A stretch of DNA of 64,000 nt, from the NCBI GenBank assembly GCA_003971905.1, contig RSEE01000015.1, forward strand, positions 620,001 to 684,000, in the 5' to 3' direction. Shown one piece after another: positions 1-64,000 of this stretch (position 1 is its first letter; each line of letters begins with the position of its first letter). The notes beneath the pieces were generated by a model. It was not told the origin of the DNA, ran no database searches, and worked only from the letters and a program-made list of their open reading frames with translations. A program made the translations under genes and the position numbers. Source of the stretch: Moniliella sp. 'wahieum'. Its lineage: Eukaryota.

Positions 1-664
1 ACCCTCTCTTGTCTCGTGCTTGGTGGCTCCACCACCGAACATCGGCCATCGGTAGCCGGTCGGCAGTACCTCGTAACGCGTAACGCGAGCAACGGCGGCA
101 CCCAGAGGGCAACTTATTGTGCCATCGACCATCCGCACCTCCACAGCCGCCCAGCCACAAAAGCTGAGCGTCTCAGAATCCAAAATCTCGTGACCGAACT
201 TTTCTGGTCCTGAGGGTTAGCAGGATCCAGACAGCATTCGTACATTCTTGGTGCCCTCAGTATACTCAGTACCCGGTACTGAGTACCGTCATTGCGTTAG
301 CGCCTCAGTATCCTCAGGCTCTAATAATCCAGTCGCTAGTCTCGGGGCGGCGCCTTCTCGGGCCAACCACTGGTGCCGATCGACATTACCATCAGAATAT
401 CGAATCCGATCACCCATTATCGATCAACTGTTCATCGATCATGCACCACATCAGATCGCACCCTGTCCTGCATTGCGAAGTGCAATGCTTCAACTAGCTT
501 GGGCCGATTTACTCCACTTGTGCTTCTCATCAAGTCCACTTGCGCCTTGATCGATGATCTTTGGTGGCCATCCCGCATGCTCACTACGACCAAGCCCTGG
601 CCTCTCGCACCAATGCTCAAACATCCTCTATGTGCATGTCCGGTAACAAGAAATATATCATCGT

Positions 665-2583
665 TTAGGACGAACGCGGGGGCGACGCTGGTTGCGGTGG
701 GACAGGTTCATCACGCTCATCCCTTGCGGGATGGAGGGAGGGAGCGACCGGGACGGGCGCCACGGCGGTACCTGTGGCCGAGGGAGCTGGGGAATCGAAC
801 CCATTAGATTCGGGATTTGGCTTGCTGTCGTTCGGAGGTGGCGAGATCTCGGGGCGAGCAGGGGCGGGGCCAACGCCAGGTTCAAGAACCAAGGGGGGCG
901 TGGCTGAGGGAGCGTCGTGGGGGGTTTGGGGCGTGGCGCCCTGCACCGGCTGCACCTGCGTATCCGTCTGGTGCAGCGCGGCAGGCGCCTCCGCCGCCCG
1001 AGTAGCCGTAAGGCCTGCAATCGCGGTTTGCAGGTGCCCCAACACGTACTGATGCTGGGGTGAACACGTTCCTTCGGGTTGTTCCCGTACAAACCGGAGC
1101 AGCGTGCACACGGCCAAGTCGGCATCATGCAGCGAGATGGGCCCCTGGGGAGGCGGAGTGGAACGCCAGGGTGGTACGTTAGCCCCGGGTGACATGTTGG
1201 GTCCTTGCCACAGGGGACTCGGGTCGTTCCAGGTAGGCGACTGGTGCTTGGCACCAGGCAGGAGCGGATGCGAGCCCGTTGGGCGCATGCTGCTCCAGGT
1301 TGCGTTCCGGTCTGCCTGCGACACACACCAGAGAAGGGTCCATGAGGCGGTTCCGTGCCCGAAAGTCGGAAAGCCACGCATCGGATGGTTCGAAAGGGAG
1401 GCCGGGGGAGCCACTGAGCACATGACTGCCTGACGCACTTGCCTCCCGTTCTGGTGGCTGGCTTGCCCGCAGGCTCATGTCAATCTCAGCGGCCTTGGCG
1501 CGGAGCATGTGGTTGTCCGGGAGCGGCGCTCCTTCCGATGCCAGCCGATGCACGTATGCCAGCAACTTGCTCTCCAGCTCGGGGCGGCGGATGGCGATCT
1601 TGAGCAAGGAAGGGCTCGTCGACCTTCATGGCCAAGTACCGGTCCTTGTGCTTCAGAATTTTGCTCACTGTACTCCGCTCCAACCGAAAGAGCGCAGCAA
1701 TGTCACCCTGTTTCATTCCCGGATTAGCCACCGCGTGCTGACAGATCCGTTGTCGATCCGTATCGTCGATCCAAGTCTTGGCGCGCTTTTTGCCCCGAGG
1801 CTTGTCAGTCTTGGACACTTGGCTCACGTCGGGACTCGATACGACCAGTTTGCTCATCGTCTCATCATACCCGTGCGGAGGGGTGGAAACGTTCGGGGGA
1901 GACTGGACATGGGCTGTGAGGTGCGGCGCACTCAAATCTAGGCCATAACCTGGGAGGGGCGCGTAGCTCGGCTGCGACGCGATTAGCATGGGGACACAGC
2001 GGGGAAAACCAAACGCGGGGGAAACCAAACAAACTACTTCATGGTCAGGTGAGGCGACGTTGGCTGGATGGGTAAGATGGGTGCCTGGGCCATCGGGAGC
2101 GAGCAGCGACGTGGGTGCAGCAATGCCCGCGTTTGGGTTTGCGACGCGTGCGAGTTCGTGCTCTGCCTCGAGCACCGATTCAGGCTTGGACTCTATACGA
2201 TGGCATGCCTCTTCTTGTGGCGCCGAGGGGGGTGGTGGGATAGGAAGGACCAGCGCTGGGGTGATGGATGTCGGTGCAGGGGCGGCGGGGGGTTCCGAAA
2301 CCGATACAGACGAGGCCCTAGGCTCTGGCACAGGCGAGGCGGGGGAGCGGGGGCGGTGGGGAGGGATGGTGTGCGGAGGGTGCCTCCGGTGGGGAGGCAG
2401 ACATGGGGGCGGGAGGGCGCTATGGTGGGCGGGAGTGCGTTGGGGCTGGGCACGCGCGACGGGTTGATGGTCGCGCTGAGGGGCCGCTGGGCTGCGGCCG
2501 TCGTCGCGTCGGGCGGCTGTGTGAAAAGAGCGCTGGGGTGTGGCCTGCTCCTTCGCTCGGCCGAGAGGATTTGGAAGCCACAT
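665..2583 (-). CDS. CENP-B/Tc5-like tandem HTH DNA-binding protein, no DDE domain seen (frameshifted)
   Basis: ORF 1486..2583 has a psq/CENP-B-N-like HTH (DRQRICQHAVANPGMKQGDIAALFRLERSTVSKILKHKD). ORF 1179..1607 continues with a CENP-B-type HTH (RPELESKLLAYV...LRAKAAEI...FEPSDAWLSDFRARN), followed by a P/S-rich tail in 665..1438. Start uncertain. Confidence 0.75.
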
Positions 2584-3091
2584 TGAAATCGGTGACTAGT
2601 GCCCGCGGGGACGCGTGACGCCTGACGTGTGACCGGTGACCACAGCACCATTGGATGGGGCTTTGTTCGTTTGAAACTAATCAGGTGGTTGGCTCTGGTA
2701 CTGGTGCTGTTTGTTTCCTCCCCTTCACAACGATTGCCTGGTGAAAAGGTATCACGACAGATTGTGGAGACACGATCGTACAGCTCTACGAGCTCTGTTA
2801 TTCTCAGTTCGATTCTGGGGGCAGTCACTTTTTTGGTGTCGTCGCATTGTGTTCGATTTTGACCGTCCCCCCTCTGCAAAGCCACCCCCCATGCAAAGCC
2901 ACCCCCTCCCCCTCTTCTCTCCATCACCACCCCATCTCAGTTCCATCTTCTGGCAGGGCACATAATGGGGGCATGCTACAGGGCGATGGAGTTGAATTCA
3001 TGTGATTGCGCCAAGAAGAGAGGGCTGTGAAGTGGCTGCGCACAGGGCAAAAAGGGGCGCAAGGAAACTGGAACACTGGCCGGCCAAAATC

Positions 3092-5363
3092 TTACTGGTA
3101 CGACGCTTGCAATTGCTGTGTGACGGCATCCAAATCCAGCTGGAGCGTGGTGGCAATGAACTGGGCAACCTCCGTATTGTCCATGTTGCCCTTGAGGTCC
3201 GCAACGGCCGGAGCGCCATGCGCATACACATTGATATCGACCCCCGTGTGGCCTTGCGTGGACCAACCCACCTCGACCCGCCGCGAGACGAGGTCGGCAA
3301 TGGCGCGGCGACAAGTATCATGTGTGTTGATTGGGGGCACCATCATGGCAGCTTGCGCCGACTCGGGTTCGAGCCAATCCAGACAGGCCATCACACCCGC
3401 CACCTCTTCATCCCGCACGGGCCCACCAGTCTTAGGACCAAATCCTGCTCCCCCCTGGCCAAGAATCTGGATCCGTACCCACTCTTCCAGCTTGGACTTG
3501 GAAACGGGCTGGTGCGATGCCGAGGCGGCTGTGACATGGGCCACCAGTTTGCGACTCAACGTGGCCGCGCTGGCCTTGGCGTGGATGAGGCGTTCAGGGT
3601 AGTAGGCGTAGTTGGGGTACGCTGGGGTCAGTTGCCGCCCGAGAGTCAGCCCCCCAGTCTCGTGGTCCGAGGTGGAGATGAGGATGGTCTCCTCCTCCTC
3701 ATTGTTGTGCGCATCGACCCAGGCCGAGACAGCAGCAATGGTGTCCTGGTACGCGGAAGCCTCGAACGCATGGCACGCCGGGTCATTCTCGTGTGCACAC
3801 AGGTCGATCTGAGAGCCTTCGATCATGAGCATAAACCCATTCTCGTTGGTTTGGTCGCCATGGAGAGCATGGATGGCGCCCATGCCCAACTCTTTGAGGG
3901 AAGGCCAGCGCGCGTGGGCTTCCTCCTCGGACCCCGGGTGGGTAGCGAGAAGCTGCAGACGGTCCACCTCGTACGGCGTGTTGTAAGGCGCCATCAATCC
4001 AAGGAACGGAATTGCAGTACCCGTCGCTCTTGGCCTTCAACACTTCTGGCACCCAAGTAGACCGGTCCCCCATCGGACCCGACACCTCATGCTCCATAAG
4101 AGCTGGTGTCAATTCGGCTGCACCGTGGGCGCCCGATCCAGTGGGCTGGGACCGGATCCCTTCGGCATCCAACCACGAGGCCGCGACGTTCCACTCCCCC
4201 AGACGAGCTTCGGAAAGCAGATCGACAGTGTCCTTGCGGCAGCTGAGGGGGTGGGTCGAAGGCAGGAAGGCGCACGCACCTCCGCCAATAGCCAAATCGA
4301 CGGTGCGAGGATACGTTGTAGTGCTGGTCCCCTGCGTCGTGCTAGGGCGGGTAGAGAGACCATTGAGACTGCCACGGACAATGTGTTCTGCAATCAGAGG
4401 CTCCATCGACCGATCATCCGCATGCGAGATAAAGCAGGCTGGCGTAGCGTCCGTCAGACGCGACGTGACCACTACGCCGGTCAAAAGCCCCTTTTGCAGC
4501 TTGGCCGCTTCGAACAGGGTGGCCACAGGACTGGACCCCCCGGCCAGACACATTGGCACCACACCAATCGCACCGTTGTAGCTCTTGACTGCCGAAGCAA
4601 ATGCGGTAGCTCCCGCGGCCGAGTCGGTCACCAGGCTGTCGGTGCTCATCGAACGGTGTTGACCAACGAGGAACTTGTCCAGCGGCAGCTGGGCCGGAGG
4701 AGGGTGCACCGGCGCACTTGCATCGGCACTCTTGGCCGACAAAGCCTGGGTAAACGCTCGAGTCAACGTTTCACTAGCGGGCCCAAACCCATCCGAGATC
4801 ATGAAGATCACGTTGGTCATCTTGGGTGCTTTGCCTTTATGGGTGGCCAGGGCAACCGCCTGCGCAGGGCTATGGGCGTCGTGCTGGTAGGCATGGCGCA
4901 TGCGACGGAGCGCCTGGCCTGGGCAAGGCACCGACGGGCGCATTATGGCCAGCGTTCCCGCCATGACAACAAAGGTCAACATCAAAACGAAACGCAACCC
5001 AGGCCGGCGTGGGGCGGGGGACGGGACGGGGGCAAGCCGAAGGGGTGGTTGGGGACGCTTTTCATCGAGCTTGGGGCGGGGGGCAATGACTGCGCCTCTT
5101 CCGAATCGGAGCCCTGTTCGTCCACCGACACTGCCACATACGGGTGGTCGAGCGGACTGATAGCGCCCGGGGGCGGGCGAAGACAAGGGAGGTGGGCGGC
5201 AGAGTAAGCAGGAGGCTGGGCTGTGTGGGCGCCAGTGCGCTGGCCCGCGGGAGCACCGGGTTGCTGGCGGGGCGGGGGGTGCCGCGTCGCGGCCGGTAGA
5301 ACGAGTGGGAGGGGCGGGGGTGGGGTCGGCGGAGCCCGCGGAGCGGCGGGGAGGAGCTGGCAT
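3092..5363 (-). CDS. PHO8: Vacuolar-type alkaline phosphatase (Pho8-like), N-terminal membrane anchor
   Basis: NVIFMISDGFG, VTDSAAGATA (catalytic Ser), TSRLTDATPA, MIEGSQIDLCAHEND, TSDHETGG and GHTGVD motifs across ORFs 3783..5561 and 3092..3997; hydrophobic FVLMLTFVVMAGTLAIM. Start approximate. Confidence 0.9.
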
Positions 5364-5784
5364 GGCGGTGGCGGCGGGAGGGACGGGTGGGATGGCGGTG
5401 TGGACGTACGAAAGGGGCTCAGGGGAGGCATGCAGGCGGGCGGGGCTGATTGAGTGAGGACTGATTAAGATTGGTGATTGCATGTTGAACCGAGTGTGGA
5501 GATAACCGGCGAGCCCTCTAAGATCTAACCGGTAACCCAGCTCTGCAACCGACTGGGGCACGTTGGCCGCCCCACGTGCGACGACGCTCCAATCGATGCG
5601 CTTCTCCGTCCTCTCGCCTTCTGTCCGCGCTCGTGGACGGGGGCACTCCTGCCTCAGGCCTGAGCCTCAGGCCTCACCTCGCCACCTATGCATGCTATGT
5701 CCAGACCAGCGACCGACGTGCCTTGCTTCCGCTCTCTCCAGCTCGGGAACAGGTTAAATAGAATGACGCACCCCCTCCCGCCGC

Positions 5785-8670
5785 CTACTCCTCCGTCTCG
5801 AGCGAGAAGACGCGGTCGGCATACACGTGCAGCACAAACGCTCCTGTCCACGGCGCAAACGTAGACAGCACCAGTCGATGCTCGCCGGCGGGGACAGGCG
5901 ACGAGGGCAGCCAAGCGCCCGCGAGCGAATCGGTGTAGGCGCCGCTGGTGGCAACGGCGGTGCCCAATGGCCTGCTGCGGAGTAAACAGGCTGACGTTGG
6001 CAAATGGCCGTGGGGCACCTGGCACGCCATACGCAACCAGGCGCGCCTGGAGATGCGCAGCGGTGGCCAAAACCACCCGGACCGAGGGGTTGCGTGCGTA
6101 CTGCCCTCGTGCATGGGACGGGGATCCAGCCGCATAGCCTCGTACCACCACAGCGTTCGGGCCGGCATCCACTTCGGCCGCTGCGGGCACAGCCACCGCC
6201 TCGTCTCTTGCCCACACGCCGTAGGCCGAGCGGGGAAACAGGGCTCCCCTCCGGTGGGAGGAAGCGCGTAGTGAGGGGCACGGTGGATTCAAGTTGGAGG
6301 CTAAACTCGGCTTCCACCCGGATCGTAGGTGGACACGACAAGCGTATACGTTCCCGGGGCGAGCGAGCGAGCGGAAAAGGAGACCAAGCCACTGTCGTAC
6401 GGACCCGTCGAGCCCACCACCACCACTTTGCTCTCCCCGTTGGCACCGAAAGAGTGGACACGCGCCCCCCCGTGGAGCGCACGAGGTGAGCGGCGACCAA
6501 GGCATCCGCCTGGGCACAGTGCAGCGCCACCCGCACATCGGCCTCGGACGTAACTCCAACGGACCATTGCGGGTTGTGCAAAAACGTGGGATGAAGGGAG
6601 CTCCCGCCGGCAGACCGAGCCTTCCATTGGCCTGACAGCACAACGTGATGAGGCAAGTCGAGTGACGGCACGGTCAACTCGGGGGCGCGGGGAGAGAATG
6701 GTCAAGCTGAACCGAGCTTCTGCCATCTCCTCCTTCTTGGACGGGACGCAGGACGCAGTGATGAGAATGTCCTGCCGCCCTCGGCGGGCGCAAGGGGGAT
6801 CTTGTGCATGCACTGGGGCGCATCCAGCCAGTACACCCGTTGACGCGTATCACGCGCCTGGACCAACCGCTCGTACGCCTCTCTGAGCCTTCCGCCGTTG
6901 TCTCGACCAGTTGAGCGAGATGTGGTTGGCATGAGCGGCGGTGGGGGTAGATGTCGTTCGAGCAACACCCATACCTCCCCTTCCTCGCCCGAGGGCGCGA
7001 GGGTAAGGACAAACTGTTTGCTCGTAGCAAATTCGCACCCGCCTTGGCCTGCACGCGGGGGGTCCACGAAACGTGAGCGGTGGTGTTGTGTGCCCAGAGA
7101 GCCGGGTTAAGGGTGAGAAAGACGGATCCCATGCGGGTACAGAACTCGGTCCAGCCCAAATCCATTGTCCGTGCCAGGTACTGCTCTTTGCCCGCCGACA
7201 GACCAAATCCCTCCAAGTGGGAAGCAAGCGCCTCGTCGGCATGGAGGCGATACAATTCTTTTCGTTGCGCCGACCAAGGATTGAGAAGCGTAATCCTCCG
7301 CTCCCCAGTCGAGGTAACATACATATCCACCACCGCATACGCATGCGAGGTAACCAGCAGCCCGCCCGACACGACAAACGCTTCTTCTGCCCAGCTCACC
7401 CCGCACGGCGTACCGGCGGTCAAAAGGCAACCAGGCTTGTTAAACGCCGCATAGATCCGCTGCCAGGCCCGTTCGGGACGAAACTTGCTCCGGTCCGCAA
7501 TGGAGACACCATGGGAGAGATCAATGTGCTCTGGCACCCATCCCGATAGGGCACGTAGGTCCACGCCTGGATCCGAGCCGTTGAAGCTGTATCCGCCCCC
7601 TGTCCTGCGAGGCAAAGGTACGCCTTCTCCATTAGCCGGGCCAGATTTGCTTCCCGTCGAGGGTGCGTGCACAGACCAATTCGCTTCTACTTGTGGCAAC
7701 TCGTCATCACGACGGCCAAGCGATCGATCCCGTTGAAAACAGTTGATGCGGTTAGACGTTGTCAGAGGCGGGAGAGGGCACCCCACGCTCTTGGGTAGAT
7801 CCGCTGGCGCACGAGCTGGCAAGGATACAATGAGGAGGGGGGGGGGGGGTTAGAGGCAACCCAACGAGACAAAGTAGCAGGGAGATACGTACGTTGGAGC
7901 CCCACCTGCAGTCGTGCAAGACCATGGCCTGCAAGGCCACCACAGTACTGCAATCGGCCACGCGGTCCTGCACCAGCGCATCGGCTGTCAGGCCCTTGTC
8001 CTCATACACCACCCTGCCTGGGAGAGCAGGAGGAAGTGGGCGTCGGCCGCCGTTTGTTCCTCCGACAGTGGAGGGCGGGGCAGCGGGGGTGGGGGCACGC
8101 GTACCGCCTCTGGGGACCAGGCGGGGAGCGCATGGCCCATGATCACGCCAGAAAGCCGAAGGACGCGATCTTGGCTTTCGGCACTTAACACGTCCTCTTG
8201 CGGCGCCTTGACGGCCGGACGGGCGGCTTTGATGCTCTCTCCGCGCTTGATGAGGAGGGAGAGATGGGTCTTGAGTTTTTGCTGGCTGGGGGCCGAGGCC
8301 GGCGGGGCAGAAGGGTAGTGCGCCACAAGCCACAGGTACCGCTGGCCCGCATCAAAGTAGGCCTGCAATGCCTGGTCCAGCTCGCCGGCAAGCTCGAGCT
8401 TGGTAGCCTGCGTGCCGCGCGCTTTGGCCTCCTGCAGCTTGGTGGACCAGGTGGTGAGTGCGCTGGACGAGGACGGGCAAGGCGAGCGGGGGGGCGAGGA
8501 GGAGGGGAGGGGAACGGGGATGCGGAGGCAGAGGCAGAGGCAGAGGCAGAGCCGGAGGCAGAGGCCGAGGCGGATGGGACGGCAGCTGGGGCGGACAGCG
8601 CAGAGGGCCCGGGCGAAGCGGAGCGGAGCGGCGCTGGTTCGGCCGCAGCGGCGAGAGGAGGCGCATGCTC
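5785..8670 (-). CDS. palB: Calpain-like cysteine protease PalB/Rim13 (MIT-like N-terminus, catalytic domain, calpain-III domains)
   Basis: LVQDRVADCSTVVAL (catalytic Cys), GYSFNGSDPGVDLRALSGWVPE, SHAYAVVD (His), LLNPW (Asn), WKARSAGG...FLHNPQW. Intron 7816..7892. Several frameshifts; start not resolved. Confidence 0.85.
8521..8570. repeat. (GGCAGA)n imperfect microsatellite
   Basis: gaggcagaggcagaggcagaggcagagccggaggcagaggccgaggc at the 5' end of the palB-like gene. Confidence 0.8.
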
Positions 8671-9112
8671 GCGGCGTGGGGCAGCCAGGCAGCGTCCTGC
8701 GGTTCGGTCTGCCTGGGGCTGCCAGTAGCCTCGGCCTGCGCCTGGGATTGCGGTTGGTTGTCTGTCGCGGCCATCGCCAACCCAGTAATCACCGAAGCCA
8801 CCCATCCACTGTATCTGATACGCCCAGGCGTGACTGCCCCGCTGACGCAACCCTAGTGCTGCGTTACCACTCATGTCTGGCCCCTCTATGTGCTCCGCAT
8901 GCTTCATCTATGTTCGTTCTGTCTGCACACCTACCTGCCTTCGCTCGCTGCGGATCCCCTGTAGCCTGCCACTCAACACACACACACACCAGGCAGAGGG
9001 AAAGTGACTGTCTTTGGTTCTGGTTCTGCTGCCACGCGCCCACGTAGGGCGGATGACACCGAGCAGTGCACGCCCGGGCGGCGCTTCAAGCTTCAAGCTT
9101 CTCAAGCTGGAG

Positions 9113-11243
9113 TTAGCGTAGCTCGACATAGTTGGACGGGAAGTAACCCTCGCTGCCCGTTCGTGGGTTGACGCCTTGCCACCACTCGTCCGACGGATAC
9201 TCAATCTGGATCAGCTCGTCGCCCTCGGCAAACGACAGCTCCGTCTCGTCGCCCGCTTCATAGTCGTACAGCGCCACTGCCGTTTGGCCTTGGTCGGTCG
9301 CTGCAGGGGCAGCGGCAGCCGGAGGGGGGCGGGGGCGGCGGTGGGGCGGCGCCAAATCTTCTTCCGGCTCGGCTGCCGGGGCTGGAGGAGGTGGCGGAGG
9401 AGGAGGAGGAGGAGGAGGAGGAGCGCTGCTTCCTCTTCCTCCATGGCCACTGGCGCAGGAGGGGGCGGCGGAGGAGGAGGAGGAGGGGCGCAGCTTCCTC
9501 TTCTTCCACCTCGGCCGAGGGCATAGGAGGTGGAGGCGGAGGCGGAGGGGGCGCTGCCTCTTCCTCCGGTTCCACTTGGACCGGCGCAGGCGGAGGAGGG
9601 GCGGCGGAGGCGCCGGAACTGCCTCTCCTGCCTCTTCACCTCCACATACGACGCCGGGAACAGACCCGTCGTTCCATCTGCGCCGTACCCGACCACCACC
9701 CTTCATCCGTCATGTCCAAGTTGGTTACCTTCATCCCCTCCTCCAGAGTCAGCTCTCCCTCTTCTTCTGCCGCATAGTCATACACCGCAATCGCCACGGG
9801 ACCTTCCCCGCCCAGGTTCGTGGCAGCCAGGGACGTGGTTACGGCGGCCACTTCGGGTTCGGGCTGAGACCCAACAGCAAAAGCAGGAGCGGCCGGCGGA
9901 GGCGGGGGCGGGGCTGGAGCTGCCTCCTCTTCCTGCGGGTGGTTGAACATGGCCCGTGCTGCGCCAAATCCAGCAGCTGCGCCAGCGCCAACCGCAGCAC
10001 CCGTAGCCACACCCCCAAACGACGGAGTAGGCTTGGGTGTGGACTCGAGCGAAGCGGCAGACTGGGCCTCCTCAGCTTCCCGAGCTTTGCGCGCCTGTTC
10101 CTGGCGCTGGGACCAGGTCAGCTTGCCAGTGTTGTGGGCGCGCGGGATAGGAGCCGGCTCGGGTTCAGCAGGCTGGTTGAAGGGGAAACGGTTCATAGCC
10201 AACTTGCCCGGCTTGAGCTTGACGGGCTCGTAGGTGGTACCCACTGGCTGAATTCGGTCGGCCTCCTCAGGCTCCTCAACCTTGGGCTTCGGCGCAGCCG
10301 GCGCAGGAGCAGGAGCAGGAGCAGGAGGAGTAGGGACAAGCAGGGAGCGGCACGGAGCGTGTCACGCTCGGCTTGGGTGAACCAAACGCCGGACCGCGCG
10401 ACCGGAGCAGGACCTCGGAACGCACCTGGTGCTGCGGTAGCTGCAGACGCGGTAGCGTTGGCCGCTCGAATGCCGAAGGCTTGGGTGCTGCAAACTCATC
10501 ATCGTCGTCGTGCGCAGGCGCTGTCTTGACGCCGCCGAATCCACCAGGGGCAGGGGCGCCGAACCGATGTGCCGGAGCAGGGGTGGGCTTGTTGGGCGGC
10601 GGCCGAGGCGCCGAGGTGCCGACTCATCCACGCGTCCCGAGGCCGCGCGCACGAATCTCGGCCAATTCGTTTTTCCTCTGCTGGTAGCGGTACCGGTAGG
10701 TGTGATGGGCTCGGGCTTGGCGTGGGCTTGGAGCGCCTTGATATCAGGGGTCCCGATCGGCTTGTACGCCGTACCAACGGCCGCAATGGGCGTCGGACGA
10801 GCATGGGCAGCGTCCCCGGCAACGGAATACTTGGCGCCCGACGAGTCAGTCACTTTCTTCATGATGGCTTTCGGGTCGACATCGTCATCGTCGCGAGCCT
10901 GAATGGTAACGTGAGCCGGGGTAAGGAAGCGAGCGACGGCCTGGGAGTGGGAGGGGAAGAGACCCTTTTTGGTCGTGGGCACGCCTTCGCCGCACCAATT
11001 GATGAGCACAAACTTGGGCAGCTGGGTGTTGGGGTCAATGACCCGGACATAGGCATACATGATCTTGCCGTCGCTGAACTCGTCGGCAACATCGGCAAGG
11101 GAGCCGCTGCCCTCGGCGTGGACGCGGAGGTCGTTGGAAAAGCCGCGCTCGTAGGAGAGGATGAGGTAGTCCTCGGATCCGTTGCGCACCGCCTCATAGG
11201 CGGTGCGGATCTGAGGGGAGGTCAGGTTGACCTGCAGCGACAT
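9113..11243 (-). CDS. ABP1: Actin-binding protein Abp1/drebrin-like (ADF-H + proline-rich + two SH3)
   Basis: MSLQVNLTS...DEFSDGKIMYAYVRVIDPNTQLPKFVLINWCGEGVP (ADF-H); SH3 motifs AIAVYDYAAEEEGELTLEEG...DEGWW and AVALYDYEAGDETELSF...EWWQG...GYFPSNYVEL; poly-Pro encoded by (GGA)n on the + strand. Confidence 0.9.
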
Positions 11244-12399
11244 GGTGGGGGGGGGGGCAGAGGCCGAGGCAGGCCGCCGAGAGCAGACGAAGCAGGCTGC
11301 TGGCAAGACTGCGGTGCGAGCGCAAGACAGCAGTGTCCCCTGCATGCGCAGCGCCCGCCTGGGCCAGCGGAGCACTGAGGCTGAGCTCAGCCTGCGCTGA
11401 GCTCGTGACCACGCACGCCAGCACGGCGCCCGTGTGACGTGGATGGCGGGCCGTGCACGCGGCGGAGACTGCAATTGAAATGCGGTTTAGATGTTTAACG
11501 TTTACCCCAGCCAGCGGAATCGAAGCAGGCTGAGCGGAATGAGCACTGGGGGCAGGCGGCACCGGCCTCCGCATCACCAGATGATTGAACTCTGAACTTT
11601 CTGAACGTTCAGCTTACGCGTTACGCTTGAATATTGTACCGCGGGCGCTGCGCCAGCACGCAGCGCGGTGGCACGCAGCACCGGCGCTGGTCAAGTTGGC
11701 GATGCAGATGGCGTGCCAGCGCCCCAGCCCAGCCCAGCTGGCACCTGCATCATGCATCATGCATCGCATCACATGTCACAGGCCCACCCGGCAGAGCACG
11801 GCTTCATGCAATCACCCTCGCCGTGACAGTCACCTCCTGCGGCAAGGTCTGTAGCTATAACATTTCACCTGCTGCACTGCCGTCTCGCCACTGTGATGCA
11901 TGCTGCACCATGTGACTAGTGACTAGGACCTACTCGGTACGCGCTAAGCTACAAGTCCTATTATGCTTAAGGCTCAGGCGCTCAGGCGCTCCGGCCTCCG
12001 GCGGAGACGTCACGCGTCACGTGTCACAGTCTCAGGCACCATGCATGAGATCATGAGACCGACGCTCAGGCAGAGCGCTCCGCTGATCTCAGCCTCAGGC
12101 TCAGCGCCTCAGCGCTGACTACGCTTACAGGCCAGCCGCCCCGTTCGGAGGCTCGAATTCAATGCGCTCAGGTACTCAGTACTAGTACTCTGTACTCCGT
12201 ACTCCGTCCTCGTAGTCCCTCCGGAGGACGATCGACGTTCGGCTCGCCTGGCCCAGTCCCCTTGGCTCCGCGTGGGCGCACCACTCTCCGCTCGGCCATC
12301 CCTGTGCTGCCCTGCCTCTCCTCACCCCCACCTCCACCTCCACCCCCCGCGCCGCTTTCTTTTCTCTCGCGCGCTGCGTCCAGCTCCGCCCGCTCCACC

Positions 12400-13561
12400 A
12401 TGCCTGCGCTGCGTGCGACCCAGCTGCTCCAGCTGGCTGTCCGCGCCTCCCCCGCCTCGCACTCCGCCTCCTCCCTCCCCAGCGGCAGCCACGCCTCGGC
12501 CCTGGCCACCTCAACCGACTACGTTGCCTACACCCACAAGGAGGTCCACGGTAGCCGCGTCTGGACCTGGGATGGCCGTTCCAAGCATCAACCTCATCTT
12601 TATCGTCGCGCTTCTAGTCGGTCTTGTTGTGCTCTTCTTTGGTCTGATCGGCCTCAGCCACATCCTGGCCCGCACCAGTGCTCCTGCCCGCGAGGCCGTT
12701 TTGCCCTTTGCGCGCACCAGCCTCCCATCCAGGCTGCACACGCCCGCCCTCTCTGGGTTGCCGCAAGGCAAATTTGCCACCTTGGACTCCCTGTCTGCCC
12801 CAGCCCCCGCTACTCTCGTACTCCCGGTGGAAGCTCCTCCAACTCCCCTACCTCCAGCCGACAGTTCTTTGTGGAACCATTACTTTCCAGTGCGGCTCCC
12901 TTGGTGGGACCGAGTATGCACACTACAACCCTACCCATCCCAAGCGGGAGCACCGCTCTTCATCCCTCCGGCCAACCCAGGGCCCTCCACCGGCAACGCG
13001 CGACCCCAAGCGTCATTCCCGCTATTCCCGCGGCCCGGTCGCCGCAGTAGCGCCCCTCACCAACCCAATGGTAGTTCCTCCTACCCGGACACGCCCCTCG
13101 ATCCCACTGGCCCGCGCCACAGCGAGAGGCAGGGATGCATCGCACCCTCTCGGGTGCTCGGCGGGTCCAGTCGATTGGTCGTGGCAATTCGTTGCGCTAC
13201 TCGCGCTCGCGTGACGCGGAGGACGATGGGCAAGCTGATCTGGGGAGGAAGAACTCGGCGCGCCTGGCGACGCGAGCTGGACGACAGCGGTCCCAGCGCG
13301 GTCCCCCTACTCGTCCCGGCGGCCGCTTGTCGCGCGACGTGCCGTACCGTGCGTACCGCGATGACATCGGCGCCAAGCGACGAAGATTTCACCTCGTACG
13401 TTCACTACCAAGCTCCCTACCGGACGATGACTCGGTCTTCAAGTCGCACTCGCTGTCCACGTCGCATGGGAACGATGACAACCCGTTGGAAAACACCCCC
13501 TCTCGGACCCGGAGGGGATGGGGACGGCCCCCCGACGTGCCGTCGCCCCGCTAGGTGTTGA
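12400..13561 (+). CDS. Hypothetical single-pass membrane protein with P/S/R-rich tail
   Basis: ATG in ccaccATG context after a pyrimidine-rich leader; hydrophobic INLIFIVALLVGLVVLFFGLIGL in the adjacent frame; no family recognised. Confidence 0.5.
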
Positions 13562-14359
13562 ATTTTATGGCTGTTGGTATGACTAGTGGCTCGTGTCCCT
13601 GGTCATGAATCATTCGGCATCTATCGAGCTCTCAGTTCCTCATGGACTCATTTGCACCTCGCACCCGTCTCTTGGACTTTTTCTTCTCTCTCGTCATTCT
13701 CTCCCTCCCCTCGTTCTGTTCTTCCCCCCGTTTTGTCTGTCTCCCTTTCCCCGGTTCACCTCTTTCATGGCTGTGCACCCATGTTGGACGTTAGTATGAT
13801 GGTTTGGGTGCCTCTGTATTTCTTCTTTTTCCCGTTCTCGGGCGCACACCGTCTCTCCTACGGCTTGCCAAAGTGTTTGCGACGCCAAATGGTACCTCAG
13901 ATCGCGCTTCATACACGAATCGAATGACCCCTGCCCAAAGTCCAGACGAGCCACCGATATACCGCCGGCACATGAACGTGGTGGTTGGATTGGCGTGGCT
14001 GTGTAGATCCTCGCTCATTAGTCTCGCCCTGCAATTCCTCAAGGAGCGTCGGTGGAGATCATCGCTTAACCACGTGAGCGAGTTTGTGATCAGCTGAGGC
14101 TGGCCCTCAGCCTGAGGTTACTGAGGCGAGCCAGTTGAACGGTTGAACGTTGAACTTGAGCGTTGAAATGTAAAATCAACCCACCGTCTTTGGATTAGCT
14201 AAGGGGCTAAGGAGCTCCTGGTTGGACACGACGGCCCGGCCGGTGACGCGCCGGCATGGCACTTGCTCGCCAGATCGGCCGAAGCGTCAAACGCTCGTTA
14301 CCCAACCGCGCGCCGCGCACCACTTGATCTCCTTGCTCCACGGCTTCTTGGTTTGTGTC

Positions 14360-15404
14360 ATGGCCAGCACCCCGCGCCCAAGCGCAACGTGTCTTCCACC
14401 TCGACGAGTCGGACAAACCAGAACAACAGGAGAAGGTGGGTGTGCCGGCTTCCCCGGCCCCGGCAGTACACACCTTCTAGTGCGGGTACTACGCCGCTGG
14501 CGCAGCCGCTCAAACCGCGTCGCCAAGGATTACCGCAAGCTGCCTGCTTCCGAGCAGTTTCAGCACTCGGATCCTCTGTTGCGGCGCTTACGCCTTGTTC
14601 TTCGTCGGGTAAGCCGTCAACTTGCGCACGTACTTTGATTCGGATGTCAAGTGCGTCGGGTTTTACTTCTCCTCCGAGTGGGCCGGGCAGCCGCTCAAGG
14701 AGTATCATCAGGTACGTCGGCAGGTTGGGGGTTTGGGGTTGGGATGCCGCAGCGAGGGGTGGTGGTGAGTGGGGGCTAACGCAGTACCGAGCCAACAGCG
14801 CATTTCCGAATTTTGTCGTGCCCACCCCCATGGGTTCAAAGTGATCTATGTAAGTGTGGATGGGACGAGGCATGGTACAAGGCCGGGGTGCGGGGAAGCC
14901 GTGGTATCCATGGTTTGGAACGATGGCTCGTCCGACCAGCCAGCGGAGGAGGAATCGGACAACTCTGCCCTGTACAATGGCGAGGATTCCTGTTGGGGGC
15001 GAGACGGACATTGATGAATCCTGTCCAGGACCGACACGTCGGGTGAAGTATCTCCGCCCCTTTTTCCCGTGTTCACCTGGCTAGCAAGCTCAACATTATT
15101 GCCGCGCCTACATTAACCGTCTACCATCTGCCGTCCCAAAGATGATTGAGTGGAATGTGCGCATGTCCCGCCTGGAACCGGGAGCGACACGTGGGAGCAC
15201 TGGCGCAATGGAGAGAAGGCATCGGGATTGGTGTGGAAGGACATTTACTCACGGGCGCCGGTTGTATTTGTCGCCACTGTCCTTCTGCTTCTTTACTTTA
15301 TCATGGTCCAGATTCTGGGACCCGAGTACAATGTGCGTCGCGTTTCGTCTTTAATTTCGGCGCGAGTAGAACTGACATCTTTTTCCTGTACAGGTGCTTC
15401 CTAA
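14360..15404 (+). CDS. Nucleoredoxin/tryparedoxin-like thioredoxin-fold protein lacking CxxC, C-terminal TM
   Basis: CVGFYFSSEWAGQPLKEY, intron 14712..14798, FKVIYVSVD..EAWY...KPW, LASKLNIIAAPTLTVYH, and hydrophobic VVFVATVLLLLYFIMVQIL. Confidence 0.65.
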
Positions 15405-18244
15405 ACTGCTGCTGCGAGCATCGGAGTGTATCGTGGGACCTCATGGTGACCTTTGAAGGAACTGATGGGAACTTTTATTGGCATCAATTCCCCAGTCCCC
15501 CTGTTGGGATGGTGGGACCCGTAGTCCCGTACGTAGGCCACAGTGCCTTAGGCCGTATCACATGTCACCCTTGGCCACTTATTTGCCCTCCGAAGCCTCC
15601 ACGTGCCTACTCCGACTTGGTCGAACCCTGTCTCTTCCAGGTATAGCAGAGACGGCTTAGATCTTAGATTTGAGCCTCAATATCCTCAATCACCATTATC
15701 GCGATGACATTACTCGGCATCTCCAGAGGTTCGCTACCCAAATCATTGAGTTGCTCCGGTCTGACGATATGGGGGCACTGCAATTCCTCGTGGCTGTCTA
15801 GGGCTTTTTCGTTGGTGTACCCAGCCTCTCATCTGTCGGAACCCACGCCGTTCTATTGCTCTCGCACTATCATTTCCCTAGCCTGAAGCTGATAAGATAT
15901 GCCCAGTTCTTGGCTGGCTGACGGCCTATCATACCCCCCCCCGAGAGTACCCGCTTGGGCGCCGGGTATGGGCGGGCCAAGAAGGAAGAGTGGTGAAGGC
16001 TTGATGCAGCAGGCCTTGTAGAGCTTGATCGCCATTCTCATGACTGGAGTGCTATTGACCAGTGAGTACTGAGTGTCCTGAGCCCTGAGACTGAGTACTC
16101 TCAGACCGAATACTGATGAGATGGAAGAGACCTGATACATGATACACTGATATCTGGAGAGCTTGTCTTCGAGTCAAGATAACCTCACCGACGAAGCGGT
16201 CTGCCTTCGGACCATTGCGACCTGGGTTGTGCCCGACAGGGGGTTAGGCGTTCAAAAATTTGATGGCACTAAGCTTGAAGAGGTTATCAACACATTTACA
16301 CATTAGAGAGTGGTGTGCTGTGGGCGCTTCAACTGTAAAAGGCCTAACGCCTAACGCATACCGTCTAACACAATAACCCCATCCCCCTGAGGAGCAGCGT
16401 TGAGATCTGTGAGAGAGCTGAGAGATCTGAGATCTGAGAGAGCTGGGGAAGACTAGTTGGTTGGGGGATGGGATGCATGACGGGTGAGGTTCGGCCAGGC
16501 TACTTGTACAATGCACTTTAGTTTGACAGGTTCAGCTCCACAAAACAAGTCATTAACTGAAGCTTATTCCAAAGACTGTGCCTGTGAAGCTTGAAGCTTG
16601 AAGCTTGAAGAACTTAAAGCTTTGTGGCATGTGAAGCTTCCTTGAAGCTTGAAGCTTGAGGAAAGGTTCGTGCGCTCATGAATTGCATGAATCTCGGAGG
16701 CTTAATTAAAGTCATTTAGAAAACGTTAAACCGAAGCATGGTGCAAAGAGAAGGATGTCACGTATGTCCTCCTGTAGTTCCCCTGAATCGTCGTTGATGA
16801 TTACGTCTCCTTGCAAAAGAGAGCTGAGACGCTCAGGCTCTAATCGATCTAAGATCTGGGGCGGTGGCGTAGATGGCATATCGATAACAGCCGCCGCGTA
16901 ATATCTCTGGGAAGATAAGGCGTGTGGAGATGAATAAGATTGATGAGATCTGTTGTGCCCTCTTCTCGGTGTATGTTTGGGGGGCCAGGATCGAAGCTGG
17001 CAGCAAAAGTAGAGAGTATGTGGTGTGAGCTGGGCTATTACAGTGAAGCTTGAAGATTGGTGTGAATGAGCTGGGCTCGTGGATGATGGAGAGGATGAGG
17101 CAACTGCTACGCAATACGTTCCAGCCATCCCCTTTCCTTTCACGCCGCCCGAGGACACCACACAGTGTTGAGAGTTGAGAGCTGAGAAAACGAATGAGCC
17201 TCATATCTGTGGAAGAGTGGCTATGATGTGGAAGCAATGGCAGAGGAAGCGCGCGTGATGGTGGCGGAGTGGTTTAAGTGTGACATGTGACGGTGACGAT
17301 AAGTGGCAGGTGATGCGTGACTGTGATGCAAAACGGTGAATGATTAATGACGGTGATTGGTGACACGCATGCCACGTAGCAGGGTGGCTTGCCACACGGC
17401 TGTTCGGGCGAGGCGAGTCACAAGCAACGCCGGGTGCCGGACGCCTGGAATGCGGCTTGGTGGATGCGCGTATGTTTGTCCAGGACATGCCTGTCGCGCC
17501 CCGGCCATCCCGAGACGCTGAGCGACTGCTGAGCCTCAGCGCGCTCAGGCTGAGCACTGACGCGTGACGCATGATGCGTTGACGTGTGACCGTGTGATTC
17601 ACACCCTCTCCCGGGATTATCAATCGCATCGATCATCGTCATCGATCCCCACAGTGGCTGAAGCGCTGACGATGATCTGATTGATGGTCCCAGGTCCCGG
17701 CCAAAGCAAAGGCCAAAAGGGCAGTGTGTCGATTGCCCTTCCCAGCGCGTGCGCAAGCAGGGGACCGGTGATGCACTGCCCCTCTGCTACACCCCCACGT
17801 CATCCTGTCTCACTCGCCGCGCTGCTGATGCGCGGACCAGTGCCCCCCGCAGCAGCAATATCAGCTGTCGGCTATATACCCCCCCCCGGGACCATAGGCA
17901 CCCCCGCCAACCCAGCATCTACACTGGCGCCGCGCCAGAATGTGCATTGGGTGTTGGGCTGCGCGTGATGGGTGGGTCATCGGCTGGTGTGCCTTGCTTG
18001 CTGCTTGCTGGGGCGCCCGTCATCGAGTCATCCATTCGCCATTCCATATTCAGATGCCGCATCCAGCGCTCCAGCGCTCAGCCGCTCAGCCGCTCAGCCG
18101 CTCAGCCTGCTTCAGCCTGGCTCCCAGTAGCTCCCCCGTCCTTCGTCCTTGCTCGCGGCCCATCCACACCCACTGGCGTCACGCACACGCCATATGCCAA
18201 GTCTCATTCGTGCCAATACCGCGCCACCCCGCACTCCCAACAGC

Positions 18245-18252
18245 TATATAAA
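18245..18252 (+). promoter_or_regulatory. TATA box upstream of small zinc-ribbon gene
   Basis: TATATAAA followed by a CT-rich leader and a canonical 52-nt intron 18379..18430. Confidence 0.6.
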
Positions 18253-18494
18253 GCGGTGGGGGCTGCTTTCCACATTCCCTCCCCTCCTACATCGCCCCTG
18301 CCACCGTCCCTCTCCGGCTGTCTCCCTCCCTCTCTCTTGCGCCGCCCTTGCCGCTTGACCATCGCGCCATCTCTGTTCGTATGCTCCTGATGCTCTCCAG
18401 TATTGCATCAACTGACGGCTCCCATTCTAGTTGCTCTTACTGCACCGTCGTCCCCCCTCACACACCCTCGCCAAACCTTTCGTCGCACTTTGCC

Positions 18495-18638
18495 ATGACT
18501 TGCTCCCATCAGCCTATGGTCAACCACGGTAGCGAGCCTGTCCGTTGCCCCAACCCCGAGTGCAGGATCGTCGCGAGTGGAAGCCAGAGTTGGTGCCCAA
18601 TGTGCAACTCGAGTTTGCGCTATGCCGAGCGGGCATAA
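18495..18638 (+). CDS. 47-aa zinc-ribbon-like microprotein
   Basis: gccATG; MTCSHQPMVNHGSEPVRCPNPECRIVASGSQSWCPMCNSSLRYAERA with CPxxxC-x10-CPxC; upstream TATA box and 5'UTR intron (GTATGC...ACTGAC...CTAG). Confidence 0.6.
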   Translation: MTCSHQPMVNHGSEPVRCPNPECRIVASGSQSWCPMCNSSLRYAERA

Positions 18639-21199
18639 AGGCCCTTGCCGGCACGGCCCTCCGCACCGTGCTTTGACCGTTCGACCCTCTCTCTCATCCC
18701 GTATTTCTTTTTCATGTACCGTTACCCAATACTCCAATCTCTGTATGCGTGGCGACCGAGGGGAATGCAAGGGACCATCCCGCCTCGCACGTGTGCATCA
18801 TATGCCCAGCCATATGCTATGGCCTTGTTCTTGTGCCTCTGATTATTGTTCACTTCTCATCACTGAATTGTACACGGCTACGCATTCTCGTGCTGTGTAC
18901 CGTTGATACTGAATGCTGCTCTCTTCTTTGTTGTGCAGGCCGTCTCCTTTCCTTGGGAGGATGCGCCTCAACACACCGTCACAGCCCGCCGCTTTCAGTT
19001 CGGCTTTCGGCACATTCCCGGCGCGAAGTTGAGTTGGCAACCCGCTCCCATCTTTTCTCGGACAGACATCTTCCCCCTGCCAGGAGGGAATCATCATGAT
19101 ATTGTTGTTGCTTTATCTCCCCGTTGATTTCGCGACAGTTGCAATAAGCCATAGGAGCGTTTTACAGATAGTGCGGCACATCATGACGACTGGGGCGTGT
19201 CCAGCAAAACCGCTTTGACTCCATTCCATACGAAAGCATCTTGCACGACGTATGGATCAGCGGTGCTGAGCAGAAATGATAACGGGGTAACGAGCCATAA
19301 GCACCAGTATAGGGAGGAACACCGTTGAACGTTGGATAGGGATGAGTCGGCGTTGACGTTTGCGGAGCTAAGCGAGTGTCCCCAATACACCACAGGTGAT
19401 TTTATTACCATATATGGCAGGGCCCATCAAAAGTGTGCAACCCTACTGCTCCCGACCTGCACGTGACGGGCAAGTATCGGGCATATGACAGAGTCGCGTC
19501 GACGCGTCCCTCCACCCACTTAAAATGCCCCTACCCGTACTCACCGCCGGTGTCCCCATTGCGGCACCAACGACCACACTGCTTCAAGGTGCCCCCTCAA
19601 TCCACGCCCACGGTTGTGCCCCCACTGCCGTCGACCTGGCCGCAAGGCTGCCGCGGAGCGTGGAGCAAGGAGGAGATGTGGAAAGCAATTGGGGTCTTTG
19701 CGACAAAATAAGGTGGGGGGGGAGAAGGACAAGAAGAGGGGGGGGAGGACAGAAGAGAGGGGGACAAAGGGAATTGGTGGAAGGATGGAGCAGGATGATC
19801 GATGGTTCAGAGGGGCGGGCTCGATCTCCACGTAACGTGAATTACGACGACCCTGTCGCAGGCGGGCCCTGCCAGGGGGCTCGCTCAGGTTGGTGGGGCA
19901 CAGTCCCTTAGGTGAAAGACGACTCACGGTAGTTTCGGGCTTGGGCTACTTGGTAGTTCCGAGCGAGGTGGAGAAACCTTTGGGCGTGAAGCCGAGGCGG
20001 CTGCGCGCGTGGCAAGGGTGCGTATACGCCGGCGGGAGGGTACCATCGTGTCTGAAGCCTCCGGGGCTGAGAGACGGGTAGATGCAGTGGAGCGGACAGA
20101 CACTGCCAGGGCTGCGGCATGGCAGTGGCTGTGAAAGGAACCCACGCGACATATTGTGGTACGGGGAACCGACGCGGCTGATGGAAGGCTCGCGCGACTG
20201 GGCAGATGGAAAGCTGGAGGATGGGTTGGATGAAGATGAAGATGATGCAGCTAAGTGGAGACGAGAGGTTGCCTGTATTACTGAATCAATTGGCTGGAAA
20301 CGTTCAGGAGTTGGGCAGGAAAGGCGGGAAGGGACGAGAAGGAAGGTGGGATAAAGGATCCCTACCAATCGAGATGCTGACTGTTGGTTGGCCCCTTGTT
20401 GGTAACCCACCGCACTGGGATAGATGTTGACAGAGCGAAACAGACGAAGCTGCTATAGAGTGCGACTTGGGAGTACTCGCGATCCTATGGATCAGCTGCA
20501 ATGCAGCCTTCAGACAAGCGTGAAGGCAAGTTCAAGCAACATCTGAATTGAAGGGAAGGAGACAGGAGAGAGAGAAGGGAGATGAAGAGAGGGCGCGCGC
20601 GCCCTGCGAGCGGAACTCTTCCGCCCGGTTAAGTGAGCGTCACCGATCCACCGAGGGCCGTGCAAGGGAACCCCAGCACTACCCTCCAACAGAAGCAAGC
20701 GAAGACTGCGAAGGCACTAAGAATGTCATCGATAGCACTTCCTCGTACTGGGATGTGGTCGCTGTAATGACGACCCTTCCCGAAGGAATGCTATAGGGAA
20801 CGCCCGGCCTTCCGTCCTCGTCAGTCGCATGACCTAATTCGACTTTTGCATAGGAAGTATCGCATCGTGTCGCGGCTGAGCGACCGTCGTGTCGAAAGTC
20901 ACATTGAGAGCCTACCCAAACCACGGAGCTCGCAGTGTAGTAGCACGTATAACGTGCGCACGTGACTCCTGCCCGAACGAAGCCGCTGGCAAGTTGTCGG
21001 GTGGTCAGTGATCGACCAGTGATCAGCCTGATTCAGATCAGTCGCTGGTCAAACTCTACATGCGGCCACTGCCGCAGTGTGACGCCTCCAGTCGTCCGAC
21101 TTGAAGCTTGACTAGCTTGACTACTTTCACACCTCCCTCGAGCCGACCGACATCCTACGCCCAGCAGCTCCAGCCCGAGCCAGTCTGTCCACCACGCAC

Positions 21200-21437
21200 T
21201 GTTGACTGTGATCCTCTGGCCCCAGTCGGTAGACCAGGTTCGCCTCGGTTCCATCGGCTTCCACGCTGACGTCCCTGCGTGTCACTGTCCCTGTGCCCTG
21301 CACTCTCTCCTGTGTGACTCACTGTCCCTGTGCCTAGTCCGCCTCCTATATAGATGCCTCTGTACCCAGACCCAACTCTGGCTCCAATCCATCACCTTCT
21401 CCTCATCCTTCTGCCCGTCCGGCTCCCTAGGCCAACA
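21200..21437 (+). repeat. 5' LTR (238 bp)
   Basis: TGTTG...CAACA termini, internal CTATATAG TATA-like box; differs from the 3' LTR by two 1-bp indels on my reading. Confidence 0.92.
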
Positions 21438-21559
21438 GAGCTACAATCTGATCCCCCCGGAAGGGGAGCGCTCTTCAAGCAAGCCCACCCCCAAGCCTAC
21501 AAGCCCAAGCTAAGCCGCCAAGCCCACAAGACACACCCGTCCTCCCGCCCAACAACACC

Positions 21560-21635
21560 ACCGCCACAATCGGCACCTTACCGCCACAATCGGCATACTA
21601 GCCACAATCGGCATACTACCGCCACAATCGGCACA
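21560..21635 (+). repeat. Four tandem copies of an ~18-20-bp unit with core GCCACAATCGGCA inside the LTR element
   Basis: ccgccacaatcggcaccttaccgccacaatcggcatactagccacaatcggcatactaccgccacaatcggcac. Confidence 0.85.
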
Positions 21636-22349
21636 CTCGTCCCCCACAGATGGGGCAATGATTTTTAGGGACAACACACGACGGAACAAAACGTGTCGGG
21701 TATCGTCAACGAGACGAAATTCCTCCAACGACAAAACGGCGCAGGCGAATCGCAGAAAGCGGGGGTGGCTGCTCATCAAGTGCCCACCACGGCTACACGC
21801 CCCGGATTGCAATTCATCCGGGGCACCTGGGGAAAGGATGGGGGGGGGTGTCACCCAACTCTTCACCCTCCTTTTTCAACAACAAAGAGAACCAAACAGA
21901 TCAAGACGGTTGACGCATAGCGCCCGTTCATTTCCCATGCCCAATGGACCCCACTGGCACCAGGCATGCGGAACCAAACAACTACCAAACGCATCCAATT
22001 TTGATGCCAAACGACCTTGGACCGCATTTACTCCAAGTTTCCAATTTTCTTTCACTACACCTATAACTGGTGCTTTTTACTTTTGCCCACCAAATCGCTT
22101 CGGGGCGCAACCCCTACTACTTTTACTTCTAAGACTTCTACAAGCATCTGGCGGTCGCACAATACACCAACCACAAGCGCTCGGCTCGTTCAGGTGTCAT
22201 CCTGGACAGCGGGGGTGTAGGCCAGTCGTGTGGCCATGCACAACTCCAGGCCATTCGTCCCGGTTGCCACTCAAGTCCTCCCCTCTCTACATCCACTGGC
22301 AGGAGCTCATCCCACAACCGATGTCTCCGGGTTCCCTGGCCAGCGGGGG

Positions 22350-22589
22350 TGTTGACTGTGATCCTCTGGCTCCCAGTCGGTAGACCAGGTTCGCCTCGGT
22401 TCCATCGGCTTCCACGCTGACGTCCCTGCGTGTCACTGTCCCTGTGCCCTGCACTCTCTCCTGTGTGACTCACTGTCCCTGTGCCTAGTCCAGCCTCCTA
22501 TATAGATGCCTCTGTACCCAGACCCAACTCTGGCTCCAATCCATCACCTTCTCCTCATCCTTCTGCCCGTCCGGCTCCCTAGGCCAACA
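22350..22589 (+). repeat. 3' LTR (240 bp)
   Basis: Copy of 21200..21437 followed by TSD CGCAC. Confidence 0.92.
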
Positions 22590-23485
22590 CGCACTCCTCG
22601 AGAATTTGATCCCCCCTCACGCGCTCACGCTGGGACCCAAACCGAACCTTGAAGCTTCAACTTGAGAAGGCTTTGCCGTCTTCCGCGCGGTGCACACACA
22701 GGATATGCGACGCCGAGGCCAGATGCATGCCATATGGGCGAGACAGGGGCCTCTACTCGCATGTGGGAGGGGCTACGCCTAGGTGATGTTATGCACTTAG
22801 TAGGGGGACGCTGCCATCTCCCTACTCGGTGTATCATTAACTTGTTTTGGGCTTTTGCAGGATCAAAGGGAGTCTGAGAATCTGGGCGCCTGAGCACTGC
22901 TAGAATAGCCTCCCCAAACCACACCTCCCGTTCGAGCATACAGCATAGGCTCGAATACCTGCCAGACGAATCAAGGGAAGAGCGGGAGCTGAGAGCTGAC
23001 CACAACAAGCAACTGAATAGCTAGCTCCTCAGTACTCGCAGTAATAGTACTCTCGCTGGGGGCTGTGCCTTGCAAAGCAGCTGTGTTACACAAGGTACAA
23101 GATGACGGAGGGCTGGGCACTGGGTGCTGGGTGCTGGGCGCTGGGGTCAGCAATTTGGGATCTGGATTGAAGCTTGAAGTGCAGCGGCAGGTGTGATGCT
23201 GGTGAGCTGGAAGTTGCAGAAGGTGTGGCTGCTGAGAAGGTGGAGCGAGGATCGAATGTCTAGTAGCTGGGGAGCCCAGCCGACGTGCTCTGCGCCAGGC
23301 ACGTGGCCTGTGTCCAGCCCAGCCGAGCTCAATTTGATTCAGCCTGGCGCAGGGGGGCAGTGTCTGACTGGACCCACTTCCCAGGTGGTCCGTTCGCCGG
23401 CTGGCTTTTTATAACCCGCTGCCGGCGCTTCTTGTGGGCTTTTTGTCCCAGAGGCTCACGACCTACATCTGTCTCTATCCACACC

Positions 23486-26277
23486 ATGTCGTTACACACC
23501 AAGAACCATTCTGGTTCGGCTGCGCCCAACGCGGGTGCAAGCCCACAGTCCAAGAAGACCCGCATCGCCGTCATGACCTCGGGCGGCGACGCCGCCGGCA
23601 TGAACGCGGCCGTGCGCGCAGTGGTCAAGTTCGCCATCTACAAGGGCTGCGAAGCCTATGTCATTCGTGAGGGTCTGTCGGGTCTGGTCCAGGGAAACAC
23701 CAAGGCCGAGCCCGTCACCGCTCAGGCTACCCCCCAAGCGACCCCTGCACAGTCGACCATCCCCAGTCCCGCCATGACCCCAGCACCTATGCAGGATGGG
23801 ACTACCACATGCCTAACCTCTCGATTGGCGGGGGCGCTGGCTACCCCTTCCCTGGGGAAAAGCACCACCGACACCAGCGCTTTGTGCCCACCTATGGCTA
23901 CGGCGAGCTTCTCCGCGAGGGTGTTGGGGGAGCCGCAGACACTGGGCTCAAGGGCCGGTACATCATTCGCGTTGGTTGGGACGACGTGCGTGGCTGGTCC
24001 GAGCAGGTACGTTCAACATTCAATTCTCACCTTTTTCCAATTATGCACTGATGCACTGACACTGTTCCCTAGGGTGGAACCCTGATTGGTACCGCTCGCT
24101 GCGTCGAGTTCCGCCAAGCCGAGTACCGCCGGCAAGCTGCGTTCAATCTCATTTCTCATGGGATTGACTGTCTTGCCGTGGTGGGTGGTGATGGAAGTTT
24201 GACTGGCACCGATATTCTGCGCCAAGAGTGGCCAGACCACGTGAGTGCGCTTCTTGCTGAAGGCAAAATCACCCAAGTGCAGTACGACAAGTTCAAGCAC
24301 CTTCGTATCGTTGGCTTGGTCGGATCGATCGACAATGATTTGGCCACCACCGACATGACGATTGGTTGCTCCACTGCTCTCACTCGTGCGTGCGAGTCGG
24401 TCGACTCGATCTCTTCCACCGCTGCTTCCCACTCGCGTGCGTTCGTGGTGGAGGTGATGGGGCGCAACTGTGGCTGGATCGCACTCCAATGTGCCATCGC
24501 TACCGGTGCCGATTACATTTTCATCCCAGAACAGCCGCCGTTGTGCAACGATACCGAAGCAGAGGGTGGCGAAGAAGGAGAGCACGGCTGGGCCCAGGAA
24601 ATGTGCCGCGTGCTGCAGAAGCACCGTGAAGCTGGCAAGCGCAAGACCATTGTCATTGTGGCCGAGGGTGCGATTGACAAGAACCTCAACCCGATCAAAT
24701 CCTCCGACATTGCCCAGGTCCTGACCGACAAGCTTGGTCTCGACACGCGTGTTACCACCCTGGGTCATACCCAGCGTGGTGGAAGCCCTGATGCCAACGA
24801 CCGTGTCCTGTCTACCCTCCAGGCTGTTGACGCGGTCAAGGCCTTACTTGAGGCTACGCCGAGACGCCGTCGTACGTGATTGGCACGCGGGAAAACAAAA
24901 TTATCCGTGTACCGCTCAAGTATGCGATTGAGCAGACCAAGGCTGTGGCCGAAGCCATTTCGGAGAAGCGGTTTGGAGACGCACTCAAGGCCCGCGGCGA
25001 GACCTTTGCTGAGGACCTGGCCGCTTGGAAGTACATTTCTGAGATCAATCCTGCTACGAAGGTGGACGAGGAGAGTCGGATGCGGGTGGGCATCATGCAT
25101 ATTGGCGCCCCAGCAGGTGGGATGAACGCGGCGACGCGGACCATGGTCCGGTACTTTGTTGCTCGCGGTCATGTCCCCGTCTTGATCTCTAACGGCTTCC
25201 CGGGCTTGTTGGAGGACAATGTACAGGAGTTTGACTGGCTCCGCGTCGACAACTGGACCATCCGTGGTGGGTCTGAACTGGGTACCAACCGTGTGCTGCC
25301 GTCGGTGGATTATGGGGCGGTGGCAAGCAAGTTGCAGTACCATGATCTCAATGGTTTGATGATCATTGGTGGCTTCGAGGCGTTCCATGCAGTCAAACTG
25401 ATGGATGACGCCCGGGACAGTACCCTGCCTTCCGCATTCCCCTTGTTGCCATCCCCGCCACACTCAGCAACAATGTTCCGCTTAACGACTTCTCCCTTGG
25501 ATGTGACACCTCTCTCAATGCCCTGGTTCAGGCGTGCGATGCGATTAAGCAGTCGGCTCGGGCGAGTCGGAACCGTGTGTTTGTGGTGGAGACCCAGGGA
25601 GGCAATTGCGGGTACTTGGCTGTGCTTGGCGGCTTGGCCACCGATGCGTCTCTCACCTACGTGCCTGAAGTGGGTTTGACCCTGCAGCAGCTGCAGAAGG
25701 ACGTGGACTGGCTCAAGAAGCGTTACAGTTTGGACCAGCCGGGTAGGTCCGAGGGTCGTCTGGTGCTCCGCAACGACCATGCCAGCAAGGTGTACACCAC
25801 AGATGTTCTCACCAACATCTTCAAAGAAGAAGGCCATCCCTTCTTTGACGCTCGCTCTGCTTCGCTCGGTCACACTTTGCAAGGTGGCACACCTTCCCCT
25901 CTGGACCGGTGCCGTGCTACGCGCCTCGCGCTGCGCTGCTGCCAATGGCTCGAGGTAAGGCCCGTCCCGAGCTTGCTTTGAACGAAGCTTGGACCCAGCC
26001 CACCGAGGAGGCAATGCGGGAGATTGAGGAGAACTCGGAGGCCGATGCAGAGGCTGAAATTTACCGTGCCCAACAACAGCGTCTGACCGATGAGCCCTTC
26101 GACCCATCGTCAGCTGCCATCATCACGATCCGTGGTTCCTCGATCCAAATGACCACGGCGCGGGAAATGGCGCGGGAAGCTGACATGAAGCTTCGGACGG
26201 GTAAATGCTTGGGGTTTGGTGTCAAGCGGCTGGTGGACATCATGGGTGCCCGTGCTTCCACCCTGGAGACGCGTTAA
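23486..26277 (+). CDS. PFK1: ATP-dependent 6-phosphofructokinase (eukaryotic two-half type)
   Basis: [59 protein letters not shown], second half [12 protein letters not shown] and [10 protein letters not shown]; intron 24007..24072; frameshifts. Confidence 0.96.
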
Positions 26278-26527
26278 CGAGATGACTATGTTTGCAGCAT
26301 ATACTGCCCCTTACGATTGTGCTTCTTTGCTCTATACATTGCTTGCAACCTACTTCGCCTCCTATAGCGTTCCAATACAAGCTAAATAGTGTAACAAAAA
26401 TGAATAAGATGTGGCCTGGATCTCAGGCGGGCGGAGGCGTAGCGGCTCCATCAGTCTTATTGCTCACCTCGGCTCTGGGCGCCGCAATCGCCGCATCCAT
26501 CAATCCCTGCAAAGCCTTCTCTCCGTA

Positions 26528-27178
26528 TCATCCGCAGAGGTGGGTTGCCTCTACGTGGCCGATCCCTTGGTGAGCGGATAGGATGAGGTTGGCATCCAGA
26601 AACTCGGGAAGAGGCGTTTCAGGGGGAGGAGCCCCGCCCAACGCCAGTACAGCGTGGCGTAATGACTCTTGCTCGGACTTGAGCTGGGCGACCATCTCCT
26701 GAGTTTCAGCAATGCGCTGAGCAAGAATGATATGCATGTTCTGGGTGTCTGGCAGCTGGGCAACCTGCTCCGAAAGTTCCCGCAACTTGATATCACGGCG
26801 TTGCCGAAACGCAGCTTGAGCTCGACGGTTTTGCGCCGCACGCTTCGACCCATCCAGTGGTCGCTTTGGCCCACTCCGGCGCTTCTCCCTCTCGGGAGCA
26901 GCGAATGCAGCGGCCTGGGCAGCGGCCGCAGCGTGGGCCGCCTGAGCTGCAACAGCCGCCTGAGCCGCCGCGGTGGCGGCAGCCTCGGCATCCGAGGCTG
27001 GTAGGGACCCAGGCGCCGGTGCAGGCGCAGGCGCCGGCGCTGGGCTGGGCGGGTGCTCACTTCCAGCTTGGCCTTGCTGGTACATTTCCTCGTTGTGAAG
27101 GAACTCATGCCAGGCGGTCTTGTCGTGCGAGCTGGTGCTTTCCCCCTCGGGGAACATTTCCTGTCCTGTACCCGACAT
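26528..27178 (-). CDS. bZIP transcription factor (Yap-like basic region), ~216 aa
   Basis: KRAAQNRRAQAAFRQRR followed by a heptad coiled coil (LRELSEQVAQL...LKSEQESLR); ATG at 27178. Confidence 0.85.
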   Translation of the reverse strand: MSGTGQEMFPEGESTSSHDKTAWHEFLHNEEMYQQGQAGSEHPPSPAPAPAPAPAPGSLPASDAEAAATAAAQAAVAAQAAHAAAAAQAAAFAAPEREKRRSGPKRPLDGSKRAAQNRRAQAAFRQRRDIKLRELSEQVAQLPDTQNMHIILAQRIAETQEMVAQLKSEQESLRHAVLALGGAPPPETPLPEFLDANLILSAHQGIGHVEATHLCG

Positions 27179-27372
27179 GGCAATGGTGGTGGCTGTCGTC
27201 GCGCAAATTGGGGGAGTGTGGCCAGCAGGGGGCGGGGTGGGGATGACGTAATCGCCCTCAGCACGCGTCGCGCCCTCGGTTCGAACGCCTATCATTACTC
27301 GCTGTCTCCCCGGGGGTGCAATGTTGAAACAAATGAACTTCGTTTGATCGACCGATGAAAAAAAAGAAACAT

Positions 27373-27479
27373 CGACACCTGTGAGATTCGAACTCACGCC
27401 CTCAGAGAGGATTCGCTGGCCCTTGAAGCAAGGTGCATCTTATAGCAGGCGAACGGGGTAACCACTGCCCTAAAGTGTC
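27373..27479 (-). tRNA. tRNA-Ser(GCT) with 25-nt intron (27418..27442)
   Basis: Reverse complement folds: acceptor GACACTT/AGGTGTC + discriminator G, anticodon stem TTCGC/GCGAA with loop CT-GCT-A, long variable arm, T-arm GTGAG-TTCGAAT-CTCAC; oligo-T terminator at ~27358..27365. Confidence 0.93.
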
Positions 27480-28488
27480 TGTTGGTTTGGTGTCGAAAAA
27501 GCTCTCACCAAACCATGTTTAGACGAGGTGGAGCACACTGGTGATATGATGCCGAACGATTAATGATGGCTGTGACGCATGACGTTCCCTGGAGACAGTG
27601 GGCTGAGGCGCTGGCGCGGAAGGGGAACTGCCACACGAGCCACGAGCTGCGTGTGTGAGCGTGTGAGCGTCGGTTGGAGTGTCGAGTGAGTGCCTGGGAA
27701 AATCTGCAGCAAACAGGGGTGTTAGGGGCACGCCCATTTCACACACTCCATCTCTCTCGCGTTCACCTGGGTGAGGCCTCCGGAGGCCCCAAGCTCAGAC
27801 GCACAACCCACCCTCAAGAGAGTGGTTGTCACGCGTACGGAAGAGGCACGGCACACTTGCGCCATACCGAGCTGCACGCGGTGTGGGCATAGGAGGAATG
27901 GAACGTAGTATCCTGCCGCCGCATGTACGTCTTTTGCCGTAAGGGCCATTCTTCTGCTGTCTATGAAACGAGACTCGGTCGGCTCCTGCTGGTGCGGGTG
28001 CGGAAGAGAGAGCCAGGGCTGCACACAGGAAACAGCCAAAGCGGGGAGTGGCCGACAGCGGCGCTGATGGATGATGGAGCGGATCCAGGGGCTAATTATG
28101 TTCAGGCAGGCATCGCTTGTACGCCTCGCCCCGGCCTCCCGCCTGCTCAGGGCATCCGCAGTAAGCGATGCGGGCGCTAATCAAATGCCAATCGCAAGCA
28201 GCCATGCTGCGCCGCACGAAACCCACCCCACGCGGTGGGCTGGCTTGGGCGGAGGTTGAATGTTGAAGGCGGGCTGCGGGCGCCCACACTGGTGGCGCTT
28301 ACGTCCGGCAGACCCCGCTCCTGTTCCCAAGCCTATTCCCACTCCCACTCCCGCTTCCACGCTCCACACTCAGCCCCACTGCTGTTCTCTCCCCCCACCC
28401 CCACCCCCCCTCTCTCCTCTCACGCCCGCGTTCGGACTCTCTCTCCCTCCATCCCCTCCCCTCCCCCCCCCCCCCCCACCTACCCATC

Positions 28489-30014
28489 ATGCCTGTCCGC
28501 GAGCGCGACATGCGCGCCGAGCTTGACTCATACCGCAGCAAGTACCGCCGCGTGTTCCCCGCATACACCTTCTTCCTTGACGGCGTCGACCCAGACGGAT
28601 GCTCGCCTCACTCAGCGCATTGCCACTCATGGCGCACGCGTCGAACCTTGCTTCAGCCAACAATGCACCCACCTCGTCGTCGCCGGCCCCTCCACTGCCC
28701 GCAAGCGCTCCGACACCAAGCCCCTTTCCTATACCGACATCAACCGTGCCCGCCTGGATGCCGGCACTGCCAAACCGCCCAACCCCCCTCGGATGACAAA
28801 AAAGACGACCTCGTGGCCCAAGCAACCCGCATGAACATCCGCATCTGGGGGCGAGACAGTACGTCTAGTTCCTGTCCCTTTCCTGCCATTTTCTCCACTA
28901 CTTGATGAGCGTCCTGCTAGTGCCTAGGGCCCGCAGCGCTGACGAAAAACCCGTCTGCTCCAGAACTACTTAAAATCCTGAATGTTTTTGATGGTGCCAG
29001 CGATCCGGCTGTGGGTACAACCGCTGCCGCGGATCCAACCGATCTTCACACCCTTCTGGCCGCGGACAAGCTTTCTGCATCGGTCTCGGCCCGTACTTCC
29101 GCCATCACCCACAGAGGCGAGCACTGCGGTGCAACCACTTTGGCTCAAGCAAACGGGTACGAGTTTGCGTGGGATGCCCAGTCGGGGCAGTACGTGTTGG
29201 CAGGAGTGTATGCTCCGCTAGATCCGAGCTATGCTACTCTCTTGGTGGAGGACGCGACGCAAGCGTGCCGTCCCATCTACCTCGAGATGTTTGCTTACCC
29301 CAAAGAGGGTGAGCTGGCACCTTGGCCTGTCCTGTACAATGACGGGGAGGGACGATGCCCGTTTGCTGCACCATCTTCGCGACGGCGTCAAGAACCGTCG
29401 CCGAATGCGTGGCGTTCACTTCGCGTCGTTCTCGACCACGCCGAGGCCATTGAACTTGGCAAGGACCAGTCAAGCATGTGGAACGAGGGGAAAACATCCG
29501 ATGCTGTGGCAGGGGGGCTGGTAGCCAGTGCCTCTCCCCGTACTCCGACCATGGGAGAACTCCCCCTCCTTCGGTTTGGACGAATGGGGTGGAGCTGAAT
29601 GCCTCGGCTGCATCGGGCGTTGCGGCCCTCACCAGCACTCGCACCACCTCCACCGCCGTAAACACCGACCCTGTTCCGTGGATGAAGCAAACGGCGTCCG
29701 ATCCACGCCTTGCCGCCCTCCAGCGCCGGCCAACTTTCACACCACCTTCCCCGCCATCGGCGCCTCGTAGTGCCGTGCGCGAGTTTATGGCTCTCCGCAC
29801 GGCCGGCACCCCTGTTGGTTCACGACGCCGTCGCACCAAAGACAAGAAGCCCGGGTACTGTGAGAACTGCCGGATCAAGTTTGAGGATCTGGAAGACCAT
29901 GCCGTCTCCCGTCGTCATCTCCGTTTCGCACAGAATGACGAGAACTTTGAGGAGATTGATGCCTTGCTGGAATCCGTCAGGCGGGAACCACTGAATCCCA
30001 TTCCCGTGCACTAA
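28489..30014 (+). CDS. DBF4: Cdc7 kinase regulatory subunit Dbf4/Dfp1/NimO
   Basis: Motif N (YRRVFPAYTFFLDG, BRCT-like), motif M (LLVEDATQACRPI...WPVLY...GRCPF) and motif C zinc finger KPGYCENCRIKFEDLEDHAVSRRH; intron 28859..28963. Confidence 0.9.
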
Positions 30015-30608
30015 AGAACTTTTCCTGTTTCCCTTTTTCACCTGTCAACATTTCGTTTCGTTTCTCTTTTCCTTTCCCCAACATGTCCTGCGCTTTGGCG
30101 CTTGGCGCCACACCCGACCACCGTACGTCTACGTTACCGCTATACCCCTCACGAAAGCAGGACCAACCTGAATATTCTCTGTTAATTATTGTTGGGCCTG
30201 CCCTTGCGCACATGCCCCCCCCCTCGCCCGTGTCCCTGCCGCTTTGTACCTCAGGCAGTGGCAGTTTAGTGGGTAGATCATCCCTGAGTGCTTCTATGGC
30301 TATTTTATACGCCAGTCCATCTGTGTGAGCTGGGCCAGTGGGCCGTCGTGTACTAGTCCTGACGAGAACCGCCGCATCACACAAGAGGGTGGTGCACGCC
30401 CTGAAGTGCTGCCCCGCCGCGGCCCCCGCAGCAGCGGACAACCCGGCGGAAAGAGAGAAGGAATGCCGCTGACGTAAACAGAGCGCTTGTGCAGTGCCAA
30501 TTTTTTCTGCTCCCATGTCGCCAAGCAGGCAGAGGGCCAGTGTTGGCTGCGGGGTGCCGCAGCCTCCGTCGGCCGGCCCGCCCGCCAGCGACCGCCTTCT
30601 CCACCACC

Positions 30609-33272
30609 ATGTCCTTCTTCCGCCGCGTCAACAGCGACAGCGAGAGCTCGTCGTCCGACTCGGACGAGGAGTCGCTGCTCTCTCTTCGGAGGACGAGGCG
30701 CCCAAGCCGACCCAGAAGAAAAATGCCTTTATGCGTTCGGATTCGGACGATGATTCGGACTCGGACTCGGACGAGGATTCGGACGAGGACTTGTCCAGCG
30801 ACGAGGATGGCGGTGCGGCCAAGAAGAACCGTTTCCTTCGTGGCGGTGCCGACTCGGACTCTGACTCGGACTCGGATGCGCCCAAGGTCGTCAAGTCTGC
30901 CCGTCAGAAGCGTGCTGAGGAGTTGGTTGCTGCTGCGGGCAGCCTGAACAATGCTCGGCGGATCAACGATTGGGCGTCCATCTCGCGCGGGTGGGACGAG
31001 ATTGTGCGCCTGGCGGACCGGCAACGTAGCCTGGGTGAACCCGTGGGACCGATCTTTATCCGCACCCTTGCTGAGCTCGACTCGCTCGCGACCGAAGCCA
31101 AGCCCAAGAAGAAGCAAATGAACGCCATCAACGCTCGTGCCCTCAACACGGTCTCTCAGAAGCTCCGCAAGATGGTCCGTGAGCACGAAAAGGAGGTTTC
31201 TGCCTTCCGCGAGGACCCGGATGCGTTTGTGGCCAAGGCCGAGGCGGCCATTGCTGAGACGGAGGCCCCGCCTCCTCCCGTGGCGCCTACCCCTCGTCCG
31301 GCCGGTGCCATTGGCGTTCGCTTTGGCGCTCCGGTAGTGGAGCTGTCCAGCAGGTGGCGGAAGATGGGTTTGAGACCGTCGGTCGTGGGGGGAAGACGAC
31401 AACCATCTCGTCTGAGGGCCTATTCAAGACCATGGCCGCCATCATGGAGGCTCGTGGACGCAAGACGACCGACCGCATTGGTCAGATTGCCACCCTAGAG
31501 GCTTTGGCGGAGGTGGCTTCGGGTTCGTACCAGAAGATCCGTGTTCAGATGGCGCTCTTGGCTATCCGATTCGACTATAACAGCACGAACCATGCGTATC
31601 TCCCTGTGGACCGGGGGAGGCCGCTCGCAAAGACTTGCTCACTCTGCTTGAGATTCTTTCGGCTGACCCGAGCTACGTCATCTCGGATCAGACCCCTGAG
31701 TACGACGAGGAGGAAAGACCGCAAGCCCAACGTGAACGGGGAAGGTCCTGTTGTGGCGGTGCGCGGGAACCTCGTCTCGTTTGTGGAGCGCCTGGACGAC
31801 GAGTTCAATGCCTCTCTTCGTGCCATTGACCCGCACACGCCCGAGTATGTCGAGCGTCTCGCGATGAGAAGCGGCTTTACGCCTTATCCTTCGCTCGCAA
31901 CTGTACTTTGAGCTGCGTGAGCAGGGCGTGGCGGTGGAGCGTGTGTTGGCCCGTCGTCTTGAACACGTATATGCGAAGCAGGAGCCCATTACTCAAGCGC
32001 TTGAGAGCGCGGTTGCCGATACGTATGCCTCGGCGCGCCGTTTGTCTCCAAGGTCACTCCGGCTCCGGAGGTGATTGCGGCGCCGAACGGATCGAGTGCG
32101 CTGGTGCGGCGCTCTGTACCCGCCTGTATGCTAGCCAGGCCATCGATGCCGAGCGGATCAAGACGCGTTCGATGCTTTGCCAAGTATACCATGTTGCTCT
32201 TCACGGGCGTTACCACGGCGCGCGCGACCTGTTCCTCATGAGCCACCTTCAAGAAGCCATCCACCGTGCCGATGCTGCAACCCAGATCCTGTACAACCGT
32301 GCCGTTGCGCAGCTGGGTGCGGCGGCCTTCCGTGCCGGAGCGGTGAAAGACGCCCAGGCGGCTCTGCAGGAACTCTTTGCGCATGGCCGGGCGCGGGAGT
32401 TGTTGGCTCAAGGTGCGCAACGGGCTTCGGAGCGTAACCAGCTTTCCCGGAACAAGAGGCGGCGGAGAGCGGCTGGCCGTGCCGTTCCACCTGCACATCA
32501 ACCTCGAGTTGCTCGAGGCGATGTACCTCACCGCGAGTATGCTCCTCGAGATCCCCCACCTGGCGCGTGCCTCGGCCAGCATGGACCCGAAGCGGCCCGG
32601 CGCAGGGTTATCTCTCGTCCACTCCGACGGATGCTCGACTATGCCGACCGGCAGGGTTTTCTGGCCCGCCGAGAACATGCGGGACCATGTGATTGCCGCG
32701 TCGCGGGCCTTGCGGGTGGGGACTGGGCCGGCTCGACGCAACTGATCCGGGAAATCACGATTTGGTCGTTGTGCCCGACCAGGGAAGGTGTGGCCAAACT
32801 GGATGCGCACATTCAGGCCGCCGGCATTCGCACTTGGTTCTTTCCTACGCCGCGCACTACGAGACTCTCTCCCTCGTCTCGCTCGCAACGCAGTTTGGCA
32901 TTCCTCTGGGCAAGGCGCGTGCGCTGGTGAGCAAGATGATTTGGTCGGACGAGCTTCCGTCGGCTAGGCTGGATGCGGTGGACAATGTCGTTCGCTTCAC
33001 TTTGCCCTCTGGCTCTTCTGCTCGGGGGGCAGCACACCCACGTCTGCATCCCCTCGCTTCGGTTTGGCCGACAAGGCGGCGGCGCTGCTGGAAACCAACG
33101 AGAAGACGCTTCTACCGAACTGCAGCGCGGTGCTCAGGCCACGGGCGGTGCTGCGCCCGAGACCGCGGGCGTGGGCGAGCGCCGTCGGCGGGGTGGTCCG
33201 GCCCCGCGGGGACGCGGCACGCGAAACCGCAACCAGTTCACCCGCGGTTTCCCGGGCCAGATAGCGGCCTGA
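30609..33272 (+). CDS. NIP1: Translation initiation factor eIF3 subunit c
   Basis: MSFFRRVNSDSESSSSDSDEE acidic N-terminus, EARGRKTTDR, ERLDDEF...IDPHTPEYVERL, ARDLFLMSHLQE, PFHLHINLELLE, and PCI region LVSKMIWSDEL. Confidence 0.93.
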
Positions 33273-34209
33273 GTGTCGGGTCGGTCTCAAAAGGCTCTGT
33301 GAGGAGCCGAACTGCTATGGCTACAACATGTCTTAACCATCCTCCTTCTGCTTCCAACGTCCGTTACTAAAGTTCCTGGGTCGGCCTGGCGTTAGAAGGT
33401 TGTAGCATCCGTGGCCGGATCTTGTAGACATGGCTGGCCATCGTGCTTAGCGTCGGGGCCAACTGGCAGGGAGACGAAATGAGGGAAAAAGATATAGACA
33501 TGTCCATTCTCGCGCGTGAGTTGAGGGCAGCTACATAGTAGGAAGAGATGCAGTGAGAACTAGTGAACATGCAAACTAAATTCTGAGAGTTTATACCCCA
33601 AAAGCCGTGGAGCGGATGAGACCCAGCGACGCTGTCCACGACCCGAAGTGACAGAGCCTGAGCGCACTGCGCCGGGGCCTGTTCATCCATTCATCAGAGC
33701 GCCAAGCACAATGTATGATGAGATTGATGATCGATCATGCATCATGGCTCAGTTGGCGTCGCCCTCCCGTCTTCGCCCATCACTCAGTAAGTTAAACACT
33801 GTCTTCTTATTCCAAGAGAGCTATGGCGCGTTTTGTTCAGGGGAACTTTGGAGACGAAACATACAGCTATTAACATACTTACTCGTCCCTCTCCATCATC
33901 AGATTGTTTACATCGCTGGCGAGCTCTAGATTTCATTCCGGAGAAGATCCATTGTAAACAAGTGTTGAGTAGGTGGTGTGCGCTTTGAATCCCAGCAGAA
34001 CAGTCGATATGACTTATAGACCAAAGAGAAAAAGTGGCAGGACAGAAAAAGAGAAAACGGTTCTGAGCTGTGTCATTCGTCACACGCATCACTTTTTGCA
34101 AGTAGAGTGCTCATCCACGGCAATGTAACGGACTCAAGTTAAGGTAGAGAACCGTCGTGTGGGGGCAAAGCGATTGTTTCCGTCTCAAAACACGGACGAA
34201 GGGGGCGAG

Positions 34210-35607
34210 TTAGGCCAAAATGAGACTAACCCCAATAGTCGAGAAGAGGGTGGCCAGGGCTACTAGATGAGGCGAGCGAACAGATTTGGCAGCAGATTTT
34301 CCTAAAGTGGAGGAGAAGAGAAGGTGAAGGGGAGAAGGGGAAGGAGAGGTGCTAGTTCCATTTGGGTTCCACCGCTGGCCGCCAGCCGTTGGAAGGGTCG
34401 AGTTGGGAGAAGAGCGCTGCACGTCCCTCGTCCGATCCAAACACCTCGTTTGCGTCATGATCCGCTTGCTCAACCACAATAAGCGATGGCCAATGGTGTG
34501 GTCCGTCACATTACTCCAGTCGGGCAGGTCGTCAAAGGTGGCATTGAAGCCGGTCATGTCAAAGTTGGTGCGGGCTAAGGTGTTGATGTACTTCCAGTAG
34601 GCCAAATTTCGGTCCCGACGCTTGTCTCCGCCCTGCAGCTTGGCCATACAGTATTGATCGCCGCCGAATGTCCACGTCTTGCAGCCCGATGAGGGAGACC
34701 ACATCCCGCTTAGCGTACTGAGCAAAGTATTCGATCGGGGTCTTGCCTCCCTGAGGCATCACGTCGGTAAAGTTGGTAAAGCCGTACCTCCAATAGTCAT
34801 ACCAGGGGCAACTGGTCTTGTTGGGCAATCGACGGATCCACTTGGGCCGGTCCTGGGTAAAATATGCACAAGACGATGGATCGCCGTAAATGTATCGACA
34901 TGTACGCCATTGGCCGGTGGGTCGTTCCCAATGATCGCATATCGTTGCATAACACTGACCTCCGCCATGGCCGACAAGAGTAATGTTCTTCATGGCAGGG
35001 TATTTCGTCCGGTTGTTGAACTCAGAGACAAAGGCATCCAGCACGTCAATGCGGACGATTTGGTGCCGTTCGGATGAGTTGCAATCTCGCCTGCTTGCCA
35101 GGCATTTACATCGCCCAAGCAAGCTGATTGGTTAGTGTACTCGCCAGAGTGAAGATGGTAGAGTAATATTCCGGCGCAGTGACAATGGAGGTAGCGCTGG
35201 CGCCAGGGTAGCTGGCATTGACGGCTGCTACCAAGGCGTTTTTCCATGGTTTGCCAATACTGTTGCCGTTACGGTAGCGGCCGTGGACATCACAATGCTT
35301 GTTCGGCGAGATGGTTGGAGGAGCGGGTGGACCAAAAGCAGCAACTTCGTCCCCGCTGGTCCCCACTGGCAAACTGGTGAGGTTGGCGCCGGACGGTACC
35401 GACACAGGGCCGTGATTCTCGCCCTCATTGTTGGTGCCGCCAGACATGACTGTGGACGCATCGCGGACCAGGAGGGAGAGCAGGCGTTTGTGTGCCAAAG
35501 AGCGGGGTGGCTGTGGCCAGAGGCAAGAAGAGGGGACGGCAGCAGCATACGCGATACGAAGGGACACTGCGGGACCGATTTGTAGTACGGTTGATGGACG
35601 CAGACAT
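34210..35607 (-). CDS. Secreted/GPI-type alpha/beta-hydrolase-like protein
   Basis: NITLVGHGGG...MQRYA, YGDPSSCAYF, YDYWRYG, GGDQYCMAKLQG; S/P/T-rich linker and hydrophobic C-terminus LVALATLFSTIGVSLILA. Start uncertain. Confidence 0.65.
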
Positions 35608-36631
35608 ATTATGCGGCGCGGTGGGACCGGAGAGGGGGGGGGGCAGGAGCAAAGGCAGGAGGAGGCGGCGCGAGGCGGTGGCGGGGAGAGGAGGAGGATG
35701 GGCGTGGGTGGGATGGGAGGAATGGGGCTGGAACACAGCCTGCATGCATGCCATCCGGTGGGACAGTACTCCGCGGCGGGCGGCGGGAGACAGGGCGGCT
35801 GCCTGTATGTTCTTCTGCTAGTGCATGTCCCCCTCTTGTTAGCAGAGCGGACTGATGACTGAGCATTCATCAATAATGCTCTCCTATGGCAGGCGGGCAG
35901 GCGGGCAGGCAGAGCAACAGACGATCGAATGTCTCTGCCCTGCGCGCGCCCTGGCGTCTGCGGCTGCTGTTGGTGTTATATATGTCCTCGACGTCTCAGC
36001 CTTATCCGCCGCACCGCTCCGACAAGTATAATCGATCAGGACGATGGGGCCAGTGGATGCTACAGACACCGACGCACCCAACCCTACTCTCTCTCCCAGC
36101 ACGGCGCCAGTGCCGGTGTGGCCTCCCACCCACAGCGTGCCAGTGCTTATCCCACCCACAAAACACCAGTGCTATTGCGGCGCCTCCCACCCACAGAGGC
36201 TGCACAGCAGCAGCAGCAGTCTCCAGCCCCCTGACTAGTGACTGCCCCTGGCTGGGAGGCTGTCAATAGCAACATGCAGCGCGTGAGAGAAAGTGAAGCC
36301 AGGAGGTTATGGTGCCTGACGGCCTCACCTCCGATGCTAGAAGCTCAAGCTTCGCTTCAAGATCGAGGGGCTCAAGCCTAAGCGCTCGAGAAAGCTGGAG
36401 CTCTTGCCCGCGTACTACCTACCATGTACCTACACCACGGCTCCTTGGCCCACGCATGTTCGTGCACATCCCATCGCATTGGCTAGCATGCTCAACAGAC
36501 TCTACAGAGAAGCCCGAACTCCCTCCCCTCAGCCACACCTTCAGCCCGCCCGCCCAGGCCTGCCATCCCGCCTTGCGTCCCAGTATAGGCTTCCCACGCT
36601 CTAGAGCGCGCCCGAAGCGGCGTTGCACCCC

Positions 36632-38192
36632 CTAGAGCAGGTCGAACACGTCCTTAGCCTTAGTGCTTCCCTGGGATGCGTTTCCTCCCCACACCGCATT
36701 GGCCGACTTGGTCGCCGCCAACTCGGCCATCGTCTTGGGCGCTTTGGAGACCGGCGCCGTTTTAGGCCGGCGGCAGCCCAGAGGCCATCAAATCCACCCG
36801 AGCTCGCAGTCTTCGCTCCCGGGGTCGACACTTGCGAGCCACCTGTTCCGGCCAGGGAGGAAGAGGAGGAAGCAAACGATCCACTCCGGCCCACCCCGAT
36901 TCCGGCCCTGGGCCCGTTGTCCGACCTCCACTTTGGCTCGGCGCCAAAAAGTCAAACATGGCGGCATTGGCCTTGGCTGGCTGCGCGGGCGCACGCGCGG
37001 CGCGGGCGCTGGGCTGGGCGACGGCGCCGCCGCTGGCGTCGGCACAGGAGACGCTACTGCCACCGGGGTTAGGGACGGAGCGCCCACAGACGGTGCTGCA
37101 GCGGCTGGCGTCGAGGAGGTAAAGTCCCCGAAATCGCCAAAGTCATCCAGCGGGCTCACAGCCTTGCCCTTTCCGCTGCTCGCTGTCTGAGCCGGGACAG
37201 GGGAAGCGGCAGCGGCAGGAGCGGGCGCAGGCGTCGACAGGGACACAGAAGGCGCCGGACGCAACGGCTTATCATCATCACTGTCATCCCAGTCCAAAAG
37301 GTCTGCAACCGCAGGAGTCGGCTGCTGCGGTGCCGGGGTAGCAGCGGCAGGTTGGTCGGCAGCAGCGGAGGAACTGGTTTGCCGTGCCGGCGCACGGCCA
37401 GCGGAGCGCGGAGCAGGCCGCTCATCCGCCCCGGCATCGTACTCGTCGTACTCGGCATCGTACGAAGACGCGCTTGCGTCTCCCCCGCCCGAGGCGGAGG
37501 TCTGGCCGCCCGAAAAGCCACCCGAGCCAAAGTATTGGTCGGATGAAAACCCAGCGAACCGACCGGCACCCGAGCCAGGAACAAAGTCACCACCGCCACC
37601 TCCTCCTCCAAACTTAGTCCGGTTGGCACGAGCTTTGCGCCGTTCGGCGCGGATCCGGTCCACATCCCCCAGTAGGTCGGCCAGCTCGGCTGCGCGGGTG
37701 CGGACGTTGACACCCACATCTTCGCCGTGTCCGGCTCAACGTAGTGGAAGTTGCGGAGGATCTTGATCGTAGAGACGTGCATCCGCGCATCGTCCACGAC
37801 CCGTTCGGCCCCATTTTTCACCAGGTACTCAAGAAGGACCAGTGCCTGAGCAAAGGGAGCGCCAGTTAGTTGAGCAAGCGGGTAAAACGAAGGGGCAAGA
37901 GTGTGCGCACCTTGTAAATTTCGCGCCATTCGTGCGCTTCCTTTTCCATGAAGCGGCGGAAGATGGCTTGCATGATCTCACCAAAGTCGGCATAGTTGTG
38001 GGTTGCTTGAGCAATCTCGTACATCAGCGTGGTGGAAGCACCCCATGGGTCCGAGTTGGTCGCCTCGTCAACCTTGGCCTCGATCTCCGAGACGTTCAAG
38101 GCGTAGTTGCGCGCCTGACGGTAGATGGACTTGACATCGTACACAGTCAGGTTGGAGAGCTTGTTCCCAATGCTATCCAGGTCCCAGTTCAT
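36632..38192 (-). CDS. ENT3: ENTH-domain epsin-like adaptor (Ent3/epsinR type)
   Basis: EAKVDEATNSDPWGAS...EWREIYK / ALVLLEYLVKNGAERVVDD; intron 37846..37910; DLLDWD and DDFGDF motifs; C-terminal DVFDLL*. Confidence 0.9.
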
Positions 38193-39941
38193 CGTGGCAG
38201 AGACCGAAGCGGTGGTGGATCGGCAGCAAGCGCCAGCGGCGAACTGTGTGGAGCTACACGCGCCAGCGAAGCCCCCTGCTAGCCAGCCAGCCAGTCAGCG
38301 TGCCTCAGGCAGGCCAGAGCAACACGTGGCACCACACTGTCCCTGTGCCCATCCCCCTGCTGCCACCGCCCTGCGCGGGCGCATTCTGACGTAATATGGA
38401 ATTACCTAAGGCACCTCAATCACCGCTGTTTTTTTTTCTTCCTGCTGGCTCAACCCAGTTTTGCATCGGTCCATGCCACCACCACCACCACCGGTCTACG
38501 CTCACTCCTGCCAACGGGCTCCGACCTAGTCCTCAAGTACTCGCGAAGAAAGAATGCACATATGGAACCAACCATGTGTTCGCGCCAAACGAGAGTAATA
38601 CCCCCCATATCCTGCTAACTCTTGCCAGAGAAACAGAATTGTTCCGTTCTTGCTAGTGGGCACTTTCGAAGCTCGCCCTGAGCTTCTCGTCTTCCTCCTT
38701 CCTTCCTCGCGTTGGGAGTCGACGGAGGACGGTCGAGGCCATGACGGGTCGGGTCAAAAAGTCGCCAAAGCACGCCTTGGATGCGAAGAGGACAACAAAG
38801 GTCGTGAATTGGTGCTTCTGCCCCAAGCTTTTTCACATCACCCAATGTCCCCACATTCATTCAACACGCGTTTCTTCCTCATACATTCAATCCAATATTC
38901 GTTTATTGATATTTCCTGCAAGTAGTCAGTACTCTGCTTTTACCCTGGTGGGTACACCGCCCCGCATCACACTGCCAACCTGAGATCTGACATCTGATAC
39001 CGGCTTTAAGCTTGATGAGCTTAACGGGGGGAGAGACACACATTACATCCTTTCAAATAGACGACGGGGGCAAGGACTGAGCCTCAACGCTCCGGCTGAC
39101 CTTGCATCGATCTCAGGCTGAGATGGTTATGGTTACCGCAAGTTGCAATGAAGCTGGACGCCCAGGAGCATGAATAACATCAGCTCTGTCGGCTACCGTA
39201 TGATCGCACTCTTGCACACACAGCGATAGGCACAACGCTGCTCAACATCTGCAGACATCCGAGCTGTAAGGCCGAGTGCTGGGGCTGGCGTTGACAACAC
39301 GGCGTTCAAGCTTCAAGCGCACAGACGCTCGGGGTTATTCCAGCCCTACGAGGCCCTACTACTGGTTATGGACAGCTACCGCCACCCGAGACGGTGACAA
39401 CCACAATGAGCCCATCGGGCTCCACTGCCGGGCTGCTGCGTGTAGCAGCCGCATCTGCGGGAGCCCATGCGCCACTGTCACAGAGCCGCATCAGCGCATC
39501 GGCGCATCTGAGCCCGCCTGCATCCGCGGAGAGAGAGCAGGCGCATGCAGTCCCGCGCATCGATGTTGCGCTAGGGTTGCCCGCACTTGCCCACTGTCAC
39601 CTCAAGCCTCAGGCTGCAAGCACCACGCATCACATGTCACACCTCACGCGTCAACACTTCCACCCGCGCGCTGACGGCGACCCCATCTGAGGCCAATCGT
39701 GTCTGGCTGAGAGGATGGATGATCTGCACAGTTGTGCTTGGCGGCAGACGGTCTTTTTACTGGCGCCGCTTCGCTAGCCTTTGTTTCCTGGCACCACCAA
39801 CCCCAACCACTTCGTATACGACCTGGCCAGGCTCGGACGCTTCTCCGCACCCTGTTCCTTCCTGACCCGCCCGCGCCCCCCTTTTTTACCGCCCTGGTTG
39901 GTCGCCCCATAGCGCTACCCCCCCTGAGCATCGACGCTGCG

Positions 39942-41041
39942 ATGGACGTTGTTCTTGAAGTTGCCGACGAGTACGCTCTCGACTCGTCTGGGCTTGGCTC
40001 CTACCGGCCTCGCCCAAGTCGCTCGTCTTTTCACACAGCACGGCGTTGCTCAAGTCGTTTGTGCGTGACACCCAGACTCAGGCGGCCTTGGCGTTGCCTC
40101 CGGCAGTGGCCAATGGTACATCAATCCTGTCACTCGGAGGCGAAACAGCACCCCCAGTGCTTGACAGCGCCTTGGACTGGGCCGCTTGTCGGGCCTAAGC
40201 GCTTTGCCGCGCTCCAACTTTGTTCGTCAATTCGTCTCGCTCTTCACAATCACCTACATTGGAATTCTGCTGCTCTACTTCAGTATGGCTGGCGCCAGTT
40301 ACCGCTGGATCTACAATAAGGACATGATGCGGCACCCGCGGTTTTTGGCAAACCAAGTCAGAAGGGAGATCAACTGTTCCCTCGCTGCCTTCCCCGTTCT
40401 GGATCTCCTCACTGTGCCTTGGTTCGTGGGCGAGGTGAACGGCTGCTCAAGAATGTACGCATCCATCAGTGAAGGGCCCTGGGCTGACAAGCCTTGGGAC
40501 TTGGGGGCTGGACGTACATTTTCTTCTCCGTTGGTTGGTTCCTTGTCTTTACCTTTTGCATTTATTGGGTGCACCGCCTGGAGCATCACCCGCTGCTTTA
40601 CAAGCACGTGCACAAGCCTCATCACAAGTGGATCGTACCGACCCCGTTTGCTTCCCATGCGTTCCACCCTTTGGATGGATACGCCCAATCGCTTCCGTAC
40701 CACATTTTCGTCTACCTTTTTCCGTTGCACAAGTTGCTTTACATTGGCCTCTTTGGCTTTGTCAACATGTGGAGCATCTTGATCCACGACAGTGACATGA
40801 TCACCAACACCCCCTTTGAGAAGGTCATCAACGGCCCTGCTCACCACACCCTTCACCACATTACTTTACCGTCAACTATGGCCAGTACTTTACTGGGTTT
40901 GACCGTCTCGGGGGCTCGTACCGCCAGCCAATGGAAAAGGACGACCCGCTGCTCCAGGTGGCCAAGTCCAAGTTCCGCTCGGCCCCGGTAGCGGACAACA
41001 TTCCAGACTCGGCGATTGAGAAGGATGAGAAGAAGGAATGA
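39942..41041 (+). CDS. ERG3: C-5 sterol desaturase
   Basis: MDVVLEVADEY start, MMRHPRFLANQVRREI, His boxes HRLEH, HKPHH and HHTLHH, plus TPFASHAFHPLDG. Confidence 0.95.
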
Positions 41042-42233
41042 TGGCCAGTTCCTCTGCTTCTCTGCGAGGGCTGTGGGTTATGCATCATGCATTCCACTCA
41101 CTCTGATTGGGGGCCTGGCAAGAAGCAAGATACCACTTGCACTGACTCCCAATGCATGTTCTGTGCACGTTCTTCCGCTCTCTGCTTGTTTCGTTGGCAT
41201 TCTCTTCCCATGATCATGACATGAATCTCAGCTACGCCGGGTTCCATTAGAAGTGCCTTATTTTGCTCAGCTCCCCCAGGCCAGTAGCCTTTCCCTTTGG
41301 GCATGTGGTAGTTGGTACGCTACGACAAAGGGAAAGATGTGGATCTGGTGGATTCAAGCAGAGCAACTCTGGATCAGGGCGAGGCCTTCATGCTACAGTC
41401 CCGAACCTATGCATGGGGTTGAAAAAATGCACAGGCACGTTCGAACATGTCTCTCTTCAGCAGGGAAGAAGAAGAAGCTTGAATGGAGGGCATAGATGGC
41501 ACAGAGTTGAATGTACAGAGAGGATGAGTCAGTGCAGGCTTTAGGTTGTGAATGACGCTTTGGGAAGTAGTTGAGGAGAGTCCAACGACGATGAAGAGTT
41601 AGTTGGCAGATTGGTCGACCCAAGTCTCGGCTGTGGCTCTTTTATTAGTTGGGTTTATGCGGGCTAAGGGAACAACTGTGGAGAACGAACAGCCCACATA
41701 CACCAAGCTCAAAGCTACTACCAACGCGCTTTGGTAAAGCGTCCCAAGTCCTCTTTACGCTATACTCACGAAACAAGGCGTCCCCGCTGTTTTTTTTTCT
41801 CGAAAAGCGGATCCCTTTGCTCGGCCTTTGCTACCTTATCCTCAAGTTCATCATGCCTGTCGACCTGGACCATTGAATGCAGGACATCTATAATGTTTGG
41901 TCACATTGTCTTGGTTGGCGTGCCACTGCTTTGTCTGGACTTGGTGACCGGCGCGTGCCCTAAATCAAGAACCAAGCTACCCTCAGTGTGGCGGCGGGAA
42001 CCACCGTGTCTGGTCAACATTCGCAATGCGTCCGACGCAAAGCGCCAAACGTCTTTACACGGCCTGGTTGAAGGGAAATATACATCATCAACTCGTTCAA
42101 TGTTTCGACGATACACTATGGAAGTAGCGCGTTGGTTTACCTCGGCATGCCTAGTGTTTGTCAAACTGCCTAGTCCTCACTACACAAGCAGAGGCAGAAG
42201 GATTAGTATGTAGTTCCGAAACAAGGCAACCCT

Positions 42234-43960
42234 TTAGGCAGCCATGCCTTCGGGCGCACCCCCCATATCTTGAACCGCCGGCTGTCCTCCCCTGCCGCCG
42301 CCAGGCCGGCGGGCTGAAACGACATCATCAACACGCAACAGCAGCGACGCCGACTCAATCGCCGTTTTGAGCGTCTGAATCTTGACTGCCGCCGACTCGT
42401 AAAGGCCATACTCCTTCATGTCAACGATCTTACCCGTGTCGCCATCGATGCCGAAGGACGAATCACCATTGGCGTGCTTCGCGCGCAGCTCGGTCAAGAC
42501 GCGCAGCGCGTTGCCGCCACAGTTCTGGGTGAGGGTGCGGGGAATAACCTCCATCGCCCCAGCCACGGCCTGGATCGGACCTTCTTCAACTCCGCCCACA
42601 GAGCGAGCAAACTCACCGAGGCCAATGCTGACCGCCATCTCGGTTGCACCACCACCGGGGGCGAGAGCAGGATTGAAGACCACGTTGCGAGCAACACTCA
42701 TCGCATCGGCGAGGTTACGGTCCACCTCGTTGAGAATGTCCTTGCTGGGTCCACGAAGGAGGATAGTGCAAGCCTTAGGCTCGCGGCACTTTTCCAAGTA
42801 GGTGAAGTATTCATCGCCCAGCTTTTCAATGTGGAACAAGCCGCACTTGGTTCCCACGTCATTTTCCTTGAGATCTCAATCCGGTTGACAATGGTCGCGC
42901 CCGTCGCACGAGCAATGCGGTTGTTGTCCGACTTGCGCACACGACGAAGAGCAGTAATGCCTGCCTTCATGAAGAAGTGCTGGGCCAGGTCCGAAACACC
43001 CTTCTCGGTGATGATCAAGTCCGGCTTGAAAGCAATGAGCTTGTCGGCCATGCTCTTGATCTGCTCCTCCTCGATCTGGAGAATTTTCTCCCAGTCCGAT
43101 TCCTTGGTAATCTCAATGTTGGTTTGACTCTCCCCTTCTTGTACTCAAGCGCACAGTCCAAGAGGATGATCCGGGGGTTCTCGATCCGCCTGCGCATTTT
43201 GGGGTGAGTGACATCCTTGTTGATCATTACGCCGTCCAACACGCGAGACTCCTCAATCTCACCACCAGGGACCTTCTCGACGCGGGCGTAGCGCTTAATG
43301 TCGACGGTCAGGCCAGCGCCACTGGGATCATTGTCGGACACAGTGCGGACCGCCTTGAGTGCCAGGTTGCACATCAAGTCCGACCACCGGTTAACAAACT
43401 TGGTCCCGATAGACGTCTTGATGAGCGCCAGCATCTCCTTGTCGTCATCGACCTTGACCGGGACTGAGATGGAATCAATGATGCGAAGTGCCTCGGCAAG
43501 TGCCTTTTTATAGGCCGAGATGATGACAACGGGGTGAAGACCGCGCACCAAGTGAGGCAGAGATTGGGCCAAAATTCGCCGGCTAGAGACAAGGATGGGG
43601 GGTCAGCAACCTGCAATTGGGGAGGAATGGAACGAGCACAGGGAAACGTGACGCACCGAGAATGATGACCGAGGTCGTGCCGTCGCCTACCTCCTCATCT
43701 TGGGTCCTGCTGAGCTCGATCATGCTTTTGGCAGCCGGGTGGGCAACCTCGATTTCACGGAGAATAGCGTTGCCGTCGTTGGTGAGCAGGATGCCGCCCA
43801 TGGGGTCAAGGATCATCTTGAGCATGGCCTTGGGGCCAAGGCAGGTGCGGATCACATCCGCCACCGTCTTGGCGGCCTGGATGTTGCTGATCTGGGCCTT
43901 GCGGCCGTGCTGCCGCTCGGGGCCCGTGTTCATGACGAACACCTGCTGCTGGCCAGACAT
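42234..43960 (-). CDS. CCT3: Chaperonin CCT/TRiC subunit gamma
   Basis: GRKAQISNIQAAKTVADVIRTCLGPKAMLKM, VGDGTTSV, DIKRYARVEKVPGG, KACTILLRGPSKD; intron 43583..43656. Confidence 0.97.
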
Positions 43961-44335
43961 GTTGGGGGCAGGAGAGGTGAAGGGGGCGGCCGAGAGGGTG
44001 GTGGAGGCAGGCAGCGCTGGGTCGGGGGGCTTGGCCGAGGGGGCGCGTTCGTGTTCGTGGGCCAGGCGCCGCACACTGGCGCGGTGCAGCGGGAAGAAGA
44101 TGTTCTGCCATGCTCCGCGCTCGCCACAAGTGCAATTGAAACTTTCGGCCCGCTTCGACCGGCCATGGGACCCATCACCGGTCGCCCTGACCCGCCTCAT
44201 CCATTGATCACGTGACACCAACCCTGGCTTGGCTTCAACCCTACCGCCGGTCCATGGCTGCGCCGCGCTTCGGATGCGTCACGCGTGGTGTTGCTGGCTA
44301 TCGGAGGATGCGCCAATGGAGAGCTACAAGATCGC

Positions 44336-47300
44336 TTACCAGCGCAACGACAGCACCTTGTGACGCACCGGCCGCGTGGCCACCAGTACATCCAGCGACA
44401 GCGCCCCAATGGTGGGCAGCAGCTGCGCCTTGTTGAACGCCGCCGAGAGAAGATCAAACGTCCGCTCGGGGCCACGCGCGTGACGAAGGTATCCAGCCCA
44501 GCCGCCCAGACCAATGCATAACTCTCTAGCCGTGCCTGCCCGAACGTCAGCCGCCCTGTCCGCTGGACCTGGTGGATGTGCGACACCATCCATTGCGCCC
44601 ATATGGCGTGCATCGTCCATTGCGCCTGCACAGGCAGAGGTGTGACCCGTCGCACGGCAAAAGGCCATCCTCGCTGGGCGTTTGCTTCGTCTTGGGATCC
44701 GCGTTAAGCGGGACAATGGGACGGCGCGGATCGACCCAGCTGCGCGGAATCGAGATCACACGCCCCGCGCGAGTGGTGAGCATCAATGCTTTGTTGGTAA
44801 TTCCAAAGTGCGTCGAGGTTACCCCCACGGCCAAGGGGGCTGAAGTCCAAGGAAGAGGGAATGTTTGCTGGAATGCCAAGACGCCTGCGGCCGAAACTTG
44901 GCGAGTGCGGTCCGTCGATCCTTCCGTAGCGCTGCCATCCTCCTCCTCCTTCGCCACAGCAGGCAGAAATGAAGAGCGGTTCGTCCCACTCGTCTCCCAC
45001 AGCAGACGAACGTCGCTTCCATCCACATCGTTATACAGCTCAAAGCTGGCTACACGTGGGTGCACATCCGGAACCAGCTGGCTCGCATCGTCCGCATTTG
45101 CTGTAGGCGGTGGCGAGGCAAAGTACACCACGGTGCCCCAATTCTCCGTCCATGAGCCCAAAAGTGGAGTCGTGTCCGACACCAGAGCATCAGGAAGATG
45201 CAATGCGTTCAACACCCGCCCACTTACCGCATCGACCACAAGCGCGCGAGCACCTCGGCCTGCGGCCACAGTTCAGTGAGTGAGAACGAGGTATGCATGG
45301 GGGTTGAGAAGCTTGTAAAGTGATCCGCGGTCCGACTTAACCTTTCCCTGGTTCGCCACTGTGTGCGACGCCAGGTCGGGGGGAAGGATGCTGTGCACCT
45401 TCTCCCCCTCGGGCAAGGGAATCGTCCAGGACTGTTCCGTCGCTCCATTTTTCGAGATAAGAGTGTACCCGCGGAGCTCGGTGCCCTTGTAAGGAAGCAA
45501 AAAGTACATGCCGGGGCCCTCTACGATCGATTGCAGCTCTTCGTGCGAAGAGGCGGTTGGGGGAAAGACATGTACTTGAGACGTCGAGTCAAGTACAGCC
45601 AGGGTGTGGGCAGGCTTGGACTGGTGCTTCCACCAGGTAGGGTCCACCAGCGCACGAGCGTCCGGAGGGAGAATAAACGCATCGGCCGCAGGGCCAATCA
45701 CCACAACGAGGCCCGCCGACGATGAATCAGAGTCACTAACCTCCACGTTAGGAGGTGGGACGGATCGACCAGTAAGGGCGTCCAGATGTCATACCCGAGT
45801 GATAGTTGGCTCCTCGGGGGTCATTTGGATGTCGGCAACAACAGCCACAGTAGTTGTTGGGTGAAGGTCCGAACCAGATGCCTCGGCCTGTGCCTCAGAC
45901 ATGGCCCCGGAATTGGTCGCAGACGTAGCCAGGGAAAATACCCTTGACAGTTAAGAGCGGCTCTGCCTCGCCTTCGCCTTGTTCGAACCCCATCAGAGAC
46001 TTTCCCACAAGAACCGGCCGCGGAGCGCACTGAGCTGAGCATATATCTTGCCCCGTTTGGTGACGGTAACAAGAACTTTGTTGAAGCCAAAGGGATCCGG
46101 TGTTTCATGCAAGCCCACGTCAATCAATTGAGTTTTATTGAGCGAGCGTGGGGCAACTGTGTGAGGGTTGGGCCCTCGGGCCGGGCTCAATTCCTCCAGA
46201 GGCCGCTGCCGCTCCGGTTCGACGGACGAGTCGGCCGACATAGGCGCAATGGCGTCCGGCGTCGCCATGCGCTCAAGCCAAGAGCGCAAGTACTCCGTAA
46301 GATGGGCAGTGAGGTGAATATAGCGAACCAAGCGTTCAAAGAACGACTCGCGCGTAAGAACGTGGAGTGCCGTAGGGGGAGTAAAAGGAGGAATGTCTAC
46401 GATCACTTGGGCGGCTGGTTCAGTCAAACCCTCCTCCCGGGCCCACATGAGCTTGTCCTCTTGAACCATGTGCACACTTCCCGAAGAAGTCACAGCAGTA
46501 AAGCGCATCTTCAACTGGTACTACCCACGTGGAACTACCTCAGCAGGTGCAGCAAGAACGGCACCTTGGGCATCGTGATCCCACCCAAAGCTGTAGCCCG
46601 TAATTTGACCTTGGCCTTGGAACGGCTGGGACCAAAGTGGTGTAGTTGAGCTGGCTTTGAAAGCGGGAGAAGTAGAGGCGGTGCACATATGGTGCACCCG
46701 TGCGGTCAACCAAAGACGAGTAGATGGCATCGTTTGCATGCTCTTCCAACTCCCAGCTTTTGTGGTTGCCTTTAGTTCCCTTGGAGTTGAGACGGTACAC
46801 CTCACCTCGTCCATCAGAGCTGCACGGCCACCATACCATGAGTGCCGGCAGGTCCGACTTCAAATGACGCACGAACTGGGCACTCGAGTCGAGGCAATAG
46901 ACAGAGTCGACGGTAGGTGCTGCTGAAGATGCTTCAGAAGGATCCGTGGCAAGGTATACGATACGAAACGACCCGTCCTTCGAAATCCAGACCACCTCGG
47001 CATCAGAGCCGTGTGGACAATTGCCAAATCGGGGACCACGGGTAACAGGAGGCCCCTTGAGAGGCTGCGATGCAAGCAGCTCACCACAGAAAGGGTGAAC
47101 GTGTACAGCCCCACACTATCCTGTTTCTTACCGGGCGCGATTGAGAGGGATAGAGCGTGAATGATGCGCTCGGCACCGTGGCCGGCGATGGTTAGACGAA
47201 CGAAGTGGTCCTGATGTTGATTCTCGATCGGACTGGAGACCCATACAATTCGGCCCGAGCTAGAGTGGAGACGAACGATAGTGTTACCGAGCACGACTAC

Positions 47301-47751
47301 CACTTGTGCCCTCGAGAAGGTAGCATCTACATGCGGAAAGCCTTGTGCGGACCACGGGTTGGTGTGGTCGATCGGGTGAGTATACTCCCAGTAAGCCATC
47401 CAGTGTAGGCATGGAAAAGGCGGACGACGTAGTGAGCGTGTTGGGTGCGGGAGATGGCAAGCGTAATGTCCTGCCAGGTGTAGAAAGCAATCAGTGTGTG
47501 CTGGTTCGAAGATGTGGCGCCAAACTAGAGCGCAAGAAGCAGACAGTTAGTAGGTATGAAACCAAGGGAAATACCGAATGGGAGTGCGTACCAATATCAC
47601 CATTACGGGTTGAGTGCGGCACAAGAACATTCTGCTCGGTGGCCACATACACGGCCGTGCGGGCAGGCTCGTTAGCGTTCGCAGCGCGAGGCAGGATGCG
47701 GTGGAAGCGGGGTGTGAGGTATTGGCGGCGGGGGGAAGGACCCGGAGACAT
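44336..47751 (-). CDS. EMC1: ER membrane protein complex subunit 1
   Basis: DPFGFNKVLVTVTKRGKIYA, DRGSLYKLLNPH, TSTHFGITNK, DPRRP, LESYALVWAAG.D.F.TRVAPS..FDLLS..FNK and terminal LSLRW; 5' intron near 47524..47587; start uncertain. Confidence 0.88.
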
Positions 47752-48104
47752 TGATGAGTCAGCGCATGGAGAGATGGAGGTTAAGGTGTTGTGGGGCTCG
47801 TGCCGGGCGTGGCTGCGTGGGCTTGGCCCTGGACGGACTGGGGGGGCCTGGACTTAGGCTCAACGGGGCATTCGAGGTGGCCAGGGCCTCCCTTCTGGCG
47901 ATTACGACGGGGGCGGGTCTTGTCTGCCCCGTCGGGGTGGCTAATGGTTGCACCAATTGGGGCAGGCTATCAGTCGATCTGAGTCTTCAACTGAAGACTG
48001 AGGCTTGCAATTTGAACGCTTGAAGCTGAACTTCAGCGCCTGCCATCCTGCTTTGCCTGGCGCCCGAACACGTGCCACGCGGCCCCACCATCCCCTCCGG
48101 TCCC

Positions 48105-49070
48105 ATGTCCGACACGTCCACTCCCGCGCCGGCATTGCCGTTACGCCGCCACCCAGCAGCGCGTAGTCCCCAGAGTGTACGTGCCGACGGCTCCGTGCGC
48201 CGCGAACGCAAAGTCAGCCAGGCTACACCCTGTTGAAGACGTCCCCCGCTTCCGCTCCCAACGCGTCGAGCCAAGAAGGCCCAGACCAACGCTCCCCGAG
48301 GCAACGCTGTGCGAGTAGCTCTCGGTCTTGAACATCCCGCCCCACCATCCTCGTCATCCTCCGAACCCTCTTCTTCACCCCGACGCCAAGGCCATGTGCC
48401 TTTACCTAACACGCGTGCCGACATGGCTTCCCGATGGGAGCATGATGCCTACTCCGACCGACCTCCGTCATCATTCTCCTCGCGTTACGCTCCGTCTCCG
48501 CTATCGTCTCCAGCTAAAACCCGCCGACAAACTGAACTCCTCTCCTGAAAAGAATGACAAGAACCGAACCCCTCAAAAGGGCGCCACATCCCATGCGCCG
48601 CGCTCTCCCGCAAAAACGCCAGGGTCAGCCGGATCGAAGTACGCTCCGCCTGTACGAGAGGAGGTCGCACCATCACCTCTCCGTCCCTCCCGGAAACGTA
48701 CCGAGTCTGCATCAGCGCGTAGGCCGCAACCCCCTAATCGCGGGCGGGGAAGCGTGGGGGACATGGCAAGCATGACTCCTCTGGGGCGGTGTCATCCCCG
48801 CGTTCACCGGAAAAGCCCCTGGCCGCACCTCTTCCATCCAACACGCCCGTTCCTCCTTCAGCTCCGTCTTCTACTGCCCAGCTGTCCCTATCGCTCAGCG
48901 AGTGGGCTAATGAGTGGTTGATTGGGCGGATGATGATGAAGACGATCTCTTTACTTCGTCCGATTTCACCATGCCGGGAGTGTCGGGCTCGATCCATACC
49001 TTCCCGTCTTCCAAGCAACCAAGGACAGCAGCGACGCGGATGGGCTGAGCCAAGCCCTGGGGAAGTTAAA
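48105..49070 (+). CDS. PYM1: Pym/WIBG-like protein (Mago-Y14 binding N-terminal domain) with low-complexity tail
   Basis: Stitched reading P.SVRADGSVRRERKV.PGYTPVEDVPRFR at ~48165..48255 resembles the Mago-bind motif; 3' end approximate. Confidence 0.75.
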
Positions 49071-50427
49071 CGTGACTTAGCTCACACTGTATCATTAGCC
49101 CCTGCTTTTCATGCCCATCAAAATTGTCTTGGCATGCTTTCTGGCGAGCTCAACCATATTCGCTGTGATCTATCGCACTTGTATACTTGGAAATATGCTG
49201 GTCTTTACGATATACTTAACCCACGGGATGCACGCCTACTTACACGCGCGTCAGTGGAAAGTATGTGTGCTTCGCACAACTGGCACTGGGTTACCGGCCA
49301 CATGCTCATACACGCAATAACCAAAGCATTAGTATCAGGTTGGATCGGGTGGTAGAGGTTTCGATTCGGCTCTGCTGGAGGTAGAAGGTGGGGATAAGAA
49401 GGGGGGCACATAATTCCTGATTTGCTCAAGTAGAGTGACGGTGACAAACACTCGTTCCATGTTAGGCTCAAACCCGACCTCCCAAAACACAAAACTGATC
49501 GCTATACCTGAAGCTAGGCCATCACTCTCCTCGTTTCCGGGAATGGAAAGCACACTGGGCTAACAGTCGTTGCGTTCTAGCCACTCTTGAGATCATGGAA
49601 TGATCCATATCACCATCCACAGAGCCTAGGCTGGGAGCAAGAAACGCAGCGCATATTTGTTCGCTCATCCGGCGTGTTCTACTCGTAAAGCATGGAGTCG
49701 CCGGCACGTCAGGGCCTTCTAGGTCCCAACTCGCTTACAAAGCGAATCAACGCGTGTGTGGATACAAAACAAGCATGATATTAAGCATGTGAGGGATGGG
49801 CCATCTTCACTAAGACCCTTGGTGAAAGGCACTTGTAGTGCTCAAAGATCTTGTTGGCCGTCTTGGGGGCATAGTATTACTCCCAGCCCGTCATGGTCAG
49901 GGGCAAGAAGGGAGACTCTTTAGTACGTCTCAGTGGTATACTTCGCATTCTTATCGCGTTCCGCTTGCTCCAACCGTCGAAACAATCCTCCGTCTCCCGG
50001 ACTTCCAAAGGGGTTGCGATTCAGTGTATCAAATACCGGTACGCAGCCATAGCCTCTTTTGTGACCGAATATCTCAGGGTGTGGCCCTCCTTTCCTGATC
50101 CACCAAACGCTTCTGGTTCCAGGACTCGGGGAGTACTTTTTGGAATCTCAACCAATATGTGCTGTGTGTATATGGTATTTCGTTCATGGATCGTTCGACA
50201 ACTGTCATAGTGTTGAAAGCATTGCTACTAAGGCAGGCACATGCGGCACAAGAGGACTGAGACAAGAAGATTAAGGAGGTACCTAAACAGGAAGCGAAGA
50301 GTGAGTAAGAGGCATATGTATATACACCGGAGTCAGGAAGACGTAAAAACAACAGTATACTAAAGGAGGCCGGTTGCAAAAGCCTAACAGAATGGGGAAG
50401 AGCGGATCGGGGAGGTGAGGGAGGTAG

Positions 50428-51400
50428 CTAATAGTACGGCACGGCCACTGTAGGCCGGTAATGGCCATGCCAGCGGCGATCCATATCATACCTATTCATC
50501 CCGGGGCGCGACGGATACGCGTATTCTGGGGCCCGAGACCAGCCATTCAGTAGGGGCGTATCATACTGCAAGTCGTATGTTTCTGAAGGCGAGGGTGGGC
50601 TGGCGGACGTAGCTGAGGGGAACGATGGCGGCACCCTTCCCCCGGGGGTGGGAGGAAAAAGGGGCGTTGCAGACGAGTTGGGCAACACAGAAGAGTAAGC
50701 CTGTTGCTGAACCTGTTGGGTCTGCTGAAGCGGCGTTTCTTGGTGCGCTCGCGATGAGATTCGTATGTAATACCGGAAAAGGCGAAGATAGCGCGTTGTT
50801 CTCTCGTTAGCGGTCCCCTCCTCATCAATGTGTCATTCGTAGTGCAGGAACGATTGCTCGAGATACAACGACTGCAGGGCGCTTGGCGATCGCATCTGAT
50901 GGTGGCACATGGGTTAGGACGAGATTTGAGGCAACACAAGAAGAGTATACTTACTTGACCTTGCGCCGTCGACATTCGTCACACGCTGGTTGCCCTTCGC
51001 TTGCGCCTACTCGCGGACGTAACGAACGCTGAAGGTCGATAGAGTGGACCAGATTGGCAATGTAAGCTGCACGGCTTGGATCTTCCACTGCACTCAGTGG
51101 TCCTCTGGTTGCCGAAGTATGATGTGCAGGAGGGCCAGGGAGAGAATCGTGCCGCGTTTGCACATTATGAAAATGAGAAGAGCCCCATTCAGAAACAGCG
51201 TGCTGAAGATGTTGGGCTCGTCCGTCGAGAGCTGGTGGTGCAGAAGAGGCGCTTCCCCCTCGTATACGAGCCGCAGCAAGTGGGTGGGCAAGCCATAGGG
51301 GGAGGCGGAGGGGGATGAGCCAACCCGTGGCACGGATTTGTATCTGAATGGGAGCGCTGTGGCATGCGTGATGGAGGCGGGACTGGAGCCGGCCCATGCA
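50428..51400 (-). CDS. Zn(II)2Cys6 transcription factor
   Basis: Splicing intron 50896..50954 (GTAAGT...CTAAC...CAG) gives ACDECRRRKVKCDRQAPCSRCISSNRSC followed by RRGP. A further intron-like segment at ~51468..51524 suggests upstream exons, so the start is unresolved. Confidence 0.85.
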
Positions 51401-54400
51401 AGTCTAGGCCTGAAGGATGATGAGATGCCTCACGATGAGCCGTATGATGGAGTGTCTACGGGCACTTCTGTGGTTAGCCATCTTTCATCATTGGGGATGG
51501 AAACGAAAAGGAGAGTTCACATACGATGCAGGGATGCGGGGTTCGCAGCGGCGCCGAAAGGGAGAAGGCGCATCAAAAAAGAGCCCGCGCAGAGGCGGCA
51601 GTCGAGGACGAGCCACGGACTGCGGGGGAAGGGCGGTACCAAGGGAGGGGTGCATGGAGGTGATGGTTGTGGGAAAGTTGCTCTGAGATACGCTTTCGTG
51701 GCAGCGGCATATGATCTCACACGAGGGGAAGGTCGGTACCTGCAGCGGGAGTACACAAGAAGAGGGGGACAGGGACGCGTGAAGCTGGTGAAGAAGCCTC
51801 GTGACGACCGAATGAACCGAGGGCGAGGTGGTGGTGGAGTGTCTGCCGTGTGTGGTGGAGGACGGGGGCGAAGAGCGTTTGCCGTTGTGGTTGTCGTGGC
51901 AGCTGGCAACCATGGGACAGCATGCGGGCACGTACTGGGCAACCTCTTCTCCGTGGCTGAGCTCAAGCGATTGGCTTCACTTGGAGCACTCAGTCTGCGT
52001 ACACAGTCGCACCAGGACCCACCCGGCGCTGAGACGCAAGTGCGCTGGCTGCTCCACTCTCCCAGTCTCCCGCACGCGGTCGCAATTATCAGTGTGGGGA
52101 GCCCTGGTCGGCCAGATTTGAGTGCACGCACGGGGGCAGCTTGCGTTGCAATCTACTCCTCGGCCTTAGGGCCTCAGGCCTCAGGTACAGTGGCAACCGA
52201 GCAGCAAGCCACAGGAGGCCGTCGCAGGGCACAGTCCCTGGACGCATGGCTCTTTTCCAGCCCTGCATCATTAAACTATGCATCATACATCATCGATCAT
52301 CGTCGCCCAACACTGCCCCCACAGCGGTGCGGATCTGAGATGCGAAGAACGCCCCGGGCGGGACTCTGGCAGTCACTAGTCACTAGTCACTCGTCAGATA
52401 TCACATGTGACTAGGACTAGTGACTAGCGGCTAGTGACTGTCGTAAGCCGTGCACATGCACCCTCCTCGGGCACGGGACAACGTGGTATCGGCAAGCACT
52501 AGAGCACTGCCGCCGATGCATGATGCATGGGCAAACCCATATCGATTAGCGAGTTGTTACGAGTGCATCATGCGCCATGCATGATGTTTGAAGGCTGTCT
52601 GTCTGCCCCAGTGGATGCGCACTGCCATGTGTGGGCGTATCAAGCATGCGGCTGTTTTAAATGATTCACGATTGCCCGCGGGACGGTACCAGCTGCTATA
52701 GGCTGCTACCTGCTGCTACGGCAGCGTGAACTCCACACACTCGTGCCATGCGCGGCAGATACCGTGTGGTTTTTTTTGCGCAGAACACGGCAGTGGGGCC
52801 GGACGCCTGAGCTTTCGGTACGTTTTTGCTATTCACACTCCTGCAAACAAGAGCTACTCGACTCGCGGAATCGAGTCGAGAACAATGCTCTCTTGTCCCA
52901 TCTCCCACAGTGGGGACGTACCACACAGCTTCTTCACCGTGGCCATAATTGGGTCTGCCACAAAGTTGACCTCCTCTGTTGTTGTGAAGCGAGACTTCAT
53001 GTCGAATCGGAGGCAACAGGTGTGTAGGCATTTTATCGTCTCGTTCATCTCGCTCTCACGAACATCATATAGGAAGGTGCGAGGGAGAGGCCGATGTGCA
53101 CGCCGGCCCGGACGAAGGGTAAATCCGCCTGAGCACCATACTCCCATGCCTTTCTTCCGCTTCAACGCCTATTCGATCTGGGGTAATGCATGCCGCTAAT
53201 GGGGAAGGTAATGTGCAGCCTCTCCATATAATAGCGGATGGGAGTTCTCCTGTTCCACACGCTTGCGTTTACTCCCGTTGTCGATTCGCGCCATCTTTTC
53301 CTCTCAAATCCGACCGTAAACTCGATCGAGTCGTCCTACAGAGACATTGGGTCTTTCTCCCTTCAAATGATGAGGTGGGCAGATGCGAACTGCAAGAATC
53401 AGACCTGCATCTTCCTCGTGACCTCCCGACGATCTGGCTGTGTCCTCGTCATTGACGATGATGACACCAACGAGCACGCCGATCCCCGCGACAAGCAACT
53501 CGTTCTCTGGCACCCGGGCGGCGCCTCAGCCTGACGGGCCCAAAAAGAGGCTCACCGCCACACCGCCATCGTCGCCGTGGCACAGGCATTCCAACAGCAG
53601 GTGACCTTCTCCAACACTCTCCTCCACTCCTTGTTCCACTTCCTTCTGCAAATTTACCGTTTGCCCGCCGGCGCTTTGATGGGCACCAATGCCTCCGTCA
53701 CCACGCGGGCCCAGCCAGCTGAGACCGATACGTTTTGCGCCGTTGAGACTCAGCTTGTGGATGTATGTTAAGTATTCCCCTCCGTTCTGTTTGATCTTTG
53801 CCGATAAACGACGCCGATGCTCTTCTCCCCTATCTTCACAGAAGGTCCGCACTCAAGTGACTGTCAGGGCCACCTTACTTCCTCCCCAAATGGTCGGCAC
53901 TGAGGTCGTCCGCGCTACCTCACCCCCTTCTTCTTCTCCCAAATGAGACCGACACCGGGTCGGTCGAATCCCCCTCACGCCCTCGTACCGCAGGAGTTCC
54001 CACCCCCCTGCCACCCCCAACATGCACAACCGGTGGTCCACTGGGACCCCGCAATTGGGTTTGGACCGTCCCAAAAAAACCCGTGTGGGCGCGCCTCCCA
54101 GCGGGCACCCAGGCTGAAAAACAGAAGATGGACACGCCATCTGGCACGGCGAAGGGGGGTTAATGGCTTTACACTGTTGGCGCCTCTCTTCCCACTTTTC
54201 TTAAATACTGATCGTACTTTTGCACGGACTTGTCCTTGCTCTTCGTGATAACTTCACAGGTACCTTGACTCTGTCTCCCTTGTCGCCGACGAAGGAGCGA
54301 TAACCTCCGATCTCTATCGTTTCTGACCGGGTTCAATGTTCCCAGAGTTGGCTGTCTGCGCTTATAAGAACCATGAATGTGGGGTTTCCGGTCAGCTATA

Positions 54401-55430
54401 CGCATAGCTTTGACATCGCATGTTGACCATCTCCGATCAGAAGGGGTAATCCTGTGGGGTTCGACGTACTGTGGCGGATTGTTGGGAGCGCATCAGGTAG
54501 GGATGGGGATATAGGCGGAAGTTATGCGTACAGTGAGCTCGTCTCACTTACTTGGCTACGCGGCACTACAACTGGTGTCCCATCAGACAGCGGCGGAGAT
54601 GACACTCGCACACTGGCAATTGTGTCCAAGAAAAAAGTGCATCCACCACGGATGTGTGCCACAGGATGTCTCGCGCGTTTGGCGCCCCAGTCTCTTCAAT
54701 CGATCCTCGGGCCTAGCAGTTCCTCTGTTTTTTCGCTTCTGCCTTTTAGTATCGGTTCCACAGCCAGGCCCCGTGGCGACTTGCTTATCCCCACAGGGGG
54801 AGGTGGTGGTGGGCAAAAGTGAGCACAATGAATGATACAAGCGAGCCAGTCTCCAGCTGGGGCACGGATCCGACTCCATTAGATGAGGGGCACAACTGGA
54901 TCAACTTGGGTGCTCCAAAAACCGAAATGCATGTTGAAGTGGCCAATGCTGGAGATCGATGACCTCCAAGGCCGCCATCGAGCGTCACGCGTCACGCGTC
55001 ATCGATTTCGAGGCGCTGGGAAGCCGAAAACGTGTCGCACCCTGTGGCAGCGGCGACTTTTTTTGGTCCTCCAGGGCCGAAAAGTGCCCCGAGGGGCAAG
55101 CGGAATGCGGTGAGCGATGGATGATGCTGGGTACTGCTACGACCGACAAGCGATAATCAGTTCCATGGCGTGCTGCACAGGACACTGGCGCTGTGCTGCA
55201 CTATATAAGCAGCGGCTGCCGGAGAAGCCCTCCCGCCGCGCACGTGTACCCGCATGGCGCCAGTGTCATCTGCGATTTTGCCTATCCCCCGCACGGCGCC
55301 AGCAGTGCCCTTTGTCCGCCGCTTTTCCGCGTCTTCTCGGGCTTGCGAATGGAGTAGACCAGGCTATATAAGCTTGGCCCCACGTGGCTGTCCTGCTCCT
55401 TCCACCAACCATTCTTCCCGCGTCTGCAGC

Positions 55431-57820
55431 ATGGTGTACGTCTCGCTCCTTCCCTACCCTCTCCCTTACATCATTGCAAGCTCCTGAACTCATGGACTGA
55501 CCTCCCTCGCAATGTCCCAGCACTTCTACTGTTCTCGGTTTCCCCCGCATTGGCCCGCAGCGCGAGGTCAAGAAGGCTCTCGAGGCCTTCTGGAGTGGCA
55601 AGACAAACGTCGAGGAGTTGCTCCAGGTTGCCAAGCAGCAGCGCCTCCTGACCTACGAGATCATCAAGAACCAGGGCGTGGACTTGATCCCCACGGGTAC
55701 CTTCTCGCTTTACGACCACGTCCTTGACAACTCGCTCGTCTTCAACGTGATCCCCGAGGCGTACGCCAAGTCGGGTCTCAACTCGCTCGACACCTACTTT
55801 GCGCTGGCCCGTGGCCACCAAAAGGATGGTGTTGATCTTCCGGCCACCGAGATGCGCAAGTGGTTTGACAGCAACTACCACTACCTCGTGCCTGAGTTCA
55901 CTCCTTCAACCGACTTCAAGTTGAACGATCTCAAGCCGGTTAACGACTTTGTTGAGGCGAAGGAGGCTGGGTACAATGCCCATCCCGTTCTTCTTGGCCC
56001 CATCACTTTCCTTTACCTCGGCAAGGCCGGCAAGGGTGCCTCGGAAGATTTCAAGCCCCTCAGCCTTCTCCCTAAGCTGGTCCCTGTTTACGCCGAGCTT
56101 CTCCAGAAGCTTGGCGCGGCTGGCGCTTCTTCGGTTCAGATTGACGAGCCTGTGCTCGTCACTGACGATGCTGCTGCCCTCGCCGACGAGTTCAAGCAGG
56201 TGTACACTGCGCTCAACAAGGCTGCGCCCAACGTCGCCCTGACGCTCACCACCTACTTCGGCGCCTCGACTCCAACATCAGCTTTGTCAAGGACCTCCCC
56301 ATTGCTGGTCTCCACATTGACCTCGACCGCGACGCGCTCCCCAGCAGCTCGAGCCCATCGTTGAGGCTGTCGCCCCTACCAAGATTGCTCTCTCGCTTGG
56401 TCTTGTTTCGGGCCGTAACATCTGGAAGACCGATCTGGCCGCTGCGCTCGAGAAGGCCAAGTATGCTGTGGAGAAGCTTGGCGCTGACCGTGTCGCCGTC
56501 GCCAGCTCATCGTCGCTCCTGCACACTCCCATTACCATTGCCAACGAGAAGAAGCTCTCTCCTGAGGTGCTGGACGTTCTCTTTCGCCACTGAGAAGGCT
56601 GCTGAGGTTGCTACCCTTGCACAGGCTCTCGCCAACCCCAAGGAAGCCGAGGCTGCGTTGGCCAAGAATGCCACCTCGATCAAGGCTCGTCGTGACTACG
56701 AGAAGAACTCGGACCCTGCTGTGCGCGAGCGTCTGGCCGCCATTAAGCCCTCTGATTTGGAGCGCAAGTCGCCTTCACTACCCGTGCTGCGTTGCAGAAG
56801 AAGCATCTCAACCTCCCCTCTTCCCCACCACCACCATCGGCTCTTTCCCCCAGACCAAGGAGATTCGCCAGGTGCGTGCCAAGTTCAACAAGGGCGAGGT
56901 GAGCCAGGAGCAATACGACCAGTTCCTTGAGAACGAGATCAAGGATGTGGTCGAGCGCCAGGAGAAGCTTGGCCTTGACGTGCTGGTCCACGGTGAGCTG
57001 AGCGTAACGACATGGTTCAGTACTTTGGGGAGCTGCTTGACGGCTTTGCCTTCACGCAGAATGGCTGGGTGCAGAGCTTCGGTTCGCGCTACGTTCGTCC
57101 GCCCATTGTTGTGGGCGATGTGTCGCGCCCCAAGGCCATGACGGTCCGCTGGTCGGTCTTTGCCCAGAGCGTGACCAAGAAGACGATGAAGGGTATGCTT
57201 ACCGGCCCCGTTACCATCCTCAACTGGTCTTTCCCTCGTGCCGATGTGGGCAAGGATGTGCAAGCGCTGCAAATTGCGCTCGCCCTGCGTGACGAGGTGG
57301 CCGACCTGCAAAAGGCGGGCATCAAGGCCATCCAGGTCGACGAGCCTGCCATCCGTGAGGGTCTCCCACTCCGCCATGCCGACTGGCAGGCCTACCTCCG
57401 CTGGGCAGTTGACTCGTTCAAGCTGGCAACGGCTGTGGCTGACGACGATGTCAACACTGCGTCGCACTTCTGCTACTCGGACTTTGCCAACCCGGCGGTG
57501 ATGCAGGCGATGATTGACCTGGACGCCGACATGCTCTCGATTGAGAACGCAAGGCTGGTGCCAAGTACCTTAACGTTGGAAGTCGATCCACTACCCCAAC
57601 GAGATTGGCCCTGGCGTGTTTGACATCCAACGCCTCGTGTCCCGACCAAAGGAGGGATTGCTGCAGCGAATCAAGGAAAACGCTCTTTTCCTGTCGCCTG
57701 AGCAGCTCTGGGTCAACCCCGACTGTGGGCTCAAGACGCGTACTTGGCCGAGTGCGAGGCGCACTGGCCAACATGGTCACGGTGCCAAGGAGGCTCGTGC
57801 TCTGTTCGCAACAAGAATAA
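55431..57820 (+). CDS. MET6: Cobalamin-independent methionine synthase
   Basis: ATG GT / intron 55436..55520 / gives [69 protein letters not shown]-like boxes at ~55202 and ~55365. Confidence 0.97.
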
Positions 57821-58576
57821 ACGTTCTGTTTGGCTTACCCTTCTCATTCTTCCTCCCTCCCTCTCCCTCTCACATGCATGATATTATGAGGCTACTTCAA
57901 CACAGTGGCCGAACTTGGGACTTGCTCAACGCATGGCCCCACGTGCCCTATTCCTCTCACATTGGCACTCACTTCCCCTTCCCCCATGTACTTCGCATCC
58001 CGCTTTTGTTACGTTTTCAACATCTGTACTCTGGCTCGTTCAACAACGCACTGTCGTGAAAATATCCACATCTCCACCATCGGTCTTGCTGGGTAACTAA
58101 TACCGTAGATGGACTTCAAAGCCTGAAGAGCATTATAGGCGATGGGTGTGGGTACTGTCGACAATCATTATACCTGCAACTAGTAGCCACACCCGATGTG
58201 TGGGAGGGCGGAGGTTTTCAGCGACACGGAATGGCTGAAGCTTGAAGCCTGACGGTGCGACACGTTGTGACACGTGAGGAGGGCTTGGGCCTCAGGCTCA
58301 GCAGGGCTATACTACCACCTGGCTTTGTTAGCTTCCACGCTCGCGCTCATCCTCGCTTCTTGCATCATGCATCAGTATCTCACCGTATCAAGACCGGCTA
58401 TTAGCGGCAGTGGCCGGTGTGCGGAGATTTGATGTGAATCAAAGACCCGCCTCCCCGCACCGCGCACCTCGCTGCGGTTCGCCCGGATGGACGCGGGGGC
58501 ACTCGGGTGCGGGCCAATTATTTTCTCCAACCCGATCCACACCTCCACCATCTCCCCCCCGCTTTCCCTCGTCGCC

Positions 58577-59542
58577 ATGGATAACGCCTCTCTTTTCGCC
58601 AAATCAGCTGCTGCTGTTGCTGCCACTACCACTGGCCCTACGGCCGCTGAGTGGCTCTCCCGTGCACTCGGCTGGGGGTACGTTTCGCTCTGGGCAGTGT
58701 CGTTTGTGCCACAAATTGTCCACAGCCACCGCCGGCGGACATGGCTGGCGTGAGCAGCGATTACTTGTGGCTCAATGTGGTGGCGTTCGCCTGCTACTTT
58801 ATCGCAACCGTTGCGCTTCTTGAGAGCCCGATGTGCGGCGCGAGTATGCGGAGCACCACGATGGCCATCTACCGATTGCACGTTGGAATACGCGGTCTTC
58901 GCTGTTTGGGCCTGGCTGTGCGCGTTGGTTCAACTGGCCCAGGCCTGGATGTTCCGCTCGACGGCGAACCGTGTGTCGCAGCCAGCACTGGTAATGCTGG
59001 TGGTCATGGTAGCTACCCTGGTGCTCGGTGCGCTGATCACCCCGGTCAGCGCGGAGCGCTATTGGACCTGGTTGGGTACGTGGATTACATGGGCTTCCTC
59101 AAGTCATACTTACCCTCATCAAATATATGCCCCAAGTCTTGCTCAACTACCGCCGCCAGTCCACCGAGGGTTACCATGTTGCCAACGTTGGCTCCGACTT
59201 TGTCGGTGGCATTTTGTCTTTGCTTCAACTCTTCCTTGATGCTGCCATTACAGGTGACTGGAGTGGCGTGGTAGGAACCCTGCCAAATTGTGCGTACTCT
59301 TTCGCATTTTTTTTTCTCTTGCCTATGGAGCGCGCACTGACCTAGCATATGCTACCAGGGGTACTGGTGTTATTACACTTTTTATGGACGGCATTCTCAT
59401 CCTCCAATGGGCGCACTACGACAAGGTTCCTGAGACGTCTGAGGAACAAGATTCTGCACCTCCGCGAGACGAGGAGGAGGCAAGCTGGTACGATCGGCAA
59501 GCAGAAGAACCTTCAGAACGGACGACGCTTCTTTCCGGGTAG
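58577..59542 (+). CDS. Cystinosin/Ers1-like PQ-loop vacuolar transporter, copy 1
   Basis: LGWGYVSLWAVSFVPQ, second PQ repeat PQVLLNYRRQSTEG, DFVGGILSLLQL, C-terminal EPSERTTLL; intron ~59290..59358. Confidence 0.88.
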
Positions 59543-59872
59543 CCTCCCCAAAATACGCCCAGAAGGAAGCAACATTCAGCTTCAGTTCAGTTCCACTTCA
59601 TTCCCACTTCAGATCAAGCACCGGCCCTAATAGCTTCAAGGCTTAACTTTCCTATATGGCGAATGACTCTTTCTGGTTAGTCCGTATGCAGCCTTTTTCC
59701 TCACGCTGTACCCATTGTACTATACTACGCTTTCAACTGTGGCCTTCTTAACCCTCATGGTCACATCAAGCATGCAGACAGGAGCCAGGGGGAAATCGAT
59801 GGTCTGCACTGGCGTTTGGCGTTTGGCGAGAGGGGGAGTGAGGGTAGCGCATAGCGATTGGAATGAGTGGGA

Positions 59873-61419
59873 TCATGGGTCCAAGAGGCCACCGCTGGCA
59901 TGTGGTACGGACAAGATCCGCATGCTGTTCGTGGCGCCCTGCCCGGCTCGCCAGCCTTGGAGAGCAATGATAGTATCACCTCGATCGAATGTTGGAATCT
60001 AAGCCCGAGATGATGCCAAACTTGATCGACCACATCTTCTTGCCACTTATCGGTCGTCGAAGGTCGGATCGCGTCGTAGTAAAACGGGTAACAGCCGCGA
60101 AAGGTGCACCGAACGGGCTGTCTGGGCATTGCGAGTGACCACCAAAATGGGACAGGATGGTCTGTACTTACTCACCAAGCGCGCTGTATTGCCCGAAGTA
60201 GACATGAGCAGAATAGCCCCGGCCTGTTGCTCTAGTGATGCAGCGACGGCCGCCATGGCCATCGTCTCTTCGGTAAAGGTAGGCGTATGTACCATTTGCC
60301 GCAACTCCGAAAAAAGTGCAGTGTAGGCAATGCTCTGCTCGGCCAAGTATGCCGTCTCGGCCATCATCTCCACCGCCTCGCTTGGGTACGCCCCGGCCGC
60401 GGTTTTCGCCCGAAAGCATGAGGCAGTCAACCCCATCCAATACCGCGTTTGCCACATCACTCACCTCAGCGCGGGTGGGGCGGTTGTTGTCAATCATACT
60501 CTCCAGCATCTGTGTGGCACAGATGCTGGGCTTGCCAGCGATCGCGCATTTGGCGATCATCATCTTTTGGCACTGGAACACTTGCGGCCACGAATTTCAA
60601 TGCCCAGGTCCCCGCGGGCAACCAAGATGCCATCGCTTCCTTGAGAATTGAGTCAAAGTTTACCACACTTTGATACGTCTCGATCTTGGCCACAATCTTG
60701 ATGTGCACCCTTGCTCCCAGGCTGTCACGCAAATCACGAATGTCCTGAGCGCGGCGGAAAGGAAGCAAAGATCATATCTAGATCATGGTCGACCGCAAAC
60801 TGGATATCCTGGTCCCGATCGCTCCAAACAGGAAGGTCCACTTCGACAAAGGGAAGCGCCACCCCCTTGTGGCTGCCCAGCACGCCACGATTCAGCGCAC
60901 GCACCCGCACCTCGGTGGGAAAGTACGGGCGTGATCTGGAGTGCCAGGGCGCATGGTCGACGTAAACGACGTCCCCCACCTGCATAACCTGGGTAAGGGA
61001 AGGGTAGTCAATGAAAATGCGCTCGGCCGTGCCGGCGTGGGAGAAGCTGGGGTCGGTAGTGAGAAAGATTCGTGGCCGCGAAGGATGGGGACGTCGCCAT
61101 TGCGCATCCCCGTGCGGATCTCAGGGCCACGTAGATCCAAAGCAATGGCAAGCGGGCGACCTTGTTGTCGAGCCTCGGCAGCGCGGATGTTGTCATGTGG
61201 CGGACAAAGTCGGAATGCTGGCCATGGGAGGCGTTGATGCGGACAATGTTCATGCCGTTCTGTCGGGAGCGCCGCCAGGGCGTCGACTGAATCAACGGCG
61301 GGGCCGACAGTGGCAATGATGGACGTCTTGCGGATATTTCCGGGGAATACATCCATTTCAAGCGGGTCCAGGCTCGCCTGCCACTCGATCTGGCTCTTGG
61401 CCAGCGGCTGGTAGAGCAT
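59873..61419 (-). CDS. Pyruvate kinase (divergent in several motifs)
   Basis: [49 protein letters not shown]...[37 protein letters not shown]. Confidence 0.93.
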
Positions 61420-61773
61420 GACGAAAGCAGAGGTGATCGATGAGCCGCGGTTGGTGGAGGCAAATGCTGGGGGCGGAGCCAGAGCGGACGACCGCGGCGG
61501 CTAAGGCCACTTGAACGTTGCAAGTGAGCAGTCACGTGCCGGGCGGCGTACGATGAATGACGCCATCGACCGGCCACGCGGTCACCAGTCACGCCGTTTG
61601 TCGATTGCAGCCTGAAGCGGCCCACCCAGTTATCAGCGACTCGACGCAGTCCTCGTTTCGCCGCGGCCCTCGAGCGCCCACAACGCCTTTCTTTATAGGG
61701 GGCTCCCCTTTCGCAGCTTCAAGCTTCGAGGTTGACACCCACCGTCACCGCCGTCGCCATATTCCCCGCGCCC

Positions 61774-62687
61774 ATGGATGTCCTCGTAACCGAAACTGCT
61801 CTGGGTGGCGGACGTGCCGCTGCCGAGTGGCTCTCTCGTGCCCTCGGCTGGGGATATGTGACGCTCTGGGCCGTGTCGTTTGTGCCCCAAATCCTCCACA
61901 GCCAACGCACCAAAACGTGGCTGGCGTCAGCAGCGACTTTATCTTTCTCAACGTGACTGGCTTTGTGGCGTACTTGTCTGCCACACTGGCGCTTCTGGTC
62001 AACCCACCGTCCGCCGCGAATACGCCGAGCGGCACAACGGCTTCCTCCCTTTGGCCCGGTGGAATGATGCAGCGTTCGCGGCTTGGGCCTCCCTCTGTGC
62101 CTTGGCCCAGTTGGGCCAGGCAGTCGCCTTCCGCCAGACAGCCAACCCCGTGTCCCGATCGACAATTCTCCTGTTAACTGTTCTGGGGGTGGTGCAGTGG
62201 GTGGATTACTGGCTACGGGCACAAGCGCCGAACAGTGGTGGAGCTGGCTGGACTATGTCAACTTTCTCTTTTTTGTCAAGCTCATCATTACCCTCATCAA
62301 GTACATCCCCCAAGTCGCGCTCAATTACAAGCGCAAGTCGACGATCGGTTACCGTGTTGAAAACCTGTTTGCCGATCTGGGCGGAGGCCTGCTGTCGCTT
62401 GCTCAACTCGTACTCGATGCTTTCATCGAGGGCGATTGGAGTGGCATCACTGGCCATCCTGCCAAGCTGTATGTCTTGATTTCACTCTCTTGGAACCTAC
62501 GCTAACTTTTGGGCCTCGCTTTTGCGCATTCAGTGGAATTGCGCTTATTGCGCTCGGGATGGACGGCATTCTTATTACCCAATGGGCTACTTACGATAAG
62601 AAGCCCCCCGGCTTTGCCGCGTCTGACGAAGAGGCGAGCCCAGGAGAGCCTACTGAACGCACGTCGCTTCTTCCCGACCGCTCATAA
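61774..62687 (+). CDS. Cystinosin/Ers1-like PQ-loop vacuolar transporter, copy 2
   Basis: LGWGYVTLWAVSFVPQ, KYIPQVALNYKRKSTIG, DLGGGLLSLAQL, GHPAKL, C-terminal EPTERTSLL; intron ~62469..62533. Confidence 0.88.
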
Positions 62688-62940
62688 CTCATCTCAGCCT
62701 TGCATTGGCTTGTTCTTGTTGCACATTGCTACATCTTAACACCAGCGCTTTGAACGCGTTTGTCGGTGGTGGCATGAACGCCCAGGGTCTCTGCTGTACT
62801 ACGACTGCCATGCCAATCTCCTGAGGGATGCCTTCCTCTTCTAGACACATAGACCCCTTCCCTATTCCCGATACATGCACTTTACATCGTGACCGACATG
62901 GAGGATATGCATCGCAGGTAGAGGCCCTGGTGGAGGGGAA

Positions 62941-63461
62941 TCATTCGACAATCTTTATTCCCATGGACCTGCACGAGCCAGCGACGCAACGCGCCATAGC
63001 CTCCAGCGTCAAGTTGGTTTTCTTGGCGCCTTCAACGCCAGCCAACTTGATCTCAGCAATGTGGTAGATCTGCTTCATGCTAACTGTGCCAGCAATCTCC
63101 GAACCGGGGCGGGAAGATCCCTTTTCGATCCCAGCCGCTTTCTTGATCAGCCAGGAGGTTTGAGGTGCTACAAGAGGAAAAACCAGAGGGTGTGTGTCAG
63201 TGGGGATCATCAAGTCTATGCAAAGACGAAAAGACACAGGAAGGAAAACGCACTCTTAATGTCAAACGTAAACGTCCGGTCGGGGGCAATGAAGACCTTG
63301 ACGGGCAGGGGGATGTCGGGCAGGACGTGGGCGGTGCGGGCGTTGAACTGCTTGGCAAAGTCAATGGCTTTGACACCATTGGAACCGAGCACGGGGCCTA
63401 CAGGTGGCTGGGCCGAAGCCTTGCCGGCCGGCACGATCAAGCGAACCCACTTGGTAGCCAT
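62941..63461 (-). CDS. MRPL19: Mitochondrial ribosomal protein uL11m
   Basis: [21 protein letters not shown]...FAKQFNART; intron 63168..63253; [13 protein letters not shown]...[12 protein letters not shown]. Confidence 0.93.
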
Positions 63462-63757
63462 GCTGGGGGATGGACTGTGGTTGACGGTCGCCTGGCCAAT
63501 GCTTCCGCCGCCAAAACTTCGAAGGAGAAGGCGGAATCGCGGCGAGGAGGGCGGGGGCGCGGCGGAACGGGGTATGAAATTTCAGCGGGGCGGACATCGC
63601 GGCCGTTTTCTCTCGGTGGAAAAAGGGGAGAAGCGGAGGGCGTGCAACTACGGGAAAAGAGAGCTATGGCACCATCCCTCTGCCCTGACTCGGTGCACGA
63701 GCCCACCACCCTCCCCCCTCTCCTTCGCCTTTGCCAGTCCCTGCGCCTCCGTCCGAC

Positions 63758-64000
63758 ATGAACCCTTCTACTGTGGTGGCCCGCACGCTGCGCCTCGGCA
63801 TGATCCTGCCGACGGCATTGGCCGTGAGGTGCTCCCTGCGGCCCAGCGTGTCCTCACCGCCACCCCAGGTGCTCCCAAGTGTGACTTTATCCATCTCGAG
63901 TCTGGGTTCGAGCTGTTCCAAAAGACGGGCACTGCGCTTCCCGCCGAAACGGTCGCCGCGCTCAAGGATGGGTGCGATGGTGCCATGTTTGGTGCGGTGA
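63758..64000 (+). CDS. LYS12: Homoisocitrate dehydrogenase (beta-decarboxylating dehydrogenase family), 5' part only
   Basis: Stitched reading RTLRLGMI..DGIGREVLPAAQRVL...GFELFQKTGTALPAETV...CDGAMFGAV; truncated by the window end. Confidence 0.8.
   Translation: MNPSTVVARTLRLGMILPTALAVRCSLRPSVSSPPPQVLPSVTLSISSLGSSCSKRRALRFPPKRSPRSRMGAMVPCLVR

What the first reader, a model, noticed from the sequence alone, without database searches (positions are those of the whole stretch)
432..58374. Intergenic pattern TGA-[4-bp palindrome]-TGA with 7-bp period and 12 different cores
Seen directly: intergenic DNA repeatedly carries TGA-N4-TGA (or its reverse complement TCA-N4-TCA) where N4 varies but is self-complementary. 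Sites read by eye: TCGA 432, 548; CCGG 2630; GGCC 5667; AGCT 9086, 16585 (x3), 16643 (x2), 21102, 23168, 39306, 58236; TGCA 11750, 33735, 58365; CTAG 11913, 52373 (x2); CGCG 12010, 17558, 54985 (x2); ACGT 14144; GTAC 16063; GATC 16428, 38981; CATG 17281; TTAA 17341. That is about 25 loci using 12 of the 16 possible palindromic tetramers, all outside the genes I called. A rough uniform-base expectation is about 2 per 64 kb on both strands (128000/4^6/16). Equivalently these are tandem copies of a 7-bp odd palindrome xyT[G/C]Ay'x'. Inference: symmetry is conserved while core sequence is not, which fits a mutational or repair process (iterated fold-back synthesis, or hairpin opening and rejoining at TGA/TCA, comparable to P-nucleotide or hAT excision footprints) or a shape-reading factor better than an ordinary TF motif. 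I do not know a description of this pattern. I found the sites by eye, so ascertainment bias is possible.
Basis: partly seen in the sequence, partly recalled or inferred. Interest (0 to 1): 0.85.

Follow-up and report, generated by a model that had tools for sequence, protein, structure and literature searches.

The report
Seven-base palindromic repair scars between genes
The DNA between the genes of this smut-related fungus is dotted with short 7-base repeats of the form TNA plus a 4-base palindrome, which look like repair scars left at one kind of cut site, most likely by a jumping gene.

Summary
TGA/TCA-N4-same occurs 91 times, and 39 of these have a palindromic N4. Markov models expect 1.7-3.5. 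The rule is TNA, since TAA/TTA behave alike. Only period 7 and only a TNA centre are affected. There are 44 perfect tracts of 12 nt or more against 0.8-1.8 expected, while ANT, CNG and GNC centres sit at chance. None of the 44 lies in my genic mask.

The smallest unit is 12 nt, TNAxy-y'x'-TNAxy or its mirror. In 34 of 39 runs a flanking dinucleotide equals the adjacent half-core, against 5 of 39 in a control. So the palindrome is copied from the flank, like a P-nucleotide.

Best reading (about 0.45): these are scars of a 7-bp staggered break at nnTNAnn. The flank ends were sealed as hairpins and opened 2 nt from the tip. The likeliest agent is a cut-and-paste transposon with 7-bp target duplications.

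No such element or transposase is in the window. No genome or reads were available. Standard hAT chemistry does not fit. I found no description in print.

The parts
72..87 (.). period-7 tract, unit TAA+CGCG, 16 nt
548..559 (.). unit TGA+TCGA, 12 nt, phase TNAxy-y'x'-TNAxy
2610..2621 (.). unit TGA+CGCG, 12 nt; start of a degenerate TGA array running to 2641
2629..2641 (.). unit TGA+CCGG, 13 nt
5517..5537 (.). compound array TC-TAA-GATC-TAA-CCGG-TAA-CC; each core matches its own outer flank
5664..5676 (.). unit TCA+GGCC, 13 nt
9083..9101 (.). unit TCA+AGCT, 19 nt
11493..11504 (.). unit TTA+ACGT, 12 nt, mirror phase
11614..11626 (.). unit TTA+CGCG, 13 nt
11746..11765 (.). unit TCA+TGCA, 20 nt
11769..11780 (.). 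unit TCA+CATG, 12 nt
11912..11926 (.). unit TGA+CTAG, 15 nt
12008..12021 (.). unit TCA+CGCG, 14 nt
12172..12183 (.). unit TCA+GTAC, 12 nt (phase does not fit the model)
14142..14155 (.). unit TGA+ACGT, 14 nt
15656..15669 (.). unit TTA+GATC, 14 nt
16063..16074 (.). unit TGA+GTAC, 12 nt
16422..16439 (.). unit TGA+GATC, 18 nt
16585..16610 (.). unit TGA+AGCT, 26 nt (12+14), longest array
16641..16659 (.). unit TGA+AGCT, 19 nt
16846..16857 (.). unit TAA+GATC, 12 nt (phase does not fit)
17044..17055 (.). unit TGA+AGCT, 12 nt
17279..17291 (.). unit TGA+CATG, 13 nt
17339..17350 (.). unit TGA+TTAA, 12 nt, mirror phase
17558..17570 (.). unit TGA+CGCG, 13 nt
17627..17638 (.). unit TCA+TCGA, 12 nt (phase does not fit)
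19323..19334 (.). unit TGA+ACGT, 12 nt (phase does not fit)
21100..21111 (.). unit TGA+AGCT, 12 nt, mirror phase
23167..23179 (.). unit TGA+AGCT, 13 nt, upstream of phosphofructokinase
33728..33746 (.). compound GA-TGA-TCGA-TCA-TGCA-TCA-TG; centre base flipped in the first copy
36232..36243 (.). unit TGA+CTAG, 12 nt
39305..39318 (.). unit TCA+AGCT, 14 nt
39630..39641 (.). unit TCA+CATG, 12 nt
41080..41092 (.). unit TCA+TGCA, 13 nt
52170..52185 (.). unit TCA+GGCC, 16 nt
52289..52302 (.). unit TCA+TCGA, 14 nt
52371..52391 (.). unit TCA+CTAG, 21 nt; left arm of an imperfect inverted repeat with 52415-52427
52415..52427 (.). unit TGA+CTAG, 13 nt
52515..52529 (.). unit TGA+TGCA, 15 nt
54982..55001 (.). 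unit TCA+CGCG, 20 nt, upstream of methionine synthase
58236..58248 (.). unit TGA+AGCT, 13 nt
58361..58374 (.). unit TCA+TGCA, 14 nt
61715..61727 (.). unit TCA+AGCT, 13 nt

Best explanation
Each unit is a repair scar.

Proposed steps:
1. A site nnTNAnn, written ab-TNA-xy, is cut with a 7-bp stagger and becomes duplicated. This is what happens when a cut-and-paste transposon inserts.
2. When the element leaves, each flank end is sealed as a hairpin.
3. The host opens the hairpins 2 nt from the tip. Opening 3 nt from the tip gives the same sequence, because T and A pair. This leaves a 4-nt self-complementary overhang.
4. The overhang of one flank is kept in the joint. The result is ab-TNA-xyy'x'-TNA-xy or its mirror ab-TNA-b'a'ab-TNA-xy.

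Consequences:
- The net gain is 7 bp.
- The new TNA sits in a perfect odd palindrome and can be hit again, so arrays grow in steps of 7.
- Ordinary slippage and point mutation then blur the longer arrays.
- A 7-bp gain breaks a reading frame, so scars survive only between genes.

Shown here: the sequence grammar, its statistics, and the flank-templating of the core.

Inferred: the 7-bp stagger, the hairpin step, and above all the agent. I take the agent to be an unidentified DNA transposon.
For: 1. Sharp specificity. Period-7 tracts of 12 nt or more with a TNA+palindrome unit number 44, against 0.8 (Markov order 3) or 1.8 (order 5) expected. The ANT, CNG and GNC classes give 0, 3 and 2, against about 0.7, 1.7 and 1.7 expected. 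The counts by period are: period 6, 10 (2.0 expected); period 7, 44 (0.8); period 8, 3 (0.7); period 9, 3 (0.5).
2. The same N sits in both copies, 39 direct against 8 inverted. A duplicated target would give this.
3. The core is copied from the flank. In 34 of 39 runs a flanking dinucleotide equals the adjacent half-core. With dinucleotides 2 nt further out it is 5 of 39 (Fisher p 2.5e-11).
4. The smallest tract and its phase fit. Of 16 12-mers, 11 read TNAxy-y'x'-TNAxy or its mirror, where 2/7 is expected (p 0.001). Of the 88 tract ends, 26 fall at the centre of the core and 19 just outside TNA (chi-square 26.7, p 1.6e-4).
5. Tract lengths are 12:16, 13:11, 14:6, 15:2, 16:2, 18:1, 19:2, 20:2, 21:1 and 26:1. 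This is roughly 12+7k plus chance extension.
6. All three compound arrays have cores that match their own outer flanks: window 5519, window 33728 (with a flipped centre base, as opening 4 nt from the tip would give) and L081.
7. Any core can arise, because xy is arbitrary. Twelve cores are seen, and no consensus appears beyond TNA.
8. Location: 0 of 44 tracts lie in the genic mask.
9. Hairpin stability alone does not select TNA. In the nearest-neighbour model, TNA units fold least well (mean -3.8 kcal/mol against -6.2 and -6.7 for CNG and GNC).
10. Background from papers, of which I read passages only:
- hAT, Transib, MULE and RAG reactions leave flank hairpins that host enzymes open, and the joints carry footprints (PMC5499845).
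- P-nucleotide footprints occur in a fungus, and the Artemis-related Pso2 opens hairpins (PMC5873905).
- Fungal transposon families with 7-bp target duplications exist, namely hAT7 and Kyakuja (PMC12730594).
- That hairpins are typically opened 2 nt from the tip, giving a 4-nt overhang, is recalled from the V(D)J literature and not from a call.
Against: - No element was found. Among 1,184 TNA-centred 7-mer pairs 40-8,000 bp apart, only 1 had inverted ends matching at 10 of 14 or better, and that one is an artefact of GCTCAGC arrays.
- No transposase domain was found in 148 + 133 ORFs. The only related hit is a Tc5-type HTH at 1182-1625.
- I know of no transposon family with a 7-bp nnTNAnn target and even-centred flank hairpins. 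hAT footprints are centred on a single base. PIF/Harbinger elements use TNA but duplicate 3 bp and excise precisely.
- The joints are oddly uniform. There are no simple 14-nt duplications of nnTNAnn (by eye in the list). There is no product keeping both overhangs: 0 TNA-pal4-pal4-TNA.
- 9 of 39 runs have matching flanks on both sides. That is more than one event at a random target would give.
- The cores GCGC, TATA, AATT and ATAT are absent, though 4.3, 1.8, 2.1 and 1.9 were expected.
- The density is very high for footprints: 44 tracts in about 28.6 kb of non-genic DNA.
- In metagenome contigs L018 and L058 the centre base changes within an array region (G/A/T; T to C). Copying of a target does not predict this.
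- The metagenome set gave no independent support for the phase rule. Only 6 of 17 12-mers were in phase.
Confidence: 0.45

Rival explanations
1. The repair geometry is the same (a 7-bp stagger at nnTNAnn, hairpin or fold-back fill, a 4-nt palindrome), but the cut is made by a host or domesticated nuclease or a replication-linked process, with no mobile element inserting and leaving.
For: All the grammar evidence applies equally. No element or transposase is in the window. The uniform outcome and the very high density fit a dedicated or recurrent process better than the varied footprints of known transposons. For comparison, 128 Ds excisions gave 28 different footprints (PMC5873905 passages).
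Against: A 7-bp duplication needs both staggered ends to be filled in before joining, and I know of no nuclease that does this and also seals the ends as hairpins. TNA specificity is typical of the IS5/PIF transposase lineage (PMC4561436 passages; the IS5 link is recalled). No candidate gene is identified.
Confidence: 0.2
2. These are ordinary heptanucleotide microsatellites. Units that can fold back as hairpins escape repair and expand by replication slippage.
For: Arrays of up to 3.7 units exist (16585-16610). Longer tracts (16-21 nt) have mixed phases. Nine of 39 runs extend on both sides. In metagenome arrays of 24 nt or more the phase preference is weak. In L018 and L058 the centre base varies while the 6-bp palindrome is kept.
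Against: - Slippage needs an existing repeat and cannot make TNAxy-y'x'-TNAxy from TNAxy.
- It predicts no phase rule, yet 11 of 16 12-mers are in phase.
- It predicts no restriction to period 7 or to TNA.
- CNG and GNC units fold better and show no excess.
- Across 121 metagenome loci chosen by a (TGA-WGCW)x3 array, palindromic cores were not favoured beyond the 2:1 that the search design gives (about 72 to 50; my tally by eye from the table).
Confidence: 0.12
3. The arrays are functional DNA, such as binding sites for a dimeric protein or structural promoter elements, and selection keeps them symmetric.
For: They are confined to DNA between genes and cluster in some divergent promoters (11.5-12.2 kb, 39.0-39.7 kb, 61.7 kb).
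Against: Twelve different cores occur, with no consensus beyond TNA. TGA and TCA forms are equally common (20 and 17) and mixed in orientation. The arrays also lie behind genes (9083, 33734, 41080). The half-core always copies the neighbouring flank, which selection for a binding site does not explain. Many copies are decaying.
Confidence: 0.07
4. The pattern is an assembly or sequencing artefact.
For: The assembly appears to carry indel errors. Conserved genes change frame where there is no room for an intron, for example methionine synthase near 57000 and phosphofructokinase near 25415. No reads could be examined.
Against: Random indel errors cannot create sequence-specific, flank-templated 7-bp insertions with 12 different cores that avoid genes. 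Arrays of the same kind occur in independent metagenome assemblies.
Confidence: 0.03

Closest known systems
Flank-hairpin excision footprints with P-nucleotides (hAT, Transib/RAG, MULE; V(D)J coding joints)
   Same: A palindromic insertion is templated from the very end of the flank. The target duplication stays on both sides. A 4-nt self-complementary overhang is what opening a hairpin 2 nt from the tip gives. (Passages of PMC5499845 and PMC5873905; the +2 rule is recalled.)
   Different: hAT palindromes are centred on the complement of a single base and their footprints vary (28 types in 128 events). Here the core is an even 4-mer and the outcome is nearly uniform. The duplication is 7 bp centred on TNA, not 8 bp (hAT), 5 bp (Transib) or 8-9 bp (Muta1). 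No element was found.
PIF/Harbinger (Tourist, mPing) target choice
   Same: The target is TNA with any middle base, including TCA and TGA (PMC4561436 passages).
   Different: These elements duplicate 3 bp and excise precisely through overhangs derived from the duplication. That cannot give a 7-bp period or a flank-templated 4-nt filler.
Fungal transposon families with 7-bp target duplications: hAT7 (Pucciniales) and Kyakuja (Agaricomycotina)
   Same: They belong to Basidiomycota and make 7-bp duplications (PMC12730594 passages).
   Different: They are described in other subphyla. I could not see their target consensus: the figure is not held, and the hits I saw in a search of the supplement were consensus sequences. 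Footprints are not described in the passages I read. hAT7, being hAT, should give odd-centred palindromes.
Tc1/mariner canonical footprints (TA + element-end bases + TA)
   Same: A duplicated target flanks a short palindromic filler (recalled, not from a call).
   Different: That filler comes from the element ends, so it is constant for a family and unrelated to the flank. Here there are 12 cores, and 34 of 39 runs match the flank.
Bacterial heptamer tandem repeats (cyanobacterial STRR, Xanthomonas GGGAATC)
   Same: Intergenic arrays with a 7-nt period (earlier AI notes e1-4750166 and e1-2125356, unchecked; also recalled).
   Different: They are prokaryotic and long, with non-palindromic units and no TNA rule. 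Some bacterial contigs among the 121 metagenome loci may belong to this class.

Membership tests
hAT-type excision footprint | Target duplication retained on both sides of the scar (8 bp; 7 bp in hAT7) | tested here: inconclusive
   The period is 7, and 5 of the 7 inferred target bases are visibly duplicated (TNAxy). The outer two bases are replaced, so the 7-bp length is inferred.
hAT-type excision footprint | Palindrome centred on the complement of the single base next to the element (odd centre) | tested here: not met
   The cores are even 4-nt palindromes: 45 of 100 TNA-N4-TNA. The flank-templated half is 2 nt. The rule itself is taken from passages of PMC5873905.
hAT-type excision footprint | Donor element or transposase in the genome | tested here: inconclusive
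   None is in the 64-kb window. No genome is held.
PIF/Harbinger insertion or excision site | 3-bp TNA target duplication | tested here: inconclusive
   TNA is duplicated with the same N (39 direct, 8 inverted). The duplicated stretch is at least 5 nt in 34 of 39 runs.
PIF/Harbinger insertion or excision site | Precise excision, or a filler from the element ends | tested here: not met
   A 4-nt filler is present and copies the flank. The precise-excision model comes from passages of PMC4561436.
Tc1/mariner-type footprint | Filler made of element-end bases, constant within a family and independent of the flank | tested here: not met
   Twelve different cores. Flank match in 34 of 39 runs.
Slippage microsatellite | Any unit sequence; array ends in random phase; smooth length distribution | tested here: not met
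   Only TNA+palindrome units are in excess. The phase is non-random (p 1.6e-4 and 0.001). The length mode is at 12, with secondary groups at 19-21 and 26. Longer arrays may still slip.
P-nucleotide junction (hairpin opened off the tip) | Added bases are the reverse complement of, and contiguous with, the flank end | tested here: met
   34 of 39 runs against 5 of 39 in the control. All three compound arrays fit.
P-nucleotide junction (hairpin opened off the tip) | A hairpin intermediate and an opening nuclease | not testable with these tools
   This needs biochemistry or genetics.

The most novel reading that the evidence does not exclude
This is an undescribed genome-wide mutational signature. 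An unrecognised transposon or nuclease cuts nnTNAnn with a 7-bp stagger and seals the flanks as even hairpins. It has left a scar roughly every 0.65 kb of non-genic DNA in the window (44 in about 28.6 kb), which would mean thousands genome-wide. Each scar makes a new perfect target, so heptamer arrays build themselves in promoters. Similar arrays in scattered metagenome contigs (L049, L064, L081, L091) hint that the process is not limited to this fungus.
Probability: 0.3. Interest if true: 0.85.

Novelty: new variant of a known kind. Interest (0 to 1): 0.65.

Why it matters
If the reading holds, this fungus carries a dense and readable record of one class of DNA breaks and their repair. That record would have three uses:
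- It gives the cut geometry and target of an enzyme that has not been seen.
- It shows how hairpin ends are opened in this lineage.
- It shows how much such events reshape promoters, by adding 7 bp at a time, creating restriction-site-like palindromes and seeding short tandem repeats.

It would also give a simple computable signature (TNAxy-y'x'-TNAxy) for finding the same process in other genomes.

If the agent is not a transposon, the pattern points to an unknown site-specific break and repair pathway.

Tried and rejected
Resources that gave nothing:
- Whole genome: none is held.
- Public sequencing runs: none was listed.
- Earlier notes of this scan: none for this genome and none by sequence. 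Notes found by words were all prokaryotic repeats.
- Protein atlas for taxonomy: uninformative.

Element and transposase searches:
- Elements flanked by 7-bp nnTNAnn duplications: 1 of 1,184 pairs passed, and it is an artefact.
- Long inverted or direct repeats: none bracket the arrays.
- Pfam on 148 ORFs of 140 aa or more and 133 ORFs of 75-139 aa in gene-poor parts: no transposase apart from a Tc5-type HTH.

Literature: I saw no description of TNA+palindrome heptamer arrays.

- No general preference for palindromic cores.
- No general TNA excess in 705 kb: TNA 31, ANT 25, CNG 32, GNC 34, leaving out the selected family.
- No long contig with the window's density.
- One pair of 99% identical contigs (L036, L065) has the same copy number.
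- No homology to the window.

Models rejected on the tract-end phases:
- 3-bp TNA duplication plus two bases from each element end. This would give 10-nt tracts and a fixed core.
- 4-bp palindromic duplication plus a TNA remnant. This would give ends at the outer edge of the core, and only 9 of 88 ends are there.
- Simple 7-bp duplication. This would give tracts of 14 nt or more.
- 5-bp duplication TNAxy plus 2 P-nucleotides. This predicts equal numbers of TNAxy-N'A-TNAxy. By eye I found 3 such tracts (16133, 17565, 27573) against 44.
- hAT odd-centred hairpins.

Hairpin stability as the selector was also rejected. TNA units are the least stable.

Full report
**What the window is.**
The window has 59% G+C. 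Its ORFs match ordinary fungal housekeeping genes in Pfam: alkaline phosphatase, an actin-binding Abp1-like protein, phosphofructokinase, a bZIP factor, Dbf4, eIF3c, an ENTH protein, a fatty-acid hydroxylase, a CCT subunit, EMC1, methionine synthase, pyruvate kinase and PQ-loop proteins.
The N-terminal part of methionine synthase finds its best relatives in Ustilaginomycotina at only 64-72% identity. These are Pseudozyma flocculosa, Tilletiaria anomala, Malassezia, Violaceomyces and Tilletia. The organism is therefore a smut-related basidiomycete with no close annotated relative in that database.
No whole genome is held and no sequencing run was listed. Everything below rests on these 64 kb plus unrelated metagenome contigs.
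Several conserved genes change reading frame where the Pfam profile runs on without a gap. Examples are methionine synthase near 57000 and phosphofructokinase near 25415. The assembly therefore probably carries single-base indel errors.

- TGA-N4-TGA and TCA-N4-TCA occur 91 times, and 39 have a self-complementary N4.
- Simulated sequences give 1.7, 1.7 and 3.5 such sites for Markov orders 1, 3 and 5. The maxima are 5, 6 and 9 in 100 simulations each.
- Of the 32 trinucleotide pairs, only TCA/TGA (39 of 91), TAA/TTA (6 of 9) and, weakly, ATG/CAT (10 of 53) stand out. The rest lie near 1/16.
- The two flanking trinucleotides are direct copies. There are 21 TGA..TGA and 18 TCA..TCA, against 5 and 3 of the inverted pairs, with about 2 expected for each.
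- Only a 4-nt spacer is affected. Palindromic spacers number 45 of 100 at length 4, and 4 of 26, 3 of 66, 0 of 44 and 0 of 51 at lengths 2, 6, 8 and 10.

**A sharper description.**
- Period 7 is in excess: 153 tracts with at least 5 repeated bases against 57 expected.
- Within period 7, the class whose unit is a perfect odd palindrome holds 49 tracts against 5.1 expected.
- Of these 49, 44 have the centre T-N-A: TGA 20, TCA 17, TAA 4 and TTA 3.
- By centre class, tracts of 12 nt or more number 44 for TNA (0.8 expected at order 3, 1.8 at order 5), 0 for ANT, 3 for CNG and 2 for GNC. The last three are at chance.
- By period, the TNA-plus-palindrome class numbers 2, 10, 44, 3, 3, 0, 0 and 2 for periods 5 to 12, against 2.0, 2.0, 0.8, 0.7, 0.5, 0.2, 0.0 and 0.1 expected. 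At period 6 the other three centre classes also stand at about 2 to 3 times expectation, so that excess is not specific to TNA.
- Even palindromes in general are not enriched.
- The middle base roughly follows the background. TGA+TCA to TAA+TTA is 37:7 in the tracts, against 942:366 TNA sites in non-genic DNA.

**Location.**
The 44 tracts form 22 clusters. None overlaps my hand-made genic mask, which covers 35,429 of 64,000 bases. Three touch a Pfam-hit ORF at 5517-5676, in the N-terminal stop-to-stop extension of the alkaline phosphatase ORF. For 22 independent clusters the chance of this is about 2e-8.
The clusters lie in divergent promoters, in front of single genes, behind genes, and in a 10-kb stretch without Pfam hits (13.6-23.2 kb) that holds 15 of the 44.

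**The key anatomical result.**
The palindromic core is not independent of its surroundings. I grouped TNA-pal4-TNA sites into 39 runs.
- In 17 runs, the two bases to the right of the last TNA equal the first half of the last core.
- In 8 runs, the two bases to the left of the first TNA equal the second half of the first core.
- In 9 runs both hold, and in 5 neither holds.
- With dinucleotides two positions further out, only 5 of 39 match (Fisher p 2.5e-11).

The smallest unit is therefore 12 nt: a 5-nt direct repeat TNAxy separated by y'x', the reverse complement of its last two bases, or the mirror image.
- Of the 16 tracts exactly 12 nt long, 7 have this phase and 4 have the mirror, where 2/7 is expected (p 0.001).
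- Over all 88 tract ends, 26 fall at the centre of the core and 19 just outside TNA. The other five positions hold 4 to 12 each (chi-square 26.7, p 1.6e-4).
- A template-free scan for W5 + rc(last two bases of W) + W5 gives 88 hits, and 53 of them have W beginning with TNA. Five control forms give 41 to 61 hits.
- Tract lengths peak at 12 (16 tracts) and fall to 16. There is one of 18, then a group at 19-21 (5 tracts), and one of 26.

**Compound arrays.**
Only three arrays with two different palindromic cores exist in the data, and all three fit one scheme.
- At 5519 the window reads TC-TAA-GATC-TAA-CCGG-TAA-CC. GATC is built from the left flank TC, and CCGG from the right flank CC. This is as if one site, TC-TAA-CC, had been scarred once on each side.
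- At 33728 the window reads GA-TGA-TCGA-TCA-TGCA-TCA-TG. It has the same flank relations, and the centre base of the first copy is complemented.
- Metagenome locus L081 reads CT-TGA-AGCT-TGA-ATAT-TGA-AT.

**Mechanism.**
These features are what one expects if three things happen.
1. A site ab-TNA-xy is duplicated over 7 bp.
2. The two flank ends become hairpins.
3. Each hairpin is nicked 2 nt from its tip. The duplex then ends at TNA and carries a 4-nt self-complementary 3' overhang: xyy'x' on one side and b'a'ab on the other.

Keeping one overhang and trimming the other gives ab-TNA-xyy'x'-TNA-xy or ab-TNA-b'a'ab-TNA-xy. Nicking 3 nt from the tip gives the same sequence, because T pairs with A. 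Nicking 4 nt from the tip complements the centre base, which would account for the few inverted pairs and for 33728.

The scheme explains the following:
- the period;
- the identical N;
- the free choice of core;
- the 12-nt minimum and its phase;
- growth in steps of 7, since the new TNA lies in a perfect palindromic target;
- the absence from genes, because the gain shifts the reading frame.

Flank hairpins opened by host enzymes and joined with footprints are described for hAT, Transib, MULE and RAG (passages of PMC5499845). P-nucleotide footprints in a fungus, and hairpin opening by the Artemis-related Pso2, are described in passages of PMC5873905. That hairpins are usually opened 2 nt from the tip is recalled, not taken from a call.

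The most economical agent is a cut-and-paste transposon with 7-bp target duplications. Such families exist in Basidiomycota: hAT7 in rusts and Kyakuja in mushrooms (passages of PMC12730594). I could not see their target sequences. The figure is not held, and the hits I saw in a search of the supplement were consensus sequences.

**What does not fit.**
- No element is in the window. Only 1 of 1,184 TNA-centred 7-mer pairs passed, and it is an artefact. Nothing brackets the arrays.
- No transposase domain was found among 281 ORFs, apart from a Tc5-type HTH at 1182-1625.
- hAT footprints are centred on the complement of a single base and are heterogeneous. Here the cores are even 4-mers and the joints are almost uniform.
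- There are no plain 14-nt duplications of nnTNAnn (by eye) and no joints that keep both overhangs (0 found).
- PIF/Harbinger elements share the TNA target but duplicate 3 bp and excise precisely.
- Nine runs match on both sides. Longer tracts have mixed phases. Both suggest a preference for palindromic targets, later slippage, or truncation by mutation.
- Four cores are missing although 1.8-4.3 tracts of each were expected.
- The density of 44 strong tracts in about 28.6 kb is very high for footprints.

For these reasons I hold the transposon reading at about 0.45. I keep a rival in which the same geometry is produced by a nuclease or a replication-linked process without a mobile element (0.2).

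**Other rivals.**
- *Slippage of hairpin-prone microsatellites.* It cannot create the 12-mer from a single TNAxy. It predicts none of the three restrictions: phase, period or TNA. TNA units are also the least stable hairpin formers in the nearest-neighbour model. Slippage may still act on the longer arrays.
- *A binding-site role.* This is unlikely given 12 cores, no consensus beyond TNA, both orientations, positions behind genes as well as in front, and above all the flank-templating.
- *An artefact.* This is unlikely for the same reasons, but it could not be excluded with reads.

**Elsewhere.**
- Palindromic cores (AGCT, TGCA) were not favoured beyond the 2:1 that the search design gives (roughly 72 to 50 loci; my tally by eye from the table).
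- In the 705 kb fetched, tracts with other TNA+palindrome units were no more common than the control classes (31 against 25, 32 and 34). The statistic is thus not inflated in ordinary DNA, and the window's density is about 16 times higher.
- The 12-mers there show no significant phase rule (6 of 17 in phase).
- Arrays of 24 nt or more show only a weak preference for ending at the core centre.
- A few short contigs carry several different TNA+palindrome units (L091, L058, L018, L121) or a second unit in the predicted phase (L049, L064). Similar events may therefore occur in other organisms.
- In L018 and L058 the centre base changes along the array, which my model does not predict.

**Novelty.**
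Seven literature searches showed me no description of this pattern. The notes of this scan hold only prokaryotic repeat classes. I file the finding as a new variant of a known kind: a transposon-type, P-nucleotide repair scar with an unreported geometry and an unidentified agent. It is real, dense and specific, and it can be tested directly once a genome or sister strains are at hand.

Noticed in passing
window 55501-58059, 23267-26274, 60171-61500: Methionine synthase, phosphofructokinase and pyruvate kinase are split over overlapping ORFs in different frames, while the Pfam profile positions run on without a gap (for example 61 to 60 near 57000 and 114 to 115 near 25415). This points to single-base indel errors in the assembly, or less likely to pseudogenes.
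   Followed up: partly
window 21221-21437 and 22372-22589: A direct repeat of about 217 nt at 100% identity, with copies 1151-1152 nt apart, lies in the gene-poor stretch. It could be a recent tandem duplication, LTR-like ends, or an assembly duplication.
   Followed up: no
window 11972-12003, 12092-12115, 18075-18117, 39487-39508: Period-8 arrays rich in CTCAG/GCTCAGC (GCTCAGGC x4, GCCTCAGC x3, CGCTCAGC x5, CGCATCAG x2.8). CGCTCAGC reads as TCA plus the 5-nt odd palindrome GCCGC. They may be one-base-longer relatives of the heptamer scars.
   Followed up: partly
window 52371-52440: TCA+CTAG units are followed by TGA+CTAG units around CACATGTG, forming an imperfect inverted repeat of about 70 nt. 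A smaller case lies at 52564-52586. This suggests inverted as well as direct duplication of the units.
   Followed up: no
window 13600-23250: About 10 kb has no Pfam hit in any ORF of 75 aa or more, yet it holds 15 of the 44 heptamer tracts. Its content is unknown.
   Followed up: partly
window 1182-1625 (-) and 1489-2595 (-): An ORF with a Tc5 transposase HTH domain (E 7.5e-06) lies next to a proline-rich ORF with a CENP-B-like N-terminus. It may be a domesticated or decayed pogo-type gene. It has no evident link to the heptamers.
   Followed up: no
window 58634-59425 and 61810-62600: Two stretches 70-77% identical (58634-58779 with 61810-61955, and 59356-59425 with 62531-62600) lie on either side of pyruvate kinase. 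A PQ-loop domain hit lies in the second copy (62068-62502), so these look like two paralogous PQ-loop genes.
   Followed up: no
L018:421-770, L058:8-60, L121:128-267: In these metagenome contigs the 6-bp palindrome (ATGCAT or AAGCTT) stays constant while the seventh base changes between neighbouring units (G/A/T; T then C).
   Followed up: partly
L036:5975-6030 (= L065:5747-5802): An (AGCTTGA)x4 array is followed directly by TGAACGTT x2, with period 8 (AACGTT plus TG). The sequence is identical in two 99% identical contigs from different samples.
   Followed up: partly
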